NCBI RefSeq assembly: GCF_056712565.1 | Contig: NZ_CM160072.1 | Direction: 5' to 3' (one strand) | DNA: 64,000 nucleotides | Part shown: piece by piece, positions 1 through 64,000 of the stretch | How positions within the stretch are numbered: position 1 is the first letter of the stretch | Layout of the letters: each line of letters opens with the position of its first letter | Notes under the pieces: model-generated | The model's database searches: none | What the model saw: only the letters and a program-made list of their open reading frames with translations | What the model was told of the DNA's origin: nothing | Made by a program: the position numbers and the translations under genes

Positions 1-1022
1 GCTTCTGCAGTAATCACCGCGTTGCCGCCTACCGCCAGAATATTGGTCAGTTTCGACGGCAATACGGCATCCGCCGCGCCGCGTTTTTGCACCACCAGAT
101 GGCAATCGCCCATCTTCAGCAGTGCGGGTAAAGCGTCATACGATTGCAGCGGGAAGAATTGCATGTTGCGCAGTCCACGCTGTTGCGCCATTTTTTCCAG
201 TCGCGCTTTGCCGCCGCCCTGCCCGACAATGGCAAAAATCAGCGGTTCATCACGCAGGCGTTCGGCAGCTTCAATAACGTTTTCCAGCCCCTGCTTTTCA
301 CCAATATTGCCGGAGTAAAGAATGATTTTTTTGTTATCCGGCAGGCCAAGCTGGTTACGAAGGGCATCAACATCGACATCTGCGACATGCTGAAAACGGG
401 CAATTTCTGACCAGTTGGGGAAGAAGATGACGTTTTCTGCCGCCACGCCTTTTTCGATGGCTTTATTCATCATCGAACGCGAAATCGTGGAGACGTTATC
501 GACGTTATGCAGTCCGCTACGTTCGAACGCCGTTGCCAGCTGTGCCACTTTGCCGCCTTTGCCTTTTCCGGCAAGGCCCAGCCCCAGCATGGCGTCCACT
601 TCGTAATCCTGAATATGCAGCACGGTACGCGCGCCAGAGAGTTTCGCCAGCAGGCGCATTCCCGGCGTGCAAAACAGCGTTGGCACTACGCCGATAATGC
701 GATCCGGCTTCCAGCGACGTTGCGCCATCAACGGGAAAAAACTGCTGGCGGCAAAACTGCCGAGATGCAACAGGCGTTTCAGGGTGCTCGGCTGTTTTGG
801 CACGTACAGCGGGCAGCGCCACACCGTGGCGGCCCCCTCTTCTCGTTTGTACCGCCAGGCGGAATAGTTCTCGCCCACCTGCCATTGCGGGTAGTAAGGC
901 GGTGCGGTAATAACCCGCACCTCATGACCTTGTGCCGCCAGCCATTCCACCATCTCTCCGGTGTATTTGCCGATACCGGTTAACTCCGGCGAGTAGTTAA
1001 TGCCGTAGACCAGTATTTTCAT
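1..1022 (-). CDS. wcaI: Colanic acid biosynthesis glycosyltransferase WcaI, partial (N-terminal ~340 aa; 3' end lies beyond window start)
   Basis: Minus-strand frame open from ATG at 1022..1020 to window edge; hand translation begins [35 protein letters not shown]; start overlaps gmm stop (ATGA); not in ORF track because no in-window stop. Confidence 0.85.
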
Positions 1023-1501
1023 AATCCGGGTACTCCGGCACGCTTCTCAGCGAGAAAATAGGCGCGGCTGTTAGCGTGAACATTGTCACTGGCGAGCAGT
1101 GCGTCCGGGGTCAGCCAGCGGTAATCGTCATGCTGCTCATCCGGCAGTAACAGATCTTCTTCAGCGACTCTGAAGCGAAAACCGAGCACCACATAGTGAG
1201 TGGTGAAATCCGTGCCGGAGAAGTTATCGTCATAAAAGTGCTGCCAGACACCGTAAAACTGGCCTACTGTTATCGGTAGACGCAGCCCCAGTTCCGCCAT
1301 CGTCAGCCGCTCAAATGCGGCTTCCAGCATTTCGTCTTTCTGCACGCGCCCTCCCGGCACAAACCAGTAACCCTGTGCCGGGCGGTTGGTTCTTTTGCCA
1401 AGCAGAAACTCGCCGCGACTGTTCTCGACAATAAAGTCGAGAGAGACAAGCGGTGTGGAGCGCACTACCGTGGCAAAGTCTTCCTGACGTAAAAACATCA
1501 T
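1019..1501 (-). CDS. gmm: GDP-mannose mannosyl hydrolase (Nudix), WcaH; true start may be the second Met (1498)
   Basis: 160-aa [35 protein letters not shown], Nudix-like; position between fcl and wcaI. Confidence 0.9.
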
Positions 1502-2466
1502 TACCCCCGAAAGCGGTCTTGATTCTCAAGGAACCACTGGTAAGTGCTGGCAAGCCCCGCTTCCAGTGAGATTTCGTGATACCAGCCAAGCTGATGCAGG
1601 CGCGTCACATCCAGCAGTTTGCGCGGCGTACCATCCGGTTTACTGGCATCAAAAACCACCCGACCTTTGTAACCCACCACTTTGGCGATGGTTTGCGCCA
1701 GCTCGCGGATAGTGCAGTCAACGCCCGTGCCGACGTTAATGTGCGACAGCATCGGCTGGGTGTTCTCCAGCCAGACTTCGTGCGCCAGCTCCATCACATG
1801 AATGCTTGCCGCCGCCATATCATCGACATGCAGAAATTCACGCATCGGTGTACCGCTCCCCCACACCACCACGTCAGGCGCATTCTGTGCCGTCGCCTCG
1901 TGGAAGCGACGCAGCAATGCTGGGATCACATGCGAGTTACTCGGATGGAAGTTGTCGTGCGGCCCGTACAGGTTGGTCGGCATGACCGAGCGGTAATCGC
2001 GTCCGTACTGGCGGTTGTAAGATTCGCACAGTTTGATCCCGGCGATTTTGGCAATGGCATAAGGTTCGTTGGTCGGCTCCAGCGTGCCCTGCAACAACTC
2101 GCTTTCTGCCATCGGCTGTTTTGCCAGTTTCGGGTAGATGCAGGACGATCCGAGAAACAGCAGTTTGTTCACGTCGTTCTGATGCGCAGCGTGAATGATA
2201 TTGCTCTCAATCATCATGTTCTGGTAGATGAAATCCGCCGGATAGGTGTTGTTGGCAACAATGCCGCCCACTTTCGCCGCCGCCAGATAGACCTGGTCAA
2301 TACGTTCGCTGGCAAAGAAATCATGCACGGCGCGGCTGTCCAGCAGGTTCAGCTCGTCGCGGGTGCGTAATACCAGTTCCACATCACCGCGCTGTTCGAG
2401 CTGACGCCTGATGGCGGAACCAACCATCCCACGATGGCCAGCGATAAAGATTCGTTGTTTACGCAT
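1501..2466 (-). CDS. fcl: GDP-L-fucose synthase (WcaG)
   Basis: 321-aa [27 protein letters not shown]-type N-terminus; follows gmd. Confidence 0.92.
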
Positions 2467-2468
2467 GT

Positions 2469-3590
2469 TTATGACTCCAGCGCGATCGCCACGTCGTAGC
2501 CGTGAGATTTCAGCAGAGAGTGTTTTTTCGCCGCTTCGAGGTCATTAGCCACCATTTCAGACACCATCTCTCTGAGGGTGATTTCCGGTTTCCAGCCCAG
2601 TTTTTCGTGCGCTTTGGTCGGGTCGCCGAGCAGCGTTTCAACTTCTGCCGGGCGGAAGTAACGCGGGTCAACGGCGATAATCACATCGCCCGGTTTAACG
2701 CCCGGCGCATCATGCCCGGTGACGGAAACCACAATGCCCTTCTCTTCAACGCCCGTGCCTTCAAAGCGCAGTTTGATACCCAACTGTGCCGCCGCCATTT
2801 CTACGAACTGACGCACGGAGTACTGAACGCCGGTAGCAATTACGAAATCTTCCGGCTGTTCCTGTTGCAGCATCATCCACTGCATTTTTACGTAGTCTTT
2901 GGCATGGCCCCAGTCACGCAGGGAATCCATATTGCCGAGGTACAGGCACGACTCCAGCCCCTGGGCGATGTTGGCGATTGCGCGGGTGATTTTGCGGGTA
3001 ACGAAGGTTTCGCCGCGGCGCGGGGATTCATGGTTGAAGAGAATACCGTTACAGGCGTACATGCCGTAGGATTCGCGGTAGTTAACGGTGATCCAGTAGG
3101 CGTACAGTTTGGCGACCGCATACGGAGATCGCGGGTAGAACGGCGTGGTCTCTTTCTGCGGAATTTCCTGCACCAGACCGTACAGTTCAGAGGTGGAAGC
3201 CTGATAGAAACGGGTTTTCTTTTCCAGACCGAGGAAGCGGATCGCCTCCAGCAGGCGTAGCGTACCCATCGCATCGACGTCTGCGGTATATTCCGGTGAC
3301 TCAAAAGAAACCGCAACGTGGCTCATTGCGCCCAGGTTGTACACTTCATCCGGCTGCACTTCACGCAAAATACGCGTCAGGTTGGAGGTATCACTCAGGT
3401 CGCCATAATGCAGATGGAATTTCGGGTTGCAGGTGTGCGGATCCTGATAAATGTGATCCACGCGCTCGGTGTTGAATGACGATGCACGACGCTTAATACC
3501 ATGCACCTCGTAACCTTTTTCCAGCAGAAACTCTGCCAGGTAAGAACCGTCTTGTCCGGTTACACCGGTGATGAGAGCAACTTTTGACAT
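2469..3590 (-). CDS. gmd: GDP-mannose 4,6-dehydratase
   Basis: 373-aa [34 protein letters not shown], classic Gmd N-terminus. Confidence 0.95.
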
Positions 3591-3616
3591 GTCTTATTCC
3601 TCTGTATTTTTTGAAT

Positions 3617-4165
3617 TTATTCAGTTTCAACGCGTTCGCGTATCACCACTGCGGGATTCCCCCGGCAAACCACATTTGCCGGAAGCGATTTAAAAACACT
3701 GCTTCGCGCACCCACGACGGTGCCGTCGCCGATCGTGACGCCAGGGGCAACAAAAACATCTGTCGCCAGCCAGCATTTCTCGCCAATCACAATAGGCGTG
3801 GCGTTAATGGTGAAATGTTGACTTGCATGGTCGTGGCTCCCGGTGCATAAATAACTTTTTTGCGATATCACCGAATGTGCGCCAATGGTTATTTCACCGA
3901 GGGTATATAAATTGACGTCATCGCCGACCCACGCGTAATCACCTAAGGTTAATTTCCACGGATAGGTAATTTTTACTGACGGACGAATAACTACGTTTTT
4001 TCCTATTTTTGCGCCGAATAAACGTAATAAAAATGCCCGCCAGCGATACAATACTTGTGGCGACCAGGCAAATATTGTTGCCTGTACTGCCCACCACAAT
4101 TGCACTTTAATAGCGTTGCCACCCCGGAACCCTTTCGGCACCGAGAATCCACTTAAATCCTGCAT
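3617..4165 (-). CDS. wcaF: Colanic acid acetyltransferase WcaF (hexapeptide-repeat)
   Basis: 182-aa ORF; cluster position. Confidence 0.85.
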   Translation of the reverse strand: MQDLSGFSVPKGFRGGNAIKVQLWWAVQATIFAWSPQVLYRWRAFLLRLFGAKIGKNVVIRPSVKITYPWKLTLGDYAWVGDDVNLYTLGEITIGAHSVISQKSYLCTGSHDHASQHFTINATPIVIGEKCWLATDVFVAPGVTIGDGTVVGARSSVFKSLPANVVCRGNPAVVIRERVETE

Positions 4166-4180
4166 CGTTTTCCCTTATAT

Positions 4181-4936
4181 TCAGCTTTTGTTATATAAGG
4201 CTTTCGTCTTTGAGGTAGTACGTTGGCGTAAATGCCAGGATAATTCAGCCCAAAAGCCAGGCACGTGCAATATCTGCCGTTGGACTTTTTTGGCGTCAGC
4301 ACACAATTCCATATTATTGGTGGTAGATACCCCACCCATGGAAAATTCAGACACCAGACCATTGAGTTTTTTAAATGCATAACCGGCTTTATACATTTTG
4401 GCCGCCAGCGCGTAGTCGGACGAAACTTTATATTCCAGGTCATAACGCCATTTTTTCAAGCCGGATACCGGGAAAAATATCGCCTGATGACTGGCGGGCA
4501 GGCTGTGATAAATATACCAGCCCGGTTTGGCGCTACGTTTAATTTTATGCCCGTCGCCAAAATCCAGCAGCGCATCGCCAGTGATCATCACGTTATCTTT
4601 TTGTACTTTTAACTTACGGACAAAATTTGCGGCATCCTGATGAAAAATATCACCTGAGTTGAGAAACAACGCGAACTTGCCTTGTGCCATCGCAATGCCT
4701 TTGTTCATGGCGTCGTAGATACCGTTATCTGGCTCGCTGACAAAGCGTAGGTTATAGATACCCTTGAGATTTTCCAGGTACTCACAGGTGCCGTCATTGG
4801 AACCGCCATCGACAACAATCCATTCGAAGCTGATATCGTCCGCCTGCGCCAGATGCGCCAGATGCGCCAGCGAGGCGTGTGTTTTGACTATCCCTGCGAG
4901 GTTACGAAACGCGACAGTGATTATGCTAAGCAACAT
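4181..4936 (-). CDS. wcaE: Colanic acid glycosyltransferase WcaE (GT2)
   Basis: 251-aa [15 protein letters not shown]...DGGSNDGT; cluster position. Confidence 0.85.
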
Positions 4937-4946
4937 GTTCTTATTC

Positions 4947-6164
4947 TTACCTCGTAATATTTAACGCTTTTCGCAAAATAAACGGACAGACGATTAAAAA
5001 TGCATATTCCGGGCTAAATATCGAACCGGTAAAAAACAGCGATACCGGAGTAAAAAGATATAATTGCACGCGAAAATTGCGGTTATCACCAAAAGCGTTG
5101 ATCATCATTTTTATCACTTTCCCCATGTACCACAGCGATAAAAACACTGCGAACCAGGAAAAATAAATAATCAGCAGATACAAACCATTGTCTATGGTTT
5201 TTCCGACATCCGCACCGTTAAATATTCCGAATGATGCGACATATTCATAAAGTGAGCCAAATCTGACTACACCGTCAATATGGGTCAAAGAATAACCGAC
5301 CATCACCAGCGGACCGACAATACGATAATACGATGACGATCCTTCCGTGCCTAAATCACCCAGACGGGTGGAAATATAAGGAAATGCAATTACCACACCA
5401 ACCAGGAATACAGCCAGAGAAATCAATGCTAACGGTAACTTTTTCTTAATCGCCTCTTTATTCAGATATTGAAATGCCCACTCCAGCAAATAAAACAGGA
5501 TAAAGGTCATAACCCCTGAAAACGATCCGGATAATATTATCCCTGCGAGAATCATAGCATCGGTTTTAGGCGTTTTGATACCAAACTGTTTGATGCTGAG
5601 CCAAATTGAGATTAATGCCAGAGCGAAAAATGCCGGTTCGAAATAAAGTGCTGTCGTGCGCTTGCCGCCGAATTTGATGAAATTCAGCACATAGCTGTTG
5701 CTGTAAATCAGATATTTCGAAATCGATTCCATAATACTGCTGCCGCCGGTGAGGATAATTTGCGCCATCTCCACCGCCGCCAGCGCCACCACCAACCCGA
5801 CCACCAGATAAAAAAAGCGTAATATCTTGCGGTGGTTGTGGGGCGAAATCGTTTTAAAGCGAATACTCCACACCATGCCAATAATGATCACAATATAGAC
5901 AAACAGCATGGTTGAAGTGACGTATTTACTGGCATCCAACGACTGACCAAACAGGTAGTTAAACGCCGTGAGTCCCGCGCCAATCCCCAGGGCAATCATT
6001 AATTTTTTAACGCTGATGCGCTCTAAAAACAGCAGTAACAAGACAGGTAAAAAAGTGACGATGGTGATGGGGAAACTTTCACCAAGCTGGGCGATTTTGA
6101 CGTTAACCAGCAGGTAGATCAGCGGCAGCAGCAGGTAGCTACAGATTCTGATAGAAGTTGACAT
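4947..6164 (-). CDS. wcaD: Colanic acid polymerase WcaD (multi-pass membrane protein)
   Basis: ORF 4947..6236; start trimmed to internal Met ([15 protein letters not shown]) to give ~405 aa and relieve overlap with wcaC; many TM segments. Confidence 0.8.
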
Positions 6165-7356
6165 ACTCCTCCAGCATCTGTTGTCCACTGTAGGCGGCAC
6201 GGCTGCGCTGGCTGAACTCAGCCAGCGTGGTACCAAATACCGCCTGCGCGATTTCCGGTTTGCTTAACTGGACCAGTTGCAGCACGTCTTCTTCACTGAC
6301 GGTTTTACCGCCGGATTTTTGCAGCACTTCCCGCGCCGCGTCGCTATGGGTGGCAATCACCGGCACGCCAATCGATAGCGCCTCACACAAAATTAGCGGG
6401 TAGTTATCGACGCGAGAACTGAATACCAGCGCATCCATCTGATTGAGCGCGCTCATCAACTTGCGCTTGTCAGTTTCAAAGCCGTGATTAACCACGTTGC
6501 CAGCGGTGAACGGCGAGAACTTACCAAAGGTATGCAGTTCGATTTTGTCGCCCAGCGCCATCATCTCGCGTACCAGTTGCTGGTTAGTTTTGCCGTCGTA
6601 ACGCAGGTCATGCGCTACCACCGCGATTTTCGGCTTGCCCTGAGTTTCGCGCACCGGAGGCAAGTCCGCCAGAATCGCTTCGGTTGCCATATCAATGCCA
6701 TTATTGATAATCCGGCAACGCCCTGGACCGTACAGACTATTGAAAGCATCAGCCACATGCTGGCTGGGGGAAATAAACTGACAGCCCAGCGCCAGCATCT
6801 CACGGAATAACTGGCGTTTGCCCGCCACCAGCTGGTGTGCGCGATCAATCTTCACCGGCGGATAATTATTTAAGGTCGGGCATTTCTGGCAGCCCGTTTT
6901 CCAGCCTTCGCAACCGTCGGTAAAGGCGCAGCGTCCGGTAACGCTCCAGTGATCGTGCAGCGTCCAGACCAGAGTGACATCCGGTTTGTGGTTTTTCACC
7001 TTTTCGCAAAAGCGCACCACGCTCTTAAGATTTAGCCAGTAGCTGTGCAGCACATGAAAATGCAGAACCACCGGGCCCGGTGTGCGAGTAATGGTGCGAT
7101 ATAACTCATTGAAATTGCCAAACAGATCGCGATTAAACAGACGAAACAGGGCAATGTTCGCCATCGCGGTCATCTGCGGCGTATGTTTGATGACCTGCGG
7201 ATAGTTTTGATTGCTGACGCTCTCTTTGCCGCCTTTGCCGTAGCCGTAGACAAAATGTGACGCCAGCCCCTGTTGCAGCGCACGCTGGTGGAGATCTAAC
7301 GCCACACCTGCCGCCCCGCCTTCCGCCAGTCGCACATTAAATTGCAAAATATTCAT
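6139..7356 (-). CDS. wcaC: Colanic acid glycosyltransferase WcaC (GT1/GT4-like)
   Basis: 405-aa ORF MNILQFNVRLAEGGAAGVALDLH; cluster position. Confidence 0.85.
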   Translation of the reverse strand: MNILQFNVRLAEGGAAGVALDLHQRALQQGLASHFVYGYGKGGKESVSNQNYPQVIKHTPQMTAMANIALFRLFNRDLFGNFNELYRTITRTPGPVVLHFHVLHSYWLNLKSVVRFCEKVKNHKPDVTLVWTLHDHWSVTGRCAFTDGCEGWKTGCQKCPTLNNYPPVKIDRAHQLVAGKRQLFREMLALGCQFISPSQHVADAFNSLYGPGRCRIINNGIDMATEAILADLPPVRETQGKPKIAVVAHDLRYDGKTNQQLVREMMALGDKIELHTFGKFSPFTAGNVVNHGFETDKRKLMSALNQMDALVFSSRVDNYPLILCEALSIGVPVIATHSDAAREVLQKSGGKTVSEEDVLQLVQLSKPEIAQAVFGTTLAEFSQRSRAAYSGQQMLEEYVNFYQNL

Positions 7357-7841
7357 TTAATTACCTTCACTCGCGCTTTTTCTCCCACCACCAGCGCGTT
7401 GTCCGGGACAGAGTCGAGCACCACGCTGCCCGCGCCCACGGTGACGTTGTTACCAATCGTGATATCACCAAGAATAATGACGTTGGCACCGAGTTCGACA
7501 CCGTTACCAATGTGTGGACATGCCATGTTATCGGCCCCCCGATTGCCGATAGTGACGCCGTGGCGAATGGTGAAATCATCCCCCGCTACCACGTTTTTAT
7601 TGATCACTACGGCGTAACCGTGATGGATAGTGAAACGGCGGCCAATGGTCGCAGCGGCCTGGATTTCATAACCGAAAAAGCCTTCGGTGATAATGCGATA
7701 CAGCACCAGCAGCGGAGCCGCCCACAGATTGTTGAGAACGTTCTTTTTGCGCCACACTGAACAAAAATGGGCGACGCGATAGGCAAGCACCATGCAGCAC
7801 GGGCGTAAACTCCAGCTGTTGGCGCGCAGATCTTCCAGCAT
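7353..7841 (-). CDS. wcaB: Colanic acid acetyltransferase WcaB (serine acetyltransferase-like)
   Basis: 162-aa ORF with hexapeptide repeats; 4-nt overlap with wcaC. Confidence 0.85.
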   Translation of the reverse strand: MLEDLRANSWSLRPCCMVLAYRVAHFCSVWRKKNVLNNLWAAPLLVLYRIITEGFFGYEIQAAATIGRRFTIHHGYAVVINKNVVAGDDFTIRHGVTIGNRGADNMACPHIGNGVELGANVIILGDITIGNNVTVGAGSVVLDSVPDNALVVGEKARVKVIK

Positions 7842-7843
7842 CC

Positions 7844-8683
7844 TTAACGCCCCCGTATTCCTTCAGCCAGACGTTTGCCGTTACGCACCGATAGCAGCGT
7901 CAACAACGTCCGCCAGGTCATGCGTTTATTGCGGATCTGGTAGAGGGTAAACAGCTGATATTTTTTGCTGGCACGGTCGAATTTGTCTTTGTGCTTGCGG
8001 TAAAAGTGGAAGTATCCGGAGAATTTTTTCGGTGACGAGGTGATCTGCATTTCACCGTGATTGATATGCAGGATCTGCGTCGCCTCTTCCACTTTCCACG
8101 GTTCGCCGTACTCCACCACCATCCGCAGGAAAATGTCGTAATCCTGTGCCGCTTTCAGTTCGGTATCGAACAAACACTCTTTGAAACGCCACGCCCAGGT
8201 AAAGACCTGATTGCCAATGATATTGCGTTTGTAGAACAGGCGGCGTGAATACGGCGATTTGGGATACAGCGGCAAACTTGCCGGTTGGGAATAGACTTCG
8301 CCCTGGCAAACGTAGTCGTTAGCGTACAAAAAGGCGTGTGTGACCAGTTGCTGTTTATGGGCGAGGAAGACGCTCAGGCGGTTGGGTGTCCATTCATCAT
8401 CATCATCGATCCCGGTGATGTATTCCCCTTGCGCCAGCATAATCGCCTGGTTACGTACCGCGCACGCCCCGCTGTTAATGTCGTTGTGAATGTAGGTAAT
8501 ACGCGGGTCGTTGAGGGCTGTAACGTACTGTTGCAGCTGTTCCCAGGAGGTGGAGCAATCATCCACGATGATCATCTCCCAGTTACTGTAGTCCTGGCGC
8601 AGGACCGATTTTATCGCCCGAATCGCCAGTTGTTGGCGGTTCCAGGTCGGCATATAGATTGAGATCAGCGGATTGTCTTTCAT
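7844..8683 (-). CDS. wcaA: Colanic acid glycosyltransferase WcaA (GT2)
   Basis: 279-aa ORF MKDNPLISIYMPTWNRQQLAIRAIKSVLRQDY. Confidence 0.85.
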   Translation of the reverse strand: MKDNPLISIYMPTWNRQQLAIRAIKSVLRQDYSNWEMIIVDDCSTSWEQLQQYVTALNDPRITYIHNDINSGACAVRNQAIMLAQGEYITGIDDDDEWTPNRLSVFLAHKQQLVTHAFLYANDYVCQGEVYSQPASLPLYPKSPYSRRLFYKRNIIGNQVFTWAWRFKECLFDTELKAAQDYDIFLRMVVEYGEPWKVEEATQILHINHGEMQITSSPKKFSGYFHFYRKHKDKFDRASKKYQLFTLYQIRNKRMTWRTLLTLLSVRNGKRLAEGIRGR

Positions 8684-8811
8684 AGGTTGTTCTCCCGGAG
8701 TGTCGAGATGTTCTGCCGGTTTATAAGCTTGTTTACGGCTTCTGTTGCCGGATGCGGCGCGAACGGAGGTCGGATAAGATGCGTCAGCATCGCATCCGAC
8801 AGCGGATCTCG

Positions 8812-10974
8812 TTATTTCGCGTCCGACTTATATTCGTATTCGTAATAGCCATAATCCTGATACGCGCTGGCGCGGCGGAAGATGGAGTTCAGAATCACCC
8901 CTTTCACCGGAATACCGTTTTGCTCAAAGCGGCTCAGACTGGTTTCCACTTCTTTCAATGTGTTGACCGCATAACGCGCCACCATTAACGTGGTTCCGAC
9001 ATGACGACCAACAATTGCGGCATCGGTCACTGCCAGAATCGGCGGCGTATCAATCAACACCAGGTCGTAGTTTTTACTCGCCCAGTTCACCAGTTCGGCA
9101 AAGCGTTCGCTCATCAACAGTTCAGAAGGATTTGGCGGTACCTGACCGCGCGGGATCAGGTCAAATTTGGCAATAGAGGTCGGTTTAGCCGCGGTAGTAA
9201 TATCGCCCTGACCAATCAGAATTTCCGACAGGCCATTAACGTTATTGGTGCCCAACAGCTCGTGGGTATAACCTTTGCGCATATCGCAGTCGATCAACAA
9301 CACCCGTTTATTGGTCTGACTGATCACCGCCGCCAGGTTGGCGCAGACAAAGGTTTTACCGATTGACGGGCTAACCCCGGTCATCATCAACACATTGTTC
9401 TGCGCCTGCATCATCGCGAAGTGCAGACTGGTACGCAGACTGCGGATGGCTTCAATCGCCAGATCGGTTGGATTCCCCACCGCCAGTAGCTGGCTCTGTT
9501 TATAGCGTTTAATCCCTTTGATGGTTTTGACGCTATCGCGCGCTTTCTGCCATTCCGACAACGGGATGCTGGCATAGACGCTGATACCGTGTTCTTCCAG
9601 CACCTGCGGGCTTTCGATGCCACGATTAAACAACGAGCGCAGCAGTACACCCACGATAGAGAGCATCAGGCCAAGGATAATCGCGCCGAGGATAATCAGC
9701 CCTTTCTTCGGTTTCAGTACACCTGGCTGGGTGATTGCCGGGTCAACAATGCGCACATCGCCGACGGTGCTGGCTTCGGTGATTTTCAGCTCCTGCTCTT
9801 TATTCAGCAGCTGCATATAGACCTGCTGACCAGACTCGACATCGCGGGTCAGACGGACAATCTCCTGCTGGGTTTTCGGCATCGCCGTTACGCGACCATT
9901 AAGTTTGGCTTTTTCGTCTTCCAGCGCCTGCCGTTTCTCCAGCAGCGTGCGATACGCCGGGTGAACTTTGGTGTACAGCTTGGAGATTTCCGCTTCTTTA
10001 AAGGTCAGTTCGTTCAATTGTGCGTCGATGTTCACCATCGAATCGAGCACCGCTTTCGCTTCCAGCGGCAGATCAACAGAATCTTTATCCTGACGGAAGG
10101 CATTCAATTTATTTTCGGCAACATCAAGGCGGCTACGTACTTCCGGTAACTGTTGCGCGAGGAAGGCGAGGCTTTTCGACGCTTCCGCGGATTTGCGCTC
10201 AATATTTTGTTCCTGATAGTTACGGGCGATGCTGTTAAGAATGTCGCGGATCTGTTCGCGATCTTCACCGGTATAAGTCAGGCTCAGTACGCCTGCGTCT
10301 TTGCCGTTCTCCGTTACCGTCAGGCTGTTTTGCAGTTGATTGATCATCCCCAGCGTGGAGTATTTGGTGACGGTAAACTCACTGCCCGGGCGGGCGTGAA
10401 TGGCTTCAACCATCAGCGTGACGCCTTCTTTTTTCAGCATCTGGCCCGCTTGCCCACGGGCGCTAAAGCCGCCATCGCTGCTCAGAGTGTAGTTTTTATC
10501 GTCCAGCACATTAAGCGTAAACACCTGATCCGCCATCTCTTTCGGGCGGTTAAAGGTGGTCACTTTTACCGTCTCGTTCTGGCGTCCCATCAGGCGATCC
10601 CAGCCCGCACCGAAAATCGGGAACGTGTTTTTGCTCACTGCAATATCGAGGTCGAGATCGTCCACCGTTTTACCAAGCACCAGACGCGAACGAATCAACT
10701 GGATCTCGGCGTCCGATGCTGGCGGTTTGTTGGCTAATGCCGAACCAATGTCCTGCACTAACGAATTGCCGCTGTTTTGCTCGATTTGTACCAGTGCGTC
10801 GGCACTATAAATCGGCGTGGCGAAGAAGGTGTAAACCACGGCACAGAGGGCAAATACGGCGGTGATGCCAATTACCCACCAGCGCGCTTCAATGACGGTG
10901 CCGACCAGGCGACCAATATCGATTTCATCACTGCCCGTTACCGGAGCGGCATGTTGTTTTACTTTTTCTGTCAT
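8812..10974 (-). CDS. wzc: Tyrosine autokinase / polysaccharide co-polymerase Wzc
   Basis: ORF 8812..11010; start set at MTEKVKQHAAPVTGSDEIDIGRL (~720 aa); Walker A GVSPSIGKT; C-terminal Tyr-rich tail YQDYGYYEYEYKSDAK. Confidence 0.9.
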   Translation of the reverse strand: MTEKVKQHAAPVTGSDEIDIGRLVGTVIEARWWVIGITAVFALCAVVYTFFATPIYSADALVQIEQNSGNSLVQDIGSALANKPPASDAEIQLIRSRLVLGKTVDDLDLDIAVSKNTFPIFGAGWDRLMGRQNETVKVTTFNRPKEMADQVFTLNVLDDKNYTLSSDGGFSARGQAGQMLKKEGVTLMVEAIHARPGSEFTVTKYSTLGMINQLQNSLTVTENGKDAGVLSLTYTGEDREQIRDILNSIARNYQEQNIERKSAEASKSLAFLAQQLPEVRSRLDVAENKLNAFRQDKDSVDLPLEAKAVLDSMVNIDAQLNELTFKEAEISKLYTKVHPAYRTLLEKRQALEDEKAKLNGRVTAMPKTQQEIVRLTRDVESGQQVYMQLLNKEQELKITEASTVGDVRIVDPAITQPGVLKPKKGLIILGAIILGLMLSIVGVLLRSLFNRGIESPQVLEEHGISVYASIPLSEWQKARDSVKTIKGIKRYKQSQLLAVGNPTDLAIEAIRSLRTSLHFAMMQAQNNVLMMTGVSPSIGKTFVCANLAAVISQTNKRVLLIDCDMRKGYTHELLGTNNVNGLSEILIGQGDITTAAKPTSIAKFDLIPRGQVPPNPSELLMSERFAELVNWASKNYDLVLIDTPPILAVTDAAIVGRHVGTTLMVARYAVNTLKEVETSLSRFEQNGIPVKGVILNSIFRRASAYQDYGYYEYEYKSDAK

Positions 10975-10976
10975 TC

Positions 10977-11420
10977 TTATACCTGCTCTGCGTTCAATGC
11001 CTGCGCCCACTGGCGGGCAGACCGTTCAAGTAATGTGTACACCGCTGCAAACGTTTCCCGGCTTTTGCGATACGGATCGGGGATTTCACATTCGTTATCC
11101 CAGTGACCAAACAGCATCACTTTGCCGCGCATCTCGGGTGCCATCTCGCATAAGCGTTCGATATGGCGATTTTCCATGGTCAAAATCAGGTCGTAGTTGC
11201 GACACAGACGGCGGCTGATTTGCCGTGCACAGTGACCTTCCAGAGACAGTTGATGTTCTGCGGCGACGCTGATAGCAGTAGGGTCAGCGCCCTTACCGAC
11301 CAGCGCGCCGAGTCCAGCGGACTCCACTTTCAGCTCCGGGTGATAACGTTGCAGTAAGCGTTCCGCCGTCGGGGAGCGGCAAATATTGCCGACACAGACA
11401 ACTAAGATGTTGTTAAACAT
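10977..11420 (-). CDS. wzb: Low-molecular-weight protein-tyrosine phosphatase Wzb
   Basis: 147-aa ORF with CVGNICRSP P-loop motif. Confidence 0.92.
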   Translation of the reverse strand: MFNNILVVCVGNICRSPTAERLLQRYHPELKVESAGLGALVGKGADPTAISVAAEHQLSLEGHCARQISRRLCRNYDLILTMENRHIERLCEMAPEMRGKVMLFGHWDNECEIPDPYRKSRETFAAVYTLLERSARQWAQALNAEQV

Positions 11421-11425
11421 GACGA

Positions 11426-12565
11426 TTACCAGTTATGAATGTCGCTGGCTGTATCCGTCATGTAACGGACACCGCTAATAGTTGGCAGCAACTGATTGAT
11501 CAGACGGTTCCAGCGGGAAACCGGGGCGGTGGTGACATACACCACGTCATAAGGTTGCAGGCGGAATTCTGTCGCCATCACCAGCGACGTGGCATCGGAC
11601 ATATCCAGCTGGTAGATATTGGCAATCTTGCCATTACGCCCGCCCTCGCCTTTCAGCGGACGAATGACAAAGATGCCGCTGGCGTTGGAGGTGGTCATGT
11701 CGATGCCTTCAGCATTGCCCAGGGCTTCAGTCAGGGTCATGCCGCTAAAGTCCATTTTCAGGGTGCTCTGTTTCTTCACTTCACCCATCACAAATACTTT
11801 CAGATCATCATTACGCGGCACGTAAAGAATATCGCCGGGGTAAAGCAGTCGGTTCTGATTGAGGTCGCCGTTTTGCATCAGCGCCTGCAAAGAAATGCGC
11901 TCTTCACGACCATTGTGTGTTAGCACCACGTTGCGCCAGTCAGCGGTATCAGTCAGGCCACCCGCGGCGTTGATGGCATCGAGAATGGTCAGTGGCACGT
12001 TGGTGATCGCCTGTTGGCCGGATTTATTCACCTGTCCGGAGATATAGGCCTTTTGTGAGCGGAAGGCGGCGATATTAACGTCCACCTGCGGGTCAGCGAT
12101 GTACGTCGCTAAGCGCCCGGTAATATCACTGCGGATTTCAGCGAGCGTTTTCCCCACGACGTGAACCTTGCCGATATACGGGTAGAACATGGTGCCGTCA
12201 GGCTGTACCCAGTTGCCGGTGTCGCTGGAGCTGCGGTACTGACCAGCTGGCGTGGTGAGTTCCGGGTGATCCCAGACGGTGACATTAAGAACGTCCCCCG
12301 GCCCGACGCGATACTGATAATTCGCGATCTCACTTTCCAGCGTCATATTGGGGCGCGCTACGTTGGGGCGTGGGCGTAATTGATCAATCAGGCGCGGGGT
12401 CAGCGGATAAACATTCACCATTTTGTCGAGATCGAAATCAGCGTCCTGCTGTTTGATGACGTCTTTCCCCATCGTCGACATATTGCTGCCCGGAAGTACT
12501 GTGCAACCGCTTATCAAGGTTACTGACACCAATAATGGCATCAATTTCATTTTGGATTTCATCAT
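11426..12565 (-). CDS. wza: Outer-membrane polysaccharide export lipoprotein Wza
   Basis: 379-aa ORF; lipoprotein signal LISGC; first gene of the capsule operon. Confidence 0.92.
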
Positions 12566-12743
12566 TGTTTATTTATCACTTTGGCAGAGTAATTATCCTG
12601 TGCACTATTAATAGCAATGTCGCCATGCACATTTACCTTGCAGTTAATTGAATAAAAATTTAACTGGCATCAGTCCTAAAAAAATTGATTTCATCCGCAG
12701 GCTATTGACAGAATAATTCAGACTGGTCTTTCAGGCATCCAGA

Positions 12744-12755
12744 CACGCTACCGCC
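12744..12755 (-). promoter_or_regulatory. ops element (GGCGGTAGCGTG) within JUMPstart, RfaH-dependent antitermination site in the wza leader
   Basis: Plus strand reads cacgctaccgcc at 12744..12755, i.e. GGCGGTAGCGTG on the wza strand, ~180 nt upstream of the wza start. Confidence 0.75.
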
Positions 12756-12968
12756 CCTGGCTTTTTAGCTACCAATACACTGATTTAGCTTAATTTTTAA
12801 AACCCTCTCAACATACAGTCGTTGATGAGAAAGGGTTATTGCGGAAATTAACTTCCGAATATAAGGTGACATTATGGTAATTGAATATTGGCTCTCCAAT
12901 AATGCAGGAGGAAGTGTTACAGCTAACGGAATAGCAGGCAAGGTAACAATTCGGCAATTGGCTATTTT

Positions 12969-12982
12969 TAAGAATTATATTA
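12969..12982. promoter_or_regulatory. Possible RcsAB-box-like sequence upstream of wza (taagaattatatta)
   Basis: Loose resemblance to the RcsAB box consensus as I recall it; location in capsule promoter region. Confidence 0.25.
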
Positions 12983-13223
12983 AGTGTCATTCAATATGGT
13001 TTTTAGGAGTTTCTTTAGGTTGACAATATTTAATATAGTGTCTCCACATGCGATATTTCTTAAATAATGTTTTATTATTACCACTTTTAATTCAGGGATA
13101 ATGTGAGGTTATTACCCTCAAATAATATGAGATAAATAGTGCTGCAACATTGCATTTTTGCCCCGATTTATCCATGATCGAATTGTGACATTTGTCATAC
13201 AACGAATAGGTTTTGTACTTACT

Positions 13224-14807
13224 ATGGAATGGATTGCCGATCCGTCTATCTGGGCCGGGTTAATCACGCTGATTGTGATCGAACTGGTCCTCGGCATTGA
13301 TAACCTGGTCTTTATTGCCATCCTCGCCGAAAAACTACCGCCGAAGCAGCGCGACCGCGCACGGGTTACCGGGCTGCTGCTGGCGATGTTAATGCGCCTG
13401 TTACTGCTGGCGTCAATCTCCTGGCTGGTCACCCTGACTCAACCGCTGTTCAGCTTCCGCTCGTTTACCTTTAGCGCCCGCGATTTAATCATGCTGTTTG
13501 GTGGTTTCTTCCTGCTGTTCAAAGCCACGATGGAGCTGAACGAACGGCTGGAGGGGAAAGACAGCAATAACCCCACACAACGCAAAGGTGCGAAGTTCTG
13601 GGGGGTGGTGACACAAATTGTGGTACTGGACGCCATCTTCTCACTCGACTCGGTGATTACCGCCGTCGGGATGGTCGACCATTTACTGGTCATGATGGCC
13701 GCCGTCGTTATCGCTATCAGCCTGATGTTGATGGCCAGCAAGCCATTAACGCAATTTGTTAACAGTCACCCGACGATCGTTATTCTCTGCTTAAGCTTCC
13801 TGTTGATGATTGGCTTTAGCCTGGTGGCAGAAGGTTTCGGCTTCGTCATTCCGAAAGGCTACCTGTACGCTGCTATTGGTTTCTCGGTGATGATCGAGGC
13901 GCTCAATCAGTTGGCTATCTTTAACCGGCGACGTTTTCTTTCCGCTAACCAGACGCTGCGCCAGCGGACTACCGAAGCGGTAATGCGCCTGCTTAGCGGG
14001 CAAAAAGAAGATGCGGAACTGGACGCCGAAACCGCGTCTATGCTGGTGGATCATGGTAACCAGCAAATCTTTAATCCGCAGGAACGGCGGATGATTGAGC
14101 GGGTACTTAATCTTAACCAGCGCACCGTCAGCAGCATTATGACGTCGCGCCACGATATTGAGCATATCGATCTCAACGCACCGGAAGAAGAAATCCGCCA
14201 GTTGCTGGAGCGAAATCAGCATACGCGGCTGGTGGTTACCGACGGTGATGACGCAGAAGATTTGCTCGGTGTTGTTCACGTTATCGACCTGCTACAACAG
14301 TCTCTGCGCGGCGAACCGCTCAACCTGCGGGTGTTGATTCGCCAGCCGCTGGTGTTCCCGGAAACCTTGCCGTTGTTACCTGCCCTGGAGCAGTTCCGTA
14401 ATGCCCGCACGCACTTTGCTTTTGTAGTGGATGAGTTTGGCTCGGTGGAAGGAATTGTGACATTAAGTGACGTCACTGAAACCATTGCCGGTAACTTACC
14501 GAACGAAGTGGAAGAGATCGACGCCCGCCATGATATTCAGAAAAATGCGGACGGTTCCTGGACGGCGAATGGTCATATGCCGCTGGAGGATCTGGTGCAA
14601 TATGTGCCGCTGCCGCTGGATGAAAAACGTGAATATCACACCATTGCCGGGCTATTGATGGAATATTTGCAGCGTATTCCAAAACCTGGCGAAGAAGTTC
14701 AGGTGGGGGATTATTTGCTTAAAACGTTGCAGGTGGAAAGCCATCGCGTGCAGAAGGTGCAAATTATTCCGCTACGTAAGGATGGCGAGATGGAGTACGA
14801 AGTGTGA
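13224..14807 (+). CDS. yegH: Inner-membrane TerC-family / CBS-CorC-domain protein YegH
   Basis: ORF 13158..14807; start set at [34 protein letters not shown]; TM N-terminus, CBS-like C-terminus. Confidence 0.85.
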
Positions 14808-14881
14808 TAAAACATCAAATGCGCAGGTTCAAACTGCGCATTTGATTTATACAAAATTTAGTATAATCTAAGGATGGAGTA

Positions 14882-15220
14882 ATGAGAAAAAAGCTGGCTT
14901 TTCTTGATACCAGTCTTGACGATTTACGCGCATTTCCAGAATCGTCTCGACAGGAAATTGGCTATCAACTCGACAGGATCCAACAAGGGTTAAACCCATA
15001 CGACTGGAAACCTTTTTCAACTATCGGCCCTGGTGTGCGAGAGATTCGTACTCGCGATGCTGATGGGATCTATCGCGTCATGTATATCGCAAAATTTGAA
15101 GAAGCGGTTTACGTATTGCATTGTTTTCAAAAGAAAACACAGACTACCAGTCAATCGGATATTGATTTAGACAAACGACGCTATAAAGAACTTGTTCAGG
15201 AGCGGAAAAATGAAAATTGA
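14882..15220 (+). CDS. Type II toxin, RelE/ParE superfamily (HigB / Gp49-like)
   Basis: 112-aa ORF with ...GIYRVMYIAKFEEAVYVLHCFQKKTQTTSQSDIDLDKRRYKEL, typical of Gp49-like RelE/HigB toxins; immediately followed by an HTH antitoxin gene. Confidence 0.7.
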   Translation: MRKKLAFLDTSLDDLRAFPESSRQEIGYQLDRIQQGLNPYDWKPFSTIGPGVREIRTRDADGIYRVMYIAKFEEAVYVLHCFQKKTQTTSQSDIDLDKRRYKELVQERKNEN

Positions 15221-15500
15221 AACCTTTGATAGTGTGTGGGATGCGGTGAGTGACACCCCTGAACAAGCGGAAAATATGCGGATCCGTGCCGAACTTGTAA
15301 CGATCATTAATAACTGGATTGAACAACAAGGGTTTAGCCAGGCTCAGGCAGCGTCTGCTTTAGGGGTCACTCAACCTCGCATATCTGAACTTGCCAGAGG
15401 TAAGATCCAGATCTTTAGTATCGATAAATTGATCACCATGATGGCTCATGCAGGATTGCATATTCAACGTATTGAAATTCAATATCCACATGCTGCTTAG
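15210..15500 (+). CDS. XRE-family HTH antitoxin (HigA-like)
   Basis: Start chosen at MKIETFDSVWDAVSDTPEQAENMRIRAEL with GGAG Shine-Dalgarno; HTH motif QAQAASALGVTQPRISELARGK; overlaps toxin 3' end by 11 nt. Confidence 0.7.
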   Translation: MKIETFDSVWDAVSDTPEQAENMRIRAELVTIINNWIEQQGFSQAQAASALGVTQPRISELARGKIQIFSIDKLITMMAHAGLHIQRIEIQYPHAA

Positions 15501-15552
15501 TGCTATAAATACAGATGGCGACAAATTGACGCCGCCATCTGCATAACTTGTC

Positions 15553-17406
15553 TTACATCTTCTCCAGCAACTTCTTCACATCTTTGCCATTGCGGGAATC
15601 TTTATTCCGCTCGGCCCAGTCATTCAGGCGACGTTTCGCTTCGTCCTGTAGATGTTTGCGCAGTAACTGATCCACTTGCAGGCTGTAATTGAGTTGCTGC
15701 CAGTTGCCATAAACCCGCAGCGGTACTGGCGTTTCTTTGAGGAAATCAATCAGTTTGCTTTCTCCGTTCCAGCCACCAATCACACGAATGTCAAACTGGG
15801 TGTCGCAGGTTTGATCTGCCAGATTCAACATGCCTTCCCCTGTCAGCGCCAGCACTGGCGATTGACCTTGCATGTCGTTTAACGTCACGACGCCATCCTT
15901 CAACGTCAAATCGGTGGTAAAGCGGTCAAGACGCGTCACGTTATCAAAGTTTTCAGCGGCCTTCACATCACCACCATTACGTTCTACCGCTTGCTGAATC
16001 ATCTGCTGGAAGTTCATCCCTTCCATGCGTGTGTCGGTCATTTCGACATGTGCCTGTCCTTGCCAGTTGTGGCGGAATGCGTCGGCATCTATGTCAGCAC
16101 CGGAGAAATCACCAGCCAGTGACATCTTTCCGGTCAACGAAATCGGATAGTTAAACGCCTTCAGAATGGTACCAATCTCAACGTTTTCCAGCCGTGGCTG
16201 GAAGTTTATCCGCGGATTTATTGATGTCGCGTCCAGCGTGCCCGGCAGCGAAACCTGTCCACCGTTAAGCTTGCCCTGCAGTTGAGTAATTTCCAGCAAA
16301 CCCGACTTGTTGGTCATTTGCGTGGCAACGTCTGTAAAATTCATTCCGCGCCAGCGCACGTTACTGGCCTGCAACAAAATATCAGCCGTAAAGCCATGCA
16401 ATCCCTGATAGGCCGGTTCATCAATACGCGAAGAAATGACCGGGCGCGGCAACGTGGATTGGCTCTGCCCTTGCTGCGCGGCACCGTTTTCACCGTTCGC
16501 TGTTTCTTTAAGCGGGATGAGGTTGTCAAGATTCAGTTGCGGGAATTGCAGTCTCAGCTGCCATTCCGGTTTCTCTGTCAACGTGACCTGTGCTTGCCCG
16601 CTCAGCGTACTGTCATTGGCGGTCAAACTAATTTGGTTAAATGAAAGGCGTTTATGTGACTCCTGCCACTGGGCCTGGAAACTCCCCTGCCCCTGAATAC
16701 CTTGTTTTGGTAAATCGGCACCCTGCAACTGCCAGTTAATTTGTTCAATAGCCGCCGTTAAATCATGCGGATAATCAGAAGCATCTACCGTACCGTTAAG
16801 GGATATCGTGAGGTCGCGCTGATCGCGATTAACCCGCCCGGAGAACTCAAATGAGCCACGATGTTGGGGATCTTGTTCCATTTGCAGGCGGATATTGCGG
16901 ATTGTCACCTGCTCGTCATCTTCATGCTGGAACACCAGCACGCTGTCCGCCATCTTAAGACTGGATATATCAAACGACCATCCGCGATCGTCTGACAGAT
17001 CCGGCAAGGTATTGTCGCGCGGTGCAACCGGAGCGTCTTCACTGCGCACCGCTTCCGTCTGCGGCGTCAGTTGGATCACAGCCCCTTTTAGCATCACCTG
17101 CTTAACGCTCAGTTGATGACTCAGTAGTGGTAAAAGCGCCACGTCCAGACGCATGTTGTCGGCGCGAACCAGTGGCTGGCTCGCGCCCTGGGCGGTGAGA
17201 GACATTCGCCCGGAGAGGATACTAAGCTGCGGCCAGACGTGCCAACGCAGTGGCCCGTCGAGCTGCAATTGATAACCGCTACGTGCAGCAACTTGCTTGA
17301 CCATATAGTCGCGGAAATCATTCGGATTCACCAGCAACACTAACGCAGATAACCCGGCCACCAGCACGACCAGGAGTATCATCAGCGTCGTCAGAAATCG
17401 TCTCAT
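15553..17406 (-). CDS. asmA: Outer-membrane assembly protein AsmA
   Basis: 617-aa ORF MRRFLTTLMILLVVLVAGLSALVLLVNPNDFRDYMVKQ. Confidence 0.9.
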   Translation of the reverse strand: MRRFLTTLMILLVVLVAGLSALVLLVNPNDFRDYMVKQVAARSGYQLQLDGPLRWHVWPQLSILSGRMSLTAQGASQPLVRADNMRLDVALLPLLSHQLSVKQVMLKGAVIQLTPQTEAVRSEDAPVAPRDNTLPDLSDDRGWSFDISSLKMADSVLVFQHEDDEQVTIRNIRLQMEQDPQHRGSFEFSGRVNRDQRDLTISLNGTVDASDYPHDLTAAIEQINWQLQGADLPKQGIQGQGSFQAQWQESHKRLSFNQISLTANDSTLSGQAQVTLTEKPEWQLRLQFPQLNLDNLIPLKETANGENGAAQQGQSQSTLPRPVISSRIDEPAYQGLHGFTADILLQASNVRWRGMNFTDVATQMTNKSGLLEITQLQGKLNGGQVSLPGTLDATSINPRINFQPRLENVEIGTILKAFNYPISLTGKMSLAGDFSGADIDADAFRHNWQGQAHVEMTDTRMEGMNFQQMIQQAVERNGGDVKAAENFDNVTRLDRFTTDLTLKDGVVTLNDMQGQSPVLALTGEGMLNLADQTCDTQFDIRVIGGWNGESKLIDFLKETPVPLRVYGNWQQLNYSLQVDQLLRKHLQDEAKRRLNDWAERNKDSRNGKDVKKLLEKM

Positions 17407-17427
17407 GGTATCCTCAATGGGCCTGAA

Positions 17428-18009
17428 TTAGTCTTTATCGATTCGGCTAGCTACCGCGCCCTGCTGGTTGCGATATTTCGCATCTTCACGGCGGTTGTAA
17501 GGTCGCGCCGCCGGGCCGGAAAGCGGCTCAAAGCTCAGCGCACCAATTAACATGCCCGGACGCAGCGCCAGCGGCAGCTTACCGGAGTTGTAGAACTCCA
17601 GCACAATGCAGCCAGACCAGCCCGGATCGATGCGGTGCGCGGTGACGTGCACCATCAGCCCCAGACGCGCCAGTGAAGAACGCCCGTCCAGCCAGCCCAC
17701 CAGATCGGCTGGCAGCGTCACCGACTCCAGCGTCACCGCCAGCGCCAGCTCTCCTGGGTGAAGATAGAACGCCTCGCTTTCATCGAGAACGATCTCATCG
17801 CTCATCACGCGGTCAAGCGCGGCGCTCACTTCATCTTTGGGACCGCTCAGATCGATAAACGCTGCCGTGTGACCACGGAAGGTACGAAATTTATTGCCCA
17901 GGCGCACATCCACCGTCGCGCCGTTAATACGCTCCACTGGCGGACGTGGGTTGATCGACAAACGGCCTTCATCAAGCCAGGCTTCAATATCTCGGTCACA
18001 CAGACGCAT
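17428..18009 (-). CDS. dcd: dCTP deaminase
   Basis: 193-aa [26 protein letters not shown]. Confidence 0.95.
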
Positions 18010-18100
18010 GGCATTTTCTCCTTTCGCGCATCACTCCCTTAACGCCAATTACGTCAAGGGCATACCAGGTTATCACTGAACGGTACACAATTTATCAAGC

Positions 18101-18742
18101 TTATTCAAAGAACTGACTTATTTTCGCTTTCAATATATCGATGGCGATGCGGTTTTTCCCGCCGCGCGGCACGATAATGTCCGCATATTGTTTAGAAGGC
18201 TCAATGAATTGCAGAAACATCGGGCGCACGGTTTTTTGATATTGCGCCATCACTGAATCCATTGAACGCCCACGCTCGTTAACGTCACGCTTGATGCGGC
18301 GCATCAGGCAGATATCCAGCGGGGTATCAACGAAAATTGAGAAGTTAAGTTCGTCACGCAAACGCGCATCCGTTAGCAGCAAAATGCCTTCGAGAATGAT
18401 GACTTTCTTCGGCTCAACCGTCACCGTTTCTTTCATACGCGTATGTTCAACATAGCTGTAAACCGGCAGGTCAATTGCCGAGCCGCGTTTCAATGCTTGT
18501 AAATGCTCAAGCAGCAGGCTGTGATCCATCGCGCTGGGATGGTCGTAGTTGGTCTTAACGCGTTCTTCCATCGACAGATGGCTTTGATCTTTGTAATAGC
18601 AGTCTTCGGGAATTACGCCGATGTGTTCATCACCGACTTGCTCACGTAATTCACGATAAAGGGTACTGGCAATAAGACTCTTGCCGGAAGCCGATGCGCC
18701 AGCGATACCGATAATGACGCACTGATGAGACTGATCAGTCAT
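18101..18742 (-). CDS. udk: Uridine/cytidine kinase
   Basis: ORF 18101..18805; start set at [23 protein letters not shown] (P-loop). Confidence 0.93.
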
Positions 18743-19059
18743 ATATTTAGCGACCTGATTAACCTGGATGTTAGGAAGGGGGCGACGAAGCGCCAAACGC
18801 GGCAATTATAGGGATTTCATCCGCCTGATACCAGTCGAATAGCGTTGCCGCGCGCTCAGAGTTAATTGTTGACGAAGAATTCCCGGTGGCAAATTACGTT
18901 GATCAGTTTTATACAAGGTAAAAATTGTTATACACAGTTGCGCAAATTATCCGCCTTTACGTCACTTTATGAGCAATTCGCATATAAAATGTAAAACTTT
19001 TGTACTAGCATAAACACAGAAACGAATACTGGCGACCTGGTCTTGCGGATAAAGCGGTA

Positions 19060-22000
19060 ATGAGCAAACAATCACAGCATGTATTAATTGCCCTGCCCCA
19101 CCCGCTGCTTCACCTGGTCAGTTTAGGTTTAGTCTCGTTTATCTTCACCCTTTTCTCACTTGAGCTTTCGCAGTTTGGCACCCAACTCGCCCCACTGTGG
19201 TTCCCGACGTCCATCATGATGGTGGCGTTTTATCGCCATGCCGGGCGCATGTGGCCGGGGATTGCGCTGAGCTGCTCGCTGGGAAATATCGCCGCATCCA
19301 TCCTGCTTTTTTCCACCAGCTCGCTGAACATGACCTGGACGACCATCAATATTGTTGAAGCCGTGGTCGGGGCAGTGCTACTGCGTAAATTGCTGCCGTG
19401 GTATAACCCATTGCAAAATCTGGCTGACTGGCTGCGTCTAGCACTCGGCAGCGCCATTGTTCCACCTCTGTTAGGGGGTGTTCTGGTTATCCTGCTGACG
19501 CCCGGAGACGATCCTCTCAGGGCATTTTTGATATGGGTACTGTCAGAATCCATCGGCGCACTGGCACTGGTGCCGCTGGGATTGTTATTTAAACCACACT
19601 ATCTGCTGCGCCATCGCAACCCACGGTTGCTTTTTGAGTCGCTGCTCACGTTAGCCATCACACTGACGTTAAGCTGGCTTTCGATGCTGTATCTGCCGTG
19701 GCCTTTTACTTTCATTATTGTGCTGTTGATGTGGAGCGCCGTGCGCCTGCCACGAATGGAAGCCTTTTTGATCTTCCTTACCACGGTGATGATGGTGTCA
19801 CTGATGATGGCCGCTGATCCCTCCCTGCTTGCTACGCCGCGTACATACCTGATGAGCCATATGCCGTGGCTACCGTTTTTGCTGATCCTGCTGCCCGCCA
19901 ACATCATGACCATGGTGATGTATGCCTTTCGTGCGGAACGCAAACACATTTCCGAAAGCGAAACCCGTTTTCGTAACGCCATGGAATATTCCGCCATCGG
20001 CATGGCATTAGTGGGCACCGAGGGGCAATGGCTGCAATCCAACAAAGCACTCTGCCAGTTTCTCGGTTACAGTCAGGAAGAGCTGCGCGGACTCACCTTT
20101 CAGCAACTGACCTGGCCGGAGGATCTCAATAAAGATCTCCAACAGGTTGAAAAGCTGATCAGCGGTGAAATAAACACCTATTCAATGGAAAAACGCTACT
20201 ACAACCGCAATGGCGATGTTGTCTGGGCGTTGCTTGCCGTCTCACTGGTGCGCCACACGGATGGCACGCCGCTCTATTTTATCGCTCAGATTGAAGACAT
20301 TAACGAGCTAAAACGCACCGAACAGGTGAATCAGCAACTGATGGAGCGCATCACGCTGGCTAACGAAGCGGGCGGGATTGGCATCTGGGAGTGGGAGCTG
20401 AAGCCGAATATTTTTAGCTGGGATAAGCGGATGTTCGAGCTGTATGAAATTCCTCCGCATATCAAACCGAACTGGCAGGTGTGGTACGAGTGCGTGCTGC
20501 CGGAAGATCGCCAACACGCCGAAAAAGTGATTCGTGATTCGTTGCAATCACGCTCGCCCTTTAAACTGGAATTTCGCATTACCGTGAAAGACGGCATTCG
20601 CCATATCCGCGCCCTCGCTAACCGGGTACTGAATAAAGAAGGCGAAGTCGAACGCCTGCTCGGCATTAATATGGATATGACCGAAGTGAAACAGCTTAAC
20701 GAGGCATTGTTTCAGGAAAAAGAGCGCCTGCACATAACGCTGGATTCCATCGGCGAAGCCGTGGTCTGTATTGATATGGCAATGAAAATTACCTTTATGA
20801 ATCCGGTGGCGGAGAAGATGAGCGGCTGGACGCAGGAAGAAGCGTTAGGTGTTCCGCTCCTGACGGTGTTGCATATTACTTTTGGCGACAACGGACCATT
20901 AATGGAGAACATTTACAGTGCCGACACCTCACGTTCCGCGATTGAACAAGATGTGGTGTTGCACTGCCGAAGCGGCGGCAGCTACGACGTGCATTACAGT
21001 ATTACGCCGTTAAGTACTCTGGACGGCAGCAATATAGGCTCGGTTCTGGTGATTCAGGACGTCACCGAATCACGCAAAATGCTGCGCCAGCTGAGCTACA
21101 GCGCCTCCCATGATGCACTGACGCATCTCGCCAATCGCGCCAGTTTTGAGAAGCAACTACGCATCCTGCTGCAAACGGTAAACAGTACGCATCAGCGACA
21201 TGCCCTGGTGTTTATCGATCTTGATCGCTTTAAAGCGGTGAATGACAGCGCCGGGCATGCGGCGGGCGACGCTTTACTGCGCGAACTGGCGTCGTTGATG
21301 CTGAGTATGCTGCGCTCCAGCGACGTGCTGGCGCGACTCGGTGGCGATGAATTTGGTCTGCTGCTGCCAGATTGTAATGTCGAAAGTGCGCGTTTTATCG
21401 CTACACGCATTATCAGCGCCGTGAATGACTATCACTTTATCTGGGAAGGACGTGTACATCGGGTAGGTGCCAGTGCCGGGATTACCTTGATTGATGACAA
21501 CAATCATCAGGCGGCTGAAGTGATGTCGCAGGCTGATATCGCCTGTTATGCCTCCAAAAATGGTGGACGGGGCCGGGTGACGGTTTACGAACCGCAGCAA
21601 GCTGCCGCACATAGCGAACGGGCGGCGATATCGCTTGATGAACAGAGGCGGATGATTAAAGAGAATCAGTTGATGATGATCGCCCACGGTGTCGCTTCGC
21701 CGCGGATCCCGCAAGCGCGTAATTTGTGGCTGATTTCACTTAAGCTCTGGAGTTGCGAAGGCGAGATTATTGATGAACAAACATTTCGTCGTAGCTTCAG
21801 CGATCCGGCACTTAGCCATGCTCTTGACCGACGGGTATTCCACGATTTTTTCCAGCAGGCCGCAAAAGCGATTGCCAGTAAAGGCTTAAGCATCGCCCTC
21901 CCCCTTTCCGTTGCCGGTTTGAGTAGCGCCACGCTGGTGAATGAACTAATTGAGCAGCTGGAAAATAGCCCTCTACCACCACGGTTATTACATCTGATTA

Positions 22001-22377
22001 TTCCGGCAGACGCGATTTTAGATCACGCAGCAAGCGTGCAAAAACTGCGGCTGGCGGGATGTCGGATCGTATTCAGTCAGGTGGGCCGCGATCTGCAAAT
22101 CTTCAACTCGCTGAAAGCAAATATGGCAGATTACCTGCTACTTGATGGTGAGTTATGCGCCAGCGTGCAGGGTAATTTGATGGATGAGATGCTGATTACG
22201 ATTATTCAGGGGCATGCTCAGCGACTCGGGATGAAAACCATCGCCGGGCCAGTCGTTTTACCCTTAGTGATGGATACGCTTTCGGGCATCGGCGTCGATC
22301 TGATTTATGGCGATGTGATTGTCGATGCCCAACCGCTGGATTTGCTGGTGAATAGCAGTTATTTCGCGATTAACTGA
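19060..22377 (+). CDS. dgcE: Diguanylate cyclase DgcE (YegE): membrane sensor N-terminus, PAS repeats, GGDEF, C-terminal EAL-like region
   Basis: 1105-aa ORF; hydrophobic N-terminus; RLGGDEFGLLL GGDEF motif. Confidence 0.9.
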   Translation: MSKQSQHVLIALPHPLLHLVSLGLVSFIFTLFSLELSQFGTQLAPLWFPTSIMMVAFYRHAGRMWPGIALSCSLGNIAASILLFSTSSLNMTWTTINIVEAVVGAVLLRKLLPWYNPLQNLADWLRLALGSAIVPPLLGGVLVILLTPGDDPLRAFLIWVLSESIGALALVPLGLLFKPHYLLRHRNPRLLFESLLTLAITLTLSWLSMLYLPWPFTFIIVLLMWSAVRLPRMEAFLIFLTTVMMVSLMMAADPSLLATPRTYLMSHMPWLPFLLILLPANIMTMVMYAFRAERKHISESETRFRNAMEYSAIGMALVGTEGQWLQSNKALCQFLGYSQEELRGLTFQQLTWPEDLNKDLQQVEKLISGEINTYSMEKRYYNRNGDVVWALLAVSLVRHTDGTPLYFIAQIEDINELKRTEQVNQQLMERITLANEAGGIGIWEWELKPNIFSWDKRMFELYEIPPHIKPNWQVWYECVLPEDRQHAEKVIRDSLQSRSPFKLEFRITVKDGIRHIRALANRVLNKEGEVERLLGINMDMTEVKQLNEALFQEKERLHITLDSIGEAVVCIDMAMKITFMNPVAEKMSGWTQEEALGVPLLTVLHITFGDNGPLMENIYSADTSRSAIEQDVVLHCRSGGSYDVHYSITPLSTLDGSNIGSVLVIQDVTESRKMLRQLSYSASHDALTHLANRASFEKQLRILLQTVNSTHQRHALVFIDLDRFKAVNDSAGHAAGDALLRELASLMLSMLRSSDVLARLGGDEFGLLLPDCNVESARFIATRIISAVNDYHFIWEGRVHRVGASAGITLIDDNNHQAAEVMSQADIACYASKNGGRGRVTVYEPQQAAAHSERAAISLDEQRRMIKENQLMMIAHGVASPRIPQARNLWLISLKLWSCEGEIIDEQTFRRSFSDPALSHALDRRVFHDFFQQAAKAIASKGLSIALPLSVAGLSSATLVNELIEQLENSPLPPRLLHLIIPADAILDHAASVQKLRLAGCRIVFSQVGRDLQIFNSLKANMADYLLLDGELCASVQGNLMDEMLITIIQGHAQRLGMKTIAGPVVLPLVMDTLSGIGVDLIYGDVIVDAQPLDLLVNSSYFAIN

Positions 22378-22487
22378 GGGAGCGTTTGCCCCATTGCCTG
22401 ATGCGACGCTAACGCGTCTTATCATGCCTACAAATCGCTCATTCCCCAGGCCGGATAAGGCGCTCGCACCGCATCCGGCGACCAACG

Positions 22488-23336
22488 TCATGCTTCGTCT
22501 GGTTGCCAGCCTTCCGTATACCAGATATGCAACAACGCATAAGAACGCCAAGGTTTCCAGCGCTCGGCATAACGGCGGATTTGTGCCGGTGTCATTCCCG
22601 GAAATCGCTGTTTAATCAGATAATCATCCGGCAGAAAAACATCTTTCGCCTGCCAGCCGCGCAAGGCGAAATAATTCGCCGTCCAGCGCCCGATCCCCGG
22701 AAAAGTTTGCAGTTTTTTCATCGCTTGTTCTACGTCGCCCGGTATTGTCATTGGTAAGGTGCCCTCCAGCGCCGCATTTGCCAGATGAATCAGTGCCTCT
22801 GCCCGTTTCAACGGCATACCTAACGCTTTTAATGCCTGCGGGTCGGCTGCAGCCAGCCGCTGAGGCGTGGGGAAGCAGACATAATCCGGAAAATCATCCA
22901 GCCGTTCGCCATAAAGCTGTGCCACTCTGGCGGTCAATTTTGCCGCCATCGCCACGCTCACCAGTTGGCCTAAAATCGCCCGCACGCCCTGCTCAAAAGC
23001 ATCAACACTGCCGGGTAAACGCAATCCGGGCCGCGCCGCGCCTAACTTGCCCAACGCACCGTTAACAATCTGCGGGTTACATTGCAGATCAAACAGGCAG
23101 CTCATTTTCGCCAGACACTCAGCGGCAACAGGTTCTAAACCTGCACTTAAATTTATGTGCAGAGTATGGCGGGCTATATCCGGAATAGCAGTCACCACGC
23201 CGCGATATTCGCCTACCGCCAGACTACAGGCATAATAACTGTCCGCGCCCGTTTCCACGCTGCTCACCGCACGGGCGGCGAGAAATCCCAACATCCACGA
23301 CCAGTCATACGGCGGCTGCCAGTTCAGGGTATACAT
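22488..23336 (-). CDS. alkA: 3-methyladenine DNA glycosylase II
   Basis: 282-aa ORF MYTLNWQPPYDWSWMLGFLAARAVSSVE. Confidence 0.9.
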   Translation of the reverse strand: MYTLNWQPPYDWSWMLGFLAARAVSSVETGADSYYACSLAVGEYRGVVTAIPDIARHTLHINLSAGLEPVAAECLAKMSCLFDLQCNPQIVNGALGKLGAARPGLRLPGSVDAFEQGVRAILGQLVSVAMAAKLTARVAQLYGERLDDFPDYVCFPTPQRLAAADPQALKALGMPLKRAEALIHLANAALEGTLPMTIPGDVEQAMKKLQTFPGIGRWTANYFALRGWQAKDVFLPDDYLIKQRFPGMTPAQIRRYAERWKPWRSYALLHIWYTEGWQPDEA

Positions 23337-23469
23337 CGCATCTCCTTGTTAATCCGCTTTCAGCATAAACGTTATTCAGACGCTGCGCTTTGCTTTCATA
23401 TTCCGGTTGTCGCGACGGCAACATTTCGCTAAAGTCACGCCCCTTCTTCACCGGCATGGGGATTATTTC

Positions 23470-24822
23470 GTGTTTATTGGTTTTGATTACGGTACAGCAA
23501 ACTGTTCAGTGGCGGTCATGCGCGACGGTAAACCGCATTTGCTAAAAATGGAAAACGACAGCACGCTGCTGCCTTCAATGCTTTGCGCGCCAACGCGTGA
23601 AGCGGTAAGCGAATGGCTGTACCGCCATCATGACGTTCCGGCAGACGACGATGAAACGCAGGCGCTGCTGCGTCGGGCGATTCGTTATAACCGCGAAGAA
23701 GATATCGATGTTACGGCGAAAAGCGTGCAGTTCGGTCTTTCCTCACTGGCACAGTACATTGATGATCCAGAAGAGGTGTGGTTTGTGAAATCACCAAAAT
23801 CGTTCCTCGGTGCCAGCGGCTTAAAACCGCAGCAGGTAGCGCTGTTTGAGGATCTGGTCTGCGCAATGATGTTGCACATTCGCCAGCAGGCGCAGGCTCA
23901 ACTGCCGGAGGCAATTACTCAGGCAGTGATTGGTCGCCCGATCAACTTCCAGGGGCTGGGCAGCGATGAAGCAAACACCCAGGCGCAAGGGATTCTGGAA
24001 CGCGCGGCGAAGCGTGCCGGGTTTAAGGATGTGGTATTCCAGTACGAGCCGGTCGCGGCTGGGCTGGATTACGAAGCCACCTTGCAGGAAGAAAAACGGG
24101 TGCTGGTGGTGGATATCGGCGGTGGTACGACTGACTGTTCTTTACTGCTAATGGGGCCACAGTGGCGTTCGCGCCTCGATCGTGAAGCCAGCCTGCTGGG
24201 TCACAGTGGTTGCCGTATTGGCGGTAACGATCTGGATATCGCACTGGCGTTTAAAAACCTGATGCCGTTACTGGGCATGGGTGGCGAAACCGAAAAAGGC
24301 ATCGCGCTGCCGATTCTGCCGTGGTGGAATGCGGTTGCCATCAACGACGTCCCTGCGCAAAGTGATTTCTACAGTAGTGCCAATGGTCGTCTGCTTAACG
24401 ATCTGGTACGCGATGCCCGCGAACCGGAAAAAGTGGCCCTGTTACAGAAAGTCTGGCGTCAGCGTTTAAGCTATCGCCTGGTACGTAGCGCAGAAGAGAG
24501 CAAAATTGCGCTTTCAAGCGTAGCGGAAACCCGCGCCTCACTGCCGTTTATCAGCGATGAACTGGCTACGCTGATTAGCCAGCAAGGGCTGGAAAGCGCC
24601 CTCAACCAGCCACTGGCGCGAATTCTGGAACAGGTGCAACTGGCGCTGGATAACGCCCAGGAAAAACCGGATGTCATCTATCTGACTGGTGGTAGCGCCC
24701 GATCGCCGCTGATTAAAAAAGCGCTGGCAGAACAGTTGCCGGGCATTCCGATTGCAGGCGGCGATGACTTTGGCTCCGTCACCGCCGGGCTGGCACGCTG
24801 GGCGGAAGTGGTGTTTCGTTAA
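23470..24822 (+). CDS. yegD: Hsp70/actin-fold ATPase YegD
   Basis: ORF 23407..24822; start set at GTG (VFIGFDYGTANCSVAVMRDG) to give ~450 aa. Confidence 0.85.
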   Translation: MFIGFDYGTANCSVAVMRDGKPHLLKMENDSTLLPSMLCAPTREAVSEWLYRHHDVPADDDETQALLRRAIRYNREEDIDVTAKSVQFGLSSLAQYIDDPEEVWFVKSPKSFLGASGLKPQQVALFEDLVCAMMLHIRQQAQAQLPEAITQAVIGRPINFQGLGSDEANTQAQGILERAAKRAGFKDVVFQYEPVAAGLDYEATLQEEKRVLVVDIGGGTTDCSLLLMGPQWRSRLDREASLLGHSGCRIGGNDLDIALAFKNLMPLLGMGGETEKGIALPILPWWNAVAINDVPAQSDFYSSANGRLLNDLVRDAREPEKVALLQKVWRQRLSYRLVRSAEESKIALSSVAETRASLPFISDELATLISQQGLESALNQPLARILEQVQLALDNAQEKPDVIYLTGGSARSPLIKKALAEQLPGIPIAGGDDFGSVTAGLARWAEVVFR

Positions 24823-24834
24823 TTGAAAAATGGC

Positions 24835-26784
24835 TCAGCAGCGGCTTAAATCAGCCTTCGCCTGAGCCAGTTTTTCTGCCGCCTGACGTAGCGGCTCCAT
24901 CAACGGCATGGTCCGTGCTGGAGCATGAAGGCGGAATCGCTGCAACTCTGTCGCACCGACAGTCAACGCCGATTCCAGCCGATGTCGTTTGGCGGTCATT
25001 TTCGCCATTACCGCTTGTCTGTCTGCTGGCGTTACCGCTTCATTCGGCCTGAACACAAAACGGCGTTCGCAACTCGCTTTCCAGTCGATAACCGCCTGGG
25101 TCAGATGATCACCAAAACCTTTTACTTGCTTAACGCTCCGTCGGGTAACGTCTGCCGCCGTTTCAATACCAAAGGACCGTAACGCCGCTTTACGCGCAGG
25201 GCCAACGCCGGGAATAGAGGCAACATCAATAAAAAATCCCTCCAGAAACTTCTGCTTCTGCCGTTCCCTTGCGGTGTCCTGAAGTGCTGCCAGATCGCGC
25301 TTTTCTTCTTCCGGTAACCCAAGAATTTCGTCCTTCATTTTTTCGAGCCTCGCCCGTTTGGCGATAAAACCTTCCAGCCCGCCCAACTGCTGGATCTGGC
25401 TGACTAAATGGTCATAGTCCATTTTCGCGCGATTAAACGCCTCACGGCGTTGCTGGATTTCTGCTTTGTACGCTTTGCTTGTCAGGCTGCCAATAATCCA
25501 GATAGCCGCCAGCACAGGAATCAAAATAATATAACTCGGTTCTGCCTGAAGGCCGCAAAACAACAGCGATAACGCTGACAGTGCGATCTCAATCAGAATG
25601 ATGTATTCGCGCCGTAACAGGCCTAAAGGAAGCGACCTGCCAGTCGGTTGGAAATGATCGGGTAATGGCAATTGCAATGCTGGCGGTGCTACTGATGCCA
25701 TCACCATCGCCCAGACTCTCGCCAGCACAAAATCACCGCCGGTGGTAATGACCTCTTCACCGAGATCAATAAAATAGATAACGCCTTGATTATCCAGCGC
25801 ACACCACGGGCAGTCAGTCAAATGAGCGGGGTAAACATGCATTGCCGAAACGGTACATTTCTTTAACTGTTGGCGTAGTAAATCAAGTGCCGCTACCCAC
25901 GCTTTTGCCGTCGGACGCCCGGTTGCCACGCCACTTTCCGTGAATGCCTGCTGAAACATGGCTTCAACATCGCCCGGTAACATCGACAGCGGAATCGATC
26001 GTGGCGGCGGTTTTAAACCACGTCGCTGATTATCTGAGGCGTAGGCATAACGGAAATGGGCAATATCCGTCTCCAGCGCATTACCTGCATCAGAGATAAG
26101 CGGTACACCGGAATAAGGATGCCGCCCACCAAACAAGATGTGAAATATCAGCAACGCAAGGCCAAAATTATCGTGATTTTCTGTGCGTTCAAAGCCGACA
26201 AATGATGGCATGGTTTGCAGCTCTGGCGGCGTAAAATGCGACACGCCGACTTCGCATAAATGCAGTGTACCATTGGCATTAATCTGAAAGGAGTCGCTAT
26301 CAATCAACACCACTTTGCTGTCGCGACCTACCATAAAGCTGTTCTGGTTTACGTCACCCACGACGTGCCCGTGCTCATGAACAGTAGCAAAAGATGAAGC
26401 AATATTGCGCGCAACATAGAGTAGAAAATCCCACGCACAATGAGGGTAACTCTGGCGACGATGTGCCGGGCTATAGATCATATGAATCGGTTCTTTACCA
26501 GAAACTTTTGGCATCATAAAACCGATAACTTTTCCGCCTCGTCCACCGTGAAGCGTTGCCTGCGGCCAGGCGACATAATTCAACAACTGCGCGTCAGCTG
26601 TCGCAGCCATAAAGGCAAGTTTGTCCTGTTTTAAGGCGGGTGGCGGCGTGTGATAAATCTTGGCGACGCTATCGACAAACTCCTCGATATCATAAACCGC
26701 ACCTTCGCCGCCTTTGCCCAGTTCACGGCCAGGCGTAACGCACTCACCAGTAGCAGTATATAAAGTGGGTTTCATGGTAACCAC
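24835..26784 (-). CDS. yegI: Ser/Thr protein kinase-like protein YegI
   Basis: 649-aa ORF; kinase-like N-terminal half, predicted TM segment, C-terminal helix-hairpin-helix-like region; start may be MKPTLYT. Confidence 0.85.
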   Translation of the reverse strand: MVTMKPTLYTATGECVTPGRELGKGGEGAVYDIEEFVDSVAKIYHTPPPALKQDKLAFMAATADAQLLNYVAWPQATLHGGRGGKVIGFMMPKVSGKEPIHMIYSPAHRRQSYPHCAWDFLLYVARNIASSFATVHEHGHVVGDVNQNSFMVGRDSKVVLIDSDSFQINANGTLHLCEVGVSHFTPPELQTMPSFVGFERTENHDNFGLALLIFHILFGGRHPYSGVPLISDAGNALETDIAHFRYAYASDNQRRGLKPPPRSIPLSMLPGDVEAMFQQAFTESGVATGRPTAKAWVAALDLLRQQLKKCTVSAMHVYPAHLTDCPWCALDNQGVIYFIDLGEEVITTGGDFVLARVWAMVMASVAPPALQLPLPDHFQPTGRSLPLGLLRREYIILIEIALSALSLLFCGLQAEPSYIILIPVLAAIWIIGSLTSKAYKAEIQQRREAFNRAKMDYDHLVSQIQQLGGLEGFIAKRARLEKMKDEILGLPEEEKRDLAALQDTARERQKQKFLEGFFIDVASIPGVGPARKAALRSFGIETAADVTRRSVKQVKGFGDHLTQAVIDWKASCERRFVFRPNEAVTPADRQAVMAKMTAKRHRLESALTVGATELQRFRLHAPARTMPLMEPLRQAAEKLAQAKADLSRC

Positions 26785-27533
26785 AGCGCCAGTGCCAACG
26801 TTTTATCATCATCCGTACGCTCGTTTACCGCCGGGCTGGACAAAAACTGCTTTAACAATTCAGGTAATAAATCGAGTTGTTCCTGCGTTGCTGACGCCAG
26901 TCCATTGAAAAACGGGGTAAAGAAAGGCACATGCGGAGAATTATCCAGCATATTTAACGCCAGTCGCTGAATACCATCCGTAAATGCTGCAACTTTGTGC
27001 GCACGCTCAGTGCTGGTGAAAGTTTCCAGTCTGGAAACGGCATCTTCATCGGTAATGAAGTGCGTCATATTGGTATATTCACCCACCATCGGCGTGAGCG
27101 GCAGTTGCAAACCGTGCCCCAAATCTACCACCACGCCGCCATCGCCAATCTGCATAATCAAGGTGCCATTAGCTGATGAAATCAATCCCAAAAACGTGCA
27201 GGCAAAATCGCGAACCGCTAATTCTTTGGCTTCCGCCTCGGCAAAAAGTCGCTGACGAATGGTCAGCACAATGTCCGTTGCGAGGACATCATTAAGCCCC
27301 AATTCCCCGCCCTGCATTTTTTGCGACATATAAGCCATCGCTTCATTGACGGCGAGCATCGCACCTTCGCCACCCTGCGAGACGCTGCCTGCGCCATCAG
27401 CGACAAATACCGACAATAATGGCTGCTGGTCATTTAGCCAGGCAACCTGCATCTGGCAGGCATCCTGGCAAGGCAAATCAGCGCTAATATGCGACGTTCC
27501 AACGGCTGATGCATAGACCAGTCGCCAGCTCAC
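26772..27533 (-). CDS. pphC: PP2C-family Ser/Thr phosphatase PphC (YegK)
   Basis: 253-aa [29 protein letters not shown]; overlaps yegI start and yegL stop. Confidence 0.85.
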
Positions 27534-28189
27534 ACTGACGTCCAGCCTTTTGGCGCTTCCAGCACAACTTCCGTTCCCGGCGTGGAGCGGGAAACCGAAC
27601 GCAGCGAACTGGATAACCAGCTAAACAGTTCACGGAATTGTAATCCCTGCAGAGACAAAGGCTGACGGACGCTGATTTGGGCCAGCGTCTTCATATCCGC
27701 CCCCTGAACACCGATGGTAAAGAAGGCAAACTTCTTATCTTCTTCCCCCTGAAACACTTTGTTGGCGGCAGCCTGCCACTCATCGGTTGGTGCGCCATCG
27801 GTGATCAGGAAAATCCACGGACGATAATAGGAAATACCATTGGCACGATATTCACGTTTCCGCTCCTCAACCATATCCAGGGCTTTGGTAATGGCAGCGC
27901 CCATTGGTGTATCGCCCTGGGCAAACAGGATGGGCGGGAAAAAATTAGCGGCGCTGGTAAAGGGTTGTTCCACATGCACCGGGCCGAACGTCACAATGCC
28001 GAGTTCCACTCTTTTTAAGGCCAGCGAATCGGCAAGCAGCTCATCGCGAAAGGTAACCAATCCGGTGTTAAGTTCATTAATGGGTCTGCCGCTCATCGAG
28101 CCAGAAACATCCAGCAGCAAAATGCAGGGGCAACGTGGTTCCGGGTTACTGGCAAAATCGCTGGTGGCAAACGTGATTTGTTCGCTCAT
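27530..28189 (-). CDS. yegL: von Willebrand factor A domain protein YegL
   Basis: 219-aa ORF with vWA MIDAS-like motif DVSGSMSG. Confidence 0.8.
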
Positions 28190-28362
28190 AAGAAATCCTT
28201 TCTTAGAGAATTATTGAGGTCCGGTATCATACCGATTGCAATAATGAAATAAGAGCAAACGAAGAAACTTTCAGAATTAGGCCCGGCGGCGCAGAAAATT
28301 TTGCTATTCGCCTCGCAAGAACGGAGAGCCGTCGATTGACACTAAGGGCGGAGTGACATAAT

Positions 28363-28513
28363 TTCAGGAGTGAGGGTAGAGCGGGGTTTCCCCCGCCCTG
28401 GTAGTCTTAGTAAGCTGGCCAGCTAATGACTAAGAGCACCACGATGATGAGTAGCTTCATCATGACCCTTTCCTTATTTAAGGCCCCTTCCTCGGGAGGG
28501 GCTTTCCCGTTTC
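28363..28513 (+). ncRNA. sibA: Sib antisense sRNA, copy 1 (approximate ends)
   Basis: Plus-strand transcript antisense to the ibs ORF, ending at the GC hairpin ggcccc...gggaggggc followed by a short T-run (28481..28513). Confidence 0.45.
28407..28463 (-). CDS. ibsA: Ibs-family type I toxin, 18 aa (MMKLLIIVVLLVISWPAY)
   Basis: Minus-strand ATGATGAAGCTACTCATCATCGTGGTGCTCTTAGTCATTAGCTGGCCAGCTTACTAA, read by hand; too short for the ORF track; A/B assignment is by position only. Confidence 0.7.
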   Translation of the reverse strand: MMKLLIIVVLLVISWPAY

Positions 28514-28690
28514 AGCGTCCCGCTGAAATCTTCGGCTTACCTCCTTTCGCCCTGTATGCAGTCTATCGCTGACTTGCGGATAAAATAGTTTCAAGTGTGA
28601 TTATTGCGTAACGACTCGCAAAGAATATTTGCTGGCAGGATCGCAGACTGCAAAGTCTGCGGATTGACAATTGGACCGTGAAGGCATACT

Positions 28691-28841
28691 TTCAGGAGTG
28701 AGGGTAGAGCGGGGTTTCCCCCGCCCTGGTAGTCTTAGTATGCTGGGTAGCTAATGACTAAGAGCACCACGATGATGAGTATCTTCATCATGACCCTTTC
28801 CTTATTTAAGGCCCCTTCCTCGGGAGGGGCTTTTCCGTTTC
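28691..28841 (+). ncRNA. sibB: Sib antisense sRNA, copy 2 (approximate ends)
   Basis: Second repeat unit; same hairpin terminator at 28809..28841. Confidence 0.45.
28735..28791 (-). CDS. ibsB: Ibs-family type I toxin, 18 aa (MMKILIIVVLLVISYPAY)
   Basis: Minus-strand small ORF within second repeat unit, read by hand. Confidence 0.7.
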   Translation of the reverse strand: MMKILIIVVLLVISYPAY

Positions 28842-28998
28842 AGCGTCCCGCTGAAATCGTCGGCTTATCTCCTTTCGCCATGCAAGCAGTCTATCGCTAA
28901 CGCGTAGATAAAATAGTTTCATGTGTTATTACTGGATGCGTGCTCGCAAATGTGCCCGTCATTCAGACGATTCCCGACAGTGTTTCATAATTCCTCCA

Positions 28999-29016
28999 TT
29001 TTTCTCCCTTATTGGC
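28999..29016 (+). promoter_or_regulatory. BaeR box upstream of mdtA (tttttctcccttattggc)
   Basis: Matches the BaeR consensus TTTTTCTCCATDATTGGC as I recall it, ~55 nt upstream of the mdtA start. Confidence 0.6.
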
Positions 29017-29069
29017 TGGCTACACTAGTATCATTCCGCGAAACGTTTCAGGAAGAGAAACTCTTAACG

Positions 29070-30317
29070 ATGAAAGGCAGTTATAAATCCCGTTGGGTAA
29101 TCGTAATCGTGGTGGTTATCGCCGCCATCGCCGCATTCTGGTTCTGGCAAGGCCGCAATGACTCCCAGAGTGCAGCCCCTGGGGCGACGAAACAAGCGCA
29201 GCAATCGCCAGCGGGTGGTCGCCGTGGTATGCGTGCCGGCCCATTAGCTCCGGTTCAGGCGGCGACCGCAGTAGAACAGGCTGTTCCGCGTTACCTCACC
29301 GGGCTTGGCACCATTACCGCCGCTAATACTGTTACGGTGCGCAGCCGCGTGGACGGTCAACTGATGGCGTTACATTTCCAGGAAGGCCAGCAGGTCAAAG
29401 CAGGCGATTTACTGGCAGAAATTGACCCAAGTCAGTTCAAAGTTGCATTAGCACAAGCCCAGGGCCAACTGGCAAAAGATAAAGCCACGCTCGCCAACGC
29501 CCGCCGTGACCTGTCGCGTTATCAACAACTGGCAAAAACCAATCTCGTATCTCGTCAGGAACTGGATGCCCAACAAGCGCTGGTCAGTGAAACCGAAGGT
29601 ACCATTAAGGCTGATGAAGCAAGCGTCGCCAGCGCGCAATTGCAACTCGACTGGAGCCGTATCACCGCACCAGTTGATGGTCGCGTTGGTCTCAAGCAGG
29701 TTGATGTTGGTAACCAAATCTCCAGTGGCGACACCACCGGGATTGTGGTGATCACCCAAACACATCCTATCGATCTGGTCTTTACTCTGCCGGAAAGCGA
29801 TATCGCCACCGTTGTACAGGCGCAAAAAGCCGGAAAACCGCTGGTGGTAGAAGCCTGGGATCGCACCAACTCGAAGAAGTTAAGTGAAGGCACGCTGTTA
29901 AGTCTCGATAACCAAATCGATGCCACTACCGGTACGATTAAAGTGAAAGCTCGCTTTAATAATCAGGATGATGCGCTTTTCCCTAATCAGTTTGTTAACG
30001 CTCGCATGTTAGTCGATACCGAACAAAACGCCGTGGTGATCCCCACCGCCGCACTGCAAATGGGCAACGAAGGCCATTTTGTCTGGGTACTGAATAGCGA
30101 AAACAAAGTCAGCAAACATCTGGTGACACCGGGCATTCAGGACAGTCAGAAAGTGGTGATCCGCGCAGGTATTTCTGCGGGCGATCGCGTAGTGACGGAC
30201 GGCATTGATCGCCTGACCGAAGGGGCGAAAGTGGAAGTGGTGGAAGCCCAGAGCACCACTACTCCGGAAGAGAAAGCCACCAGCCGCGAATACGCGAAAA
30301 AAGGAGCGCGCTCCTGA
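29070..30317 (+). CDS. mdtA: Multidrug efflux membrane-fusion (periplasmic adaptor) protein MdtA
   Basis: ORF 28923..30317; start set at [28 protein letters not shown]. Confidence 0.93.
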
Positions 30318-33300
30318 TGCAGGTGTTACCTCCGAGCAGCACAGGCGGCCCGTCGCGCCTGTTTATTATGCGTCCTGTCGCCACCACGCTGCTGATGGTG
30401 GCGATCTTACTCGCCGGGATTATCGGTTATCGCGCCCTGCCCGTTTCGGCACTGCCGGAAGTGGATTATCCGACCATTCAGGTGGTCACGCTCTACCCAG
30501 GTGCAAGCCCGGATGTCATGACCTCTGCCGTTACCGCGCCGCTCGAACGCCAGTTTGGGCAGATGTCCGGCCTGAAACAAATGTCGTCGCAAAGTTCCGG
30601 CGGTGCGTCAGTTATCACTTTACAGTTCCAGCTAACCTTACCGCTGGATGTCGCCGAGCAGGAAGTGCAGGCCGCGATTAACGCTGCCACTAACCTGTTG
30701 CCGAGCGATCTGCCTAACCCGCCGGTTTACAGCAAAGTGAACCCGGCAGATCCGCCGATCATGACGCTCGCCGTCACCTCAACCGCCATGCCGATGACCC
30801 AGGTGGAAGATATGGTGGAAACCCGCGTCGCGCAGAAAATCTCGCAGATTTCCGGCGTAGGGCTGGTCACGCTTTCCGGCGGCCAGCGTCCGGCTGTTCG
30901 CGTCAAACTTAACGCTCAGGCGATTGCCGCCCTCGGTCTGACCAGCGAAACCGTGCGCACCGCTATTACCGGCGCTAACGTTAACTCGGCAAAAGGGAGC
31001 CTCGACGGCCCTTCCCGCGCGGTCACGCTTTCCGCGAACGACCAGATGCAATCCGCCGAAGAGTATCGCCAGCTAATCATCGCCTACCAGAACGGCGCAC
31101 CGATTCGTCTGGGCGATGTCGCAACCGTAGAGCAAGGAGCAGAAAACAGCTGGCTCGGCGCGTGGGCGAACAAAGAACAGGCCATTGTGATGAATGTCCA
31201 GCGCCAGCCCGGTGCTAACATTATCTCCACCGCCGACAGCATCCGGCAGATGCTACCACAGCTCACCGAGAGTCTGCCGAAATCGGTGAAGGTGACGGTA
31301 CTTTCTGACCGTACCACCAATATCCGCGCATCGGTCGACGATACCCAGTTTGAGCTGATGATGGCTATCGCGCTGGTAGTCATGATTATCTACCTGTTTT
31401 TGCGCAATATTCCGGCGACCATCATTCCCGGCGTCGCAGTGCCGCTGTCGTTAATCGGCACCTTCGCGGTCATGGTGTTTCTCGATTTTTCAATCAATAA
31501 CCTGACGCTGATGGCGTTAACTATCGCCACCGGATTTGTGGTCGATGACGCCATCGTGGTGATCGAAAACATTTCCCGCTATATCGAAAAAGGCGAAAAA
31601 CCGCTGGCGGCGGCGCTCAAGGGCGCGGGTGAAATCGGCTTTACCATTATCTCGCTGACCTTCTCGCTGATTGCGGTGTTGATCCCCCTGCTGTTTATGG
31701 GCGATATCGTCGGGCGACTGTTCCGCGAATTTGCTATTACCCTGGCAGTCGCGATTTTGATCTCAGCGGTGGTGTCGCTAACCCTGACACCGATGATGTG
31801 CGCACGGATGCTCAGCCAGGAGTCGCTGCGTAAACAGAACCGCTTCTCCCGTGCCTCGGAGAAAATGTTCGACAGGATAATCGCCGCCTATGGTCGTGGA
31901 CTGGCGAAAGTGCTGAATCATCCGTGGCTGACCTTAAGCGTGGCGCTCAGCACGCTGCTGCTTAGCGTGCTGCTGTGGGTGTTCATTCCGAAAGGTTTCT
32001 TCCCGGTGCAGGACAACGGCATTATTCAGGGCACTTTGCAGGCACCGCAATCCAGCTCCTTTGCCAATATGGCCCAGCGGCAACGCCAGGTCGCGGACGT
32101 GATTTTGCAGGATCCGGCAGTGCAAAGTTTGACCTCATTTGTTGGCGTTGATGGCACTAACCCGTCGCTGAACAGTGCGCGTTTACAGATCAATCTCAAA
32201 CCACTGGATGAACGAGATGACCGGGTGCAAAAAGTCATCGCCCGTCTGCAAACGGCGGTGGATAAAGTGCCGGGCGTCGATCTCTTCCTGCAACCAACGC
32301 AGGACCTGACTATTGATACTCAGGTCAGCCGCACCCAGTACCAGTTTACCTTGCAGGCCACGTCACTGGATGCGCTCAGTACCTGGGTGCCACAGTTGAT
32401 GGAAAAACTCCAGCAGCTGCCACAGCTTTCTGATGTCTCCAGCGACTGGCAGGACAAAGGGCTGGTGGCGTATGTCAATGTCGACAGGGACAGCGCCAGC
32501 CGTCTGGGGATCAGCATGGCGGATGTCGATAACGCCCTGTACAACGCGTTTGGTCAGCGACTGATTTCCACTATTTATACTCAGGCTAACCAGTATCGCG
32601 TGGTACTGGAACACAACACCGAAAATACCCCAGGCCTCGCGGCGCTGGATACCATTCGCCTGACCAGCAGCGACGGTGGCGTGGTGCCGTTAAGCTCAAT
32701 TGCCAAAATTGAGCAGCGTTTTGCGCCGCTTTCCATCAACCATCTGGATCAGTTCCCGGTAACGACTATCTCCTTTAACGTGCCGGATAACTATTCGCTG
32801 GGCGATGCGGTGCAAGCGATTATGGACACAGAGAAGACGCTGAATCTGCCGGTGGATATCACCACGCAGTTCCAGGGCAGCACCCTCGCCTTCCAGTCAG
32901 CGCTGGGCAGCACTGTCTGGCTGATTGTCGCGGCGGTGGTGGCGATGTATATCGTGCTCGGCATTCTGTACGAGAGCTTTATTCACCCGATCACCATTCT
33001 CTCGACGCTACCCACCGCAGGGGTCGGCGCGCTGCTGGCGTTAATGATTGCCGGTAGCGAACTGGATGTGATTGCCATTATCGGCATTATTTTGCTGATC
33101 GGTATCGTGAAGAAGAACGCCATCATGATGATCGACTTCGCGCTGGCTGCTGAGCGCGAGCAAGGCATGTCGCCGCGCGAAGCTATTTACCAGGCTTGTC
33201 TGTTGCGTTTTCGTCCGATCCTGATGACCACTCTGGCGGCTCTGCTTGGTGCGCTGCCGCTGATGTTGAGTACCGGGGTCGGCGCGGAACTGCGTCGTCC

Positions 33301-33439
33301 GTTAGGTATCGGCATGGTCGGCGGTCTGATTGTCAGCCAGGTGCTGACGCTGTTTACCACGCCGGTGATTTATCTGCTGTTCGACCGTCTGGCATTGTGG
33401 ACCAAAAGCCGCTTTGCCCGTCATGAAGAGGAGGCGTAA
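30317..33439 (+). CDS. mdtB: RND multidrug efflux transporter MdtB
   Basis: 1040-aa ORF with 12-TM RND architecture. Confidence 0.95.
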
Positions 33440-36400
33440 GTGAAGTTTTTTGCCCTCTTCATTTACCGCCCGGTGGCGACGATTTTACTGTCGGTCGCCA
33501 TTACCCTGTGCGGCATACTGGGTTTCCGTATGCTGCCAGTCGCCCCGCTGCCGCAGGTCGATTTTCCGGTGATCATGGTCAGCGCCTCGCTGCCCGGTGC
33601 GTCACCAGAAACAATGGCGTCTTCCGTTGCCACGCCGCTGGAGCGCTCACTTGGGCGCATTGCCGGAGTCAGCGAAATGACCTCCAGCAGTTCGCTCGGC
33701 AGCACGCGCATTATTTTGCAGTTTGATTTTGACCGGGATATCAACGGCGCAGCGCGCGATGTGCAGGCGGCGATCAACGCCGCGCAAAGTCTGCTACCCA
33801 GCGGGATGCCCAGCCGTCCGACCTATCGCAAAGCGAACCCGTCGGATGCGCCAATTATGATCCTCACGCTGACATCCGATACTTATTCGCAGGGTGAACT
33901 GTACGATTTCGCCTCGACACAGCTGGCTCCGACGATTTCGCAAATCGACGGTGTCGGTGATGTCGATGTTGGCGGCAGCTCGCTGCCCGCCGTACGCGTC
34001 GGGCTGAATCCGCAGGCGCTGTTTAATCAGGGCGTCTCGCTGGACGACGTACGCACCGCCATCAGCAATGCCAACGTGCGTAAACCGCAGGGGGCGCTGG
34101 AAGATGGTACTCACCGCTGGCAGATCCAGACTAACGATGAACTGAAAACCGCCGCTGAATATCAGCCACTGATTATTCATTACAACAACGGCGGCGCGGT
34201 TCGTCTGGGCGATGTGGCGACGGTGACCGACTCAGTACAGGATGTGCGCAACGCCGGGATGACCAACGCCAAACCGGCTATTTTGCTGATGATCCGCAAG
34301 CTGCCGGAAGCCAACATTATCCAGACGGTAGACAGCATCCGCGCCCGTCTGCCGGAATTACAATCCACCATCCCGGCAGCAATTGATCTGCAAATTGCCC
34401 AGGATCGCTCCCCTACTATCCGCGCGTCGCTGGAAGAGGTTGAGCAGACGCTGATTATCTCGGTGGCGCTGGTGATTCTGGTGGTGTTTTTGTTCCTGCG
34501 TTCGGGTCGCGCCACCATTATTCCCGCCGTTGCGGTGCCGGTTTCGCTGATTGGTACGTTTGCGGCGATGTACCTGTGTGGTTTCAGTCTCAATAATCTT
34601 TCGTTAATGGCGCTCACCATCGCCACTGGCTTTGTGGTGGATGACGCCATCGTGGTGCTGGAAAACATTGCCCGTCATCTGGAGGCGGGGATGAAACCGC
34701 TACAGGCCGCGCTGCAAGGTACTCGCGAAGTCGGCTTTACGGTGCTGTCGATGAGTCTGTCACTGGTGGCGGTGTTCCTGCCGCTGCTGTTGATGGGCGG
34801 ATTGCCGGGTCGCCTGTTACGCGAGTTTGCCGTGACGCTTTCTGTCGCCATTGGTATTTCGCTGCTGGTTTCCCTGACGTTAACGCCGATGATGTGCGGC
34901 TGGATGCTAAAAGCCAGCAAGCCGCGCGAGCAAAAGCGACTGCGTGGCTTTGGTCGCATGTTGGTAGCCCTGCAACAAGGCTATGGCAAGTCGCTGAAAT
35001 GGGTGCTCAATCATACCCGTCTGGTGGGCGTGGTGCTGCTTGGCACCATTGCGCTGAATATCTGGCTGTATATCTCGATCCCGAAAACCTTCTTCCCGGA
35101 GCAGGACACCGGCGTACTGATGGGCGGGATACAGGCTGACCAGAGTATTTCGTTTCAGGCGATGCGCGGTAAGTTGCAGGACTTCATGAAAATTATCCGT
35201 GACGATCCGGCGGTGGATAATGTCACCGGCTTTACCGGCGGTTCACGGGTGAACAGTGGAATGATGTTTATCACCCTTAAACCACGCGGCGAGCGGAGCG
35301 AAACGGCCCAACAGATTATCGATCGCTTGCGTAAAAAACTGGCGAAAGAACCGGGAGCGAATCTGTTCCTGATGGCGGTACAGGATATTCGCGTTGGCGG
35401 ACGTCAGGCTAACGCCAGTTACCAGTACACGTTGTTATCCGACGACCTGGCGGCACTGCGCGAATGGGAGCCGAAAATCCGCAAAAAACTGGCGACATTG
35501 CCAGAGCTGGCTGATGTTAACTCCGATCAGGAAGATAATGGCGCGGAGATGAACCTTATTTACGATCGCGACACCATGGCGCGATTGGGAATTGACGTGC
35601 AAGCCGCCAACAGCCTGTTAAATAACGCCTTCGGTCAGCGGCAAATCTCGACCATTTACCAGCCGATGAACCAGTACAAAGTGGTGATGGAAGTTGATCC
35701 GCGCTATACCCAGGACATCAGTGCACTGGAAAAAATGTTCGTTATCAATAACGAAGGAAAAGCGATCCCGCTGTCGTATTTCGCTAAATGGCAACCGGCG
35801 AACGCTCCACTGTCGGTGAATCATCAGGGATTATCGGCGGCCTCGACCATTTCGTTCAACCTGCCGACCGGGAAATCGCTCTCGGACGCCAGTGCGGCGA
35901 TCGATCGCGCAATGACCCAGCTTGGTGTGCCTTCGACGGTGCGCGGCAGTTTTGCCGGAACAGCGCAAGTGTTCCAGGAGACGATGAACTCACAGGTGAT
36001 CCTGATTATCGCCGCCATCGCCACGGTATATATCGTACTGGGTATCCTTTACGAGAGTTATGTGCATCCACTGACGATTCTCTCCACCCTACCCTCGGCG
36101 GGCGTCGGAGCGCTGTTGGCGCTGCAGCTGTTCAATGCCCCGTTCAGCCTAATTGCGCTGATAGGGATCATGTTATTAATCGGCATCGTGAAGAAAAACG
36201 CCATTATGATGGTCTATTTTGCGCTTGAAGCCCAACGGCACGGTAACCTGACGCCGCAGGAAGCTATTTTCCAGGCCTGTCTGCTGCGTTTTCGCCCGAT
36301 TATGATGACTACCCTGGCGGCGCTGTTTGGTGCGCTGCCGCTGGTATTGTCGGGCGGTGACGGCTCGGAGTTGCGGCAACCATTGGGGATCACCATTGTC

Positions 36401-36517
36401 GGCGGTCTGGTCATGAGCCAGCTTCTGACGCTGTATACCACGCCGGTGGTGTATCTCTTTTTCGACCGTCTGCGGCTGCGTTTTTCGCGTAAACCTAAAC
36501 AAGCGGTAACCGAGTAA
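33440..36517 (+). CDS. mdtC: RND multidrug efflux transporter MdtC
   Basis: 1025-aa [32 protein letters not shown]. Confidence 0.95.
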
Positions 36518-37933
36518 ATGACAGATCTTCCCGACAGCACCCGCTGGCAATTGTGGATTGTGGCTTTCGGCTTCTTTATGCAGTCGCTGGACACCACCAT
36601 CGTTAACACCGCGCTTCCCTCAATGGCGCAAAGCCTCGGGGAAAGTCCGTTGCATATGCACATGGTCATTGTCTCTTATGTACTGACCGTGGCGGTGATG
36701 CTGCCCGCCAGCGGCTGGCTGGCGGACAAAGTCGGCGTGCGCAATATTTTCTTTACCGCCATCGTGCTGTTTACTCTCGGTTCACTGTTTTGCGCGCTTT
36801 CCGGCACGCTGAACGAACTGTTGCTGGCACGCGCGCTACAGGGCGTTGGCGGCGCGATGATGGTGCCGGTCGGCAGGTTGACGGTGATGAAAATCGTACC
36901 ACGCGAGCAATATATGGCGGCGATGACCTTTGTCACGCTGCCCGGTCAGGTCGGGCCGCTGCTTGGCCCGGCGCTCGGAGGTCTGCTGGTGGAGTACGCA
37001 TCGTGGCACTGGATCTTTTTGATCAACATTCCGGTGGGGATTATTGGCGCGATCGCCACACTGATGTTAATGCCGAACTACACCATGCAGACGCGGCGCT
37101 TTGATCTCTCCGGCTTTCTGTTGCTGGCGGTTGGCATGGCAGTCTTAACCCTGGCGCTGGACGGCAGTAAAGGTACAGGTTTCTCGCCGCTGGCGATTGC
37201 TGGCCTGGTCGCAGTTGGCGTGGTAGCACTGGTGCTTTATCTGCTGCACGCCCAAAATAACAACCGCGCCCTGTTCAGTCTGAAACTGTTCCGCACTCGT
37301 ACCTTTTCGCTGGGCCTGGCGGGGAGCTTTGCCGGACGTATTGGCAGTGGCATGTTGCCCTTTATGACACCGGTTTTCCTGCAAATTGGTCTCGGTTTCT
37401 CGCCGTTTCATGCCGGACTGATGATGATCCCGATGGTACTCGGCAGCATGGGAATGAAGCGAATTGTGGTACAGGTAGTGAATCGCTTTGGTTATCGTCG
37501 GGTACTGGTGGCGACCACGCTGGGCCTGTCGCTGGTCACCCTGTTGTTTATGACTACCGCTCTGCTGGGCTGGTACTACGTTTTGCCGTTCGTCCTGTTT
37601 TTACAAGGAATGGTCAACTCGACGCGTTTCTCCTCCATGAACACCCTGACGCTGAAAGATCTCCCGGACAACCTGGCGAGCAGCGGCAACAGTCTGCTGT
37701 CGATGATTATGCAATTGTCGATGAGTATTGGCGTCACCATCGCCGGGCTGTTGCTGGGACTTTTTGGTTCGCAGCATGTCAGCGTCGACAGCGGCACCAC
37801 ACAAACCGTCTTTATGTACACCTGGCTTAGCATGGCGTTTATCATCGCCCTTCCGGCGTTTGTCTTTGCCAGAGTGCCGAGCGATACGCATCAAAATGTG
37901 GCTATTTCACGGCGAAAAAGGAGCGCGCAATGA
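36518..37933 (+). CDS. mdtD: MFS transporter MdtD
   Basis: 471-aa ORF with 14-TM MFS pattern. Confidence 0.93.
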
Positions 37934-39333
37934 AGTTCTGGCGACCCGGTATTACCGGCAAACTGTTTCTGGCGATTTTCGCCACCTGCATTGTCTTATT
38001 GATCACGATGCACTGGGCGGTACGTATCAGTTTTGAGCGCGGCTTTATCGATTACATCAAGCATGGTAATGAACAACGGCTGCAAATGCTCGGCGATGCG
38101 CTTGGTGAGCAGTACGCCCAGCACGGGAACTGGCGCTTCCTGCGTAATAACGATCGCTTTGTATTTCAGATCCTACGTTCACTGGAGCATGATAACAACG
38201 AAGATAAGCCCGGCCCCGGTATGCCACCACACGGCTGGCGCACGCAATTTTGGGTGGTTGATCAAAATAATAAAGTGCTGGTTGGCCCGCGAGCACCGGT
38301 TCCACCCGACGGCACACGGCGGCCCATTATGGTCAATGGTGCGGAAGTTGGCGCGGTGATCGCCTCCCCTGTTGAACGACTGACCCGTAATACTGATATC
38401 AATTTTGACAGACAACAGCGGCAAACCAGTTGGCTGATTGTGGCTTTATCTACCTTATTAGCGGCGCTGGCGACATTCCCACTGGCGCGCGGTTTGCTGG
38501 CTCCGGTAAAACGACTGGTGGATGGCACGCACAAACTGGCAGCGGGTGATTTCACTACTCGCGTAGCCCCCACCAGCGAAGATGAGTTGGGCAGACTGGC
38601 AGAGGATTTCAATCAACTCGCCAGCACACTGGAGAAAAACCAGCAGATGCGCCGCGATTTTATGGCCGATATTTCTCATGAACTGCGCACGCCTTTAGCA
38701 GTACTGCGCGGCGAACTGGAAGCCATTCAGGATGGTGTGCGTAAATTCACGCCGGAGACGCTGGCTTCTTTACAGGCAGAAGTCGGAACACTGACAAAAC
38801 TGGTTGACGATCTCCATCAATTGTCTATGTCTGATGAAGGCGCTCTCGCCTATCAAAAAGCACCGGTAGATTTGATCCCACTGCTGGAAGTGGCGGGAGG
38901 CGCATTTCGCGAACGATTCGCCAGCCGTGGCCTGAAATTGCAATTTTCCCTGCCAGACAGTATTACCGTATTTGGCGATCGCGATCGTTTAATGCAGTTG
39001 TTCAATAACTTACTGGAAAACAGCCTGCGCTACACTGACAGCGGCGGCAGCCTGAAAATCTCTGCCGAACAGCACGACAAAACGGTGCGCCTGACCTTTG
39101 CCGACAGTGCGCCGGGTGTCAGTGACGATCAGCTACAAAAATTGTTTGAACGTTTTTATCGCACCGAAGGTTCCCGCAACCGCGCCAGCGGTGGTTCCGG
39201 GCTGGGGCTGGCGATTTGCCTGAACATTGTTGAAGCACATAACGGCCGCATTATTGCCGCCCATTCGCCTTTTGGCGGGCTTAGCATTACAGTAGAGTTA
39301 CCGCTGGAACGGGATTTACAGAGAGAAGTATGA
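37930..39333 (+). CDS. baeS: Envelope-stress sensor histidine kinase BaeS
   Basis: 467-aa ORF; H-box ISHELRTPL; HAMP and ATPase motifs. Confidence 0.93.
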
Positions 39334-40052
39334 CCGAGTTACCAATCGACGAAAACACACCGCGTATTTTGATCGTGGAAGATGAACCGAAGCTGGGGCA
39401 GTTGCTCATTGATTATCTGCGTGCTGCGAGCTATGCGCCAACGTTGATTAGCCACGGCGATCAGGTACTGCCATATGTGCGCCAGACACCACCGGATCTG
39501 ATCCTGTTGGATCTGATGCTCCCTGGCACCGATGGCCTGACGCTGTGCCGGGAAATTCGTCGTTTTTCTGACATTCCGATCGTGATGGTGACGGCAAAAA
39601 TCGAAGAGATCGACCGCCTGCTGGGGTTGGAGATTGGCGCAGATGACTATATCTGCAAGCCGTACAGCCCACGGGAAGTGGTAGCGCGCGTCAAAACCAT
39701 TTTGCGCCGTTGCAAACCGCAGCGTGAGTTGCAGCAACAGGATGCTGAAAGCCCGTTGATTATCGACGAAGGTCGTTTTCAGGCTTCCTGGCGCGGTAAA
39801 ATGCTTGACCTGACGCCTGCAGAATTTCGTCTGCTGAAAACGCTCTCTCATGAACCAGGAAAAGTGTTCTCCCGCGAGCAGTTGCTGAACCATCTTTATG
39901 ACGACTACCGCGTGGTAACCGACCGTACCATCGACAGCCACATTAAAAACCTGCGCCGCAAGCTGGAATCTCTCGACGCCGAACAGTCATTTATCCGCGC
40001 CGTTTACGGCGTCGGTTACCGCTGGGAAGCCGACGCCTGCCGCATCGTTTAA
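39330..40052 (+). CDS. baeR: OmpR-family response regulator BaeR
   Basis: 240-aa ORF; receiver domain and winged-helix C-terminus. Confidence 0.95.
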
Positions 40053-40231
40053 CATTTTTACCTGCCGGAGATGGCCTTCAGACCAGATCCGGCAACATTA
40101 TCCCACGCATGGTCAGCAAACTGACATTATCTCTCCGCCCTGGCAGGCACCAGAAAATCGCTCATACTTTAATTGGCAAACAGTACCTTTAGATGCTGTT
40201 TTCGATACGCAATTTCAATCAAGGAGTCATT

Positions 40232-40564
40232 ATGGCTGGTTGGTTTGAACTCAGTAAGAGCAGTGATAATCAGTTCCGGTTTGTGCTAAAAGCGGGCAAT
40301 GGTGAGACTATCCTCACCAGCGAGCTGTATACCTCAAAAGCCTCTGCGGAAAAGGGCATCGCGTCGGTGCGTAGCAACAGCCCGCAAGAAGAACGCTATG
40401 AGAAAAAAACGGCAAGCAATGGCAAATTCTATTTCAATCTGAAAGCCGCCAATCATCAAATTATCGGCTCCAGCCAGATGTATGCCACCGCGCAATCTCG
40501 TGAAACCGGAATTGCCTCCGTTAAAGTAAATGGCACAAGCCAGACGGTGAAAGACAATACGTAA
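40232..40564 (+). CDS. yegP: YegP (UPF0339 / DUF1508 tandem-repeat small protein)
   Basis: ORF 40193..40564; start set at MAGWFELSKSSDNQFRFVLKAGNGE with AAGGAG Shine-Dalgarno; internally repeated motif. Confidence 0.85.
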   Translation: MAGWFELSKSSDNQFRFVLKAGNGETILTSELYTSKASAEKGIASVRSNSPQEERYEKKTASNGKFYFNLKAANHQIIGSSQMYATAQSRETGIASVKVNGTSQTVKDNT

Positions 40565-40571
40565 TTACGAT

Positions 40572-40606
40572 GCCGGGCGTAGGTTGTTGGCGTCCGGCTT
40601 TATATC
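40572..40606 (+). terminator. Putative intrinsic terminator after yegP
   Basis: Imperfect GC hairpin gccgggcg...cgtccggc followed by tttatatc. Confidence 0.4.
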
Positions 40607-40688
40607 AAAATAACGCTTATTTATTGATAATTAAGATTAACCTCCGTCATTAAAATAATGAGTAAATAAGTTTCAGTATCAGAATTTA

Positions 40689-41303
40689 TCACGCCCCACA
40701 ATCACCAATCTGATCCACCACCGTCAGATACCAGTCACTGTCATAACTGTAAAGTTGACTTAAATAAAATACCAGTCCATCGTTACTCTCTTCTGGCGCA
40801 GCGACCACACGCACGGCCCCGTATTCCATTCGACGCGCTGCGGCAATCTGCGCATCAGAAATAGTATTTTGCGGTGAACCAAACATCTGCGTGAAGACCA
40901 AACTACGGCTGACTTTATGGTGAACATCGCTATTGCTAATAAAATACCCCTGCTTATTCCAGCCACGTTCGCAGTTAAATTTCGGGATAGCTTTCTTATT
41001 AAATTCGTCATCTCGCGGAACATGTTCCCCTGCCGAGGGCCATGGGAAATACTCGGGAACAGGTTGCCTGAAATTAATTTGCTTAAGATTTTCAACATCC
41101 ATCGAAGCACCACGGTGGAAAAGAACATACAAACCCGTTTTTTTATCAATTAACGAGTTGATTAATTGGGCATCTTCTTGCTGAAAGCCCATAATCACCT
41201 TTCTGGCTGTTTCCTCCAGCGTACACCCGGCATTGGCGGGTAAAGAAAAGAATATCAGCCCCACCAGCATCATTCCTTTTTTTAACATCAGCATTGTTTG
41301 CAT
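40689..41303 (-). CDS. Accessory island gene A: secreted/periplasmic protein of unknown function (signal peptide, AXA-type cleavage site ANA-G)
   Basis: 204-aa ORF MQTMLMLKKGMMLVGLIFFSLPANAGC; last gene of a four-gene minus-strand operon; no family recognised. Confidence 0.55.
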   Translation of the reverse strand: MQTMLMLKKGMMLVGLIFFSLPANAGCTLEETARKVIMGFQQEDAQLINSLIDKKTGLYVLFHRGASMDVENLKQINFRQPVPEYFPWPSAGEHVPRDDEFNKKAIPKFNCERGWNKQGYFISNSDVHHKVSRSLVFTQMFGSPQNTISDAQIAAARRMEYGAVRVVAAPEESNDGLVFYLSQLYSYDSDWYLTVVDQIGDCGA

Positions 41304-41354
41304 CTTCTCATCATGGGGCTCATATTACACATTTAACAATTTTCAGGATAAACC

Positions 41355-43463
41355 TTACACCATACTGTTAACCTGGCCGGGTAATTCGCTAGCTGGAATA
41401 CGAAAGGTATACCAGGCATAACGACAGCGTTTCCACAGGCTGGAGAAATGGAGATGATAAAGGCAATCTGCAATAATTTCGTTATCTGGATATAAAGACT
41501 CGGCAAAATGTGTCCAGCGCGCACTGAGTTTCATGTTAAACAGTTTTTCATCTTCTTTGTTACCATACAGGCGCGACAAAGTAATCATTGCTTCGAGCGT
41601 ACCTTTATTCGCTTCTTCTTGTACCTGTTGGAGGTGCAAATGAGCAAGTGAGAGTTCTTTCACCTCAAAGATATTAAGTAAAAAAAGCCCCCATGCTTTT
41701 TCATGTCCAGCTTCATGAGCCAGAAATAAATTGTCAAGGAGATTTTTTTCATAAATAGCCCGTGTTTCTTTAGAAATTTCTTGTTTATTTAGTGCCTGGT
41801 AGCAGATAGCAATGCTAAAATAAATATTTTGTAGATCTTGTTGATGTTCGCTATAACCATAATTTTTTACCAGTGGATAAGATACCGAGCTATGGAAATT
41901 TAGGTCATCTTGAAGTATTTTAAGTGCCCGTCGAAAATACTCCAAAGCTGTAGATGGTTCATAAGGTAATTTTGTATTGTCTTCCTTATCCAAATATTCA
42001 AGAGCAACTAAATTTAATGCGGCAGGAATATTTCTTTGCTTACCAATTGTCGCAAGCGGAATGAAATAATCAGAAAGGTCAAACCAACTCAAATCTTTTA
42101 TTGCCGACCGCCAATTATGATTGTATTTAATGTCACTAGCTTTTTCCAGCCAAGCATCGCCCTGCCCTTCATCTTTTTCAAAACCCAAAATACCCTCTCG
42201 CTGGAAAAACCCCCTATAAATAACAGGTGTAGCATAAGTTGTATTCTGTGAATTTTGGCAGATAAAATTATATATCCAGAATGAATCTGGATAATAACTT
42301 AATGCAAATTTTATCGCGTACGCAGTGTAATAATTATTGAGCTTCATGTCTTCCATCACCGCTCGCTGTATACAGCACCACAACTTATCGTGATCGTTCT
42401 GCTTGTTATAGCAGGCAAGTAACCACTCTAGGGCATTATGGCGACATTCCTGAAATTGTGCGTACTGAGCAATATTCTCTGCTAAGTCGATTGCATATTG
42501 TTGCTCCTCGGGCGCAATGTCCTCAATGCTGACATCTCGGTAATCATCCCACCAAAGTAAGAGATCCATATAGTCATGTTCTTCGGTAGATAAGTGCTTA
42601 CAGGTTACTGAATCCAGCAATTCGGAAATTTCTTTATGCGACCCTCCCCAGCGTGGCATTCGAAATGGTATATATTCAACAAAAGGATAAAAAGTGTGAG
42701 GAAAAATAGTCAGGCAAACAGAAAGCCAATATTTTTGCCCACCATCATCATCATACTCAGGAAGTATATTGGGGCGAGGCAAAACGGGGCATATTGCATG
42801 CTCAAACGAAAGTCCGGAATACGCCATCAACGCTTCCACTTCTTGCGGGGAGCGGCGGTGATAATTTTTCAGTGCGATCATTAATGGTATTCCTGCGACA
42901 CTATCACCGTTAAGGTGTGCCGCCAGCCAGGCTGGCTGACCAAATACTTTTGAGTTGGTGCTGGTAAGTAATGCAGCCATCCATTGTCGTGGGTCACAAT
43001 CAATTGCTTTAAGTGTAGCGATGACCATTTGTTCATTACATGCACCAGCACAAAGCCACATTGCATGTGTGGTATCATTTGCCCAGCCATAACTGCGATA
43101 TAACCATGCACGGTGATTCCAGTATTGTGCTTCGGCAAGCCAGGCATGTGTAGAATGAGGTCTTGCTTGCTGCCAGGTTTTAATGAGTCTTAAACCTTCT
43201 GTTCCGGCATCAACTAGCGTGTTCATATCATAAAAATAGTTGCACATTTGGGTCCAGGATAAAAAATAGCGCTTTTCAGCCTGACGAGAAGTGAAACTCT
43301 CCTGTAATACCTGGTTATAAATTTCATCTAGTTCCTGATAACGTTTTTCTTGTAACATATAAGGAATATTTGCGATTTGCCATTTTCTCTCAAGAGTATT
43401 AAGTGGCATTTTTTGGTCACACATCTTTTGCATTGCACTGAGTAAACGAGCATCCTGTTCCAT
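41355..43463 (-). CDS. Accessory island gene B: large (~700 aa) Trp/Tyr-rich cytoplasmic protein of unknown function, possibly helical-repeat
   Basis: ORF 41355..43502; start set at MEQDARLLSAMQKM, which has an AAGGA Shine-Dalgarno and leaves a 10-nt gap after gene C; no family confidently recognised. Confidence 0.55.
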   Translation of the reverse strand: MEQDARLLSAMQKMCDQKMPLNTLERKWQIANIPYMLQEKRYQELDEIYNQVLQESFTSRQAEKRYFLSWTQMCNYFYDMNTLVDAGTEGLRLIKTWQQARPHSTHAWLAEAQYWNHRAWLYRSYGWANDTTHAMWLCAGACNEQMVIATLKAIDCDPRQWMAALLTSTNSKVFGQPAWLAAHLNGDSVAGIPLMIALKNYHRRSPQEVEALMAYSGLSFEHAICPVLPRPNILPEYDDDGGQKYWLSVCLTIFPHTFYPFVEYIPFRMPRWGGSHKEISELLDSVTCKHLSTEEHDYMDLLLWWDDYRDVSIEDIAPEEQQYAIDLAENIAQYAQFQECRHNALEWLLACYNKQNDHDKLWCCIQRAVMEDMKLNNYYTAYAIKFALSYYPDSFWIYNFICQNSQNTTYATPVIYRGFFQREGILGFEKDEGQGDAWLEKASDIKYNHNWRSAIKDLSWFDLSDYFIPLATIGKQRNIPAALNLVALEYLDKEDNTKLPYEPSTALEYFRRALKILQDDLNFHSSVSYPLVKNYGYSEHQQDLQNIYFSIAICYQALNKQEISKETRAIYEKNLLDNLFLAHEAGHEKAWGLFLLNIFEVKELSLAHLHLQQVQEEANKGTLEAMITLSRLYGNKEDEKLFNMKLSARWTHFAESLYPDNEIIADCLYHLHFSSLWKRCRYAWYTFRIPASELPGQVNSMV

Positions 43464-43473
43464 AGATATCCTT

Positions 43474-44190
43474 TTAATTAGGTTCAAAAATTTTAAATTC
43501 ATTCCACGGCAATTTTTTCCAGTTACTGGATGGATCTTTCAACCATGCAGTGACTTCCTTTAAATCACGGTTCGCAGTGGCGACGGGGGTATCGTATATC
43601 ATTAACCATTTTTGTCGGGCGCGAACATAAGCACTGGCATAATCTTCCCATGAAGCGAAACAATCTTGTGCTCTTTGAGCATTCAGTAATAACACTATCC
43701 AGGCCTGGTTTTCATCGCACCAGCCTAAACCGGCGATGCAACGAGTTAAAAAAGCAGTGCGCATACAGTCAAACGCCAGCCCATCCAGAACCTGGCCTTG
43801 TGCTGCCAGTTGTTCGTAAAAATCATGTGGAGAATTACCAAGCCCTGTAGCCCAGCGCTGTAATATAACGCCAATTTGTTGACGGAAATCTTCGTTGCTT
43901 TGGTAAGTTTCTGTTCCTAGCTCTTGTTTAACCTGTAGTGCAAGTTGTTGACGCTTATCATCAGTCAACTTTAAATCTAACGTGAAGCCATTTACTGACA
44001 GTCCATTACGACGAGCAACTATATCACCAATTGCTAATGCCCACTTACGTCTCTTTGTTGCTCGTCTTTTGTCCTTGATTAGATCCTTTTCTTTTTCTTT
44101 AGCAATAAAAGCATCGATTTGTGGTTTGTTTTTTTTGTATCTATAGATAAAAATAAATATTGCGACCAGGAGAACAATGATAAGACTCAT
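43474..44190 (-). CDS. Accessory island gene C: single-pass membrane-anchored protein of unknown function (possibly DUF1266-like, unverified)
   Basis: 238-aa ORF; N-terminal TM helix MSLIIVLLVAIFIFIY then soluble domain; start ATG shares one base with gene D stop (TAATG). Confidence 0.55.
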   Translation of the reverse strand: MSLIIVLLVAIFIFIYRYKKNKPQIDAFIAKEKEKDLIKDKRRATKRRKWALAIGDIVARRNGLSVNGFTLDLKLTDDKRQQLALQVKQELGTETYQSNEDFRQQIGVILQRWATGLGNSPHDFYEQLAAQGQVLDGLAFDCMRTAFLTRCIAGLGWCDENQAWIVLLLNAQRAQDCFASWEDYASAYVRARQKWLMIYDTPVATANRDLKEVTAWLKDPSSNWKKLPWNEFKIFEPN

Positions 44191-45404
44191 TATTTTTCAA
44201 CCTCTGACAGGGGTAAGTAATGAGATGTCTGTAATGTCAAACTCTCTATCTCAAAGGAAATGTTGCTGATATTTTGACCTGCAAATTGCGGATGCCACTC
44301 AGCGCCAGGGAATAACATTTCCGCAGAAGTAGCAACTATAGGGTCAATAGCATTAAGATAATGTAACTTATCAGGTGCGCTGTGTAACAGTAACCACTGC
44401 AACTCCACTGAAGGATTTGTAAAATGTTCTAATAAATGAAAGTTATTATGTAGTACGCTTAGTAAAAAACTGGTTTCGTATACTTCCGTTACATATTTCC
44501 ACCCCTGATATTCAGGTGTATTTTCATAAACAATACCCATACCTTCACAATCACTATGTCGAACTGCTTGTGGTGATAATAGTTGCAAAAGAGACAAAAC
44601 ATCGTCCGCATATTTTTTAACTGGATGACGATTTTGCTTACCTTTTATTTGATCAATTTCAAGTGAATCACCAACAACATTGAGAGCAATAGTAACATGA
44701 GGAATATTATTATTATCACGCAAACTGAATAACCGTAATTTATGTTGCTCAATTTGATTTGCATAATACTCACCATAACCACCGGTAAGATTTTTTCGAT
44801 CATCAAACTGGCCTACGCAATGTTGCATATGCCATGATTCATAAGCCATTTCACGACGAAGGTTCGAATGACTGGCATCAAACTCAACAATTTTTCCGTC
44901 TGGCACATCAAGTATTGACTTTACAGTATTTTGTTCACTCGGCTGCCACCCTTTCTCGCGTCGTTGAAGCATCTTTTCATGCTCTTCTTCACGCATTCTG
45001 AACGCAACGTAGCAGGTTATGCGCTGTAGTTTTGATTCCAGACGGGTACCACATTTCCTGGAAAGAAATTCCACCAACTCCCGTTCTTTGGTTAATATTT
45101 GTTGATGATCGGTTTCGATATAATAAAGTGTCGCAGTTGATACTGAGGCAGTATTAAACTTCGATACCAGCCATTCCGGGATTACATCATCATTTTTATT
45201 AAACAGTGAATATTCTGCAAGCGAGTTAATTTGTTGCACCATTGGAAAGTCACTAATTAGCCATCGATAAAAATGGTTGAGTAACCATTTTTGGATGGTC
45301 TCATTATCCTGGCGAAACAGACTTCTTTGCAAAATTGCTGTTTTTACTTCCGGGGCATTAATTACATCCCTTGCATTATAATTCTGGTGAATATTTCCAG
45401 TCAT
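44190..45404 (-). CDS. Accessory island gene D: 404-aa cytoplasmic protein of unknown function (possible PcfJ-like domain around WHMQHCVGQ; unverified)
   Basis: First gene of the operon; AT-rich codon usage; motif ESWHMQHCVGQFDDRKNLTGGYGEYYANQ. Confidence 0.55.
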   Translation of the reverse strand: MTGNIHQNYNARDVINAPEVKTAILQRSLFRQDNETIQKWLLNHFYRWLISDFPMVQQINSLAEYSLFNKNDDVIPEWLVSKFNTASVSTATLYYIETDHQQILTKERELVEFLSRKCGTRLESKLQRITCYVAFRMREEEHEKMLQRREKGWQPSEQNTVKSILDVPDGKIVEFDASHSNLRREMAYESWHMQHCVGQFDDRKNLTGGYGEYYANQIEQHKLRLFSLRDNNNIPHVTIALNVVGDSLEIDQIKGKQNRHPVKKYADDVLSLLQLLSPQAVRHSDCEGMGIVYENTPEYQGWKYVTEVYETSFLLSVLHNNFHLLEHFTNPSVELQWLLLHSAPDKLHYLNAIDPIVATSAEMLFPGAEWHPQFAGQNISNISFEIESLTLQTSHYLPLSEVEK

Positions 45405-45891
45405 AACATCCGCCCGTGTTTATTATATCACTCAAAGCAATAATTGTTGACTATAGATTTTTTATCTAAATCAGCATGGTTGCAGGTACATACTCAAGTA
45501 AGCCACTCAAGAAAATAACGTAAACTCAATAGTGGCAGCGTCACAAACTTTGGAAATTATGTCTTATATTTGCAGTTTATTTTAGTGAATAATTGAGATA
45601 AATGACATTATTTTACATCCTCAATAATTCAGGCTGTAAGAGGACGGCAAATACATTCATAATTATCAGGGGATGAACATTCAGGAAAGTAGTCAGTATC
45701 GTCAACTTTTTCTTTTATCACTACATGAAGATTTCGTGTAGATACTCCCATCTCTGCCACTTCTCCCCTCACATTTACACTGGAGCTAAACCCGCCGATT
45801 GCGCTACAATGCCCGCCCTTAAAGTGGGGGCACTCCCCTAACCGCTTCATCAGGTGAAGCGGCTCTGACCTGTCATCAGAACGAGAGAATT

Positions 45892-47253
45892 ATGTTTAAA
45901 CCGGAACTCCTTTCCCCGGCGGGAACGCTGAAAAATATGCGTTACGCTTTCGCTTATGGCGCAGATGCTGTTTATGCGGGCCAGCCGCGTTACTCCCTGC
46001 GTGTACGCAACAACGAATTCAACCACGAAAATCTTCAGCTCGGCATCAATGAAGCCCACGCGCTGGGGAAAAAGTTTTATGTCGTGGTCAACATTGCACC
46101 GCACAACGCCAAGCTGAAAACCTTTATCCGTGACCTGAAACCGGTGGTGGAAATGGGGCCGGATGCGCTGATTATGTCCGATCCAGGGCTGATTATGCTG
46201 GTGCGTGAACACTTCCCGGAAATGCCAATCCACCTCTCGGTACAGGCTAACGCCGTAAACTGGGCGACGGTGAAATTCTGGCAGCAAATGGGTCTGACCC
46301 GCGTGATCCTCTCTCGCGAACTGTCACTGGAAGAGATTGAAGAGATCCGCAATCAGGTGCCGGATATGGAGATCGAAATCTTCGTTCACGGCGCGCTGTG
46401 CATGGCCTACTCCGGTCGCTGCCTGCTCTCTGGCTATATCAACAAGCGCGACCCGAACCAGGGCACCTGCACCAACGCCTGCCGCTGGGAGTACAATGTC
46501 CAGGAAGGGAAAGAAGATGACGTCGGCAACATCGTACACAAGTACGAGCCGATTCCGGTGCAAAATGTTGAGCCGACGCTGGGTATCGGCGCGCCAACCG
46601 ACAAAGTGTTTATGATCGAAGAAGCCCAGCGTCCGGGCGAGTATATGACCGCGTTTGAAGATGAGCACGGCACTTACATCATGAACTCGAAAGATCTGCG
46701 CGCCATCGCCCATGTTGAACGCCTGACCAAAATGGGCGTGCATTCGCTGAAAATCGAAGGCCGTACCAAATCTTTCTACTATTGCGCACGCACCGCGCAG
46801 GTTTACCGTAAAGCTATCGATGACGCCGCTGCGGGCAAACCGTTCGATACCAGCCTGCTGGAAACGCTGGAAGGTCTGGCGCATCGTGGCTATACCGAAG
46901 GTTTCCTGCGTCGTCATACCCACGACGATTATCAGAACTACGAATACGGTTATTCGGTTTCTGACCGCCAGCAGTTTGTTGGTGAGTTTACCGGTGAGCG
47001 CAAGGGGGAGCTCGCGGCGGTAGCGGTGAAAAATAAATTCTCCGTTGGCGACAGCCTTGAGCTGATGACGCCGCAAGGCAACATTAACTTTACCCTTGAG
47101 CATATGGAAAACGCCAAAGGTGAAGCGATGCCGGTCGCACCAGGCGATGGTTATACTGTGTGGCTCCCGGTGCCGCAGGATCTTGAGCTAAATTACGCGC
47201 TGCTGATGCGTAATTTCTCCGGGGAAACCACGCGTAACCCCCACGGTAAGTGA
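45892..47253 (+). CDS. yegQ: Peptidase U32-family protein YegQ
   Basis: 453-aa ORF MFKPELLSPAGTLKNMRYAFAYGADAVYAGQPRYSLR. Confidence 0.9.
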   Translation: MFKPELLSPAGTLKNMRYAFAYGADAVYAGQPRYSLRVRNNEFNHENLQLGINEAHALGKKFYVVVNIAPHNAKLKTFIRDLKPVVEMGPDALIMSDPGLIMLVREHFPEMPIHLSVQANAVNWATVKFWQQMGLTRVILSRELSLEEIEEIRNQVPDMEIEIFVHGALCMAYSGRCLLSGYINKRDPNQGTCTNACRWEYNVQEGKEDDVGNIVHKYEPIPVQNVEPTLGIGAPTDKVFMIEEAQRPGEYMTAFEDEHGTYIMNSKDLRAIAHVERLTKMGVHSLKIEGRTKSFYYCARTAQVYRKAIDDAAAGKPFDTSLLETLEGLAHRGYTEGFLRRHTHDDYQNYEYGYSVSDRQQFVGEFTGERKGELAAVAVKNKFSVGDSLELMTPQGNINFTLEHMENAKGEAMPVAPGDGYTVWLPVPQDLELNYALLMRNFSGETTRNPHGK

Positions 47254-47397
47254 TTAATTTCGATTATTTTTCCCGGATGGAAAATTCTTAGAAACCGATC
47301 ACATACAGCTGCATTTATTAAGGTTATCATCCGTTTCGCTGAAAAACATAACCCATAAAATGCTAGCTGTACCAGGAACCACCTCCTTAGCCTGTGT

Positions 47398-47424
47398 AAT
47401 CTCCCTTACGCAGGCTTATTTTTT
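47398..47424. mobile_element. Probable P2-type att core at the prophage/host junction
   Basis: Reverse complement aaaaaataagcctgcgtaagggagatt matches the P2 att core as I recall it at 25 of 27 positions; lies between yegQ and ogr. Confidence 0.4.
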
Positions 47425-47487
47425 ACGCGTAACACAATGAAATAAAAGGATTTATTTCTGGTCACGTCCACACATTGACCACATCGA

Positions 47488-47520
47488 CAAAAAAGCCCCT
47501 CGACTGAGGGGCTTCCTGTT
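47488..47520 (-). terminator. Intrinsic terminator downstream of ogr
   Basis: Hairpin gcccctc-gact-gaggggc with a T-run on the minus strand (aaaaaa on plus at 47488..47494). Confidence 0.5.
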
Positions 47521-47525
47521 TGTAA

Positions 47526-47744
47526 TTACATCCACATAATTTGCTGCCCTGACGGCAACGGGTGCGGTCTTACGGCGTGGACTTCTCCCGGCTTCACGAT
47601 GTATCGCTGTACCGACTCATAAGTGATGAATGTGGCGCTGCAATTCACGTTCTGACACTGGTGATAACGCTCTTTTGTCGTGTCAGTGATATAGCGGCTT
47701 GTACGCGCATGTGCGGCATGCTGGCATAAAGGACAATGAAACAT
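47526..47744 (-). CDS. ogr: P2 Ogr-like zinc-finger late transcription activator
   Basis: ORF 47526..47807; start set at MFHCPLCQHAAHARTSRYITDTTKERYHQCQNVNCSATF (~72 aa, Cys4 motif). Confidence 0.85.
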   Translation of the reverse strand: MFHCPLCQHAAHARTSRYITDTTKERYHQCQNVNCSATFITYESVQRYIVKPGEVHAVRPHPLPSGQQIMWM

Positions 47745-47825
47745 CGCGAGCACCTCTTCCGGTTTTGTTGATGGTGCTATTTTAGTTAATTTATCCTTAT
47801 AAAACAAATAGATAAAATAAAAACA

Positions 47826-48989
47826 TCACTCATCATCTTCTGTTTCGTACTCCACATCAGAAAGCCTGACCTCAAGCTCCAAGGACGTCGTGAAGCCGCT
47901 ATTATTCAGAAAATGTGTCACCTTAGTGATTGTCCAGTCCTGCTCGTCTATGACGCGCTTAAAGCCTGACACTTTAACCGGTGTTTCCGTGTAAATATCT
48001 GCCCGACCGGTAGCCAGGCTGATGGAGAACTCCGCAACGCCCCGTTGCAGCTTATCCCACTTCGCCTGAGCGGCGCGCATGGCCTGCGCTTTCGTGGCAT
48101 ATACCGCGGTCAGGGCAAAAACATTGTCAGCCTCACCTGCCATGTATTCACCTTCGCGCGCTTCCGGTACTTTTGGCGCTTTCTTCTGCGTGACTGGTTT
48201 CGCTTTCGGGTGCTCCAGTGCGCGCAGGTGTTTCTCTTTCTTTTTGCGTTTCAGTTTTACCTTCTGCTTTTGTGGCTTCGGGTCTTTGGTGTGTAACCAC
48301 TTTGCCGTTACGCCGGTATAGGCTCCACGGTCAGCAATCGCAAAATGATGGCGGTCGCCGTCGCTGCGGGTGATGGTAATCTGCGGGATTTTTTTACCGC
48401 TGGCCGTCACCCCCTGCCCCGCCTTGAGAAACAACAGTTTTCCCATTTTTACCGACACCTCACCGCCGTTGCGTTCAGCAAGGCGGGTCAGGAATTTTGC
48501 ATCAGACTCCTGCGACTGGTCGATGTGCGGGATTTTAATTCCGGCCAGTGACGGAGCGACACTGGCTTCCAGCCTGTTACGGGAGGCTATCGCTTCAACA
48601 ATCGCACCGAGCGTGGTGTCATGCCAGGAGCCTTCACGGCGGGAATTGAGCGTCCCGCGAAAATCTGCACTCCGGGCGCGGATGGTGACCACATCCGGTG
48701 CGCCCCGGTGTTCAACCTCATCAACGGTAAATTTCCCTTTGCATACCAGGGCAAAACCTTTCCAGCCGATATACACCGTCAGGACAGCGCCACGAACCGG
48801 CAGCCCGACCTGCCCGTCGGCATCGTTCAGTTCAATATCAAGCTGGTCAGCCTCAAAGCCCCGGTTATCCGTCAGGGTCATGCTCATCAGACGGTCGCTG
48901 ATATTGCCGGTAATATCCCTGTTGTCGAGCATCAGCATGTAATCCGGCGTCAGCGTACTGCCTGCATCAAATGTCAGTGCATCCAGCAT
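47826..48989 (-). CDS. D: P2 gpD-like late control / tail protein
   Basis: 387-aa ORF MLDALTFDAGSTLTPDYMLMLDNRDITGNISDRL. Confidence 0.9.
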   Translation of the reverse strand: MLDALTFDAGSTLTPDYMLMLDNRDITGNISDRLMSMTLTDNRGFEADQLDIELNDADGQVGLPVRGAVLTVYIGWKGFALVCKGKFTVDEVEHRGAPDVVTIRARSADFRGTLNSRREGSWHDTTLGAIVEAIASRNRLEASVAPSLAGIKIPHIDQSQESDAKFLTRLAERNGGEVSVKMGKLLFLKAGQGVTASGKKIPQITITRSDGDRHHFAIADRGAYTGVTAKWLHTKDPKPQKQKVKLKRKKKEKHLRALEHPKAKPVTQKKAPKVPEAREGEYMAGEADNVFALTAVYATKAQAMRAAQAKWDKLQRGVAEFSISLATGRADIYTETPVKVSGFKRVIDEQDWTITKVTHFLNNSGFTTSLELEVRLSDVEYETEDDE

Positions 48990-49468
48990 TATCCCGCCCC
49001 CGTCATATCCGTGAATTTAGTCGCCATACTGCCAGCCTTACCGATGAGCGATTCTGCCTGTTTACCGATATCGCCATAAAGCGCGGCCAGTGATTCATCA
49101 ACGCGGGTGAGCGACAGCGTAAAATCAATTTTCCGGGGTGTGCCGTCTGCAAAGAAAATACTCCCTGTTTCACTCACCCTGCTGATGACATACATGCCGT
49201 AAATCATGCCGGTGCCATCCAGCAACGGCCACGCCCGGCCTTCCTCAGCCATCAGCCTGAGCGTGGTCATCGTCAGCTTGCCGCCGGTCAGTTCGGGATA
49301 AAGCACACCGGCAAGCGTGATATTTTCCTCGCCAACACCGAGAAACTGAAAGGCATCCCGTTTGCCGATACGGGAATTTGACGCCCAGCGATAATCTGAT
49401 TCACGCTGCATGGTCTGGTGTGGCAGCGTCTGGCGCATAAAAACAAACATACCTAACGCGAGCATCAT
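48989..49468 (-). CDS. U: P2 gpU-like tail protein
   Basis: 159-aa ORF MMLALGMFVFMRQTLPHQTMQRESDYRWASNSRIGKRDAFQF. Confidence 0.9.
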   Translation of the reverse strand: MMLALGMFVFMRQTLPHQTMQRESDYRWASNSRIGKRDAFQFLGVGEENITLAGVLYPELTGGKLTMTTLRLMAEEGRAWPLLDGTGMIYGMYVISRVSETGSIFFADGTPRKIDFTLSLTRVDESLAALYGDIGKQAESLIGKAGSMATKFTDMTGAG

Positions 49469-49482
49469 TTTTCGTCACCTCC

Positions 49483-51930
49483 TTAACCGTCATGCATCAT
49501 GCTGGCACGGGCGCGCGCACGTTTATCCCGCTCGTATTTTTCGAGCGCATCCTGTAACTGGCGGTCAAGCTGTGTCCCCGGCGCAGTACCACCCGTCAGG
49601 CTGATGTGATATTCGTTTTTACTCTGGTCCACATAAGAGCGGCCAGCCGGTGCCGTGACCGGCTGATAAGCCTGATAGCCTGCATAAGAGCTGGTCGCCG
49701 GAATATAACCACCGGTGCCATACGTGGCGGCATGAGTTCTGGCGGCGGTCTGGTCAAGTGTGTCTGACTCTTTGTTGATAACACCGAGTTTTTCCAGTAC
49801 CCAGTCAATACCGCTGCGCAGTTTGTTGAACGCATTAAGCGGCAGCATCAGCGCGTCAGCCAGTGCCTGCCCGAACATGACGCCCGTGTCACGGCAACGG
49901 TTCAGGGTGTCCCGGGTGGCTTTAACCGGAGCAATCAGGTTTGTAAACCACTGCCACGCGGCCTGTAACTTTTCGCCCAGCCAGTCAAACACCGGCTTAA
50001 GTGGCGTGAACAGCTCCCCCACCGGCGCAAATGCCGCTTTCAGCCCTTCAACCACACCGCCAAAGAATGCGCTGACAGGCTCCCAGTATTTACGGATAAG
50101 CAACGCCCCGGCGACAATGGCAGCCACCACGGCCACAACCGGCCAGCTAATCGCCCCGATGGCCGTCATAACAGCACTGCCAACCGTCGTGAAGATTGCC
50201 CCCATTGCGCCTGCTGCCGCGATAATAGCATTGATGCCGGTGATAACCGGCCAGGCTACGAGGCCAATGGCACCAATGATGCCAGTCAGCGCCAGTGCAC
50301 CACCGGCAATTAGGCCAATGGTTAACGCCAGTGATTTGTTTTTCTGGATCCAGCCGTCGAGTTTTAACACATACTTTGTGGCCGTCTGCGTGAGCTTACG
50401 CAGTGCGCCTTCCTGCTGGTCAAACAGGTCAGTCCCCACCGCCTCATAAGCGGACTGAAACTCCTTAAAGTCACCGCCGAGGTTGTCCTGCATGATATTT
50501 ACCAGTTCTGCGGTCTTTCCGTCTGAGGCTTTAAACGCAGCGGTCAGTTTGTCCAGCTTTCCGGTTGAGGCGGCAGTCATCAGCACGGCGGCGGCTGAAC
50601 TGGCCTCCTCCCCGAAAATGGTTTTCATGTATTCAGCCTGCTGGGCAGTACCGAGCCGGTTTTTCTCAAAACTGGCCTGCATTTCTTTCAGAATGGTAAA
50701 TACTGGTCGGGTGTTTCCCTTACTGTCTGAGGTTTTCACACCAAGCTCTTTGAGTGCATCCCATGCTTTTCCCGTCGGTGCCTGCAGGCGGCTTAACACG
50801 GCACGGCTTCCCGTTCCCGCCATTGAACCGGTAATTTTTGCATCATGCAGCGCCCCGACCATTGCGGCTGTTTCTTCAATGCTGACACCGGCATTTTTTG
50901 CCACAGGTGCGGCATAGGTCAGCGCATCGCTCATACCGTCAAAATCGGCGGCGGTTTTGTTCATCGTCATGGAGAGAACATCCCCGATATGAGCGACCTT
51001 ATCGTTTGAAAGCTGAAAGGCGGATTTCATCCCCATCAGCAGGGCGGCGTTTTCTTCCATCGTGCGGCGGTTCGCCAGCGCCATATTCAGCGTGACCGGC
51101 GTTGCCGCCTGAATGGCATCAACATCCCCACCGGCTTTCGCAATGATAATCTGCGCACCGGCAGCATCATCCGCCGAGGCGGCTGTGTTGTCGCCGAGCT
51201 GGCGCGCCTGTTTGCGTAGCGCGGCCATTTCGGCAGAATCTTTTGCCACACCGAGCACGGCCTGTAATTCTGAGTTTTTCTGCGCAAACTCATAACCGGG
51301 CATCAGCAGCTTAACACCGGCCATCGTTCCCGCCGCCGCAATCCCCACACCGGCAGCGCCCACTGAGGCCATATTTCCGGCCAGTTCCTTTCCGGCCTGA
51401 TAACGCTGTTTGACTGCGTTAAGTTTTGCCTGTTGCGCACTGACACGCGCCAGCGCGTCACGCTGCCGGTTAAGCTGGGCGGTGGTTTCACTGATACGGT
51501 TTTTCAGTCCCTGCTCATCATGTGCAAGATTGCGGGTATTAATTCCCACAGCGGCCAGTTCCCGCTGCTGGCGTTTAACGGAATCTGTCAGGCGGTTATA
51601 TTTCGCCTGTAAGTCCTCCGCCGCACGCTTTGCGGATTCCAGCACTTTCGCCTGAGCACGGGTCGGGCGTTCGGTGTTTTTAAACTGTGTGGCAAGGGCT
51701 TCGGCCTGCTGCCGTGCCTTTTCAAGTGCATGACCAGTCACGGCGAGCTGTGCACTGGTCTTGCGGAATCCCTCAATACGGGATGCGTGACCGTTCAGCT
51801 CGCGCAGTGATTTTTGTGTTTCCCGGATATCCCCCGACAGCAACTTACTCGCTGTGCGGATGGATTTAAACGGGCGGGACGCCTGGTCAACAGCCCTGAG
51901 CAATACCTGTAATTTTACATTGTTACTCAT
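49483..51930 (-). CDS. T: P2 gpT-like tail tape measure protein
   Basis: 815-aa ORF, coiled-coil N-terminal half, Gly/Ala-rich hydrophobic segment. Confidence 0.9.
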   Translation of the reverse strand: MSNNVKLQVLLRAVDQASRPFKSIRTASKLLSGDIRETQKSLRELNGHASRIEGFRKTSAQLAVTGHALEKARQQAEALATQFKNTERPTRAQAKVLESAKRAAEDLQAKYNRLTDSVKRQQRELAAVGINTRNLAHDEQGLKNRISETTAQLNRQRDALARVSAQQAKLNAVKQRYQAGKELAGNMASVGAAGVGIAAAGTMAGVKLLMPGYEFAQKNSELQAVLGVAKDSAEMAALRKQARQLGDNTAASADDAAGAQIIIAKAGGDVDAIQAATPVTLNMALANRRTMEENAALLMGMKSAFQLSNDKVAHIGDVLSMTMNKTAADFDGMSDALTYAAPVAKNAGVSIEETAAMVGALHDAKITGSMAGTGSRAVLSRLQAPTGKAWDALKELGVKTSDSKGNTRPVFTILKEMQASFEKNRLGTAQQAEYMKTIFGEEASSAAAVLMTAASTGKLDKLTAAFKASDGKTAELVNIMQDNLGGDFKEFQSAYEAVGTDLFDQQEGALRKLTQTATKYVLKLDGWIQKNKSLALTIGLIAGGALALTGIIGAIGLVAWPVITGINAIIAAAGAMGAIFTTVGSAVMTAIGAISWPVVAVVAAIVAGALLIRKYWEPVSAFFGGVVEGLKAAFAPVGELFTPLKPVFDWLGEKLQAAWQWFTNLIAPVKATRDTLNRCRDTGVMFGQALADALMLPLNAFNKLRSGIDWVLEKLGVINKESDTLDQTAARTHAATYGTGGYIPATSSYAGYQAYQPVTAPAGRSYVDQSKNEYHISLTGGTAPGTQLDRQLQDALEKYERDKRARARASMMHDG

Positions 51931-52350
51931 TCGTGTTTCCGCTTCGCCTGAGCGCCTTTTCGCGCCATGTGATGAGTTCGGTCAGGCTCATGGGATACAG
52001 TTCTGATGGCGGCCAGTGAAATATCACTGCCACATCCGCCATCAGGTCATCGACCGACAGATTTTTCGGAAGCGTCACTGCACCGAGTTCGGCGACAAAA
52101 AACCGACCACCTTACCGGCCAGCGCCACAAGGTCAGGCAGTTCCAGCGCGGCGACTTCCTGCTCGGTCAGCATCGGTGCCGTCATGCGCGGCAGCACCTT
52201 AATCAGTGCATCGACTTCGGAGTTCGCGACCGCAGCCAGACTGACACCGCGCAGCGTCCCGGCATTAGGTTTCATCAGCGTGACCTGTTCGATAACCTGC
52301 TCACCACGCTTGACCGGATTGTCCAGGGTAATCACATTTTCTTTGTTCAT
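51923..52350 (-). CDS. E': P2 gpE+E' fusion made by programmed -1 frameshift at TTTTTTG (52102..52096)
   Basis: The -1 frame stays open for 58 codons past the slippery site (VAELGAVTLPKNL...SGNTNE) and stops at a TAA overlapping the T start (ATGAGTAA). Confidence 0.6.
52075..52350 (-). CDS. E: P2 gpE-like tail assembly chaperone
   Basis: 91-aa ORF MNKENVITLDNPVKRGEQVIEQV; ends just after a TTTTTTG slippery run. Confidence 0.85.
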   Translation of the reverse strand: MNKENVITLDNPVKRGEQVIEQVTLMKPNAGTLRGVSLAAVANSEVDALIKVLPRMTAPMLTEQEVAALELPDLVALAGKVVGFLSPNSVQ

Positions 52351-52406
52351 GGTTTTCTCACTTCTGAATCGGGGTTAACCGGTCAGCCAGGCTGACCGGA
52401 TGAAAA

Positions 52407-52925
52407 TCACAGGCCGATATTGCGGCGGTGTTGCTCCAGCCGGTCGACGCCGTTCACCTTCTCAATCATGTTGATGGTGTCGATTTCGACCAGCTCCTTA
52501 CCGTCCATCGTCAGCCGGAAATAGGTGCAGACCACGGAGATTTTCGACTCGGTGTCTTCTCCCTGTTTGCCCTCGCCGGTGTCGATTTCTTTCTGACGTC
52601 CACGCATGACCACCTCGACGGCCACCGTTTCGCCGGTATCGTCGCGCTGGTAAGAGCCTGCAAAACGAATCGGTACGGAATCCACACCGGTTGCGGCGTA
52701 AAGCTCCCAGATAACCGAATCCGGGAAGCCACCGAGCGACCACTCCATTGACAGCGCATCGTCATCAAGGCCGAGGTCTACCGGTGCGCTGCCGTTCATC
52801 CCCGCACCGCGATAGTTTTCGAGCTTACGGGTCAGTTTTGGTAGCGTGACGGACTTCGCGACGCCCTGATAGCTGTAGCCGTTCAGAAAGACGTTCATTA
52901 ACTTGAGTTTGCGCGGCATTGCCAT
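52407..52925 (-). CDS. FII: P2 gpFII-like tail tube protein
   Basis: 172-aa ORF MAMPRKLKLMNVFLNGYSYQGVAKSV. Confidence 0.9.
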   Translation of the reverse strand: MAMPRKLKLMNVFLNGYSYQGVAKSVTLPKLTRKLENYRGAGMNGSAPVDLGLDDDALSMEWSLGGFPDSVIWELYAATGVDSVPIRFAGSYQRDDTGETVAVEVVMRGRQKEIDTGEGKQGEDTESKISVVCTYFRLTMDGKELVEIDTINMIEKVNGVDRLEQHRRNIGL

Positions 52926-54130
52926 CGGTCAGGCTCCTTATAATTGCTGTTAACCGAGGTGACCAGATTTGCCAGGTATTTATCGGTAATACGCTGGCGC
53001 AGGGTCAGGTTTTCAAGAGGAGGCACCGGTGTATAGTCGTAGTCGATATACAGTTTTCCGGCCTTGAGGGTTTCCGCATCGTTGGATTCTTCGCTGAACC
53101 AGCAGGTCGCATCCACGATATAGCCGTTTGTTTTCAGCTCACGGAATTTGGCATTGATGCCGTCAACGATGTCGCGAATCAGCGTTGCGGTGATGGGCTT
53201 GTCCACCGCCCACATGTGCGCCTCAGCCATCGTGTCAGCCAGTACCTGCGCGGTGCGGGTGTAGTTTTCAAAGAGGAACAGCGGGTCATCAGAGCAGGTA
53301 CGGTTACCCCAGAATCGGAAACCGTCGCGGCGAATCAGCGTAGTGACGCCTGACTCGTTAAGCAGGTCAGCATCGGTGCCGGACTCCTGCAAATCCCAGA
53401 ATACAGATGCGCTGATGCCGGTAACACCGTTTACCCCGACGTTGGACAGCGTTTTATGCCAGCCCTGCTCCTGGTCGATTTTAGCGCGCAGACCCAGCGC
53501 ACGGGCGGTGGCATACGCGGTAGCGGTGGTACTGGTGACCGTATCCCATGCGAGGAAATCCGGCCAGATGACCATCAGCTCACGCTGGCTGAAATTCTGG
53601 CGGTAGGCTTTCACCTCGGAAATGGTCTTACAGCCCCATGCGCTGATATATCCGAAAGCGCGCAGCTTCTGACAGACGGATGCCAGTGCAACAGCCACCT
53701 CTTTGGTATCCAGTCCCGGCACACCGAGAATACGCGGTTTAACACCGGTTACCGACTCCGCCGCCAGCAGGGCTTTTAGTCCGGTGTACTGACCGTTTTC
53801 GTCGGTGGTGCCGATGATATTGGAAACGGTCTGCGCGAGTTTCGTTTCCTCGTCATCACCGGTGCAGTCTTCCACGCGCACGACAACGGTGACCGGTTTT
53901 GACTGGTCAGCGATGGCCTGCAACGATGCCGCCAGCGTGCCTTTTTTACCGGCCTTTGCAATTGCGCTTTGCACATTGGTAATCAGCACCGGTTTATTGA
54001 GGGGGAAGGTTTCCGCATCCGCATCGCTGGCCGTGCAGACCATGCCGACAATGGCAGTGGATACGGTGGAAATGACGCGGGTGCCGTCGTTAATCTCCAG
54101 CACCTGCACGCCATGATGATAGTCACTCAT
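52898..54130 (-). CDS. FI: P2 gpFI-like tail sheath protein
   Basis: 410-aa ORF MSDYHHGVQVLEINDGTRVISTVSTAIVGMV. Confidence 0.9.
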   Translation of the reverse strand: MSDYHHGVQVLEINDGTRVISTVSTAIVGMVCTASDADAETFPLNKPVLITNVQSAIAKAGKKGTLAASLQAIADQSKPVTVVVRVEDCTGDDEETKLAQTVSNIIGTTDENGQYTGLKALLAAESVTGVKPRILGVPGLDTKEVAVALASVCQKLRAFGYISAWGCKTISEVKAYRQNFSQRELMVIWPDFLAWDTVTSTTATAYATARALGLRAKIDQEQGWHKTLSNVGVNGVTGISASVFWDLQESGTDADLLNESGVTTLIRRDGFRFWGNRTCSDDPLFLFENYTRTAQVLADTMAEAHMWAVDKPITATLIRDIVDGINAKFRELKTNGYIVDATCWFSEESNDAETLKAGKLYIDYDYTPVPPLENLTLRQRITDKYLANLVTSVNSNYKEPDRWQCRANSS

Positions 54131-54220
54131 CCGTTTAACTCCGTGGTTAATGGGTACAACTATTTTCTGTTGTGCAGAGCATAAGACGCTATTTGACCTG
54201 GCTGGTCAGTGGATGAAACA

Positions 54221-54253
54221 ACAGATAAAGAAAAGGCGGGCAATTCGCCCGCC
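54221..54253 (-). terminator. Intrinsic terminator on the minus strand, upstream of the FI promoter region
   Basis: Hairpin ggcgggc-aatt-cgcccgcc with a T-rich tract on the minus strand (ttttctttatctg). Confidence 0.55.
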
Positions 54254-54316
54254 TGTCCTGATTTGTACTCACTCATTTTCCGCCTGACAATTTACATAGC
54301 CCAAATGCTATCAAAC

Positions 54317-54334
54317 CTGACAGTCTGCTTTGAG
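54317..54334 (+). repeat. Copy 1 of ~16-bp motif CTGACAGTCTGSTYTG (ctgacagtctgctttgag)
   Basis: Shares a 13-mer with copy 3 and an 11-mer with copy 2. Confidence 0.7.
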
Positions 54335-54460
54335 CGAAAAGTGGACATTAGAGTTACAAAAGCAAGTTTAAATCATCCAAAATATTACAATGTCCTTATC
54401 TATCTGATATCGTTATGATAAAAAGCTCCTGAATATAATCGATAGTAGGTGGTTATTTCC

Positions 54461-54838
54461 ATGAAATCAATTTTAGAGGTCTTTACTCAAGGAAATACTA
54501 AAGAAAAACTGGCTGTTATCGCCGATCTCACAACCATTGCGGGAATATCGATTGCAACTATTATTGCTGGTTTGTTAACCCTAGTTGCAAAAACAGATAA
54601 ACTAGATGTTGGAAATCTGTTTGGAGTTGTCATAATATCTCTGCTCGGATTGGCTGGTGTTTGCTGTTTTGTGGCCTTATTTATTTGGGTTATAACCCAA
54701 ATGTCTAAACCATGGGGAACACCTCGGGGGGTTCAGCCCTTAGTTAAGTGTGCTATTTCCCTTATCTTTATCTGTATGTTTTTGCTGGCTGTCTTTACAT
54801 TTTATGAGTTTATTTCTTCGATGAGCATACGCTATTGA
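54461..54838 (+). CDS. Small three-TM-helix membrane protein of unknown function (prophage cargo)
   Basis: ORF 54449..54838; ATG at 54461 (MKSILEVFTQGN); three hydrophobic helices; AT-rich; convergent with the recombinase gene. Confidence 0.5.
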   Translation: MKSILEVFTQGNTKEKLAVIADLTTIAGISIATIIAGLLTLVAKTDKLDVGNLFGVVIISLLGLAGVCCFVALFIWVITQMSKPWGTPRGVQPLVKCAISLIFICMFLLAVFTFYEFISSMSIRY

Positions 54839-54860
54839 ATATAAAATCAGCCCCCATAAC

Positions 54861-55547
54861 TTAAAAGAGACCTTCTATATCGACTTCAATGCCCAAATAA
54901 CGGACTGTGCTTTCCAGTTTCTTATGGCCCAACAGAAGTTGGATCACCCGGAGACTCTTGGTTTTCTTGTAGATTAAGTAAGGTTTTGTTCTTCTCATGG
55001 AATGTGTGCTGTACAGCGAATCTTCGAGACCAAGCTTTTCTACCCACCCATGAAAAATTCGGTTGTATTGCCGGGTTGATATATGGTGGTTAGTTCCGAC
55101 CCGAGAGCGGAACAGGAAGCCTTTACTATGCCAGTTGCCGAGCTTTATCAATGCAGTAACCGCTTCCCTTGTCCCTTTGGTTATCTCAAATTGGACAGGG
55201 CTGCCGGTTTTCTGTTGCAACACCGTTGCTCTGCTTGAGACAGAACTGCCATATGCAGCATCTGATACTTTGAGTTTGACCAAATCACAGCCCCGTAGCT
55301 TAGTGTCCAAAGCCATGTTGAACAGAGCTAGATCGCGTGTTTTACCTTCCAACTCAAGTCTAATCCGGATCCCCCAGATATGAAATATCTGAAGTGGCCT
55401 TTTTTGACCGATGGTACGGTCTTTATTCCACGGTGACGTTTTCATATTCAAATCTCCTGCAATGTGGGAGATTTGAGTATGGTTGTCTCTCAAGAGCGAA
55501 AATAAGTCAACTATCACTAGTTGTTGCGCATGTACGTATTCTGTCAA
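54861..55547 (-). CDS. Short tyrosine-type site-specific recombinase (catalytic domain with only ~50-aa N-terminal extension)
   Basis: 228-aa ORF with the tyrosine-recombinase motif series: R in DTKLRGCDL, HSMRRT (H-x-x-R), LLGH, Y in TVRYLG; starts 4 nt after the stop of the upstream 280-aa gene. Confidence 0.6.
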   Translation of the reverse strand: MTEYVHAQQLVIVDLFSLLRDNHTQISHIAGDLNMKTSPWNKDRTIGQKRPLQIFHIWGIRIRLELEGKTRDLALFNMALDTKLRGCDLVKLKVSDAAYGSSVSSRATVLQQKTGSPVQFEITKGTREAVTALIKLGNWHSKGFLFRSRVGTNHHISTRQYNRIFHGWVEKLGLEDSLYSTHSMRRTKPYLIYKKTKSLRVIQLLLGHKKLESTVRYLGIEVDIEGLF

Positions 55548-56291
55548 TTAATTATTGACAATCATCAATTCTGGAATGATCAAAATCATCATATCGAATT
55601 ATAGTCTGGTTGACTGTATCTATTGTTGGTGTCATTTCTGTTATAATATCCTGATAACCTAAAGAGTTAAATACATTTACTAAGGCCTCACACCGAAGGG
55701 CCGTAGCAATTACAAAATTATAAATTGCCAGCCGTTTATTTTCTTGTTTAACTGCAAGAATGAATTCGATAGCAGTATTTTCATCACTTTGGATTGCATT
55801 ATATAGAGATACTATATTTACCATATCATCAGAGAATGTATGTATTGAATCACAAAGGGGAACGTAATGGGCATGATAGTGTGTTTCCCAGCCAATTAAT
55901 TCAAAAAGTCTTCTGGTTCCTGGATATTCAGGTGTATTTGGCCACAATCTATTAAATAGATCAGTTAGTTCTTTTCCCATGCGAATCCTTTCATTTGCTG
56001 CTGGATTAGTCATTCCTTTGGATTTTAAACACTCCAGCCACCGTTTTCCATTACTATGAACTAATTTCTTACTAGCCTTGAGTAATGCTTGTGCATTTTC
56101 GCCATCATCTATTGCTATATAAAATTGATTGGCAGCCTGTTCTATTATAACCCTAGCTAATACTTCCGATGCTGAAAAGGCTCCTATATTCAAAGAAGAG
56201 ATAGCCTGATTACTAAGTTCATTCAGTACATTAAAGTACTGTAAGACCATCAATTTTTGTTCCACACCCTTTAGGTTGTCTGGATTTGCCC

Positions 56292-57197
56292 CTATATTTC
56301 CAGACACCTGTTATCACTTAACCCATTACTGGCTTGCTGCCGTAGATATTCCCGTGGCGAGCGATAACCCAGTGCACTATGCGGATGCCATTCGTTATAA
56401 TGCTCGAACGCCTCTGCAAGGTTCTTTGCTGCCGTTAACCCGTCTGGTTTGGGCATGACACTGATGTAGTCACGCTTTATCGTTTTCACGAAGCTCTCTG
56501 CTATGCCGTTACTCTCCGGACTCCGCACCGCCGTGCTCTTCGGTTCAAGCCCCAACATCCGGGCAAACTGCCGTGTTTCATTAGCCCGGTAGCATGAACC
56601 ATTATCCGTCAGCCACTCTACTGGAGACGCCGGAAGCTCGTTGCCGAAGCGGCGTTCCACCGCTCCCAGCATGACGTCCTGTACTGTTTCACTGTTGAAG
56701 CCGCCCGTAGTGACCGCCCAGTGCAGTGCCTCACGGTCACAGCAGTCCAGCGCGAACGTGACTCGCAGTTTTTCTCCGTTATCACAGCGGAACTCGAACC
56801 CGTCAGAGCACCATCGCTGATTACTTTCTTTCACAGCCACTCTGCCTGTATGTGCCCGTTTCGATGGCGGTACAGCAGGTTTTCGCTCAAGCAACAGCGC
56901 ATTCTGGCGCATGATCCGGTAAACACGTTTGGCATTGATCGCAGGCATACCATCAAGTTCTGCCTGTCTGCGAAGCAGCGCCCATACCCGACGATAACCA
57001 TACGTGGGCAGCTCTCCGATAACATGGTGTATACGGAGAAGCACATCCGTATCATCAGTGTGACGACTGCGGCGGCCATCCATCCAGTCATCGGTTCGTC
57101 TGAGAATGACGTGCAACTGCGCACGCGACACCCGGAGACAACGGCTGACTAAGCTTACTCCCCATCCCCGGGCAATAAGGGCGCGTGCGCTATCCAC
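56292..57197 (-). CDS. insD: IS2 transposase OrfB (InsD, DDE catalytic domain)
   Basis: 301-aa [41 protein letters not shown]. Confidence 0.9.
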
Positions 57198-57520
57198 TTT
57201 TTTGCCCGTCCATATTCAACGGCTTCTTTGAGGAGTTCATTTTCCATCGTTTTCTTGCCGAGCAGGCGCTGGAGTTCTTTAATCTGCTTCATGGCGGCAG
57301 CAAGTTCAGAGGCAGGAACAACCTGTTCTCCGGCGGCGACAGCAGTAAGACTTCCTTCCTGGTATTGCTTACGCCAGAGAAATAACTGGCTGGCTGCTAC
57401 ACCATGTTGCCGGGCAACGAGGGAGACCGTCATCCCTGGTTCAAAGCTCTGCTGAACAATTGCGATCTTTTCCTGTGTGGTACGCCGTCTGCGTTTCTCC
57501 GGTCCTAAGACATCAATCAT
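57155..57520 (-). CDS. insC: IS2 OrfA (InsC, HTH); fused to OrfB by -1 frameshift in the 57155..57197 overlap
   Basis: ORF 57155..57565; start set at [26 protein letters not shown]. Confidence 0.85.
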
Positions 57521-57768
57521 CTGCTCTCCAATGACTAGTCTAAAAACTAGTATTAAGACTATCACTTAAATAAGTGATATTGGTTGTCTGGAGATTCAGG
57601 GGGCCAGTCTATTGTCTATTTTATTTTTATGCTCCTCAAATTTTGCATGGATATATTTATTTATCGCGGCTATTTTTTTTACATCTTCGTCAAGATCAAA
57701 CGGGCAACGTCCAAACAATTCTTTTTTCATATATTTCTCCTGTTGTACAAGCTTCCATAAGTTGGCAG

Positions 57769-57774
57769 ATTATA
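57769..57774 (-). promoter_or_regulatory. Candidate sigma70 -10 hexamer (TATAAT) ~40 nt upstream of the 280-aa gene start
   Basis: Plus-strand attata at 57769..57774; no clear -35 identified. Confidence 0.3.
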
Positions 57775-57962
57775 CACTGAAGATTACCTATAAATAGCTG
57801 TGCGGGATAGCAGATCAGTGCAAGAAGTACAACCAAGTGAACTGTGCGTATTCAGATACCTGGCCTAACGTTCGCGATAGCCGTCCCCTGCACGAAGCCA
57901 TATATTAGATGTATTAGCTCAGACCTTATCTGACAGGTTGAGTAGGTAGAATCTAATCAAAG

Positions 57963-57980
57963 CTGACAGTCTGGTTTGGA
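57963..57980 (+). repeat. Copy 2 of the motif (ctgacagtctggtttgga), same orientation as copy 1
   Basis: Direct repeat of copy 1; together they bracket the whole cargo module. Confidence 0.7.
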
Positions 57981-58080
57981 CTGTGAGTTCAACCGATGGA
58001 TGCAACACACAGCGATCTACGGACATTACTAGCATAGCTGTGTATTAATCATCGGGAAGCAGGTCAGTCCGCTCCTAGCA

Positions 58081-58096
58081 CAGAGCAGACTGTCAG
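58081..58096 (-). repeat. Copy 3 of the motif, inverted (minus strand reads ctgacagtctgctctg)
   Basis: Inverted relative to copies 1 and 2; 102 bp from copy 2; sits in the loop of a 10-bp perfect stem (58076..58085 with 58108..58117). Confidence 0.7.
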
Positions 58097-58151
58097 ATTA
58101 GGCTTTACTCTGTGCTATAGATACGTTAGCTCACTCCAGAGATCATACAAC

Positions 58152-58679
58152 TTATTGCGGCATTTCCGGCCATTCAGGATTTGCAGGATCCACACGGCTG
58201 ACCAGAACACTGTAGCGTTCCCATGCTTCCAGTCGGCTACGCTCCTCATCTGTTGCCATATTCAGTCTGACAGAGCGTTCCAGTGGCTGAATGATAGTTT
58301 CAGCTTCGGAAAGCAAAGCTGACTTCTGTAATTCCGCCAGTTGCAGCTGTTCGTCTGCCGTATAAATCCGCTTAATCACGGCACCATCCTTAAACATCCA
58401 TTTACCTGAGTCATCAGCACGTCGGTTGGCGGTAATATCAGGAACCTCGACAACGCTAAAACCTTCAGGGTTGAGCGTTGAAGCATCTCTGGTGATGCCG
58501 ACAATTATATTATTCTCATCGTAAACAATCTTTATCGTGTCTTCCTGAAAATTACTTACTTCCTCATACCAGTTTTTTCCCTCTTCGGACCATAACCAGA
58601 TAACATCAAAATTTTTTGTCAGTTGATATTGGGCAACAGTTTTTGGATTACCCGCAGTAATATTTTTTAAATGCTGCAT
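58152..58679 (-). CDS. G: P2 gpG-like tail fibre assembly protein
   Basis: 175-aa ORF immediately downstream of the tail fibre gene. Confidence 0.85.
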
Positions 58680-58682
58680 AAA

Positions 58683-61412
58683 TTACACCTGTGCGACGTT
58701 ATACCATGTGCCATTGATGTATTTTTGTATTGGTCTGAATACTGCGGGGTCATCACCATCGACTTCACCGACAATACCAAGCCCGGTAATTACGTGCCCT
58801 GCTTTCTCATACATCACCCCTTTCTGCATGGTCTGGACAACACGTGTGCCAAGTCTGACATCTCTCACATAGCGGGAATCAAAGTTACCGTAATCCGAGG
58901 GATTAACACGCCCCGTAATATTTATGGTTTTATTACTTTGAACGCTTCCGGAGACAAAGCGCATAACATGGACGCTATTAGCATAAACATCCAGATTACC
59001 ATCACCATTTTGTTTAAAGCCCGTGTCATTATCACCCAAAACAATCGAATTACCGCCAAGAGCACTGGATGTTCCTATACCCAGAGCACCATTCAATTGA
59101 CCACCAGATAACGGCAGTGCACCGACATCTCCCGCTGTAGGTTTTCGCGTTGTGGTATAAAACTCAGACCAGTCAGCCTCGAATCCGTAACCGTCACGAG
59201 CAGAACGATAAAAAATACCACCGTTCTTATAATTAACGCGAAACTGGGCGGCGGGACAACTTCCTTCCCCGATATTAAAATGAAGAATTAACGTTGATGC
59301 CCCACCAATAGTTGCGTTATAGGCTCCGCTACTCCAGTTCCATCCAACGGCTTTATCATTCGCAACGGTGTCTCCTGTTTTTCCTGAAGCAAATGCACCA
59401 ATATTTTTCGGCGTCAGGTTAATATCTGATGTTCCATCAAACGAAACGTTATTAATTTTACGGGCTGTTTTCAGCTTTGTTGCTGTCGCCGCATTGCCGG
59501 ACAGTTCACCAGAAAGGCCAGCACTGAATGTCTGTTTCGCGCCCCATGTCTGGGCTTCGTCGATAATTGGCACACGTCTTGTCGTGATCGTGCGGCTTCC
59601 CGGATTTCCTGAAATACGCACCATAAAAAAGCGGTAGTTGGCTTTACTTACAGTGCTGCGCCATACATGCATTGAGCGTCCCGAACCAGAATCATCACTC
59701 GGACCGACTGAGATGTTTATCAGGTTGCCATCAATGACGCCCCAGTCCATACCGTCGGGAATATTGGTCATGTTATCCAGCCGAACGGTTATCAGACTGC
59801 CCGGCACAAAATCGTATGTCTGCCAGTCCAGGCTGGTGAGTTTTGCCACTGCGCCACCGATACCCAACTCTAACGGCAAAGAGTTTGAGTTATAAATCTG
59901 TCGCCACTCCCCCCACGCGTTAAATGAGCCACCAAGAAACACTCGCTCATATAAACGGTCTTTTGTAGCTGCGCTGGTTCCTGTGGTCGTGTAACGTTGC
60001 AAAACATAGACACCATCCTTGCGCCTGATGACTTCCAGAAAACCAGACTGCCCCTGGATTGGGGTGTGGGTCGCTTTGCCTGTCACACTGTAAATACCTG
60101 GAGACATCAAATCATCCAGGTCATCCTCATAGAAGGTACTACTGGTCTGATAACCAATTTGGATCCAGTCTTCCCACTGTGGATTTTCTGCATCCCATTT
60201 GGCTGTCAGGCCGCGAATATACATAGTCCCGTTACGGGTTGTATAACGCTGTGTGCGTCCATATAGCCCACCTTCGAAAATTTCCAGAATGCCCTGCGCG
60301 TCTCCTCCCTGCTCGGGGTAATGTCGTTCAAAAGAAGCTATTGCTGAACTGCTGTTTCTCCATAGACCTAAATGTTCTGCGCCACCGAGAGAGTTAAGGT
60401 CAATGGTCGTACTTAGAGCTCGCGTTACAGCCTGAACATGGCGCCATGCTCCCCATGGTCCATCATTACCATTCCATGTTCCAATGAGTTTGCGGATATA
60501 CAAATTTCCGTCACGTGTGGTATAGCGTTGCGTGCCTGCAAAATTGCCGCCAGTAAAAACCTCAAGCACACCGACAGCATTATCTTCAGGGAAGTTTTTC
60601 TCCAGTGTTGCGTTGGTGGACGTTGCTTTAGACCAGATACCTGAATAAGCCTTAACAGAACCAAACGTATTCAGATCAGCATCAACCGGCATTTCGCCAT
60701 TGTTTTTCATAAACGTCAGGCTGGTAACGCCAACATTGTCCAGAAAAGCTGATTTATCCTGGATATCTGCACCATTCTGATTTTTCGCCAGACGTGAATT
60801 TGCGTTGTCATTTGCTGCCTTGACCGCTTTTGGCGTTGCTGCCAATGACTCACTGGTGCTGTTTGTTGCACTGCTTAACTGAGTAAAACCTTTTTCTGTC
60901 AGCGTGGCGTCAGGATGGCGGCGGGACTGCTCATGCTCTGCGATTTTGTCATCGACGTAATCCTGCGTCGCCATCACTGTGCTGGCATCAATACTCAGCT
61001 CAACGGACGCCACGTTACTGACAATAATAACCATGCGGCAGGTCTGCGCACGCCCGGAGCCTTCAGCCAGTTCTGGCTTATAGCTTTCAGCCATGTTGGA
61101 TACCGCAATCAGTGTTCCGGCATCGTCATACAGACCAAGCTCACGCATCCAGAAGCCGCCCACTTCGGGCGGTACAACCAGTTCAGCCACGATATAGTTT
61201 TTATTCTTGTTATCCACGCTGACTTTATTCAGAGCGTGACGCCAGACCTCATGCACCAGTTTCGTCTGACCGGCATCCGGCACCGGCAATTTGCCATTAC
61301 CGTCACCCACGGCCATTGCAGACAGGGTTACTTTTTTCCCGCCGGGGACAGTGGCGGCTGCCAGCTTTGCGGCTCCGGCAGTAGTGATAACGGTTTTAAA
61401 TTTCGTGCTCAT
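58683..61412 (-). CDS. H: P2 gpH-like tail fibre protein (long variant, 909 aa)
   Basis: N-terminus MSTKFKTVITTAGAAKLAAATVPGGKKVTLSAMAVGDGNG is P2 H-like; extended Gly/Thr/Ser-rich distal region. Confidence 0.85.
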   Translation of the reverse strand: MSTKFKTVITTAGAAKLAAATVPGGKKVTLSAMAVGDGNGKLPVPDAGQTKLVHEVWRHALNKVSVDNKNKNYIVAELVVPPEVGGFWMRELGLYDDAGTLIAVSNMAESYKPELAEGSGRAQTCRMVIIVSNVASVELSIDASTVMATQDYVDDKIAEHEQSRRHPDATLTEKGFTQLSSATNSTSESLAATPKAVKAANDNANSRLAKNQNGADIQDKSAFLDNVGVTSLTFMKNNGEMPVDADLNTFGSVKAYSGIWSKATSTNATLEKNFPEDNAVGVLEVFTGGNFAGTQRYTTRDGNLYIRKLIGTWNGNDGPWGAWRHVQAVTRALSTTIDLNSLGGAEHLGLWRNSSSAIASFERHYPEQGGDAQGILEIFEGGLYGRTQRYTTRNGTMYIRGLTAKWDAENPQWEDWIQIGYQTSSTFYEDDLDDLMSPGIYSVTGKATHTPIQGQSGFLEVIRRKDGVYVLQRYTTTGTSAATKDRLYERVFLGGSFNAWGEWRQIYNSNSLPLELGIGGAVAKLTSLDWQTYDFVPGSLITVRLDNMTNIPDGMDWGVIDGNLINISVGPSDDSGSGRSMHVWRSTVSKANYRFFMVRISGNPGSRTITTRRVPIIDEAQTWGAKQTFSAGLSGELSGNAATATKLKTARKINNVSFDGTSDINLTPKNIGAFASGKTGDTVANDKAVGWNWSSGAYNATIGGASTLILHFNIGEGSCPAAQFRVNYKNGGIFYRSARDGYGFEADWSEFYTTTRKPTAGDVGALPLSGGQLNGALGIGTSSALGGNSIVLGDNDTGFKQNGDGNLDVYANSVHVMRFVSGSVQSNKTINITGRVNPSDYGNFDSRYVRDVRLGTRVVQTMQKGVMYEKAGHVITGLGIVGEVDGDDPAVFRPIQKYINGTWYNVAQV

Positions 61413-61422
61413 TGTTTCTCAC

Positions 61423-61953
61423 TTATCCGGGATAAACAGTAATAACATCACCATCACAGACCACACCGCCTGTATACAGACAGCCGGGAATGTCCTGGAT
61501 AATGTTCAGACCGATAAGGTGGCGACTTGCGGGTTTGGCATCGGCAATAAGCCGTTCCATTTCCAGATACATCTCCTCCGTGATGCCGCTTTCCAGCACA
61601 CCGATATCAAGGCGAAAGGTTCCGGGCGGGTCGTTTGTCTCCCACCATTCCTTTACGTTAATGAGATAGCCGAGCGGCTCCACCACACGCCGGATTGCGC
61701 CTATAGTGCCCTTATGGCAGTGAATGAAATACGCATCGCGGATAACGGCGCGTTTTGTTGCTTCCGGCCACTTTTCATCCCACCTGTCAACAGAAAACGC
61801 CCACGCCAGCCACGGCAGCAGATTTGCCGGACAGGTGTCCGGGTTCCACAGCTCACGAATACTGACCGGCGTTTTTTCAATTTCCGCACAGGCTTTTGCG
61901 GCGGCAACTTCAAGCGGTGATGAGCCGGTCGGCAGCAGGCGCGAATCACTCAT
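61423..61953 (-). CDS. I: P2 gpI-like baseplate protein
   Basis: 176-aa ORF; position between J and H. Confidence 0.88.
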   Translation of the reverse strand: MSDSRLLPTGSSPLEVAAAKACAEIEKTPVSIRELWNPDTCPANLLPWLAWAFSVDRWDEKWPEATKRAVIRDAYFIHCHKGTIGAIRRVVEPLGYLINVKEWWETNDPPGTFRLDIGVLESGITEEMYLEMERLIADAKPASRHLIGLNIIQDIPGCLYTGGVVCDGDVITVYPG

Positions 61954-62854
61954 CAGAGCCTCCGGTCACGACGCGGTATTCGGTACAGAAAGACGCCTGC
62001 GTACTGTTGAGCACGATGTCGGCCAGCGGTGCAGTCAGTTCGACACGCTGCACGCCTTCCACATGCAAAGCGGCATAAATGGCAGACAGACGGATGTCGC
62101 GCCCCAGCCGGTGCTGTGCCGTGATATACGCTTCCAGTTTTTTTACTGCGGCCGCGCGGATGGGTTCGCTTTCGGGACCAGGGTAAAGGTAAAGCGTGGC
62201 GTTTATCTGGTATTCAACGATGGCGGCAGACTGCACGGTCACGCGGTCAGCCACCGGCCTGACATCCTCGCCATTAAGGGCGTTACGTACCACCGCCAGC
62301 AGGTCTTCGGATGCCACACCGTTATTCTCACGTGACAGCACAGAGATGGTGACGCAGGCCGGAGACGGACTGGTGACAGAGATATCCGCGACACGCCCGT
62401 CGGCACTGCGGCCATGATACTGATAGGCACCCACCGACCCGGCGACGCTTAAGCCTTCAAACGCCTGCTGAATACGCAGCCGGTAATCGGTGTCAGACTC
62501 CATCACTGCCGGTGTCGGCGGGATAGTCGAATCATCTGCCGGGGTGATAATCAGGCGCGTGGTGTTGTAATTGGCACCAATCACATCAAGGTCATTACCG
62601 GCAGCACAGGCCAGCATCACCGCCCGTGCGGCCTCATTCACACGCTGACGCCAGATAAGTTCACGATAAGCATTTTCCTCCAGCAGTTTGACGAGAGGCT
62701 CGGATTCCAGCGTCAGGGTACGGGCGACCGCCTCCTGCTGGTCTTCCGGGTAAAGGGAAATCAGTGTCGCCTTGCGTTCGGCAAGAATGGTTTCAAAGTC
62801 CAGCTCCTCGACCACATCCGGTGCGGGTAGCTGGTTCAGGTCGATAATCGGCAT
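61946..62854 (-). CDS. J: P2 gpJ-like baseplate protein
   Basis: 302-aa ORF MPIIDLNQLPAPDVVEELDFETILAERKA. Confidence 0.9.
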   Translation of the reverse strand: MPIIDLNQLPAPDVVEELDFETILAERKATLISLYPEDQQEAVARTLTLESEPLVKLLEENAYRELIWRQRVNEAARAVMLACAAGNDLDVIGANYNTTRLIITPADDSTIPPTPAVMESDTDYRLRIQQAFEGLSVAGSVGAYQYHGRSADGRVADISVTSPSPACVTISVLSRENNGVASEDLLAVVRNALNGEDVRPVADRVTVQSAAIVEYQINATLYLYPGPESEPIRAAAVKKLEAYITAQHRLGRDIRLSAIYAALHVEGVQRVELTAPLADIVLNSTQASFCTEYRVVTGGSDE

Positions 62855-62858
62855 GGTT

Positions 62859-63206
62859 TCAACTCACAGGGATGGTTAACGAAAGTGGCTGGCCGGTGTC
62901 GTTGTGCTGACCGGTTAACGTGACCGTCATTCGCCCGTCAAAACTGCGCTCAGTGGTGACGGATGACAGGGTGACGCGGGGTTCCCATTTCAGCACCGCC
63001 ATGTAACAGGCGACCTTAATCTGCAACTCAAGCGCCGGAGTCTGCGGCTGGTCAATCATTGACGCCAGCAACGAGCCGTAATCACGACGCATCACCCGCG
63101 AGCCGACCGGTGTGCGCAGGATATCGCCGATACTCTGGCTGATATGCTCAAGGTCAGTGACAGTCAGGCCATCACTGCGATTCATTCCGAGATAACGCGC
63201 AGTCAT
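62859..63206 (-). CDS. W: P2 gpW-like baseplate wedge protein
   Basis: 115-aa ORF MTARYLGMNRSDGLTVTDLEHISQSIGDIL. Confidence 0.9.
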   Translation of the reverse strand: MTARYLGMNRSDGLTVTDLEHISQSIGDILRTPVGSRVMRRDYGSLLASMIDQPQTPALELQIKVACYMAVLKWEPRVTLSSVTTERSFDGRMTVTLTGQHNDTGQPLSLTIPVS

Positions 63207-63838
63207 AGAGGTCCTCCGGTTGTGCCGCCGCTGTCGCCGGGGTGTTTATGGGTATGCAGTACCTTACCGTTTGATGAGAGTTCACCGCCGGTGTGTTCAA
63301 TGTTGCCGCGCATCGTCCCGCCCTTCTGCACTTCCAGCGTGCCGGTAATCAGCCTGTTGGTGCAGACCACCTCCGGTGTGTCCAGGGTGACGCGGGTTGA
63401 TGCTTTCACCATGACCACCGGCACCGTGGCAGTAACAGAATCAGAAGCCGTCACGCTGGCCGTTTTAATTCCGCTTGCCGTGAGCGCACTGGTTTCGGGT
63501 TCATACTCAATCACCGCCCCGTCAGGGAAACGGATGTACAGGGCATCCGCCGACGCAGACGGCGCGGGGTTATCACCGGAATAAATCCCCGGCAGAACGA
63601 ACGCCGTGTCGAGTTCACCGCCCACGGCCAGAATCAGCACCTGTTCCCCCTCGGAAGGTGCCCACCACGTGCGCGAACGTCCGGCGCGATGGGTCAGCCA
63701 CTGAAGCCAGTCGGTGCACATGCCGCCGGTCTGCACACGGCAGCGACCGGCGTTAAGGTCGGTTTCGACGATAATGCCGGTGCGGATCATGTTGCGCAGT
63801 GCGCGCGCGAGTTCCTGAATATTTGCGAGAGTGTTCAT
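63203..63838 (-). CDS. V: P2 gpV-like baseplate spike/assembly protein
   Basis: 211-aa ORF MNTLANIQELARALRNMIRTGIIVETDLNAGRCRVQ. Confidence 0.9.
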   Translation of the reverse strand: MNTLANIQELARALRNMIRTGIIVETDLNAGRCRVQTGGMCTDWLQWLTHRAGRSRTWWAPSEGEQVLILAVGGELDTAFVLPGIYSGDNPAPSASADALYIRFPDGAVIEYEPETSALTASGIKTASVTASDSVTATVPVVMVKASTRVTLDTPEVVCTNRLITGTLEVQKGGTMRGNIEHTGGELSSNGKVLHTHKHPGDSGGTTGGPL

Positions 63839-63904
63839 AACGGGAAGGATGCCGTCGGGTCATACCGGCGGCAATGTGACGATGAGGTGTCGGGAATGGC
63901 ACAA

Positions 63905-64000
63905 CTAACGGTCGAGGTGAGCCAGGATAATCTCTTCAATCATCTGCACATCCTCACCGGTAAAGCCGAGCAGAGGACGCGCCGGATAATCAATTTTCTT
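63905..64000 (-). CDS. Partial CDS, 3' end only (31 codons + TAG); possibly the P2 S-like tail completion gene
   Basis: Minus-strand frame open from the window edge (KKIDYPARPLLGFTGEDVQMIEEIILAHLDR stop); identity inferred only from P2 gene order. Confidence 0.35.
   Translation of the reverse strand, partial: KKIDYPARPLLGFTGEDVQMIEEIILAHLDR

Follow-up and report, generated by a model that had tools for sequence, protein, structure and literature searches.

Do the four genes of the low-GC island between yegP and yegQ make up one operon that works across the bacterial envelope? The original prediction was that they do, with products spread over the cytoplasm, the inner membrane and the periplasm, and its coordinates and sequences for the island genes agree on rechecking. 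We examined these genes, D, C, B and A, in a 64,000-nt stretch of DNA from E. coli ATCC 11775 (the window). Here, we propose that two independent units share the island, a D-C-B module and a gene for an exported protein, A, and for architecture and topology jointly we put the probability of this reading at about 0.6.

The island is present in 297 of 5,426 complete E. coli genomes, and its GC content is 0.36-0.46, against 0.53-0.57 in the flanks. The four genes share the minus strand (Table 1) and are tightly packed, with a 1-nt overlap of D and C, where the C start overlaps the D stop (TAATG), 10 nt from C to B and 51-60 nt from B to A, a stretch without a predicted terminator.

Table 1. Positions in the window of the island genes and of the features assigned to them.
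Feature	Position	Strand	Description
Candidate sigma-70 promoter of D-C-B	45422..45450	-	TCAACA, 17 nt, TG-TATAAT; about 18 nt upstream of the D ATG; 10/12 matches plus TG, a consensus match alone
Segment in ATCC 11775, missing from A-alone loci	41295..45768		D-C-B plus about 360 nt of AT-rich upstream DNA; from junction alignments
Gene D	44190..45404	-	404 aa; PcfJ-like, predicted cytoplasmic; N-terminal helical region, GNAT-like alpha/beta core, C-terminal helical region
GNAT-like core of D	44493..44924	-	aa 161-304; bears the family-conserved residues
Gene C	43474..44190	-	238 aa; N-terminal membrane anchor, charged linker and DUF1266 domain, predicted cytoplasmic
Membrane anchor of C	44143..44190	-	residues 1-16, MSLIIVLLVAIFIFIY; RYKKNK directly after; predicted N-terminus out, C-terminus in
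Gene B	41355..43463	-	702 aa (PGAP start); predicted cytoplasmic; DUF4034 and a C-terminal half, possibly with Sel1-like repeats
DUF4034 domain of B	42546..43376	-	residues 43-319 of the long ORF
Gene A	40689..41294	-	201 aa; unnamed family, predicted exported; resides independently at the baeR/yegP-yegQ site, outside the conserved module
Signal peptide of A	41229..41294	-	MLMLKKGMMLVGLIFFSLPANA; predicted SPase I type, cleaved before GC

Predicted compartments of the four proteins

Our topology calls for all four proteins are rule-based and backed by conservation. C is a DUF1266 protein (PF06889, 68.7 bits against a gathering score of 27), its orthologues are annotated as such, and its family alignment has the invariant motif LAFxCxRxAF...AWxVLLLNAQRAQDxFxSW. 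The N-terminal helix, basic stretch and soluble domain originally described for C are borne out. Residues 1-15 have a mean Kyte-Doolittle value of 3.39, with 0 charged residues ahead of the segment and 4 K/R in the following 15. Such an anchor is not there by chance: of 70 stand-alone C genes adjoining D in species other than E. coli, 66 encode one (an N-terminal window of 15 residues averaging at least 1.6; at least 2.0 in 54), a count that carries a mild bias, as the orthologue starts were taken as the most hydrophobic option near the D stop. In these orthologues the hydrophobic window is found at residues 1-11, with 1-8 K/R (mostly 3-7) after it. These features point to an N-terminally anchored inner-membrane protein, predicted N-out/C-in, that obeys the positive-inside rule. 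The helix is short (15-17 residues) and C could be monotopic rather than membrane-spanning. With its soluble domain predicted on the cytoplasmic side, the conserved module would not cross the membrane.

That D and B are cytoplasmic, as had been proposed, is supported by neither having a hydrophobic segment, a signal peptide or a TM segment. The PGAP start of B is backed by the Klebsiella orthologue, and it carries a DUF4034 domain (PF13226, E 1.7e-101, 339.7 bits against a gathering score of 21.3, covering positions 2-274 of 274). The C-terminal half of B aligns with YbeQ and YbeT (hhalign probability 79-90%) and may contain Sel1-like repeats.

For A, the RefSeq/PGAP annotation and the homologues place the start at 41294 (MLMLKK...), not at 41303. 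Its signal has the tripartite form, with an n-region of charge +2, an h-region of 12-14 residues, Pro at -5 and the residues A-N-A before G, where homologues have ATA, ASA, ACA or CAA. An export signal is found in all 53 full-length members of the family, in which Cys108 and Cys199 are also invariant, and A is thus probably cleaved by SPase I and disulfide-bonded. We considered and rejected a lipoprotein processed by SPase II: there is no lipobox ([LVI][ASTVI][GAS]C), N stands at -3, and enterobacterial homologues have R, L, H or P in place of the Cys that comes after ANAG. The ANA-G context without a lipobox, as first read from A, therefore stands. Lipobox-like sites do occur in some distant relatives, probably from Bacteroidota. 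The mature domain of A matches no Pfam, NCBIfam, PHROG or PDB family, and its structure prediction reached a pLDDT of 52.6 from a 9-sequence alignment.

The D-C-B module and its proposed working

What, then, holds D, C and B together? In a scan of 100,044 species genomes, D relatives were confirmed at 139 places and 80 of these loci were examined. A DUF1266 gene follows D directly, or is fused to it, in 79 of the 80, the single exception lying at a contig end. A third large protein is nearly always encoded nearby, either B-type downstream (28 loci) or of a second type, X, upstream (about 48), and the few D-C loci in which none was detected are mostly at contig ends. B and X share no homology by BLASTP or hhalign, and the two triad types coexist in some genomes. 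D is fused to DUF1266 in 12 of 40 relatives, with further fusions of D, DUF1266 and TPR in P0106 and of D and TPR in P0118. The fused forms have either a two-helix hairpin anchor with K/R on both sides or no anchor, and about a third of them lack any membrane segment. The module is carried by E. coli, both uropathogenic and probiotic (CFT073, Nissle 1917), and by Salmonella, Klebsiella, Burkholderia and Pseudomonas, among others. We take D-C-B to be a three-protein module conserved among Gamma- and Betaproteobacteria.

The match of D itself to PF14284 is marginal (26.2 bits, cutoff 25), with 35 of 40 relatives matching the family (best E 1.1e-17). The AF2 model of D has a pLDDT of 88.3 and, in a Foldseek search of BFVD, found five phage "PcfJ-like protein" models (E 3.5e-14 to 2.2e-7). 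Fold searches gave GNAT-like folds, the structural resemblance being weak. Residues conserved in the D family are E189, H195-C196-x-G198, H236, T238, Q252-x-K-G-K-Q-N258-x-x-P261, Y265 and D285. The most conserved motif, QIKGKQNxxP, falls within the b4-a3 loop, which is where motif A of GNAT enzymes is located. The near-invariant Q252-I-K-G255-K-Q257-N258 approximates motif A (Q/R-x-x-G-x-G/A), but has Q rather than G/A at the last position. None of the 40 D relatives matches an Acetyltransf_* Pfam family at E up to 10, and PDB sequence and profile searches with A, B, C and D gave nothing significant. NCBIfam gave no informative match either. A papain- or transglutaminase-like Cys-His-Asn triad (C196, H236, N258) was set aside, since the fold searches gave GNAT-like and not papain-like folds.

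In light of these features, how might the module work? Linkage and fusions suggest that D, C and B form a complex, which would assemble at the inner membrane, on its cytoplasmic side. C would be the tether, held by its N-terminal helix with the DUF1266 domain in the cytoplasm, D the likely catalytic subunit, and B the likely scaffold or target-recognition subunit. D may transfer an acyl group onto a membrane-proximal protein or lipid, or carry out another Cys/His-dependent modification of it. Taken alone, the acyltransferase step is doubtful, and the conserved His-Cys pair, which is not canonical GNAT chemistry, counts against it. Our best guess is that D-C-B is a membrane-tethered modifying enzyme complex. 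More speculatively, and on balance we think it rather unlikely in its full form, D-C-B and its sister form X-D-C may be an undescribed, widespread proteobacterial system in which DUF1266 holds a PcfJ-like GNAT-fold enzyme, with its unusual His-Cys centre, at the inner membrane and a large repeat protein directs this enzyme to the covalent modification of a membrane-proximal target, whether as a new kind of immunity or conflict system or in envelope biogenesis. In the literature, we found nothing on DUF4034, one incidental mention of DUF1266, nothing functional on PcfJ and nothing on the yegP/yegQ hotspot. The one literature mention of STM2133, a Salmonella gene whose deletion is mildly hypermotile, was set aside as its orthology to D, C or B is not established.

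An alternative is that D-C-B is an anti-phage or anti-plasmid defence of the abortive-infection type. The repeat protein would then sense the invader, D would signal or modify, and C or D, anchored in the membrane, would kill the cell or arrest it. Defence systems repeatedly include repeat-protein sensors and small membrane proteins, the PcfJ-like fold is common among phage proteins, and the low GC content, the coexisting triad types and the variable nature of the E. coli site, whose other occupants include a ParDE toxin-antitoxin pair, would all suit such a role. Yet a parallel with known membrane-disrupting defence effectors, raised in the original prediction, found no backing: in PADLOC-DB 2.0, D, C and A have no match and B has only PDC-S32 (E 0.0013 over 80 residues, a chance level), and there is no PHROG match. 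D also has no homologue in 50,697 phage genomes, and the only plasmids that carry it are chromid-like "plasmids". In other taxa the neighbours of D are housekeeping genes and not defence islands, and in Klebsiella and Salmonella D-C-B occupies the same baeR-yegQ position. The fused forms without a membrane segment make membrane disruption unlikely as an effector mechanism. Hence we regard a defence function as unlikely. An envelope-stress module fared no better: with a consensus that we take to be that of the BaeR box, no match with up to 3 mismatches lies near D or A, and the sole match is the mdtA promoter at 28999, which served as the positive control.

Gene A and its relation to the module

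Could A be half of a toxin and immunity pair? It might, with its neighbours, belong to a secreted toxin/immunity set, or be an orphan periplasmic immunity protein that counters a toxin aimed at the envelope. The protein is small, exported and of a narrow family, and it varies between lineages, with about 86% nucleotide identity to A-alone alleles, tandem paralogues at two loci and frameshift decay in some strains. But no toxin or immunity domain was found in Pfam, NCBIfam or PHROGs, no toxin or secretion-system gene or known immunity family lies among the neighbours, and the many invariant polar residues of the A family fit an enzyme or binding protein equally well. The toxin/immunity parallel accordingly found no backing, and we judge it quite improbable.

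Still less probable is that the four genes D-C-B-A function as a single operon, with products that cooperate across the envelope, as an assembly or stress module or as a secreted factor with its helpers. The shared strand, the close spacing and the missing terminator speak for it, as does the finding that in E. coli the A allele, 99-100% identical, is always found with D-C-B (295-297 genomes). However, E. whittamii, seven E. coli genomes and Klebsiella sp. MISC125 (which has tandem paralogues) carry A near yegQ, at the same site, but lack D-C-B there, and A is found in unrelated contexts too. Conversely, no A-like gene was found within 6 kb of any of the 80 D-C loci of other species, and the D-C-B of Klebsiella, Salmonella and Burkholderia is without A. 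The junction alignments also argue against it: the D-C-B segment has replaced about 75 nt that hold the native promoter-like sequence of A and its TAAGGAG ribosome-binding site, so that D-C-B is inserted onto the A promoter. Finally, a cytoplasmic DUF1266 domain would leave D-C-B without periplasmic contact. Thus, the proposed compartments hold (D and B in the cytoplasm, C anchored, A exported) and the single operon does not.

That the N-terminus of C is instead a cleaved or uncleaved signal, placing DUF1266 in the periplasm with A, is hardly credible: the segment is at the extreme N-terminus and, at 15-17 residues, nearer a signal-peptide h-region than a typical TM helix, but it has no positive n-region (most orthologues have 0 K/R ahead of it) and no AxA-type site, K/R residues cluster directly behind it, DUF1266 is fused to signal-less D without a hydrophobic linker or via a hairpin, and a signal is missing altogether from YbeR and YbeU, the K-12 paralogues.

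How might the two units have come together? A would already have been resident beside yegQ before D-C-B arrived, and that arrival would have cost A its own promoter and ribosome-binding site in the lineage of ATCC 11775. Having lost these, A probably now depends for its expression on read-through from D-C-B or on a weak promoter at the junction. The inserted segment has no flanking direct or inverted repeats, integrase or transposase. Given the adjacency of A and D-C-B on one strand without a predicted terminator, a lineage-specific functional link between them is possible. The operon picture is corrected all the same, and A is best regarded as a separate exported-protein family, to be studied on its own.

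Comparison with known systems

A resembles Sec/SPase I periplasmic proteins in its tripartite signal, its A-x-A at -3/-1, its Pro at -5 and its two invariant cysteines, which fit a disulfide; it differs in its mature domain, which matches none of the families searched.

D scores above the Pfam threshold for PF14284, a family of conjugative plasmids and phages, and its model matches phage PcfJ-like models (E 3.5e-14 at best). The matched phage relatives are mostly large (460-1400 aa), whereas D has 400 aa, is chromosomal and comes strictly with DUF1266. In comparison with GNAT enzymes, D has no sequence-level GNAT signal, an approximate motif A (QxxGxQ) and an atypical His-Cys pair, and acyl-CoA binding is putative. 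The eukaryotic NatA (Naa10-Naa15) and Hat1-Hat2, in which a GNAT is held by a large helical-repeat subunit, offer a mechanistic analogy for D and B and not a claim of membership.

The module matters as a strictly linked unit of three families without known function (PcfJ-like, DUF1266 and DUF4034). If true, the proposed working would provide the first biochemical handle on the phage and plasmid PcfJ domain and on the DUF1266 partners of the HscC chaperone. The inner-face location, the GNAT-like core of D and a layout that mirrors the DUF1266 and Sel1 genes beside HscC make experiments concrete.

That mirrored layout is the closest known parallel in architecture. E. coli K-12 has ybeR(DUF1266)-djlB and ybeU(DUF1266)-djlC, each with a Sel1-repeat neighbour, and C aligns with YbeU (31% over 75 aa, E 1.5e-4; 7e-8 with the C family profile). 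The two arrangements differ in gene order, with the partner before DUF1266 in D-C-B and after it in K-12. They also differ in the partner itself, which is PcfJ-like/GNAT-like rather than a J-domain protein, and in the position of the anchor, which in D-C-B is on the DUF1266 protein. The island holds no J-domain or Hsp70 gene, so the likeness to the HscC/DjlB/DjlC-type cluster is in architecture only, and the literature on ybeU, ybeR and hscC says nothing about DUF1266. In both ybeQ-ybeR-djlB/ybeT-ybeU-djlC-hscC and D-C-B, however, a DUF1266 protein is translationally coupled to a partner gene with a helical-repeat (Sel1) protein alongside; the C-terminal half of B resembles that protein in K-12, YbeQ and YbeT; and one subunit is membrane-anchored, by a C-terminal tail in DjlB and DjlC, by an N-terminal segment in YbeT and, as predicted here, by the N-terminal helix of C.

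The yegP-yegQ site and its four-gene island

The window is a 100% match to E. coli DSM 30083 / ATCC 11775 and carries, in this order, mdtD-baeS-baeR-yegP, four minus-strand genes here called D, C, B and A, yegQ (trhP), and a P2-like prophage. The island has a GC content of 0.36-0.46, against 0.53-0.57 in its flanks, and Pfam agrees with the RefSeq names for D, C and B. The prophage starts directly past yegQ on the side away from the island, with its genes (ogrK, late control D, tail, tape-measure) found from position 47526 (minus strand). The length of mdtD (36518-37933) is 401 aa in RefSeq, which uses a later start, and 471 aa by ORF and CFT073 annotation, probably a difference in start-codon annotation.

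Genes of the yegP-yegQ island (window positions)
Gene	Position	Strand	RefSeq	Pfam
D	44190-45404	minus	PcfJ domain protein	PF14284, 26.2 bits, barely over cutoff
C	43474-44190	minus	DUF1266 protein	PF06889, 68.7 bits
B	41355-43463	minus	DUF4034 protein	PF13226, E 1.7e-101
A	40689-41294	minus	hypothetical protein	no match

The complete island is present in 297 of 5,426 complete E. coli genomes (including CFT073, Nissle 1917, 536, UM146 and avian pathogenic (APEC) strains), and most other sampled genomes have an empty site or a ParDE toxin-antitoxin pair. The site (40565-45891) behaves as a variable hotspot, its E. coli cargo being none, ParDE, or a divergent A with a gene for a 466-aa HEAT-repeat protein (L006 3848-5248), though without integrase or repeats: neither repeats nor recombinase genes were found at the boundaries of the D-C-B segment. 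Upstream of D, an AT-rich stretch of about 360 nt without annotation (45405-45768) arrived with D-C-B; the best promoter match (45450-45422) lies within it, and a 73-aa ORF uncalled by PGAP (45629-45850) lies in or overlaps it.

A conserved module of D, C and a large partner

When one genome from each of 100,044 species was scanned with a profile, D relatives were confirmed at 139 places, in Enterobacterales, Burkholderiales, Pseudomonas, Lysobacter, Chitinilyticum and Zoogloeaceae, plus one case each in Rhizobium and Desulfovibrionaceae. Linkage was analysed with custom HMMs at 80 of these places, and at 79 a DUF1266 gene directly follows D (70) or is fused to it (9); the sole exception is interrupted by a contig end. 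The third component comes in two forms: in type I (D-C-B; 28 loci, including all the enterobacterial island-like ones) a DUF4034 protein lies downstream, and in type II (X-D-C; about 48 loci) an unrelated protein of 770-860 aa, X, lies upstream, with no detectable homology between B and X. Both triads occur together in Serratia sp. DD3 (L021, L057) and Burkholderia paludis MSh1 (L034, L084), a coexistence which suggests that they are not redundant. Among 40 D relatives in a 1.84-billion-protein library, 12 are D-DUF1266 fusions, one joins D, DUF1266 and TPR, one joins D and TPR, and two carry ankyrin repeats. Such fusions are strong evidence that D, C and the large partner act jointly in one compartment.

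The N-terminus of C reads MSLIIVLLVAIFIFIY and then RYKKNK, with no charges before the hydrophobic segment and four K/R within the next 15 residues. The original prediction of a hydrophobic helix and basic stretch is borne out by this sequence and by 66 of 70 stand-alone C orthologues from other species, which keep both the hydrophobic window and the K/R cluster. Because of this charge pattern, the DUF1266 domain is predicted to face the cytoplasm, and the fusion proteins point the same way. In type II fusions, a K/R-S-L-G-L-P turn separates two short hydrophobic stretches with K/R on both flanks, a linker that reads as a hairpin returning the chain to the same side of the membrane. Type I fusions and several library proteins have no hydrophobic linker, so membrane tethering is common rather than obligatory. 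The C anchor is short (15-17 residues) and so may be inserted monotopically. No hydrophobic segment was found in D or B, and the conserved module as a whole is predicted to stay short of the periplasm.

Gene A as a separate exported protein

The A protein starts with an n-region of charge +2, a hydrophobic core of 12-14 residues, Pro at -5, and an A-N-A motif ahead of G. The foreseen signal peptide with an ANA-G site and no obvious lipobox Leu at -3 thus holds, and an export signal stands at the start of 53/53 full-length family members. The Cys after ANAG hints at a lipoprotein, which we rejected: residue -3 is Asn, and homologues have R, L, H or P in place of the Cys but keep an AxA site (ATA, ASA, ACA, CAA). 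Since the C anchor and the A signal are both conserved in relatives, a chance origin is ruled out; both features are correct and evolutionarily robust. Two invariant cysteines are common to the A family, which fits a periplasmic disulfide. The family numbers 20 clusters by single-sequence search and 74 by profile among 5.8 billion proteins, mostly in Enterobacterales, with metagenome relatives (one from Prevotellaceae) whose signals resemble the Bacteroidota type.

C is anchored and A exported, but the reading of all four genes as one envelope-spanning operon is not supported: A falls outside the module and D-C-B faces the cytoplasm. By its genomic distribution, A appears to be an independent exported protein. 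It lies alone between yegQ and yegP in E. whittamii and one metagenome contig; a divergent allele (86-87% identical over the compared stretch) adjoins yegQ in seven E. coli genomes, with the HEAT-repeat gene and without D-C-B; the yegQ-baeR gap of Klebsiella sp. MISC125 is occupied by a tandem pair of A paralogues together with a small TPR protein, a layout repeated on a metagenome contig; and relatives in Leminorella and a Prevotellaceae genome have unrelated contexts. D-C-B occurs without A in Klebsiella, Salmonella and Burkholderia, and across the 80 D-containing loci of other species no A-like ORF lies within 6 kb. The tandem paralogues (L003 216-2321; L101 6001-8336) each measure about 200 aa and carry a signal peptide, and the protein beside them (237-240 aa, opposite strand) is exported-looking with weak TPR matches.

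This strain and the A-alone loci have in common about 134 nt of yegQ-proximal intergenic DNA and then diverge, homology restarting at the A start codon. The D-C-B segment (about 4.5 kb) therefore occupies the position of A's native promoter-like sequence and TAAGGAG ribosome-binding site, both of which A has lost in this lineage. Decay affects both units in some lineages: some A alleles, among them E. coli and metagenome variants (P0009, P0016 and P0018), are frameshifted, and in K. oxytoca gene B is broken into two ORFs, of 349 and 291 aa (L024 7916-10033).

A putative modifying complex and its K-12 parallel

Two suggested parallels found no backing. For defence, PADLOC, like PHROG and NCBIfam, yielded no fitting model for the island proteins; no D homologues were found in 50,697 phage genomes, D is on "plasmid" records only where these are non-mobilizable and 0.3-1.3 Mb long, and neighbouring genes in other taxa are housekeeping ones. 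For envelope stress, no BaeR box was found at the island, the sole match in the 64-kb window (28999-29016, plus strand, one mismatch to the consensus) being the positive control, presumably the mdtA promoter. A literature search found nothing published on the island protein families.

The D model (pLDDT 88.3, pTM 0.73; 40-sequence alignment) orders residues 161-304 as b-b-a-a-b-b-b-a-b-b. Foldseek matches to GNAT-like folds are weak (best E 0.029); among viral models, phage "PcfJ-like" proteins match strongly (E 3.5e-14), followed by acyl-CoA N-acyltransferases (E 0.015-0.13). The most conserved motif of the family, Q252-I-K-G-K-Q-N258-x-x-P261, falls in the b4-a3 loop, which in GNAT proteins carries the CoA-pyrophosphate motif, and E189, H195-C196, H236, T238 and Y265 are also near-invariant. 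No sequence profile was found tying D to acetyltransferases (40 relatives). On balance, a GNAT-like fold is a candidate with moderate support, and acyltransferase activity is a tentative and rather doubtful proposal. The GNAT-like reading, if right, extends to phage PcfJ-like proteins; those with the D fold are mostly large (460-1400 aa, BFVD matches).

D-C-B is a widespread, uncharacterised and conserved module, membrane-tethered and predicted to face the cytoplasm, and a probable modifying enzyme complex. Its closest parallel is in K-12, where the DUF1266 genes ybeR and ybeU overlap djlB and djlC, respectively, each pair with a Sel1-repeat neighbour (ybeQ, ybeT) and with the Hsp70 gene hscC adjoining. 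C aligns with YbeU (E 1.5e-4), and the C-terminal half of B with YbeQ and YbeT (hhalign probability 79-90%). Unlike C, neither YbeR nor YbeU is anchored; a hydrophobic C-terminal tail is found on DjlB and DjlC, and YbeT has a hydrophobic segment at its start. What recurs is a DUF1266 protein accompanied by a helical-repeat protein and by a third, variable one, with one of the three membrane-tethered; in the island the PcfJ-like protein stands in for the K-12 J-domain protein.

Follow-up and report, generated by a model that had tools for sequence, protein, structure and literature searches.

Gene D, which lies in a 64,000-nucleotide stretch (the window) of contig NZ_CM160072.1 (RefSeq assembly GCF_056712565.1), codes for a genuine, if divergent, PcfJ-family protein and opens a translationally coupled operon, in which it is followed by genes for a DUF1266 protein and a DUF4034/Sel1-repeat protein (Table 1). 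The three genes are kept together across Proteobacteria, and the pairing of the PcfJ-like and DUF1266 proteins is obligate, either as adjacent genes or as a natural fusion. The branch of the PcfJ family that includes gene D is chromosomal and carries no sign of plasmid or phage membership. Our best reading is that the gene D product is the catalytic member of a complex of three proteins at the inner membrane, the chemistry and role of which we infer. Taken as a whole, a PcfJ-like enzyme with a GNAT fold, acting in an operon-encoded inner-membrane complex with a DUF1266 and a Sel1/TPR protein, is on balance the probable interpretation.

Table 1. Features of the island and of gene D, in positions of the window.
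Feature	Position	Strand	Description	Basis
Island	40599..45800	.	5.2 kb, GC 0.397, in the yegP-yegQ spacer	blastn junctions against strain L010
204-aa ORF	40689..41303	-	201 aa in RefSeq; signal-peptide or lipobox-like N-terminus	ORF list, RefSeq
DUF4034 gene	41355..43463	-	702-aa protein, Sel1/TPR-like repeats mid-protein	Pfam PF13226, E 1.7e-101; RefSeq start
DUF1266 gene	43474..44190	-	238-aa protein	Pfam PF06889, E 9.5e-19
Gene D	44190..45404	-	404-aa PcfJ-like protein, first gene of the operon	ORF list, ATG start
PF14284 (PcfJ) match	44601..44984	-	residues 141-268	26.2 bits, cut-off 25
Q252-I-K-G-K-Q-N258	44631..44651	-	loop joining strand 4 to helix 3	subfamily alignment, model secondary structure
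Initially quoted segment	44676-44840	-	ESWHMQHCVGQFDDRKNLTGGYGEYYANQIEQHKLRLFSLRDNNNIPHVTIALNV, residues 189-243	gene D translation
Candidate promoter	45422..45450	-	TCAACA-17-TG-TATAAT, 18 nt upstream of the gene D ATG	10/12 matches

The ORF list contains one frame exactly where the initial annotation had placed the gene. In RefSeq, gene D is WP_000147372.1, "PcfJ domain-containing protein", an annotation also seen at 100% DNA identity in UTI89 and other B2 strains. The promoter upstream of it is a candidate only, as promoter-like sites in this region were no more numerous than in shuffles. The protein has 224 database homologues at E ≤ 1e-3. Its N-terminal helical region (residues 1-150) contains the invariant residues Y9, R12, N16, W40, and H44, and a C-terminal helical domain is present as well. 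An AlphaFold2 model was obtained with a pLDDT of 87.4 and a pTM of 0.71, in which the PF14284 region forms an alpha/beta core with a GNAT-like order of strands and helices.

A segment of the protein had initially been proposed, as a hypothesis, to resemble the conserved core of PcfJ-like proteins, and both the profile search and the fold comparison bear this out. The PF14284 match (E 7.5e-6, model positions 30-145 of 147) exceeds the curated gathering cut-off by a small margin of 1.2 bits, and each of the 50 aligned subfamily homologues hits this model as well (E ≤ 1, the best at 5.4e-8). Among the predicted, rather than solved, structures of BFVD, the five best Foldseek matches to the gene D model were all phage proteins named "PcfJ-like protein" (E 3.5e-14 to 2.8e-8, probability 1.00), with the top matches of this kind spanning E 3.5e-14 to 1e-4. 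Pairwise BLASTP of the gene D protein against PcfJ of pCF10 gave only E 0.049. An hhalign comparison of the subfamily profile with this single sequence gave E 5e-5 (probability 67%, 69 columns) and paired residues 179-263 with residues 357-427 of pCF10 PcfJ, with agreement of the motifs E..E, HCVG, R, P..T, and QI(K/Q)GK.NR. Sequence searches of the PDB with the gene D protein and with the subfamily profile yielded no relative. The family call is correct but already in RefSeq; since gene D carries the PcfJ name there, the call by itself adds nothing new.

The core signature common to gene D and PF14284 reads E-[GS]-x2-M-x-H-C-x-G, R, P-H-x-T, Q-x-K-G-K-x-N, and P-x3-Y. The initially quoted segment contains E189, M193, H195, C196, G198, Y214, R229, P235, H236, and T238; each of these except Y214 recurs in 35-40 of 40 distant PcfJ domains (H195 in 36 and C196 in 39), as does each of Q252, G255, K256, N258, and Y265. 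Less strictly kept are K254 (32), P261 (33), and Y214 (25), all three of which gene D has. In total, gene D has 18 of the 19 superfamily-wide conserved positions, the exception being position 240, which is A in gene D versus E in 31 of the 40 distant domains; position 190 is S, where most of these domains have G. The His/Cys motif described initially is only partly conserved, as H195 and C196 are kept while H192 varies (H/C/L/V/A/M) even in close homologues. The loop from Q252 to N258 is invariant within the subfamily; of the 40 distant domains, Q is kept in 39, K254 in 32, G in 40, K256 in 39, and N in 39.

PcfJ of the Enterococcus faecalis plasmid pCF10, a conjugative plasmid, is a protein of 447 aa with a C-terminal core, and its gene adjoins an AcrIIA9-family gene, with no annotated DUF1266 or DUF4034 neighbor. 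Gene D resembles this protein and PF14284 in the shared core signature, the above-cut-off profile score, and the structural matches to phage PcfJ-like proteins, but differs from pCF10 PcfJ in its chromosomal location, its two partner genes, and its own N-terminal and C-terminal helical parts.

Within the operon, the start codon of the DUF1266 gene overlaps the stop codon of gene D by 1 base (TAATG), and the DUF4034 gene starts 10 nt past the DUF1266 stop, with a ribosome-binding site (AAGGA) in front. Across 80 other species, the PcfJ-like subfamily was found amid ordinary chromosomal genes, with both partners chromosomal in all 80. The DUF1266 gene lies directly downstream in 71 of these loci and is fused in 8, for a total of 79; the single locus without it is on a 3.6-kb contig, which stops ~240 nt past the PcfJ-like gene. 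Further fusions include PcfJ-DUF1266 proteins of 600-690 aa and a triple fusion of PcfJ, DUF1266, and TPR of 774 aa. A third partner, a Sel1/TPR-repeat protein of ~700-850 aa, is present in 78 of the 80 species, either as DUF4034 downstream (27/80) or as a TPR-containing protein of ~780 aa upstream (51/80). For these counts, the DUF1266 model was built from domain regions only, and ORFs were started at the first start codon after a stop; in high-GC genomes such calls are often overlong, which accounts for negative gene distances.

TPR-class repeats occur in both types of third partner. A profile of the DUF4034 family gave matches to Sel1-repeat proteins of solved structure (E 2.5e-27), but the E. 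coli DUF4034 protein used as a single query gave no Sel1 match. Homology between the two types was considered and dropped, as hhalign returned a probability of 27%, at which they are not demonstrably homologous. The DUF1266 protein, in turn, starts with a hydrophobic helix, behind which comes a stretch rich in Lys and Arg. In 57 of 79 proteins, the DUF1266 domain is preceded by a hydrophobic 19-mer (Kyte-Doolittle ≥ 1.6), and in most others by a recognizable shorter one. In several fusions the linker holds a two-helix hairpin, which places both domains on the same side of the membrane. The linkers of the Lysobacter and Rhizobium fusions are without a hydrophobic stretch, so that membrane tethering is not universal. 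A search of the PDB with the DUF1266 profile found no relative.

The same three genes are found in the same order in Salmonella Typhimurium (STM2133-STM2134-STM2135), in the same chromosomal interval between baeR and yegQ, where they are annotated as uncharacterized "cytoplasmic" and "inner membrane" proteins; STM2135 has been described as a ~700-aa protein adjoining yegQ (PMC7400221). In contrast to the island, the Salmonella operon has a host-like GC content (0.53 versus 0.40), the opposite orientation relative to baeR and yegQ, and neither yegP nor the 204-aa gene at its locus, and protein identity between the two is only 59%. The trio also lies between baeR and yegQ in Citrobacter, Klebsiella, and Buttiauxella. 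A deletion mutant of STM2133 was listed as hypermotile in a motility screen (PMC4219756), the only phenotype that we found in the literature.

In E. coli, the operon is part of an island, whose junctions were defined against a near-identical strain with an empty site. It was found in 297 of 5426 complete E. coli genomes (5.5%), and its GC content is 0.397 versus 0.54 in the flanks, which together show horizontal origin or loss of the island. The 204-aa ORF sits inside the island yet outside the conserved module: its homologues are limited to E. coli, E. fergusonii, and E. whittamii, and none was found in the 80 module loci.

This patchy distribution and low GC content are among the features expected if the three genes served in defense against phages or plasmids, with the TPR/Sel1 protein sensing a component of the invader and the PcfJ-like protein acting as an effector held at the membrane by DUF1266. 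A layout of an enzyme and a repeat-containing sensor is common among defense systems, and the trio would have this layout. The putative catalytic domain of PcfJ is also abundant in phages and polyvalent proteins, as expected for domains involved in inter-genome conflict. Moreover, in other strains the same chromosomal spacer is occupied by a ParDE toxin-antitoxin pair, and the corresponding hotspot in S. Typhi holds an immunity islet (PMC7400221). However, a search of the four island proteins against PADLOC-DB v2 gave no match above noise: the PcfJ-like, DUF1266, and 204-aa proteins had none, and the best match was that of DUF4034 to PDC-S32 (E 0.0013, 16.8 bits). Of 89 flanking genes examined from other species, only 3 matched defense models, and no family recurred among them. 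Finally, the operon of Salmonella, Citrobacter, Klebsiella, and Buttiauxella occupies one fixed locus with a host-like GC content of 0.53-0.57, suggesting a resident gene set rather than a shuffled defense cassette. We consider a defense function unlikely.

As for the activity of gene D, the evidence that the PcfJ core folds like a GNAT acyltransferase is weak but consistent. The best Foldseek matches of the model in the PDB were GNATs, with weak fold statistics, and in BFVD, GNATs ranked after the PcfJ-like matches. In the model, the order of strands and helices is compatible with b1-a1-a2-b2-b3-b4-a3-b5. Judging by position, the Q252-N258 loop appears to take the place of the GNAT pyrophosphate-binding motif Q/RxxGxG/A, as it joins strand 4 to helix 3, where GNATs bind the pyrophosphate of CoA. 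In Q252-I-K-G255-K-Q257, the Q and the first G of this motif are kept and the final G/A is not (2/3 positions), and the Q-x-K-G-K-x-N loop is ~5 residues longer. PcfJ differs from GNATs in this motif and in its invariant His-Cys pair, which is no general GNAT feature, and the Pfam acetyltransferase models gave no sequence match.

The weak fold statistics and the inexact cofactor motif would also suit a PcfJ-like protein without enzymatic activity, serving as a structural or adaptor subunit whose conserved residues bind a metal or a partner, its GNAT likeness reflecting a generic alpha/beta sandwich. Two Cys and three His are invariant in the subfamily, and a Cys2His2 zinc site formed by C131, H142, H195, and C196 was considered. 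It was dropped, as conservation of C131 and H142 is confined to the subfamily and does not extend to distant PcfJ domains, so that such a site is no feature of the superfamily. The residues that are invariant throughout the superfamily (E, H, C, R, H, T, Q, K, K, N, and Y), on the other hand, are of the polar and reactive kind typical of active sites, and the domain occurs 2-4 times in polyvalent proteins beside at least one enzymatic domain (InPase in P0193). A non-enzymatic role is distinctly improbable.

In the preferred reading of a membrane-associated enzyme complex, the PcfJ core would act as an enzyme, its alpha/beta fold being like that of GNATs (acyl-CoA N-acyltransferases). Assuming that the invariant residues cluster in space, its putative active site would comprise E189, H195, C196, R229, H236, and T238, and the Q-x-K-G-K-x-N loop may bind a donor of the CoA or nucleotide type by its phosphates. 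The N-terminal hydrophobic helix of DUF1266 would tether the enzyme to the inner membrane on its cytoplasmic side, while the Sel1/TPR protein could recruit a macromolecular target. Most likely, the complex would transfer an acyl or related group to a protein or nucleic acid, possibly in stress response or inter-genome conflict.

Comparable triads are present next to hscC in E. coli K-12, where ybeQ-ybeR-djlB and ybeT-ybeU-djlC each encode a Sel1-repeat protein, a DUF1266 protein, and a J-domain co-chaperone of the Hsp70 HscC. Like the island operon, they combine Sel1/TPR and DUF1266 genes with a third, effector-like gene, and their DUF1266 gene overlaps the next gene; the island DUF1266 is homologous to YbeU (hhalign probability 93.6%). 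Unlike in the island, the third member is a J-domain protein rather than a PcfJ-like protein, and the gene order is different. A comparison of the PcfJ-like protein with DjlC showed no similarity. A bolder and rather doubtful extension of the preferred reading would be that the PcfJ domain is a GNAT-fold transferase with an invariant His-Cys pair, and that the triad is an undescribed membrane-associated system built on the same Sel1 and DUF1266 adaptor pair as is encoded beside djlB and djlC in K-12. The adaptors would select clients, the third subunit, either a J-domain protein or a PcfJ enzyme, would decide their fate, and the free-standing PcfJ domains of phages and plasmids would attack or mimic the same targets.

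The association of DUF1266 with J-domain co-chaperones in K-12 is unlike that of an antitoxin, and bears on the idea that a GNAT-type PcfJ-like toxin is neutralized by DUF1266, comparable to the acetyltransferase toxins of the TacT/AtaT type. While the GNAT-like fold, the tight translational coupling of the two genes, and the ParDE pair in the same spacer of other strains agree with such a pair, the putative toxin gene stands first, fusions of the two domains in a single polypeptide are recurrent, the third partner of 700-850 aa is nearly universal, and a Pfam scan detected no DNA-binding domain in DUF1266. A toxin-antitoxin function is highly unlikely.

The initial annotation had further proposed that the PcfJ core ties the island to mobile-element biology, a proposal for which we found no support. 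In Pfam, the four island proteins matched PcfJ, DUF1266, DUF4034, or nothing, and scans of them against NCBIfam and PHROGs gave nothing significant. No integrase, transposase, or conjugation gene was found in or at the island, no tRNA between 36 and 50 kb of the window, and no repeat pair at 40599 and 45800; the only Rfam family at the island edges was CyaR, downstream of yegQ. A P2-like prophage lies ~2 kb from the island, but UTI89 has the island and lacks this prophage. The full-length PcfJ-like subfamily had 0 matches in 50,697 GenBank phage genomes and only 8 in 72,556 plasmids, all on non-mobilizable replicons of >300 kb. Two full-length matches on viral contigs (IMG/VR L012 and L013) are copies of the E. 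coli island that lie at the margin of a called prophage and were rejected as viral carriers of the subfamily. Given these results and the chromosomal partner genes in all 80 species, it is very doubtful indeed that gene D is a remnant or passenger of a conjugative element or phage, with a role like that of pCF10 PcfJ in establishment or anti-defense of incoming DNA, even though the family is named after a plasmid gene adjoining an AcrIIA9-family gene, PcfJ cores occur in many phage contigs and giant multi-domain proteins, and the low-GC island lies near a prophage.

The searchable full-text literature contained no functional study of PcfJ-like/PF14284, DUF4034, or DUF1266 proteins, of STM2133-2135, or of ybeR, ybeU, djlB, and djlC. 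Also absent from it are the chromosomal PcfJ branch locked to DUF1266 and Sel1/TPR proteins in 78-79 of 80 species, the natural fusions among the trio, and the GNAT acyltransferase look of the PcfJ core. With this analysis, three domains of unknown function become the parts of one defined system whose putative catalytic residues can be tested, covering Salmonella STM2133-2135 and the gene set in E. coli strains such as UTI89, S88, and LF82. It also cautions that the label "PcfJ-like" is by itself no evidence of a mobile element, and hints at a possible function of the numerous PcfJ domains found in phages and plasmids.

Gene D, the first gene of the PcfJ-like/DUF1266/DUF4034 operon, is annotated in RefSeq as encoding a PcfJ domain-containing protein (WP_000147372.1), so that the family assignment is already in the public record: it is correct, not new. 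The initial annotation had likewise compared a 55-residue segment to the core of PcfJ-like proteins, and this segment was recovered within an ORF of exactly the proposed extent (see table). Of its proposed His/Cys motif (W-H-M-Q-H-C), H195 and C196 are conserved, while H192 is variable, even in close homologues. What the present analysis adds is the definition of a PcfJ-like/DUF1266/Sel1-TPR operon, a catalog of invariant residues, and a predicted GNAT-like fold.

Features in the window and secondary structure elements of the gene D protein
Feature	Window position	Residues	Strand	Basis or remark
Island	40599-45800			5.2 kb; comparison with a 99%-identical empty-site strain
204-aa ORF	40689-41303		-	signal-peptide or lipobox-like N-terminus (…LPANAGC…)
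Gene D	44190-45404		-	ORF list; 404 aa, ATG start
55-residue segment of gene D	44676-44840	189-243	-	translation of gene D ORF
Strands		161-175		AlphaFold2 model
Helix		182-193		AlphaFold2 model
Helix		209-219		AlphaFold2 model
Strands		223-229, 235-244, 247-254		AlphaFold2 model
Helix		263-276		AlphaFold2 model
Strands		291-295, 300-304		AlphaFold2 model
73-aa Cys/His-rich ORF	45629-45850		-	spans right island junction
CyaR sRNA	47336-47421			Rfam, 100 bits
Ogr-like zinc-finger ORF	47526-47807		-	P2-like prophage region
gpD-like ORF	47826-48989		-	P2-like prophage region
Tape-measure-like ORF, 815 aa	49483-51930		-	P2-like prophage, extending beyond 51930

Membership of the PcfJ family was examined by four independent tests and is supported, as a divergent branch. 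The gene D protein matches Pfam PF14284 over residues 141-268 with 26.2 bits (E 7.5e-6), narrowly exceeding the curated cut-off of 25, and the same model is matched at E<=1 by all 50 full-length homologues in our alignment (best 5.4e-8). BLASTP alone aligned the protein to the name-giving PcfJ of pCF10 (L002:35873-37216, 447 aa) at E 0.049. In a profile alignment, residues 179-263 paired with pCF10 PcfJ residues 357-427 (hhalign E 5e-5, probability only 67%), and the motifs E..E, HCVG, R, P..T, and QI(K/Q)GK.NR corresponded one for one. Finally, the best BFVD matches to the AlphaFold2 model (pLDDT 87.4, pTM 0.71) are phage proteins named “PcfJ-like protein” (E 3.5e-14 to 1e-4).

A search of 1.84 billion representatives gave 2110 matches at E<=1e-3, only 50 of them at E<=1e-30. 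Alignment of the core HMM to 40 distant domains from this search yielded a superfamily signature of E189, [G/S]190, M193, H195, C196, G198, Y214, R229, P235, H236, T238, E240, Q252, K254, G255, K256, N258, P261, and Y265, of which the gene D protein lacks only E240 (A). Whole-length matches were confined to about 50 clusters (50% identity) from Enterobacteriaceae, Burkholderia, Variovorax, Pseudomonas, Lysobacter, Rhizobium, and relatives. According to the homologue alignment and the AlphaFold2 model, two helical parts are particular to this branch: an N-terminal region, in which Y9, R12, N16, W40, and H44 are invariant, and a C-terminal domain. Giant proteins of 1200-3300 aa contain two to four copies of more distant PcfJ cores, in one case together with an InPase domain, and such cores also occur in many phage contigs, including those of jumbo phages. 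On pCF10, pcfJ lies just past the relaxase gene in a minus-strand block (L002 35873-39514) with genes of the AcrIIA9 anti-CRISPR and DpnD/PcfM families, a setting that would be compatible with the plasmid protein acting in establishment or anti-defence.

Within the window, gene D and the DUF1266 gene share one base at their stop and start codons (TAATG), and 10 nt separate the DUF1266 stop from the DUF4034 start, which is preceded by an AAGGA site. Six-frame ORFs of 80 species-level loci were searched with HMMs built for DUF1266 and the partner families. The DUF1266 domain was encoded directly 3' of the PcfJ-like gene in 71 loci and fused to its product in 8; the one locus without it is on a 3.6-kb contig, where only ~240 nt remain beyond the PcfJ-like gene. 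A large third partner was present in 78 of the 80, the other two being truncated contigs. This partner is a downstream ~700-aa DUF4034 protein in 27 loci (enterics, Burkholderia, Variovorax, Chitinilyticum, Lysobacter, Rhizobium) and an upstream protein of ~780 aa in 51 (Pseudomonas, Ralstonia, Trinickia, Delftia, Acidovorax, Zoogloeaceae). The DUF4034 family profile matches solved Sel1-repeat proteins (E 2.5e-27), although the E. coli protein on its own gave no significant match to Sel1 structures, and the ~780-aa type matches TPR proteins (E 2e-14); homology between the two types was not demonstrable on comparison. Serratia sp. DD3 (L092 and L126) and Burkholderia paludis (L105 and L153) carry both module types, and in Massilia rubra (L160) four paralogues of the ~780-aa partner surround one PcfJ-like gene. 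Database proteins include PcfJ+DUF1266 fusions (600-690 aa), a PcfJ+DUF1266+TPR triple fusion (774 aa), and a PcfJ-like+TPR protein (830 aa). Adjacency, translational coupling, and repeated fusion are classical signs in comparative genomics of proteins acting as one complex, and we infer that the PcfJ-like protein, the DUF1266 protein, and the large partner would do so.

PDB sequence searches with the protein and the subfamily profile found no solved relative, and Foldseek gave no PDB match to the model at E <= 1e-3. Its best matches (E 0.03-0.4) were GNATs, along with FemX and L/F-transferase; in BFVD, GNATs rank after the PcfJ-like proteins. The predicted order of elements (see table) fits the GNAT scheme. 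In GNATs, the CoA pyrophosphate-binding Q/RxxGxG/A motif lies between strand 4 and helix 3, and the helix 1-helix 2 region shapes the acceptor site. In the model, the invariant Q-I-K-G-K-Q-N would occupy the position of the pyrophosphate motif, and the E..E...H-C-x-G segment would fall in the acceptor-site region. On the basis of this element order and motif placement, we propose that the PcfJ core may be an acyl-transferase-like or related group-transferase enzyme using a phosphate-bearing donor; given the weak fold statistics and the partial motif match, we regard the proposal as perhaps evenly balanced.

At the N-terminus of the DUF1266 protein, a hydrophobic helix (MSLIIVLLVAIFIFIY) leads into a Lys/Arg-rich stretch. 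By the positive-inside rule, its DUF1266 domain would lie in the cytoplasm, tethered to the inner membrane. Of 79 homologues, 57 have a similar helix ahead of the domain (Kyte-Doolittle >= 1.6 over 19 residues), and most others show a weaker one. Zoogloeaceae-type fusion linkers contain two hydrophobic helices, a hairpin that would place the two domains on a single side, and none was found in the Lysobacter and Rhizobium linkers; membrane association therefore appears common, not obligatory. Among fusions, the hairpin occurs in L119, L131, L151, L155, and L158, with a poly-Arg/Lys run ahead of the helices, while in L130, L134, and L154 the linker lacks any hydrophobic segment and has just a short GGWLRRLL-type motif.

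Our leading model is a three-protein enzyme complex, predicted to be membrane-proximal. A defence system is an unlikely alternative for the set, as PADLOC models match only 3 of 89 genes that flank the module in other species. No Pfam family was seen more than twice among these 89 genes; apart from two Zeta-toxin matches, the 25 families listed have housekeeping or regulatory roles, and no integrase or transposase is among them. A non-enzymatic PcfJ-like subunit is doubtful, more so than a defence role. A toxin-antitoxin-like pair is rated as very improbable.

The suggestion that the PcfJ match ties the island to mobile-element biology found no support. Neither integrase nor transposase (ORF list, Pfam scan of the island genes), tRNA, nor end repeats were found at the island, and tblastn of the subfamily against 50,697 phage genomes gave no match, which makes a mobile-element remnant very improbable as well. 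Eight matches among 72,556 plasmids were all on non-mobilizable replicons of >300 kb. Two full-length IMG/VR matches were rejected as viral relatives, since both are the E. coli island lying at the margin of a region called as prophage. A P2-like prophage does lie just past yegQ and CyaR in the window; UTI89 carries the island with no prophage at that site. A link to a conjugative element or phage is not supported, and the PcfJ domain is no evidence for one.

The island itself (GC 0.397, flanks 0.54) was probably acquired or replaced horizontally. It is carried by 297 of 5426 complete E. coli genomes, and the 6-kb stretch around gene D is 100% identical in UTI89, S88, LF82, IHE3034, NU14, and ATCC 11775, among others. 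RefSeq lists four minus-strand genes between yegP and yegQ, for hypothetical, DUF4034, DUF1266, and PcfJ domain-containing proteins. The 204-aa protein has homologues only in Escherichia (E. coli, E. fergusonii, E. whittamii), and neither a Pfam family nor a homologue in the 80 other module loci; its gene may be an unrelated passenger. The 73-aa ORF, which may be spurious, takes its first ~17 codons from sequence that is conserved ahead of yegQ in island-free strains. The spacer holds no insert in K-12 and a ParDE pair in many other strains, making it a three-state hotspot (window 40565-45891; loci L010, L011) of island, ParD/ParE toxin-antitoxin pair, or empty site. The ParDE and island variants share 59 nt (left) and 30 nt (right) absent from the empty variant. 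In S. Typhi, the yegQ locus houses the SAIDI-1 immunity islet (PMC7400221). Further low-GC patches occur at window 4001-6000 (0.43-0.46) and 54001-56000 (0.40-0.42).

Two tandem K-12 sets adjoining the Hsp70 gene hscC (L172, NC_000913 675570-683393), ybeQ-ybeR-djlB and ybeT-ybeU-djlC, mirror the Sel1/TPR+DUF1266+PcfJ-like set, with Sel1 (ybeQ/ybeT), DUF1266 (ybeR/ybeU), and J-domain (djlB/djlC) members. The island DUF1266 protein is homologous to YbeU (probability 93.6%); the PcfJ-like protein was rejected as a DjlC relative, showing no similarity on comparison. Thus, in our own reading, the Sel1/TPR+DUF1266 pair appears to be a reusable module with different third subunits; no functional work on this pairing was found in the literature searched.

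The nearest named relatives of gene D are pCF10 PcfJ, PF14284, and Salmonella STM2133-2135, the uncharacterised counterpart of the operon. In Salmonella, Citrobacter, Klebsiella, and Buttiauxella, the operon lies between baeR and yegQ with host-like GC. Unlike these copies, that of E. coli is inverted, AT-rich, only 56-60% identical to them, and accompanied by the Escherichia-only 204-aa orphan. STM2135 has been described as a ~700-aa protein of unknown function adjoining yegQ (PMC7400221), and a table of hypermotile mutants includes one in STM2133 (PMC4219756).

Follow-up and report, generated by a model that had tools for sequence, protein, structure and literature searches.

The ogr-proximal region of a P2-like prophage at the 3' end of cyaR in Escherichia coli, and its cargo slot between FI and G

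The described systems closest to the region analysed here, positions 47398-64000 of the window (the whole stretch of DNA that was studied, 64,000 nt), are phage P2 (NC_001895), the remnant PR-X of E. coli K-12, and the R-type pyocins and other tailocins. The element has in common with P2 the gene order ogr-D-U-T-E'/E-FII-FI ... G-H-I-J-W-V-S, the P arm and the ogr terminator, whereas Z/fun, orf30, orf91 and the tin and old morons of P2 are absent or replaced; it further differs from P2 in a foreign middle part of H, 14 additional residues in FI, a 2-nt change in the core and a pF activator region of the P22H1/P24E6b type. PR-X lies at the same site and in the same orientation, and shares with the element the cyaR 3' end, the core, the P arm and ogr. 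It is annotated in MG1655 as a cryptic prophage of 629 bp and consists, as an earlier note on this DNA had correctly stated, of just ogrK and yegZ, a 219-bp fragment of D, fused to a truncated core, whereas at least 16.6 kb remain in the window. The tailocins share with the element a homologous sheath and a P2-type tail module, but lack the genes for head, packaging, replication and integration, all of which are present in the identical relatives of the element.

Identity and extent of the element

A P2-like prophage at the classic P2 insertion site of E. coli is already known and ordinary. The element is found between yegQ/trhP and yegR, inserted at the 3' end of the sRNA gene cyaR. This site is called locI, and K-12 has only a P2 remnant there. 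The positions 47398-64000 are very probably one half, the one next to ogr that bears the late tail genes, of a resident P2-like (Peduovirus) prophage that a P2-type integrase had inserted. The ORF map and the PFAM domains yielded ogr, D, U, T, E/E', FII, FI, G, H, I, J, W, V and the end of S. All of them lie on the minus strand and follow the order of P2, and from ogr to V they are those that the earlier note had listed (see Table 1). Its list was right in order and content, but skipped the material between FI and G: ~4 kb of low-GC, non-P2 cargo plus an IS2, in the place of Z/fun.

Table 1. Features of the region and its left junction, in positions of the window
Feature	Position	Strand	Basis and remarks
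cyaR (CyaR/RyeE sRNA gene)	47338..47424	+	Rfam RF00112
Prophage/host junction core (attR in P2 usage)	47398..47424	.	direct alignment to P2 24356-24382
P arm of att with ogr/F-operon terminator	47425..47515	.	gap-free alignment to annotated P2 features 24265-24357
IHF site	47423-47456		collinear mapping to P2
Int arm site	47460-47487		collinear mapping to P2
Terminator	47492-47515		collinear mapping to P2
ogr, late-gene activator, 72 aa	47526..47744	-	Pfam Ogr_Delta 1e-21; 100% identical to P2 Ogr (blastp)
D	47826-48989	-	Pfam Phage_GPD
U	48989-49468	-	Pfam Phage_P2_GpU
T	49483-51930	-	Pfam PhageMin_Tail
E'	51923-52078	-	Pfam Phage_TAC_7 (E/E')
E	52075-52350	-	Pfam Phage_TAC_7 (E/E')
FII, tail tube, 172 aa	52407..52925	-	Pfam Phage_tube 4e-60; 99.4% identical to P2
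FI, tail sheath, 410 aa	52898..54130	-	98% identical to P2 over 396 aa
pF late promoter region with upstream activator site	54131..54260	-	alignment to annotated P2 pF region
FI-side slot boundary site, degenerate lox-like	54314..54346	.	inverted repeat I1 arm; outer arm is phage backbone
Cargo ORF, 125 aa, putative membrane protein	54461..54838	+	hydrophobic by inspection of translation
Short tyrosine recombinase, 194 aa, catalytic domain only	54861..55445	-	Pfam Phage_integrase 1e-17
DUF5677 gene, 280 aa when intact	55552..57730	-	Pfam DUF5677 8e-10 on the intact copy in L002
IS2 (IS3 family), 1331 bp	56281..57611	-	imperfect terminal inverted repeats; orfA/orfB Pfam; empty site
Partial third copy of FI-side boundary sequence, inside cargo	57930..57987	.	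direct repeat D1, inverted repeat I3
G-side slot boundary site, lox-like	58067..58099	.	GTCCGCTC-N8-GAGCAGAC, 1 mismatch to consensus
G, tail-fibre assembly protein	58152-58679	-	Pfam Caudo_TAP; 89% identical to P2
H, tail fibre, 909 aa	58683-61412	-	Pfam Phage_tail_fib, Phage_fiber_2, gp37_C
I	61423-61953	-	Pfam Tail_P2_I
J	61946-62854	-	Pfam Baseplate_J
W	62859-63206	-	Pfam GPW_gp25
V	63203-63838	-	Pfam Phage_base_V with Phage_spike
pV promoter region	63839-63904	-	P2's orf30 absent here
S 3' end, C-terminal 30 codons	63905-63997	-	Pfam Phage_tail_S on 30-aa fragment; runs off window

The encoded proteins are full-length orthologs of the P2 tail proteins: 11 of the 13 that were compared by blastp have the length of their P2 counterpart, with 89-100% amino acid identity and without internal stops, and the other two are FI, which is extended, and H, which is a mosaic. 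The identity amounts to 98-99% for D, U, T and E/E' (47826..52350) and to 93-99% for the baseplate genes I, J, W and V (61423..63838). The programmed -1 frameshift that joins E and E' is also recognizable: the T6G slippery site (GGTTTTTTG, 52102-52096) is conserved with P2 and the E' ORF lies in the -1 frame. The pF region includes a terminator hairpin (54254-54234, terminator scan), and Peduovirus records that include P22H1, P24E6b and D8 have the same variant at 95% identity. A complete contractile tail is encoded by the two Ogr-dependent late operons, V-W-J-I-H-G and FI-FII-E-E'-T-U-D. As it has D in full and a further 11 tail genes, the region is no remnant of the K-12 PR-X type and is, in agreement with the earlier note, far more complete. 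In a megablast search 187 phage records were matched, and the Peduovirus genomes among them proved collinear, with 93-96% identity everywhere but in the cargo.

The same element is carried by 30 complete E. coli genomes, including those of MS15052, SF-468, APEC E18055 and ATCC 11775. Positions 42022-64000 of the window differ from MS15052 by 0 mismatches over 20.6 kb, apart from one IS2; the complete RefSeq relatives show 100.0% identity across 93% of the query (the part without the IS2), and have the identical FI variant, cargo, H and att variant. In MS15052 R and the lysis genes come next, followed by X, L, M, N, O, P, Q, cos, A, B, cox, C and int, and the far end of the element is a 27/27 core that adjoins yegR. 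Every essential P2 gene is full length in that prophage, Int (100%), Cox (100%) and C (99%) are identical or nearly so to those of P2, and the cos site is identical. The finding as such carries little weight, as the site is a textbook one and the exact sequence is already annotated in the 30 complete genomes, the species type strain included.

The fragment of S that runs off at position 64000 bears out the expectation that the element continues beyond the window. The remainder (S, R, lysis, head, terminase, cos, replication, cox, C, int and attL) would follow there as in the identical genomes; the window ends inside S, and completeness for this strain is what we infer from the relatives, not what is seen. 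Just tail genes and ogr are visible in the window, K-12 shows that the site can hold deleted remnants and FI is homologous to the sheath of the R-pyocins (PA0622, E = 1e-63), so that one could envisage a tail-only remnant or tailocin-like cluster, from which the head, replication and integration modules were deleted past the window end in this strain. We consider this very improbable: every 0-mismatch relative that was examined has the whole prophage, S keeps its reading frame up to the window edge, the tail genes are without an adjacent tailocin-type regulator or lysis cassette, and the border of the cluster is a genuine att junction and not a deletion scar. The production of tailocin-like particles or mobilisation by a helper, which the earlier note had suggested, is not supported as the best reading, since the identical region of MS15052 belongs to a complete prophage, and is not needed, as the identical genomes carry that prophage at its full 33 kb. 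The simplest reading of the sequence would be that the region is one half of a whole prophage.

The att junction and the cyaR terminator

The core in the window (47398-47424, AATCTCCCTTACGCAGGCTTATTTTTT) matches the P2 attP core (AATCTCCCTTACACGGGCTTATTTTTT) at 25 of 27 positions, the differences being at core positions 13 and 15. This is exactly the count that had been given in the earlier note, and the boundary between phage and host is likewise exact, as BLAST homology to free Peduovirus genomes begins at 47398. The K-12 core, in contrast, is a 27/27 match. From the core through the P arm 133 nt align with the annotated sites of P2 at 93% identity and without gaps, as in a P2-type att, and a terminator-like hairpin was recovered at 47493-47514, within the ogr/F-operon terminator (terminator scan). 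On its int side the identical prophage ends in a 27/27 core, from which the core beside ogr departs at positions 13 and 15, and a single 27/27 core is restored in the empty attB of ST95 relatives (e.g. UTI89).

The core is formed by the last 27 nt of cyaR and therefore the prophage provides the 3' half of the cyaR terminator hairpin, an overlap that is reflected in the K-12 annotation, where cyaR overlaps the cryptic prophage. Integration has swapped these 27 nt for the phage copy of the core and cyaR thereby remains intact: the CyaR/RyeE model RF00112 scores 100.2 bits, versus a gathering score of 47, over its full length (model 1-85, 47336-47421) and without non-canonical pairs, and the fold of the terminator hairpin is unchanged (-15.8 vs -15.5 kcal/mol). 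The junction thus shows an sRNA gene that survives the use of its end as an att site, with its terminator rebuilt from a 2-nt variant. The earlier note had missed this overlap with the cyaR terminator, together with the loss of the FI stop, the mosaic H and the cargo.

FI, H and the condition of the prophage

That the ORFs are full length, as had been claimed, is correct for the tail genes, apart from FI, whose stop codon is lost. A 2-bp insertion (TA) destroys it, so that FI has 410 residues and not 396, and the 14-aa C-terminal extension overlaps the start of FII. The exact 410-aa protein occurs on 706 contigs, and the other full-length members of the cluster among those listed have 396 aa; in IMG/VR the variant junction gave 0 matches and the canonical junction at least 120. 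By these searches, the extension is confined to this lineage. The tail fibre H is a mosaic as compared to that of P2 (669 aa): the identity is 84% in the N-terminal 207 aa and 52% in the C-terminal 142 aa, and the middle is unrelated.

The FI stop-loss and the 2-nt difference between the attL and attR cores are possible handicaps to phage production by this copy, and together with the cargo of the A-Q (tin/old) slot, which is a pseudogene in the relative, they may be early signs of decay in place. The prophage could accordingly be complete in gene content but functionally crippled, heading to domestication and inherited only vertically, although we regard this as rather doubtful. The longer sheath, or an altered translational coupling of FI and FII, would block tail assembly; alternatively, the heterology between the end cores would lower excision. 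The absence of the variant FI junction from IMG/VR fits with such a loss, and so does the alignment of the homologous pyocin sheath nearly up to its final residue (3-382 of 386), the terminal arms of that sheath forming an inter-subunit mesh. The element is moreover clonal, with 0 mismatches, in a B2/ST95-type lineage. However, a C-terminal extension of FI may be tolerated, and P2 Int also accepts secondary sites in which many core positions are mismatched; no other essential gene is damaged, the identity being 89-100% and frameshifts absent, which argues for recent activity or selection. The two changes single out a lineage that is suited to testing whether phage function has been lost. Mitomycin C induction, which the earlier note had proposed to look for tail-like particles, is poorly suited, because the relative carries a P2-type C repressor and P2-type C immunity is not SOS-inducible.

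The cargo slot between FI and G

The slot between G and FI holds non-essential, low-GC cargo instead of Z/fun. For the 125-aa ORF no family match was found, and the exact protein is present on at least 1000 contigs. The 194-aa recombinase appears on inspection of the sequence to possess the catalytic motif residues (R, H-x-x-R, H and Y) and is 93% identical to a 200-aa protein (P0033); the family search returned just weak matches to Xer and FimB/E-type invertases, far under the cut-offs, and no named family. The DUF5677 gene, without a match in PADLOC or NCBIfam, is interrupted by the IS2 after about codon 38 and is unbroken in MS15052. The IS2 is flanked by 5-bp target duplications (TTGTC, 56276-56280 and 57612-57616) and was found in this gene in none of 5,426 complete E. 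coli genomes. The insertion is recent, knocks out one cargo gene and provides a strain-specific marker.

The FI-side boundary site is common to P2 and phage 899, and its consensus was built from 25 cargo classes; the sequence recurs inside the cargo as a direct repeat (D1, 71% over 49 nt). The G-side site, for which the consensus came from 27 cargo classes, is the best match in the 64-kb window, with just two 3-mismatch matches elsewhere, where about 0.3 matches at ≤ 3 mismatches are expected by chance, and a 40-nt match links it to the border of segments that bear the recombinase in contexts other than P2. A perfect 12+8+12 site is found in L038 (4432-4463), 25 lox-like sites lie near close relatives of the recombinase (about 0.2 expected by chance), and breakpoints of identity between unrelated contexts coincide with the site spacers.

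These patterns lead us to propose, tentatively, that the G-FI (Z/fun) slot of the P2-like phages of E. coli might be a natural site of recombinase-mediated cassette exchange, and not of loose homologous recombination. The slot would be bounded by two inverted lox-like sites, with inverted arms of 8-12 bp around an 8-bp spacer that differs between the G and FI sides, on which the ~200-aa, catalytic-domain-only tyrosine recombinase would act; it would have to do so in trans, as it is absent from most slots. The recombinase cassette would travel among P2-like prophages, lambdoid prophages, plasmids and chromosomal islands, and the lineage of the window would be one of the rare P2-like prophages that itself bears it.

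By slot length, about 29 types of cargo are bounded by lox-like sites in 59 of 61 P2-like contigs. According to a 2026 preprint the recombination processes at the P2 and P4 defence hotspots await elucidation (10.64898/2026.02.27.708500); the G-FI slot may be one of these. The slot is the part of the element that could matter more, provided that the lox-like borders and the travelling recombinase form a working exchange system: this would offer an explicit mechanism by which cargo, in many cases anti-phage genes, is rapidly swapped at the slot, and would account for the exchange of accessory and defence genes in P2-like phages and their sharing with unrelated mobile elements.

Among the known systems, Cre/loxP, FLP/FRT and the integron cassettes differ from the slot in their recombinase, as that of the slot has ~200 aa, consists of the catalytic domain only and scores above the cut-off in no named family. 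The slot sites are double-strand palindromes, unlike the folded attC sites of the integrons. All these systems have in common with the slot a tyrosine recombinase and unrelated gene cassettes that are delimited by sites, and in Cre/loxP and FLP/FRT, as in the slot (GACAGTCCGCTC-TGTGCCAG-GAGCGGACTGTC), these sites consist of inverted arms around an 8-bp spacer.

Gene content and extent of the prophage

The minus strand of the window contains, in the order known from P2, the genes ogr, D, U, T, E', E, FII, FI, G, H, I, J, W, V and the end of S (ORF map and Pfam), with about 4 kb of foreign DNA between FI and G. The earlier note had given these genes as far as V, and their order, from the sequence and had expected the element to continue past the window end. 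The ORF map, Pfam and the comparison with the P2 proteins agree with it, and S indeed runs off at 64000 with only its last 30 codons inside. When compared with P2 (NC_001895), none of the compared proteins contained an internal stop, 11 of the 13 had exactly the P2 length at 89-100% identity, and the T6G slippery site for E+E' was intact. H encodes 909 aa versus 669 aa in P2; its N-terminus resembles that of the P2 protein (84%), its middle is foreign and its C-terminus is distantly related (52%). The P2 gene orf30, which lies between S and V, is absent from the window. Phage records matched by megablast numbered 187, and the best-matching Peduovirus genomes were 93-96% identical everywhere but in the foreign stretch.

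Window 42022-64000 showed 0 mismatches to E. coli MS15052 (L002) apart from one insertion. The sequence of MS15052 continues with S, R, lysC/B/A, K, Y, X, L, M, N, O, P, Q, cos, A, an orf80-83 block, B, cox, C and int, followed by a core that adjoins yegR, and all essential P2 genes in its prophage are full length (89-100% identity). We are therefore highly confident, judging from the sequence comparison, that the window represents half of a prophage that is a near twin of P2; the doubt that remains relates to the window ending in S. The earlier note had identified the element correctly and had rightly called it far more complete than the remnant in K-12, which retains only ogrK and a 219-bp fragment of D. 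Its leaning towards a tail-only remnant or a tailocin was not borne out, because the relatives with 0 mismatches carry the whole prophage, and this reading was rejected as the best one. The element is present in 30 complete E. coli genomes; it is not new, and public genomes already carry its annotation. Immunity of the P2 C type is not SOS-inducible.

The FI protein has 410 and not 396 residues: a TA insertion changes the stop TAA to TAT AAG and adds 14 residues, and the extended gene overlaps the ribosome-binding site and start of FII. The exact 410-aa protein occurs on 706 contigs, the other listed full-length members of the cluster having 396 aa, and the variant junction had no match in IMG/VR, where the canonical junction was found at least 120 times. 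The stop-loss is confined to this prophage lineage. FI can be aligned with the homologous sheath of R-pyocins almost to the last residue of the latter, and since the terminal arms of the R-pyocin sheath build the sheath mesh, the 14-residue extension could affect function.

Features of the prophage and its surroundings (window positions unless a locus handle is given; L002, MS15052; L003, L004 and L008, other compared loci; L110-L190, P2-like loci compared at the G-FI slot)
Feature	Position	Details
DNA before the prophage	40000-47253	GC only 43%
Genes for PcfJ-domain, DUF1266 and DUF4034 proteins	43474-45404 and upstream	directly upstream of yegQ/trhP; PGAP names from identical MS15052 sequence; baeR-yegP at this place in K-12
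cyaR (Rfam RF00112)	47336-47421	100 bits, threshold 47
att core	47398-47424	AATCTCCCTTACGCAGGCTTATTTTTT
P2-order genes ogr to S	47526-64000	minus strand
FI extension	52898-52939	14 residues
G-FI slot	54131-58151	38.8% GC; backbone 52-55%
Slot boundary repeat	54314-54346 and 58067-58099	imperfect inverted repeat
Further copies of the two sites	L003 15300-15345 / 17440-17475; L110 407-440 / 1285-1318; L111-L190
Cargo ORF		125 aa; hydrophobic, no family match
Cargo tyrosine recombinase	54861-55445	194 aa
Cargo DUF5677 gene		split after about codon 38 by IS2
ORF beginning in IS2 end	55552-56307	N-terminally truncated DUF5677 product could still be made
IS2	56281-57611	1331 bp, complete; TTGTC target duplications
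Partial third FI-side boundary copy	57930-57987	within cargo; 71% over 49 nt; 84 nt from G-side site
A-Q slot of MS15052 (tin and old in P2)	L002 30232-32448	beyond window end; AAA-family ATPase gene, annotated pseudogene, internal stop
P-arm-like DNA, yegR side of core, outside the window	L002 38642-38700; L004 4826-4880; L008 426-480	CTGGTCAC...CATTGACCACATCGA

The att core and the sRNA gene cyaR

Homology to free phages starts exactly at the first nucleotide of the core (BLAST). Direct same-strand alignment with the attP core annotated in P2, AATCTCCCTTACACGGGCTTATTTTTT, confirmed the match at 25 out of 27 positions that the earlier note had given, the differences being at core positions 13 and 15, and the 100 nt after the core map without gaps onto the IHF site, the Int arm site and the ogr terminator as annotated in P2. 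What had been overlooked is that the sRNA gene cyaR ends in a terminator hairpin whose 3' half is this core; the annotated cyaR of K-12 overlaps the cryptic prophage PR-X. The two core substitutions shift one G-U wobble pair within the stem and the 11-bp hairpin is kept (-15.8 vs -15.5 kcal/mol); the prophage thus rebuilds cyaR.

The P2-type core was recovered at 27 of 27 positions at the int-side end of the identical prophage in MS15052, at the unoccupied site in UTI89 and other closely related ST95 strains, and in the attP of all three free Peduovirus genomes examined. The variant core is the usual sequence at 28 P2-like junctions in IMG/VR (L010-L037), most of which have a cyaR 5' stem half, GCCTGCGT, that is fully complementary to the variant core and is not of the E. 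coli type. Most likely, the incoming phage brought the variant core along after residence in a host with a cyaR of that other type, which would place the strand exchange to the left of core position 13. Inheritance from the local attB is made less likely by the 27/27 empty sites in the ST95 relatives; a variant ancestral attB, or a later mutation, could also have been the source. Two central positions of the core now distinguish one end of the prophage from the other, and this difference might lower excision.

The IMG/VR junctions also showed that P2-like prophages use the 3' end of cyaR in hosts with the stem GCCTGCGT/ACGCAGGC, and one contig (L027/L028) had the variant core at both ends. The bacterial DNA immediately to the right of the core resembles the P arm of P2, in strains with an empty site as well, and has the look of a relic left when an earlier P2-like element integrated here.

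Cargo, boundary sites and recombinase of the G-FI slot

The low-GC DNA in the slot replaces Z/fun of P2 and encodes three proteins. PADLOC had no match to a known defence system for any of them and NCBIfam had none for the DUF5677 protein or the small hydrophobic ORF, the latter probably encoding a membrane protein. A DUF5677 ORF tried in Enterococcus was not among the ORFs reported protective (one preprint). None of the complete E. coli genomes compared (5,426) has IS2 at this position, and its insertion is recent and strain-specific; it leaves the pF and pV regions untouched, and both match sequenced Peduovirus genomes. In a further P2-like locus from IMG/VR (L147, 2740892103_000005) the G-side lox-like site has an IS2 end (TAGACTGGCCCCCTGAATCTCCAGA) directly next to its spacer, and the slot has therefore been struck by IS2 more than once.

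The inverted repeat that bounds the slot is common to P2 itself, phage 899 and P24E6b. On the G side this repeat forms a lox-like site, GTCCGCTC-N8-GAGCGGAC, and the spacers differ between the sides: TGTGCCAG in the 32-bp G-side site (TGTGCCAR across loci) and CTCGCTCA on the FI side. Among 61 P2-like loci of IMG/VR in which the slot is complete, 59 carry cargo there. Grouped by slot length, this cargo falls into about 29 unrelated classes, flanked by a complete site on the G side and another on the FI side, and conservation in these P2-like loci falls from ~0.83 to ~0.3 immediately past the inner arms. The two remaining slots were empty and had no site. The 'empty' interval measures 128-143 nt in some P2-like contigs (L012, L013, L183, L184). 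Two of these intervals, in L012 and L013, were read completely; both contain a hairpin resembling a terminator as well as a pF-like region, and neither has a lox-like site.

The cargo recombinase is a tyrosine recombinase of the catalytic-domain-only type (~200 aa). It shares 93% identity with a protein of 200 aa that is encoded in chromosomal islands, in one lambdoid prophage and in plasmid-like surroundings. There, a perfect 12+8+12 site is located at the edge of the common segment, with more copies between genes, and the identity between unrelated contexts ends at the site spacers. Around genes for closely related recombinases the sites are enriched ~100-fold (25 vs ~0.2 in shuffles). Of 5,426 complete genomes of E. 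coli, 1,292 contain the recombinase or, at a minimum, its site; none of the isolated phages in INPHARED has the recombinase at high identity. It could not be assigned to a named family (only weak matches to Xer and FimB/E-type invertases, far below the cut-offs) and had no sequence match among solved structures.

Taken as sequence evidence, the pattern fits recombinase-mediated cassette exchange at the slot, and the partial third boundary copy may be a scar of an earlier cassette event. Alternatively, the palindromic boundary repeats may work through RNA, as a hairpin or terminator. Exchange by Xer was ruled against, because P2 and the MS15052 prophage contain no dif-like site at ≤8 mismatches. 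A literature text search for the site sequence gave no match; the title of a 2004 article by Nilsson, Karlsson and Haggard-Ljungquist (Mol Biol Evol 21:1) may weigh against the sites being undescribed. That the cassette-exchange lead is both real and undescribed seems rather doubtful to us. The recombination processes at the P2 and P4 defence hotspots are described, in a 2026 preprint (10.64898/2026.02.27.708500), as still to be worked out.

Comparison with P2 and tRNA-gene-integrating phages

P2 and the MS15052 prophage share a 100% identical Int and Cox, a 99% identical C and an identical 19-nt cos end. The only P2 genes that are missing or replaced in the latter are the morons orf30, fun(Z), orf91, tin and old. 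Phages that integrate in tRNA genes rebuild their target on integration, and the prophage in the window does likewise with the sRNA gene cyaR.

What the first reader, a model, noticed from the sequence alone, without database searches (positions are those of the whole stretch)
51923..52350. Conserved E/E' programmed -1 frameshift with E' stop overlapping the tape-measure start
A TTTTTTG heptamer sits 7 codons before the E stop. The -1 frame then runs 58 further codons and terminates at a TAA embedded in ATGAGTAA, the start of T. This reproduces the P2 chaperone frameshift arrangement and argues that the tail module is evolutionarily maintained rather than decaying.
Basis: partly seen in the sequence, partly recalled or inferred. 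Interest (0 to 1): 0.3.

Follow-up and report, generated by a model that had tools for sequence, protein, structure and literature searches.

The report
Phage P2 tail-chaperone E/E' frameshift site
This is the well-known programmed -1 ribosomal frameshift that makes the two tail-assembly chaperones (E and E+E') of phage P2, sitting in an almost P2-identical prophage in an E. coli chromosome, so it is real but ordinary.

Summary
Gene E (52350..52075, 91 aa) contains T_TTT_TTG (52102..52096) in the slippery register, six sense codons before its TGA. The -1 frame then runs 57 sense codons to a TAA (51925..51923) inside ATGAGTAA, whose ATG (51930) starts the 815-aa tape measure T.

The 142-aa fusion is 140/142 identical to P2 gpE+E'. 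The P2 reference record annotates the same 428-nt span as a -1 frameshift product.

In 70 close relatives (63 alleles), the heptamer, the open E' frame and ATGAGTAA never vary, and silent-site variation changes phase at the heptamer. All 19 divergent phages, chosen only by tail-tube homology, have an in-register slippery heptamer followed by a 46-71 codon extension. In many of these the conserved E' domain has no start codon of its own.

I found no conserved downstream RNA structure. An upstream Shine-Dalgarno-like motif is explained by amino-acid conservation.

The "maintained, not decaying" inference is only partly supported. pN/pS of about 0.06 reflects selection in the phage lineage. This prophage also carries a rare 2-nt insertion that removes the sheath (FI) stop codon, and an IS element in a nearby accessory (moron) region.

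Already known; low interest.

The parts
52075..52350 (-). Gene E: tail assembly chaperone, 91 aa, the zero-frame product
   Evidence: ORF. Pfam PF10109 Phage_TAC_7 E = 2.6e-12. PHROG 103 'tail protein' E = 5e-43. One residue differs from P2 gpE (N29 here, S29 in P2).
52096..52102 (-). Slippery heptamer T_TTT_TTG, the site of the -1 shift
   Evidence: In register with the E frame. Invariant in 70/70 close relatives. TTTTTTG in 15 of 19 divergent phages, with other X_XXY_YYZ heptamers in the remaining 4. The P2 record places its 'site of -1 translational frameshift' at the base immediately 3' of the homologous heptamer.
51923..52096 (-). E' extension in the -1 frame: 57 codons plus TAA. It is translated only as the C-terminal part of the 142-aa E+E' fusion.
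   Evidence: Pfam PF06528 Phage_P2_GpE on fusion residues 104-139, E = 1.2e-21. Variation among 63 alleles falls on third positions of this frame, 20 synonymous versus 8 non-synonymous changes from the E stop codon onwards. One residue differs from P2 (L94 here, F94 in P2).
51923..51930 (-). ATGAGTAA: the E' stop (TAA 51925..51923) overlaps the T start (ATG 51930..51928)
   Evidence: Invariant in 70/70 relatives. The E' stop overlaps or abuts the T start in 14 of the 17 reference phages with a T start, including P2. Lambda T/H has the same 8-nt geometry, ATGGCTGA.
49483..51930 (-). Gene T: tail tape measure protein, 815 aa
   Evidence: Pfam PF10145 E = 1.8e-45. Same length as P2 T with 803/815 identical residues. 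Weakest Shine-Dalgarno of the operon, -3.5 kcal/mol.
52407..52925 (-). Gene FII: tail tube protein, immediately upstream of E
   Evidence: Pfam PF04985 E = 4e-60. Used as the frameshift-blind query for choosing relatives.

Best explanation
This is the programmed -1 ribosomal frameshift of the FETUD tail operon of a P2-type (Peduovirus) prophage. The prophage is inserted between yegR and yegQ in an E. coli chromosome.

Most ribosomes translating E stop at TGA and make the 91-aa chaperone gpE. A minority behave differently, reported as about 10% for P2 (2-3 times the lambda G-T rate). With tRNA-Phe on UUU in the P site and tRNA-Leu on UUG in the A site, they slip back one base on U_UUU_UUG. They then read 57 more codons and make the 142-aa gpE+E'.

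By analogy with lambda gpG/gpGT, the shared E part binds the tape measure T. The E' part recruits the tail tube protein, which fixes a set ratio of the two chaperones for tail assembly.

Frameshifted ribosomes terminate at a TAA that overlaps the T start codon (ATGAGTAA). This probably couples some T initiation to the frameshift.

What is shown here: sequence identity to P2, conservation of the site, its register and the open frame, and coding selection in the -1 frame. What is taken from the literature: the actual frameshifting and its efficiency in P2. What is inferred: the tRNA details, the chaperone roles and the coupling to T.
For: - Anatomy.
- Homology: the DNA is 97-99% identical to P2 and its close relatives. 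The fusion is 140/142 identical to P2 gpE+E'. PF10109 and PF06528 both match.
- Annotated frameshift: the same 428-nt span is annotated as a -1 frameshift CDS in P2, L-413C, PsP3 and KS5.
- Literature: PMC3091744 states that the P2 -1 shift at TTTTTTG gives the 91-aa E and the 142-aa E+E' from one start site, with no downstream hairpin. PMC5009743 gives the P2-type efficiency as 2-3 times that of lambda.
- Close relatives: across 70 loci with 63 alleles, the heptamer, the intact E' frame and ATGAGTAA are each present in 70/70. Variable sites move from third positions of the E frame to third positions of the -1 frame at the heptamer.
- Divergent relatives: all 19 phages picked by FII homology alone (31-74% aa identity) have an in-register X_XXY_YYZ near the 3' end of E, with a 46-71 codon -1 extension.
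- No independent start: the -1 frame is closed 5 codons upstream of the heptamer in the window. In most relatives it has no start codon until 14-45 codons after the shift, at the edge of the conserved E' domain (which begins about 11-27 codons after the shift) and in four relatives well inside it.
- Selection: pN/pS against P2 is 0.06-0.16 for E, E', T, U and D.
Against: - Nothing here measures frameshifting in this strain, and the primary paper (Christie et al. 2002, PMC135442) could not be read.
- No stimulatory element was found. The downstream fold z-score is only -1.59, and RNAalifold predicts 0 conserved pairs.
- In this particular sequence a GTG overlaps the E stop as GTGA. NCBI's PGAP pipeline annotates a separate 51-aa 'GpE family' ORF from it, so independent initiation is not excluded for this prophage by sequence alone.
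- The residue at the junction (L-V here) depends on the slippage model.
Confidence: 0.95

Rival explanations
1. E' is a separate 51-aa protein. It would be initiated at the GTG (52078) that overlaps the E stop as GTGA, by termination-reinitiation, rather than made as a frameshift fusion.
For: PGAP annotates exactly this ORF as a 'GpE family phage tail protein' in the identical SF-468 prophage. Several phage records do the same. The GTGA overlap is a classic coupling motif. A modest SD-like match lies upstream, at -5.3 kcal/mol.
Against: - The start is not conserved. In the divergent relatives the first -1-frame start after the shift lies 14-45 codons downstream, and in RsoM1USA, phiT5282H, VP58.5 and Aeromonas 59.1 it falls well inside the conserved domain.
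- Residues directly after the heptamer and before any start codon are conserved in the -1 frame (x-A-E-x-G).
- The heptamer and its register are conserved in all 19 divergent phages.
- The literature reports a fusion made from the E start (PMC3091744).
Confidence: 0.03
2. The fusion arises from transcriptional slippage. RNA polymerase would add one extra U in the T6 run, rather than the ribosome slipping.
For: The site is a run of six T, and one inserted U would give the same E+E' reading frame. This follows from the sequence itself.
Against: - Six bases is short for efficient polymerase slippage (established knowledge).
- Relatives with GGGAAAG (Mannheimia) and GGGTTTC (PPpW-3) keep the arrangement without a homopolymer run. 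Lambda uses G_GGA_AAG.
- The X_XXY_YYZ codon register is kept in all 19 divergent phages. Register matters to ribosomes, not to the polymerase, although the conserved G-F-L peptide could also fix it.
Confidence: 0.02
3. The site is merely inherited. The prophage is recent or already silent, so the intact frameshift says nothing about selection on this tail module in its present host.
For: - The prophage is 100% identical over 18.6 kb to the SF-468 prophage apart from an IS insertion, so there is no in-situ variation to test.
- FI has lost its stop codon through a 2-nt insertion. That allele is seen in only 15 of 5426 complete E. coli genomes, against at least 1462 genomes with the normal junction.
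- An IS3-family element has landed in the prophage.
Against: E, E', T, U and D have the same lengths as in P2, ogr is identical, and pN/pS is about 0.06. The related SF-468 prophage carries a full P2 gene set from int to ogr. The IS sits in a non-essential moron gene.
Confidence: 0.4

Closest known systems
Bacteriophage P2 gpE / gpE+E' programmed -1 frameshift (Christie et al. 2002, J Bacteriol 184:6522; annotated in NC_001895)
   Same: - Same gene order: FI-FII-E/E'-T-U-D-ogr.
- Same 428-nt span and same TTTTTTG at the same codon.
- Same 91-aa and 142-aa products (140/142 identical).
- Same ATGAGTAA overlap with T.
   Different: Only point differences. In 428 nt there are 10 substitutions, two of which change an amino acid: E residue 29 is N here and S in P2, and E' residue 94 is L here and F in P2. 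The L94 allele is the minority state, since 68 of 70 relatives have F. The element here is a chromosomal prophage, not the laboratory phage.
Phage lambda gpG / gpGT tail assembly chaperone frameshift (Levin et al. 1993; Xu, Hendrix & Duda 2004, 2013, 2014)
   Same: - Two overlapping ORFs between the tail tube gene and the tape measure gene.
- A -1 shift on an X_XXY_YYZ heptamer near the end of the first ORF.
- The stop of the extension overlaps the tape measure start by the same 8-nt geometry: ATGGCTGA in lambda, ATGAGTAA here.
- The chaperones are not part of the virion (PMC5009743).
   Different: - Pfam assigns the window's E and E' only to the P2-type families PF10109 and PF06528; lambda gpG and gpT were not compared directly here.
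- The heptamer is G_GGA_AAG in lambda and T_TTT_TTG here.
- The lambda extension is about 140 aa, against 57 aa here.
- The reported efficiency is about 3.5% for lambda against 2-3 times that for P2.
- Lambda has a non-contractile tail and P2 a contractile one.
E. coli dnaX and IS3-family orfA/orfB -1 frameshifts (A_AAA_AAG with stimulators)
   Same: Tandem -1 slippage on an X_XXY_YYG heptamer decoded by E. coli ribosomes. An IS3-family example with A_AAA_AAG sits about 5 kb away in the same window.
   Different: Those sites use an upstream Shine-Dalgarno-like element and/or a downstream hairpin or pseudoknot. No conserved downstream structure was found here. The upstream SD-like AAGGTGG/GAGGTG motif is not stronger than the conserved amino acids would give (synonymous shuffles, Fisher p = 0.15).

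Membership tests
P2-type (Peduoviridae) E/E+E' tail chaperone frameshift | An E homologue (Phage_TAC_7) lies directly between the tail tube gene FII and the tape measure gene T | tested here: met
   PF10109 matches E, PF04985 matches the upstream gene and PF10145 matches the downstream gene. The gene order equals that of P2.
P2-type (Peduoviridae) E/E+E' tail chaperone frameshift | An in-register slippery heptamer (T_TTT_TTG in P2) near the 3' end of E | tested here: met
   T_TTT_TTG at 52102..52096, six sense codons before the E stop. The position is identical to P2.
P2-type (Peduoviridae) E/E+E' tail chaperone frameshift | The -1 frame extension encodes the GpE (E') domain and lacks a conserved start of its own | tested here: met
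   PF06528 E = 1.2e-21 on fusion residues 104-139. Start codons are absent or misplaced in the relatives. The window itself does have a GTG six codons after the shift.
P2-type (Peduoviridae) E/E+E' tail chaperone frameshift | Coding selection acts on the -1 frame downstream of the heptamer | tested here: met
   Variable sites switch codon phase at the heptamer. From the E stop codon onwards there are 20 synonymous versus 8 non-synonymous changes across 63 alleles. pN/pS is 0.16 against P2.
P2-type (Peduoviridae) E/E+E' tail chaperone frameshift | A fusion protein is actually produced by ribosomal -1 frameshifting (about 10% in P2), and E' is essential for tail assembly | not testable with these tools
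   Known for P2 from the literature (cited in PMC3091744, and PMC5009743). The primary paper is not held. No expression data exist for this strain.
Lambda-type G/GT tail assembly chaperones (functional class) | Two overlapping ORFs between the major tail gene and the tape measure gene, joined by a programmed frameshift | tested here: met
   The lambda arrangement was checked.
Lambda-type G/GT tail assembly chaperones (functional class) | Sequence homology to lambda gpG/gpT | not tested
   Pfam assigns E and E' to PF10109 and PF06528 only, at E <= 0.01. No direct comparison with lambda gpG or gpT was run, so the likeness rests on function and organisation.

The most novel reading that the evidence does not exclude
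Tape-measure (T) synthesis may be largely slaved to the frameshift. T has the weakest ribosome-binding site of the operon, and its ATG sits 5 nt upstream of the E' stop (ATGAGTAA). Zero-frame ribosomes terminate 145 nt upstream of it. T could therefore be initiated mainly by the roughly 10% of ribosomes that frameshifted and then terminate and reinitiate there. That would lock T output to E+E' output. The same 8-nt geometry in lambda (ATGGCTGA) would make this a general rule for long-tailed phages.
Probability: 0.25. Interest if true: 0.35.

Novelty: already known. Interest (0 to 1): 0.05.

Why it matters
It matters little beyond correct annotation. The E/E+E' frameshift of P2 was demonstrated experimentally in 2002 and is a textbook example of the conserved tail-chaperone frameshift.

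The practical point is that automatic annotation (PGAP) still splits it into two genes, a 'phage tail assembly protein' and a 51-aa 'GpE family phage tail protein' with an artificial GTG start, instead of one slippage-joined CDS.

The comparative data collected here add a clean, frameshift-blind confirmation. The site, its register and the coding of the -1 frame are conserved across Peduoviridae and their more distant relatives.

Tried and rejected
1. Downstream stimulatory RNA structure. The 90 nt after the heptamer fold at -31.7 kcal/mol, z = -1.59, and 11 of 200 shuffles fold as well. RNAalifold on 15 TTTTTTG-bearing relatives gave 0 conserved pairs. Rejected, in agreement with PMC3091744.

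2. Upstream dnaX-like Shine-Dalgarno stimulator. An AAGGTGG/GAGGTG motif 5-8 nt upstream of the heptamer gives a clear peak of anti-SD affinity across the window plus 18 divergent phages. The five codons upstream of the heptamer also show no silent variation in 70 relatives. Synonymous-codon shuffles that keep the amino acids give Fisher p = 0.15, so it cannot be separated from conservation of the [E/K]-V peptide. Left as inconclusive.

3. Significance of the heptamer or the mechanical pattern alone. Not above chance.

4. Whether T's Shine-Dalgarno is weaker when E' overlaps T than when there is a gap. No difference was seen, but there were only 3 gapped cases.

5. Solved structures and NCBIfam. 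There is no PDB relative by sequence and no NCBIfam hit for the fusion.

6. Reading the primary paper PMC135442. It is not held.

7. A census of slippery-site disruption across the roughly 1,500 E. coli genomes that carry P2-like prophages. Not done, because the tools return counts rather than sequences at that scale.
Full report
**Observation**

The feature lies on the minus strand.

- Gene E runs from ATG 52350 to TGA 52077-52075 and encodes 91 aa.
- The only slippery heptamer in its 3' part is TTTTTTG at 52102..52096. It is phased T_TTT_TTG with the E frame (…GGT TTT TTG TCG…). TTG is the seventh codon before the stop.
- Re-reading the G in the -1 frame gives 57 sense codons (VAELGAVTLPKN…RRSGNTNE) and a TAA at 51925..51923.
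- That TAA lies inside ATGAGTAA. Its ATG (51930) opens the 815-aa gene T.

The heptamer alone is not unusual. It occurs 17 times in the window against 19 expected. The purely mechanical pattern (an in-register heptamer in the last 25 codons plus a -1 ORF of at least 40 codons) turns up in 7 of 158 ORFs of at least 80 aa, most of them ORFs that overlap a longer opposite-strand ORF. The case therefore rests on homology and conservation.

**What it is**

Pfam places E in PF10109 (tail assembly chaperones) and the -1 extension in PF06528 (Phage P2 GpE, E = 1e-21). The flanking genes are the tail sheath FI, the tail tube FII, the tape measure T, gpU and gpD.

The 521 nt around the site are 97-99% identical to P2 and its close relatives (Peduovirus and P2-like Yersinia and Escherichia phages). 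The P2 reference NC_001895 annotates a joined CDS "E+E'" of the same 428 nt, with a "site of -1 translational frameshift" immediately after the homologous heptamer. L-413C, PsP3 and KS5 are annotated the same way.

The modelled 142-aa fusion is 140/142 identical to the P2 fusion. T, U and D have the P2 lengths and 98-99% identity, and ogr is identical.

The window is E. coli chromosome. It is 100% identical to strain SF-468 apart from one IS insertion. In SF-468 the element is a complete P2-type prophage, int through ogr, between yegR and yegQ.

**Conservation tests**

I chose relatives by tail-tube (FII) homology, so the choice was blind to the frameshift site.

Close relatives: 80 IMG/VR loci with FII at least 99% identical gave 70 full-length E/E' regions in 63 distinct alleles.

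- The heptamer is present in 70/70, the intact E+E' frame in 70/70 and ATGAGTAA in 70/70.
- Upstream of the heptamer, variable sites fall on third positions of the E frame. Downstream, they fall on third positions of the -1 frame. From the E stop codon onwards there are 20 synonymous versus 8 non-synonymous changes.

Divergent relatives: 19 phages sharing 31-74% FII identity (Salmonella, Yersinia, Klebsiella, Pseudomonas, Shewanella, Burkholderia, Ralstonia, Acidovorax, Mannheimia, Acidithiobacillus, Vibrio and Aeromonas).

- All have an in-register X_XXY_YYZ near the 3' end of E, followed by a 46-71 codon -1 extension.
- TTTTTTG occurs in 15, TTTTTTC in 2, GGGAAAG in 1 and GGGTTTC in 1.
- The extension aligns as a conserved domain (…V[DE]D.MADIA.IFHW.P.E…EL..WR..A..RSG), and residues directly after the shift are also conserved.
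- In most of these phages the -1 frame has no start codon until 14-45 codons after the shift, at the edge of or inside the conserved domain. Only a fusion with E can express the domain in those phages.
- In the window the -1 frame is closed 5 codons upstream of the heptamer. Entry must therefore occur within about 12 codons, and the heptamer is the only slippery site there.

**Mechanism**

The best-supported mechanism is tandem -1 slippage of the P-site tRNA-Phe and the A-site tRNA-Leu on U_UUU_UUG. This gives a minority fusion product.

PMC3091744 states that in P2 this site yields the 91-aa E and the 142-aa E+E' from one start, with no downstream hairpin. PMC5009743 states that the efficiency in P2-type phages is 2-3 times that of lambda G-T. 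My recollection of the abstract of Christie et al. 2002 is about 10%, and that E' is essential, but that paper could not be read here.

I found no stimulator.

- The downstream fold has z = -1.59, and RNAalifold finds no conserved pair in 15 relatives.
- An SD-like AAGGTGG/GAGGTG motif 5-8 nt upstream is visibly conserved. It is not stronger than expected once the amino acids are held fixed (Fisher p = 0.15).

The roles of the two proteins are inferred from the lambda gpG/gpGT work summarised in PMC5009743: E binds the tape measure, and E' recruits the tube protein.

**The stop/start overlap**

ATGAGTAA is invariant in close relatives. The E' stop overlaps or abuts the T start in 14 of the 17 reference phages with a T start, P2 included. 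Lambda has the same 8-nt geometry between T and H, ATGGCTGA. T has the weakest Shine-Dalgarno of the operon, at -3.5 kcal/mol against -8.5 for FII and -14.5 for U.

It is plausible that frameshifted ribosomes reinitiate on T and so tie T output to E+E' output. This has not been tested.

**Rivals**

- Independent initiation of E' at the GTG that overlaps the E stop (GTGA). PGAP annotates it this way. The lack of a conserved start in relatives argues against it.
- Transcriptional slippage on the T6 run. The conserved codon register, and the relatives that use non-homopolymeric heptamers, argue against it.

pN/pS against P2 is 0.06 for E, T and D, 0.07 for U and 0.16 for E'. This shows strong purifying selection, but along the phage lineage, not in this chromosome.

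This prophage also carries lesions.

- A 2-nt TA insertion removes the FI stop codon. It adds 14 residues to the sheath protein and makes FI overlap FII by 28 nt. The allele is found in 15 of 5426 complete E. coli genomes, against at least 1462 genomes with the normal junction.
- An IS3-family (IS2-like) element is inserted in a moron gene between G and FI.

The inference is therefore only partly supported.

**Verdict**

The feature is the already-known P2 E/E+E' programmed frameshift in a near-P2 prophage. Interest is low.

Noticed in passing
window 52898-52945 (minus strand; FI 3' end / FII start): The tail sheath gene FI has lost its stop codon through a 2-nt TA insertion (AATTA[TA]AGGAG). 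None of the 80 IMG/VR relatives, nor L-413C, has it. FI becomes 410 aa instead of 396 and overlaps FII by 28 nt. The allele occurs in 15 of 5426 complete E. coli genomes, against at least 1462 with the normal junction. It could be a first sign of decay, or a tolerated extension.
   Followed up: partly
window ~56282-57611: An insertion of about 1331 bp of an IS3-family (IS2-like) element, with a 5-6 bp target duplication. It is absent from the otherwise 100% identical SF-468 prophage and interrupts a DUF5677 gene in the G/FI moron region. It carries its own in-register A_AAA_AAG (about 57198-57204, minus strand) with a 301-codon -1 extension. This is the orfA/orfB transposase frameshift, a second programmed -1 frameshift in the window.
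   Followed up: partly
window 54150-56310: The slot between tail fibre assembly gene G and FI holds cargo that is not P2 core: a small membrane-like ORF (54449-54838), a truncated tyrosine recombinase (54861-55547) and a DUF5677 protein. In L-413C the sequence just upstream of FI holds an unrelated hypothetical gene, so the cargo here differs between relatives.
   Followed up: no
window 52075-52078 (minus strand): The E stop TGA overlaps a GTG in the -1 frame as GTGA. PGAP uses that GTG to call a separate 51-aa 'GpE family phage tail protein' instead of a slippage-joined E+E' CDS. The same split annotation appears in many phage records.
   Followed up: yes
window 52103-52117 (minus strand), and the equivalent position in L084-L101: An SD-like AAGGTGG/GAGGTG motif 5-8 nt upstream of the slippery heptamer is conserved across divergent phages. 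The AAG codon here never varies in 70 relatives, although two other Lys codons in E flip freely between AAG and AAA. It is not significant after controlling for amino acids (p = 0.15).
   Followed up: yes
L103 (phage lambda) 1543-1550: The lambda T stop and H start overlap as ATGGCTGA. This is the same 8-nt geometry as the P2 E' stop and T start, ATGAGTAA, despite the different heptamer and extension length.
   Followed up: partly
L096 (Mannheimia phage vB_MhM_535AP1) 2086-3400: This record has E with a GGGAAAG slippery site and a 52-codon extension, but no tape measure gene is annotated between E and U. Only a 115-aa hypothetical gene lies there. This may be a deletion or an assembly problem in that record.
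   Followed up: no
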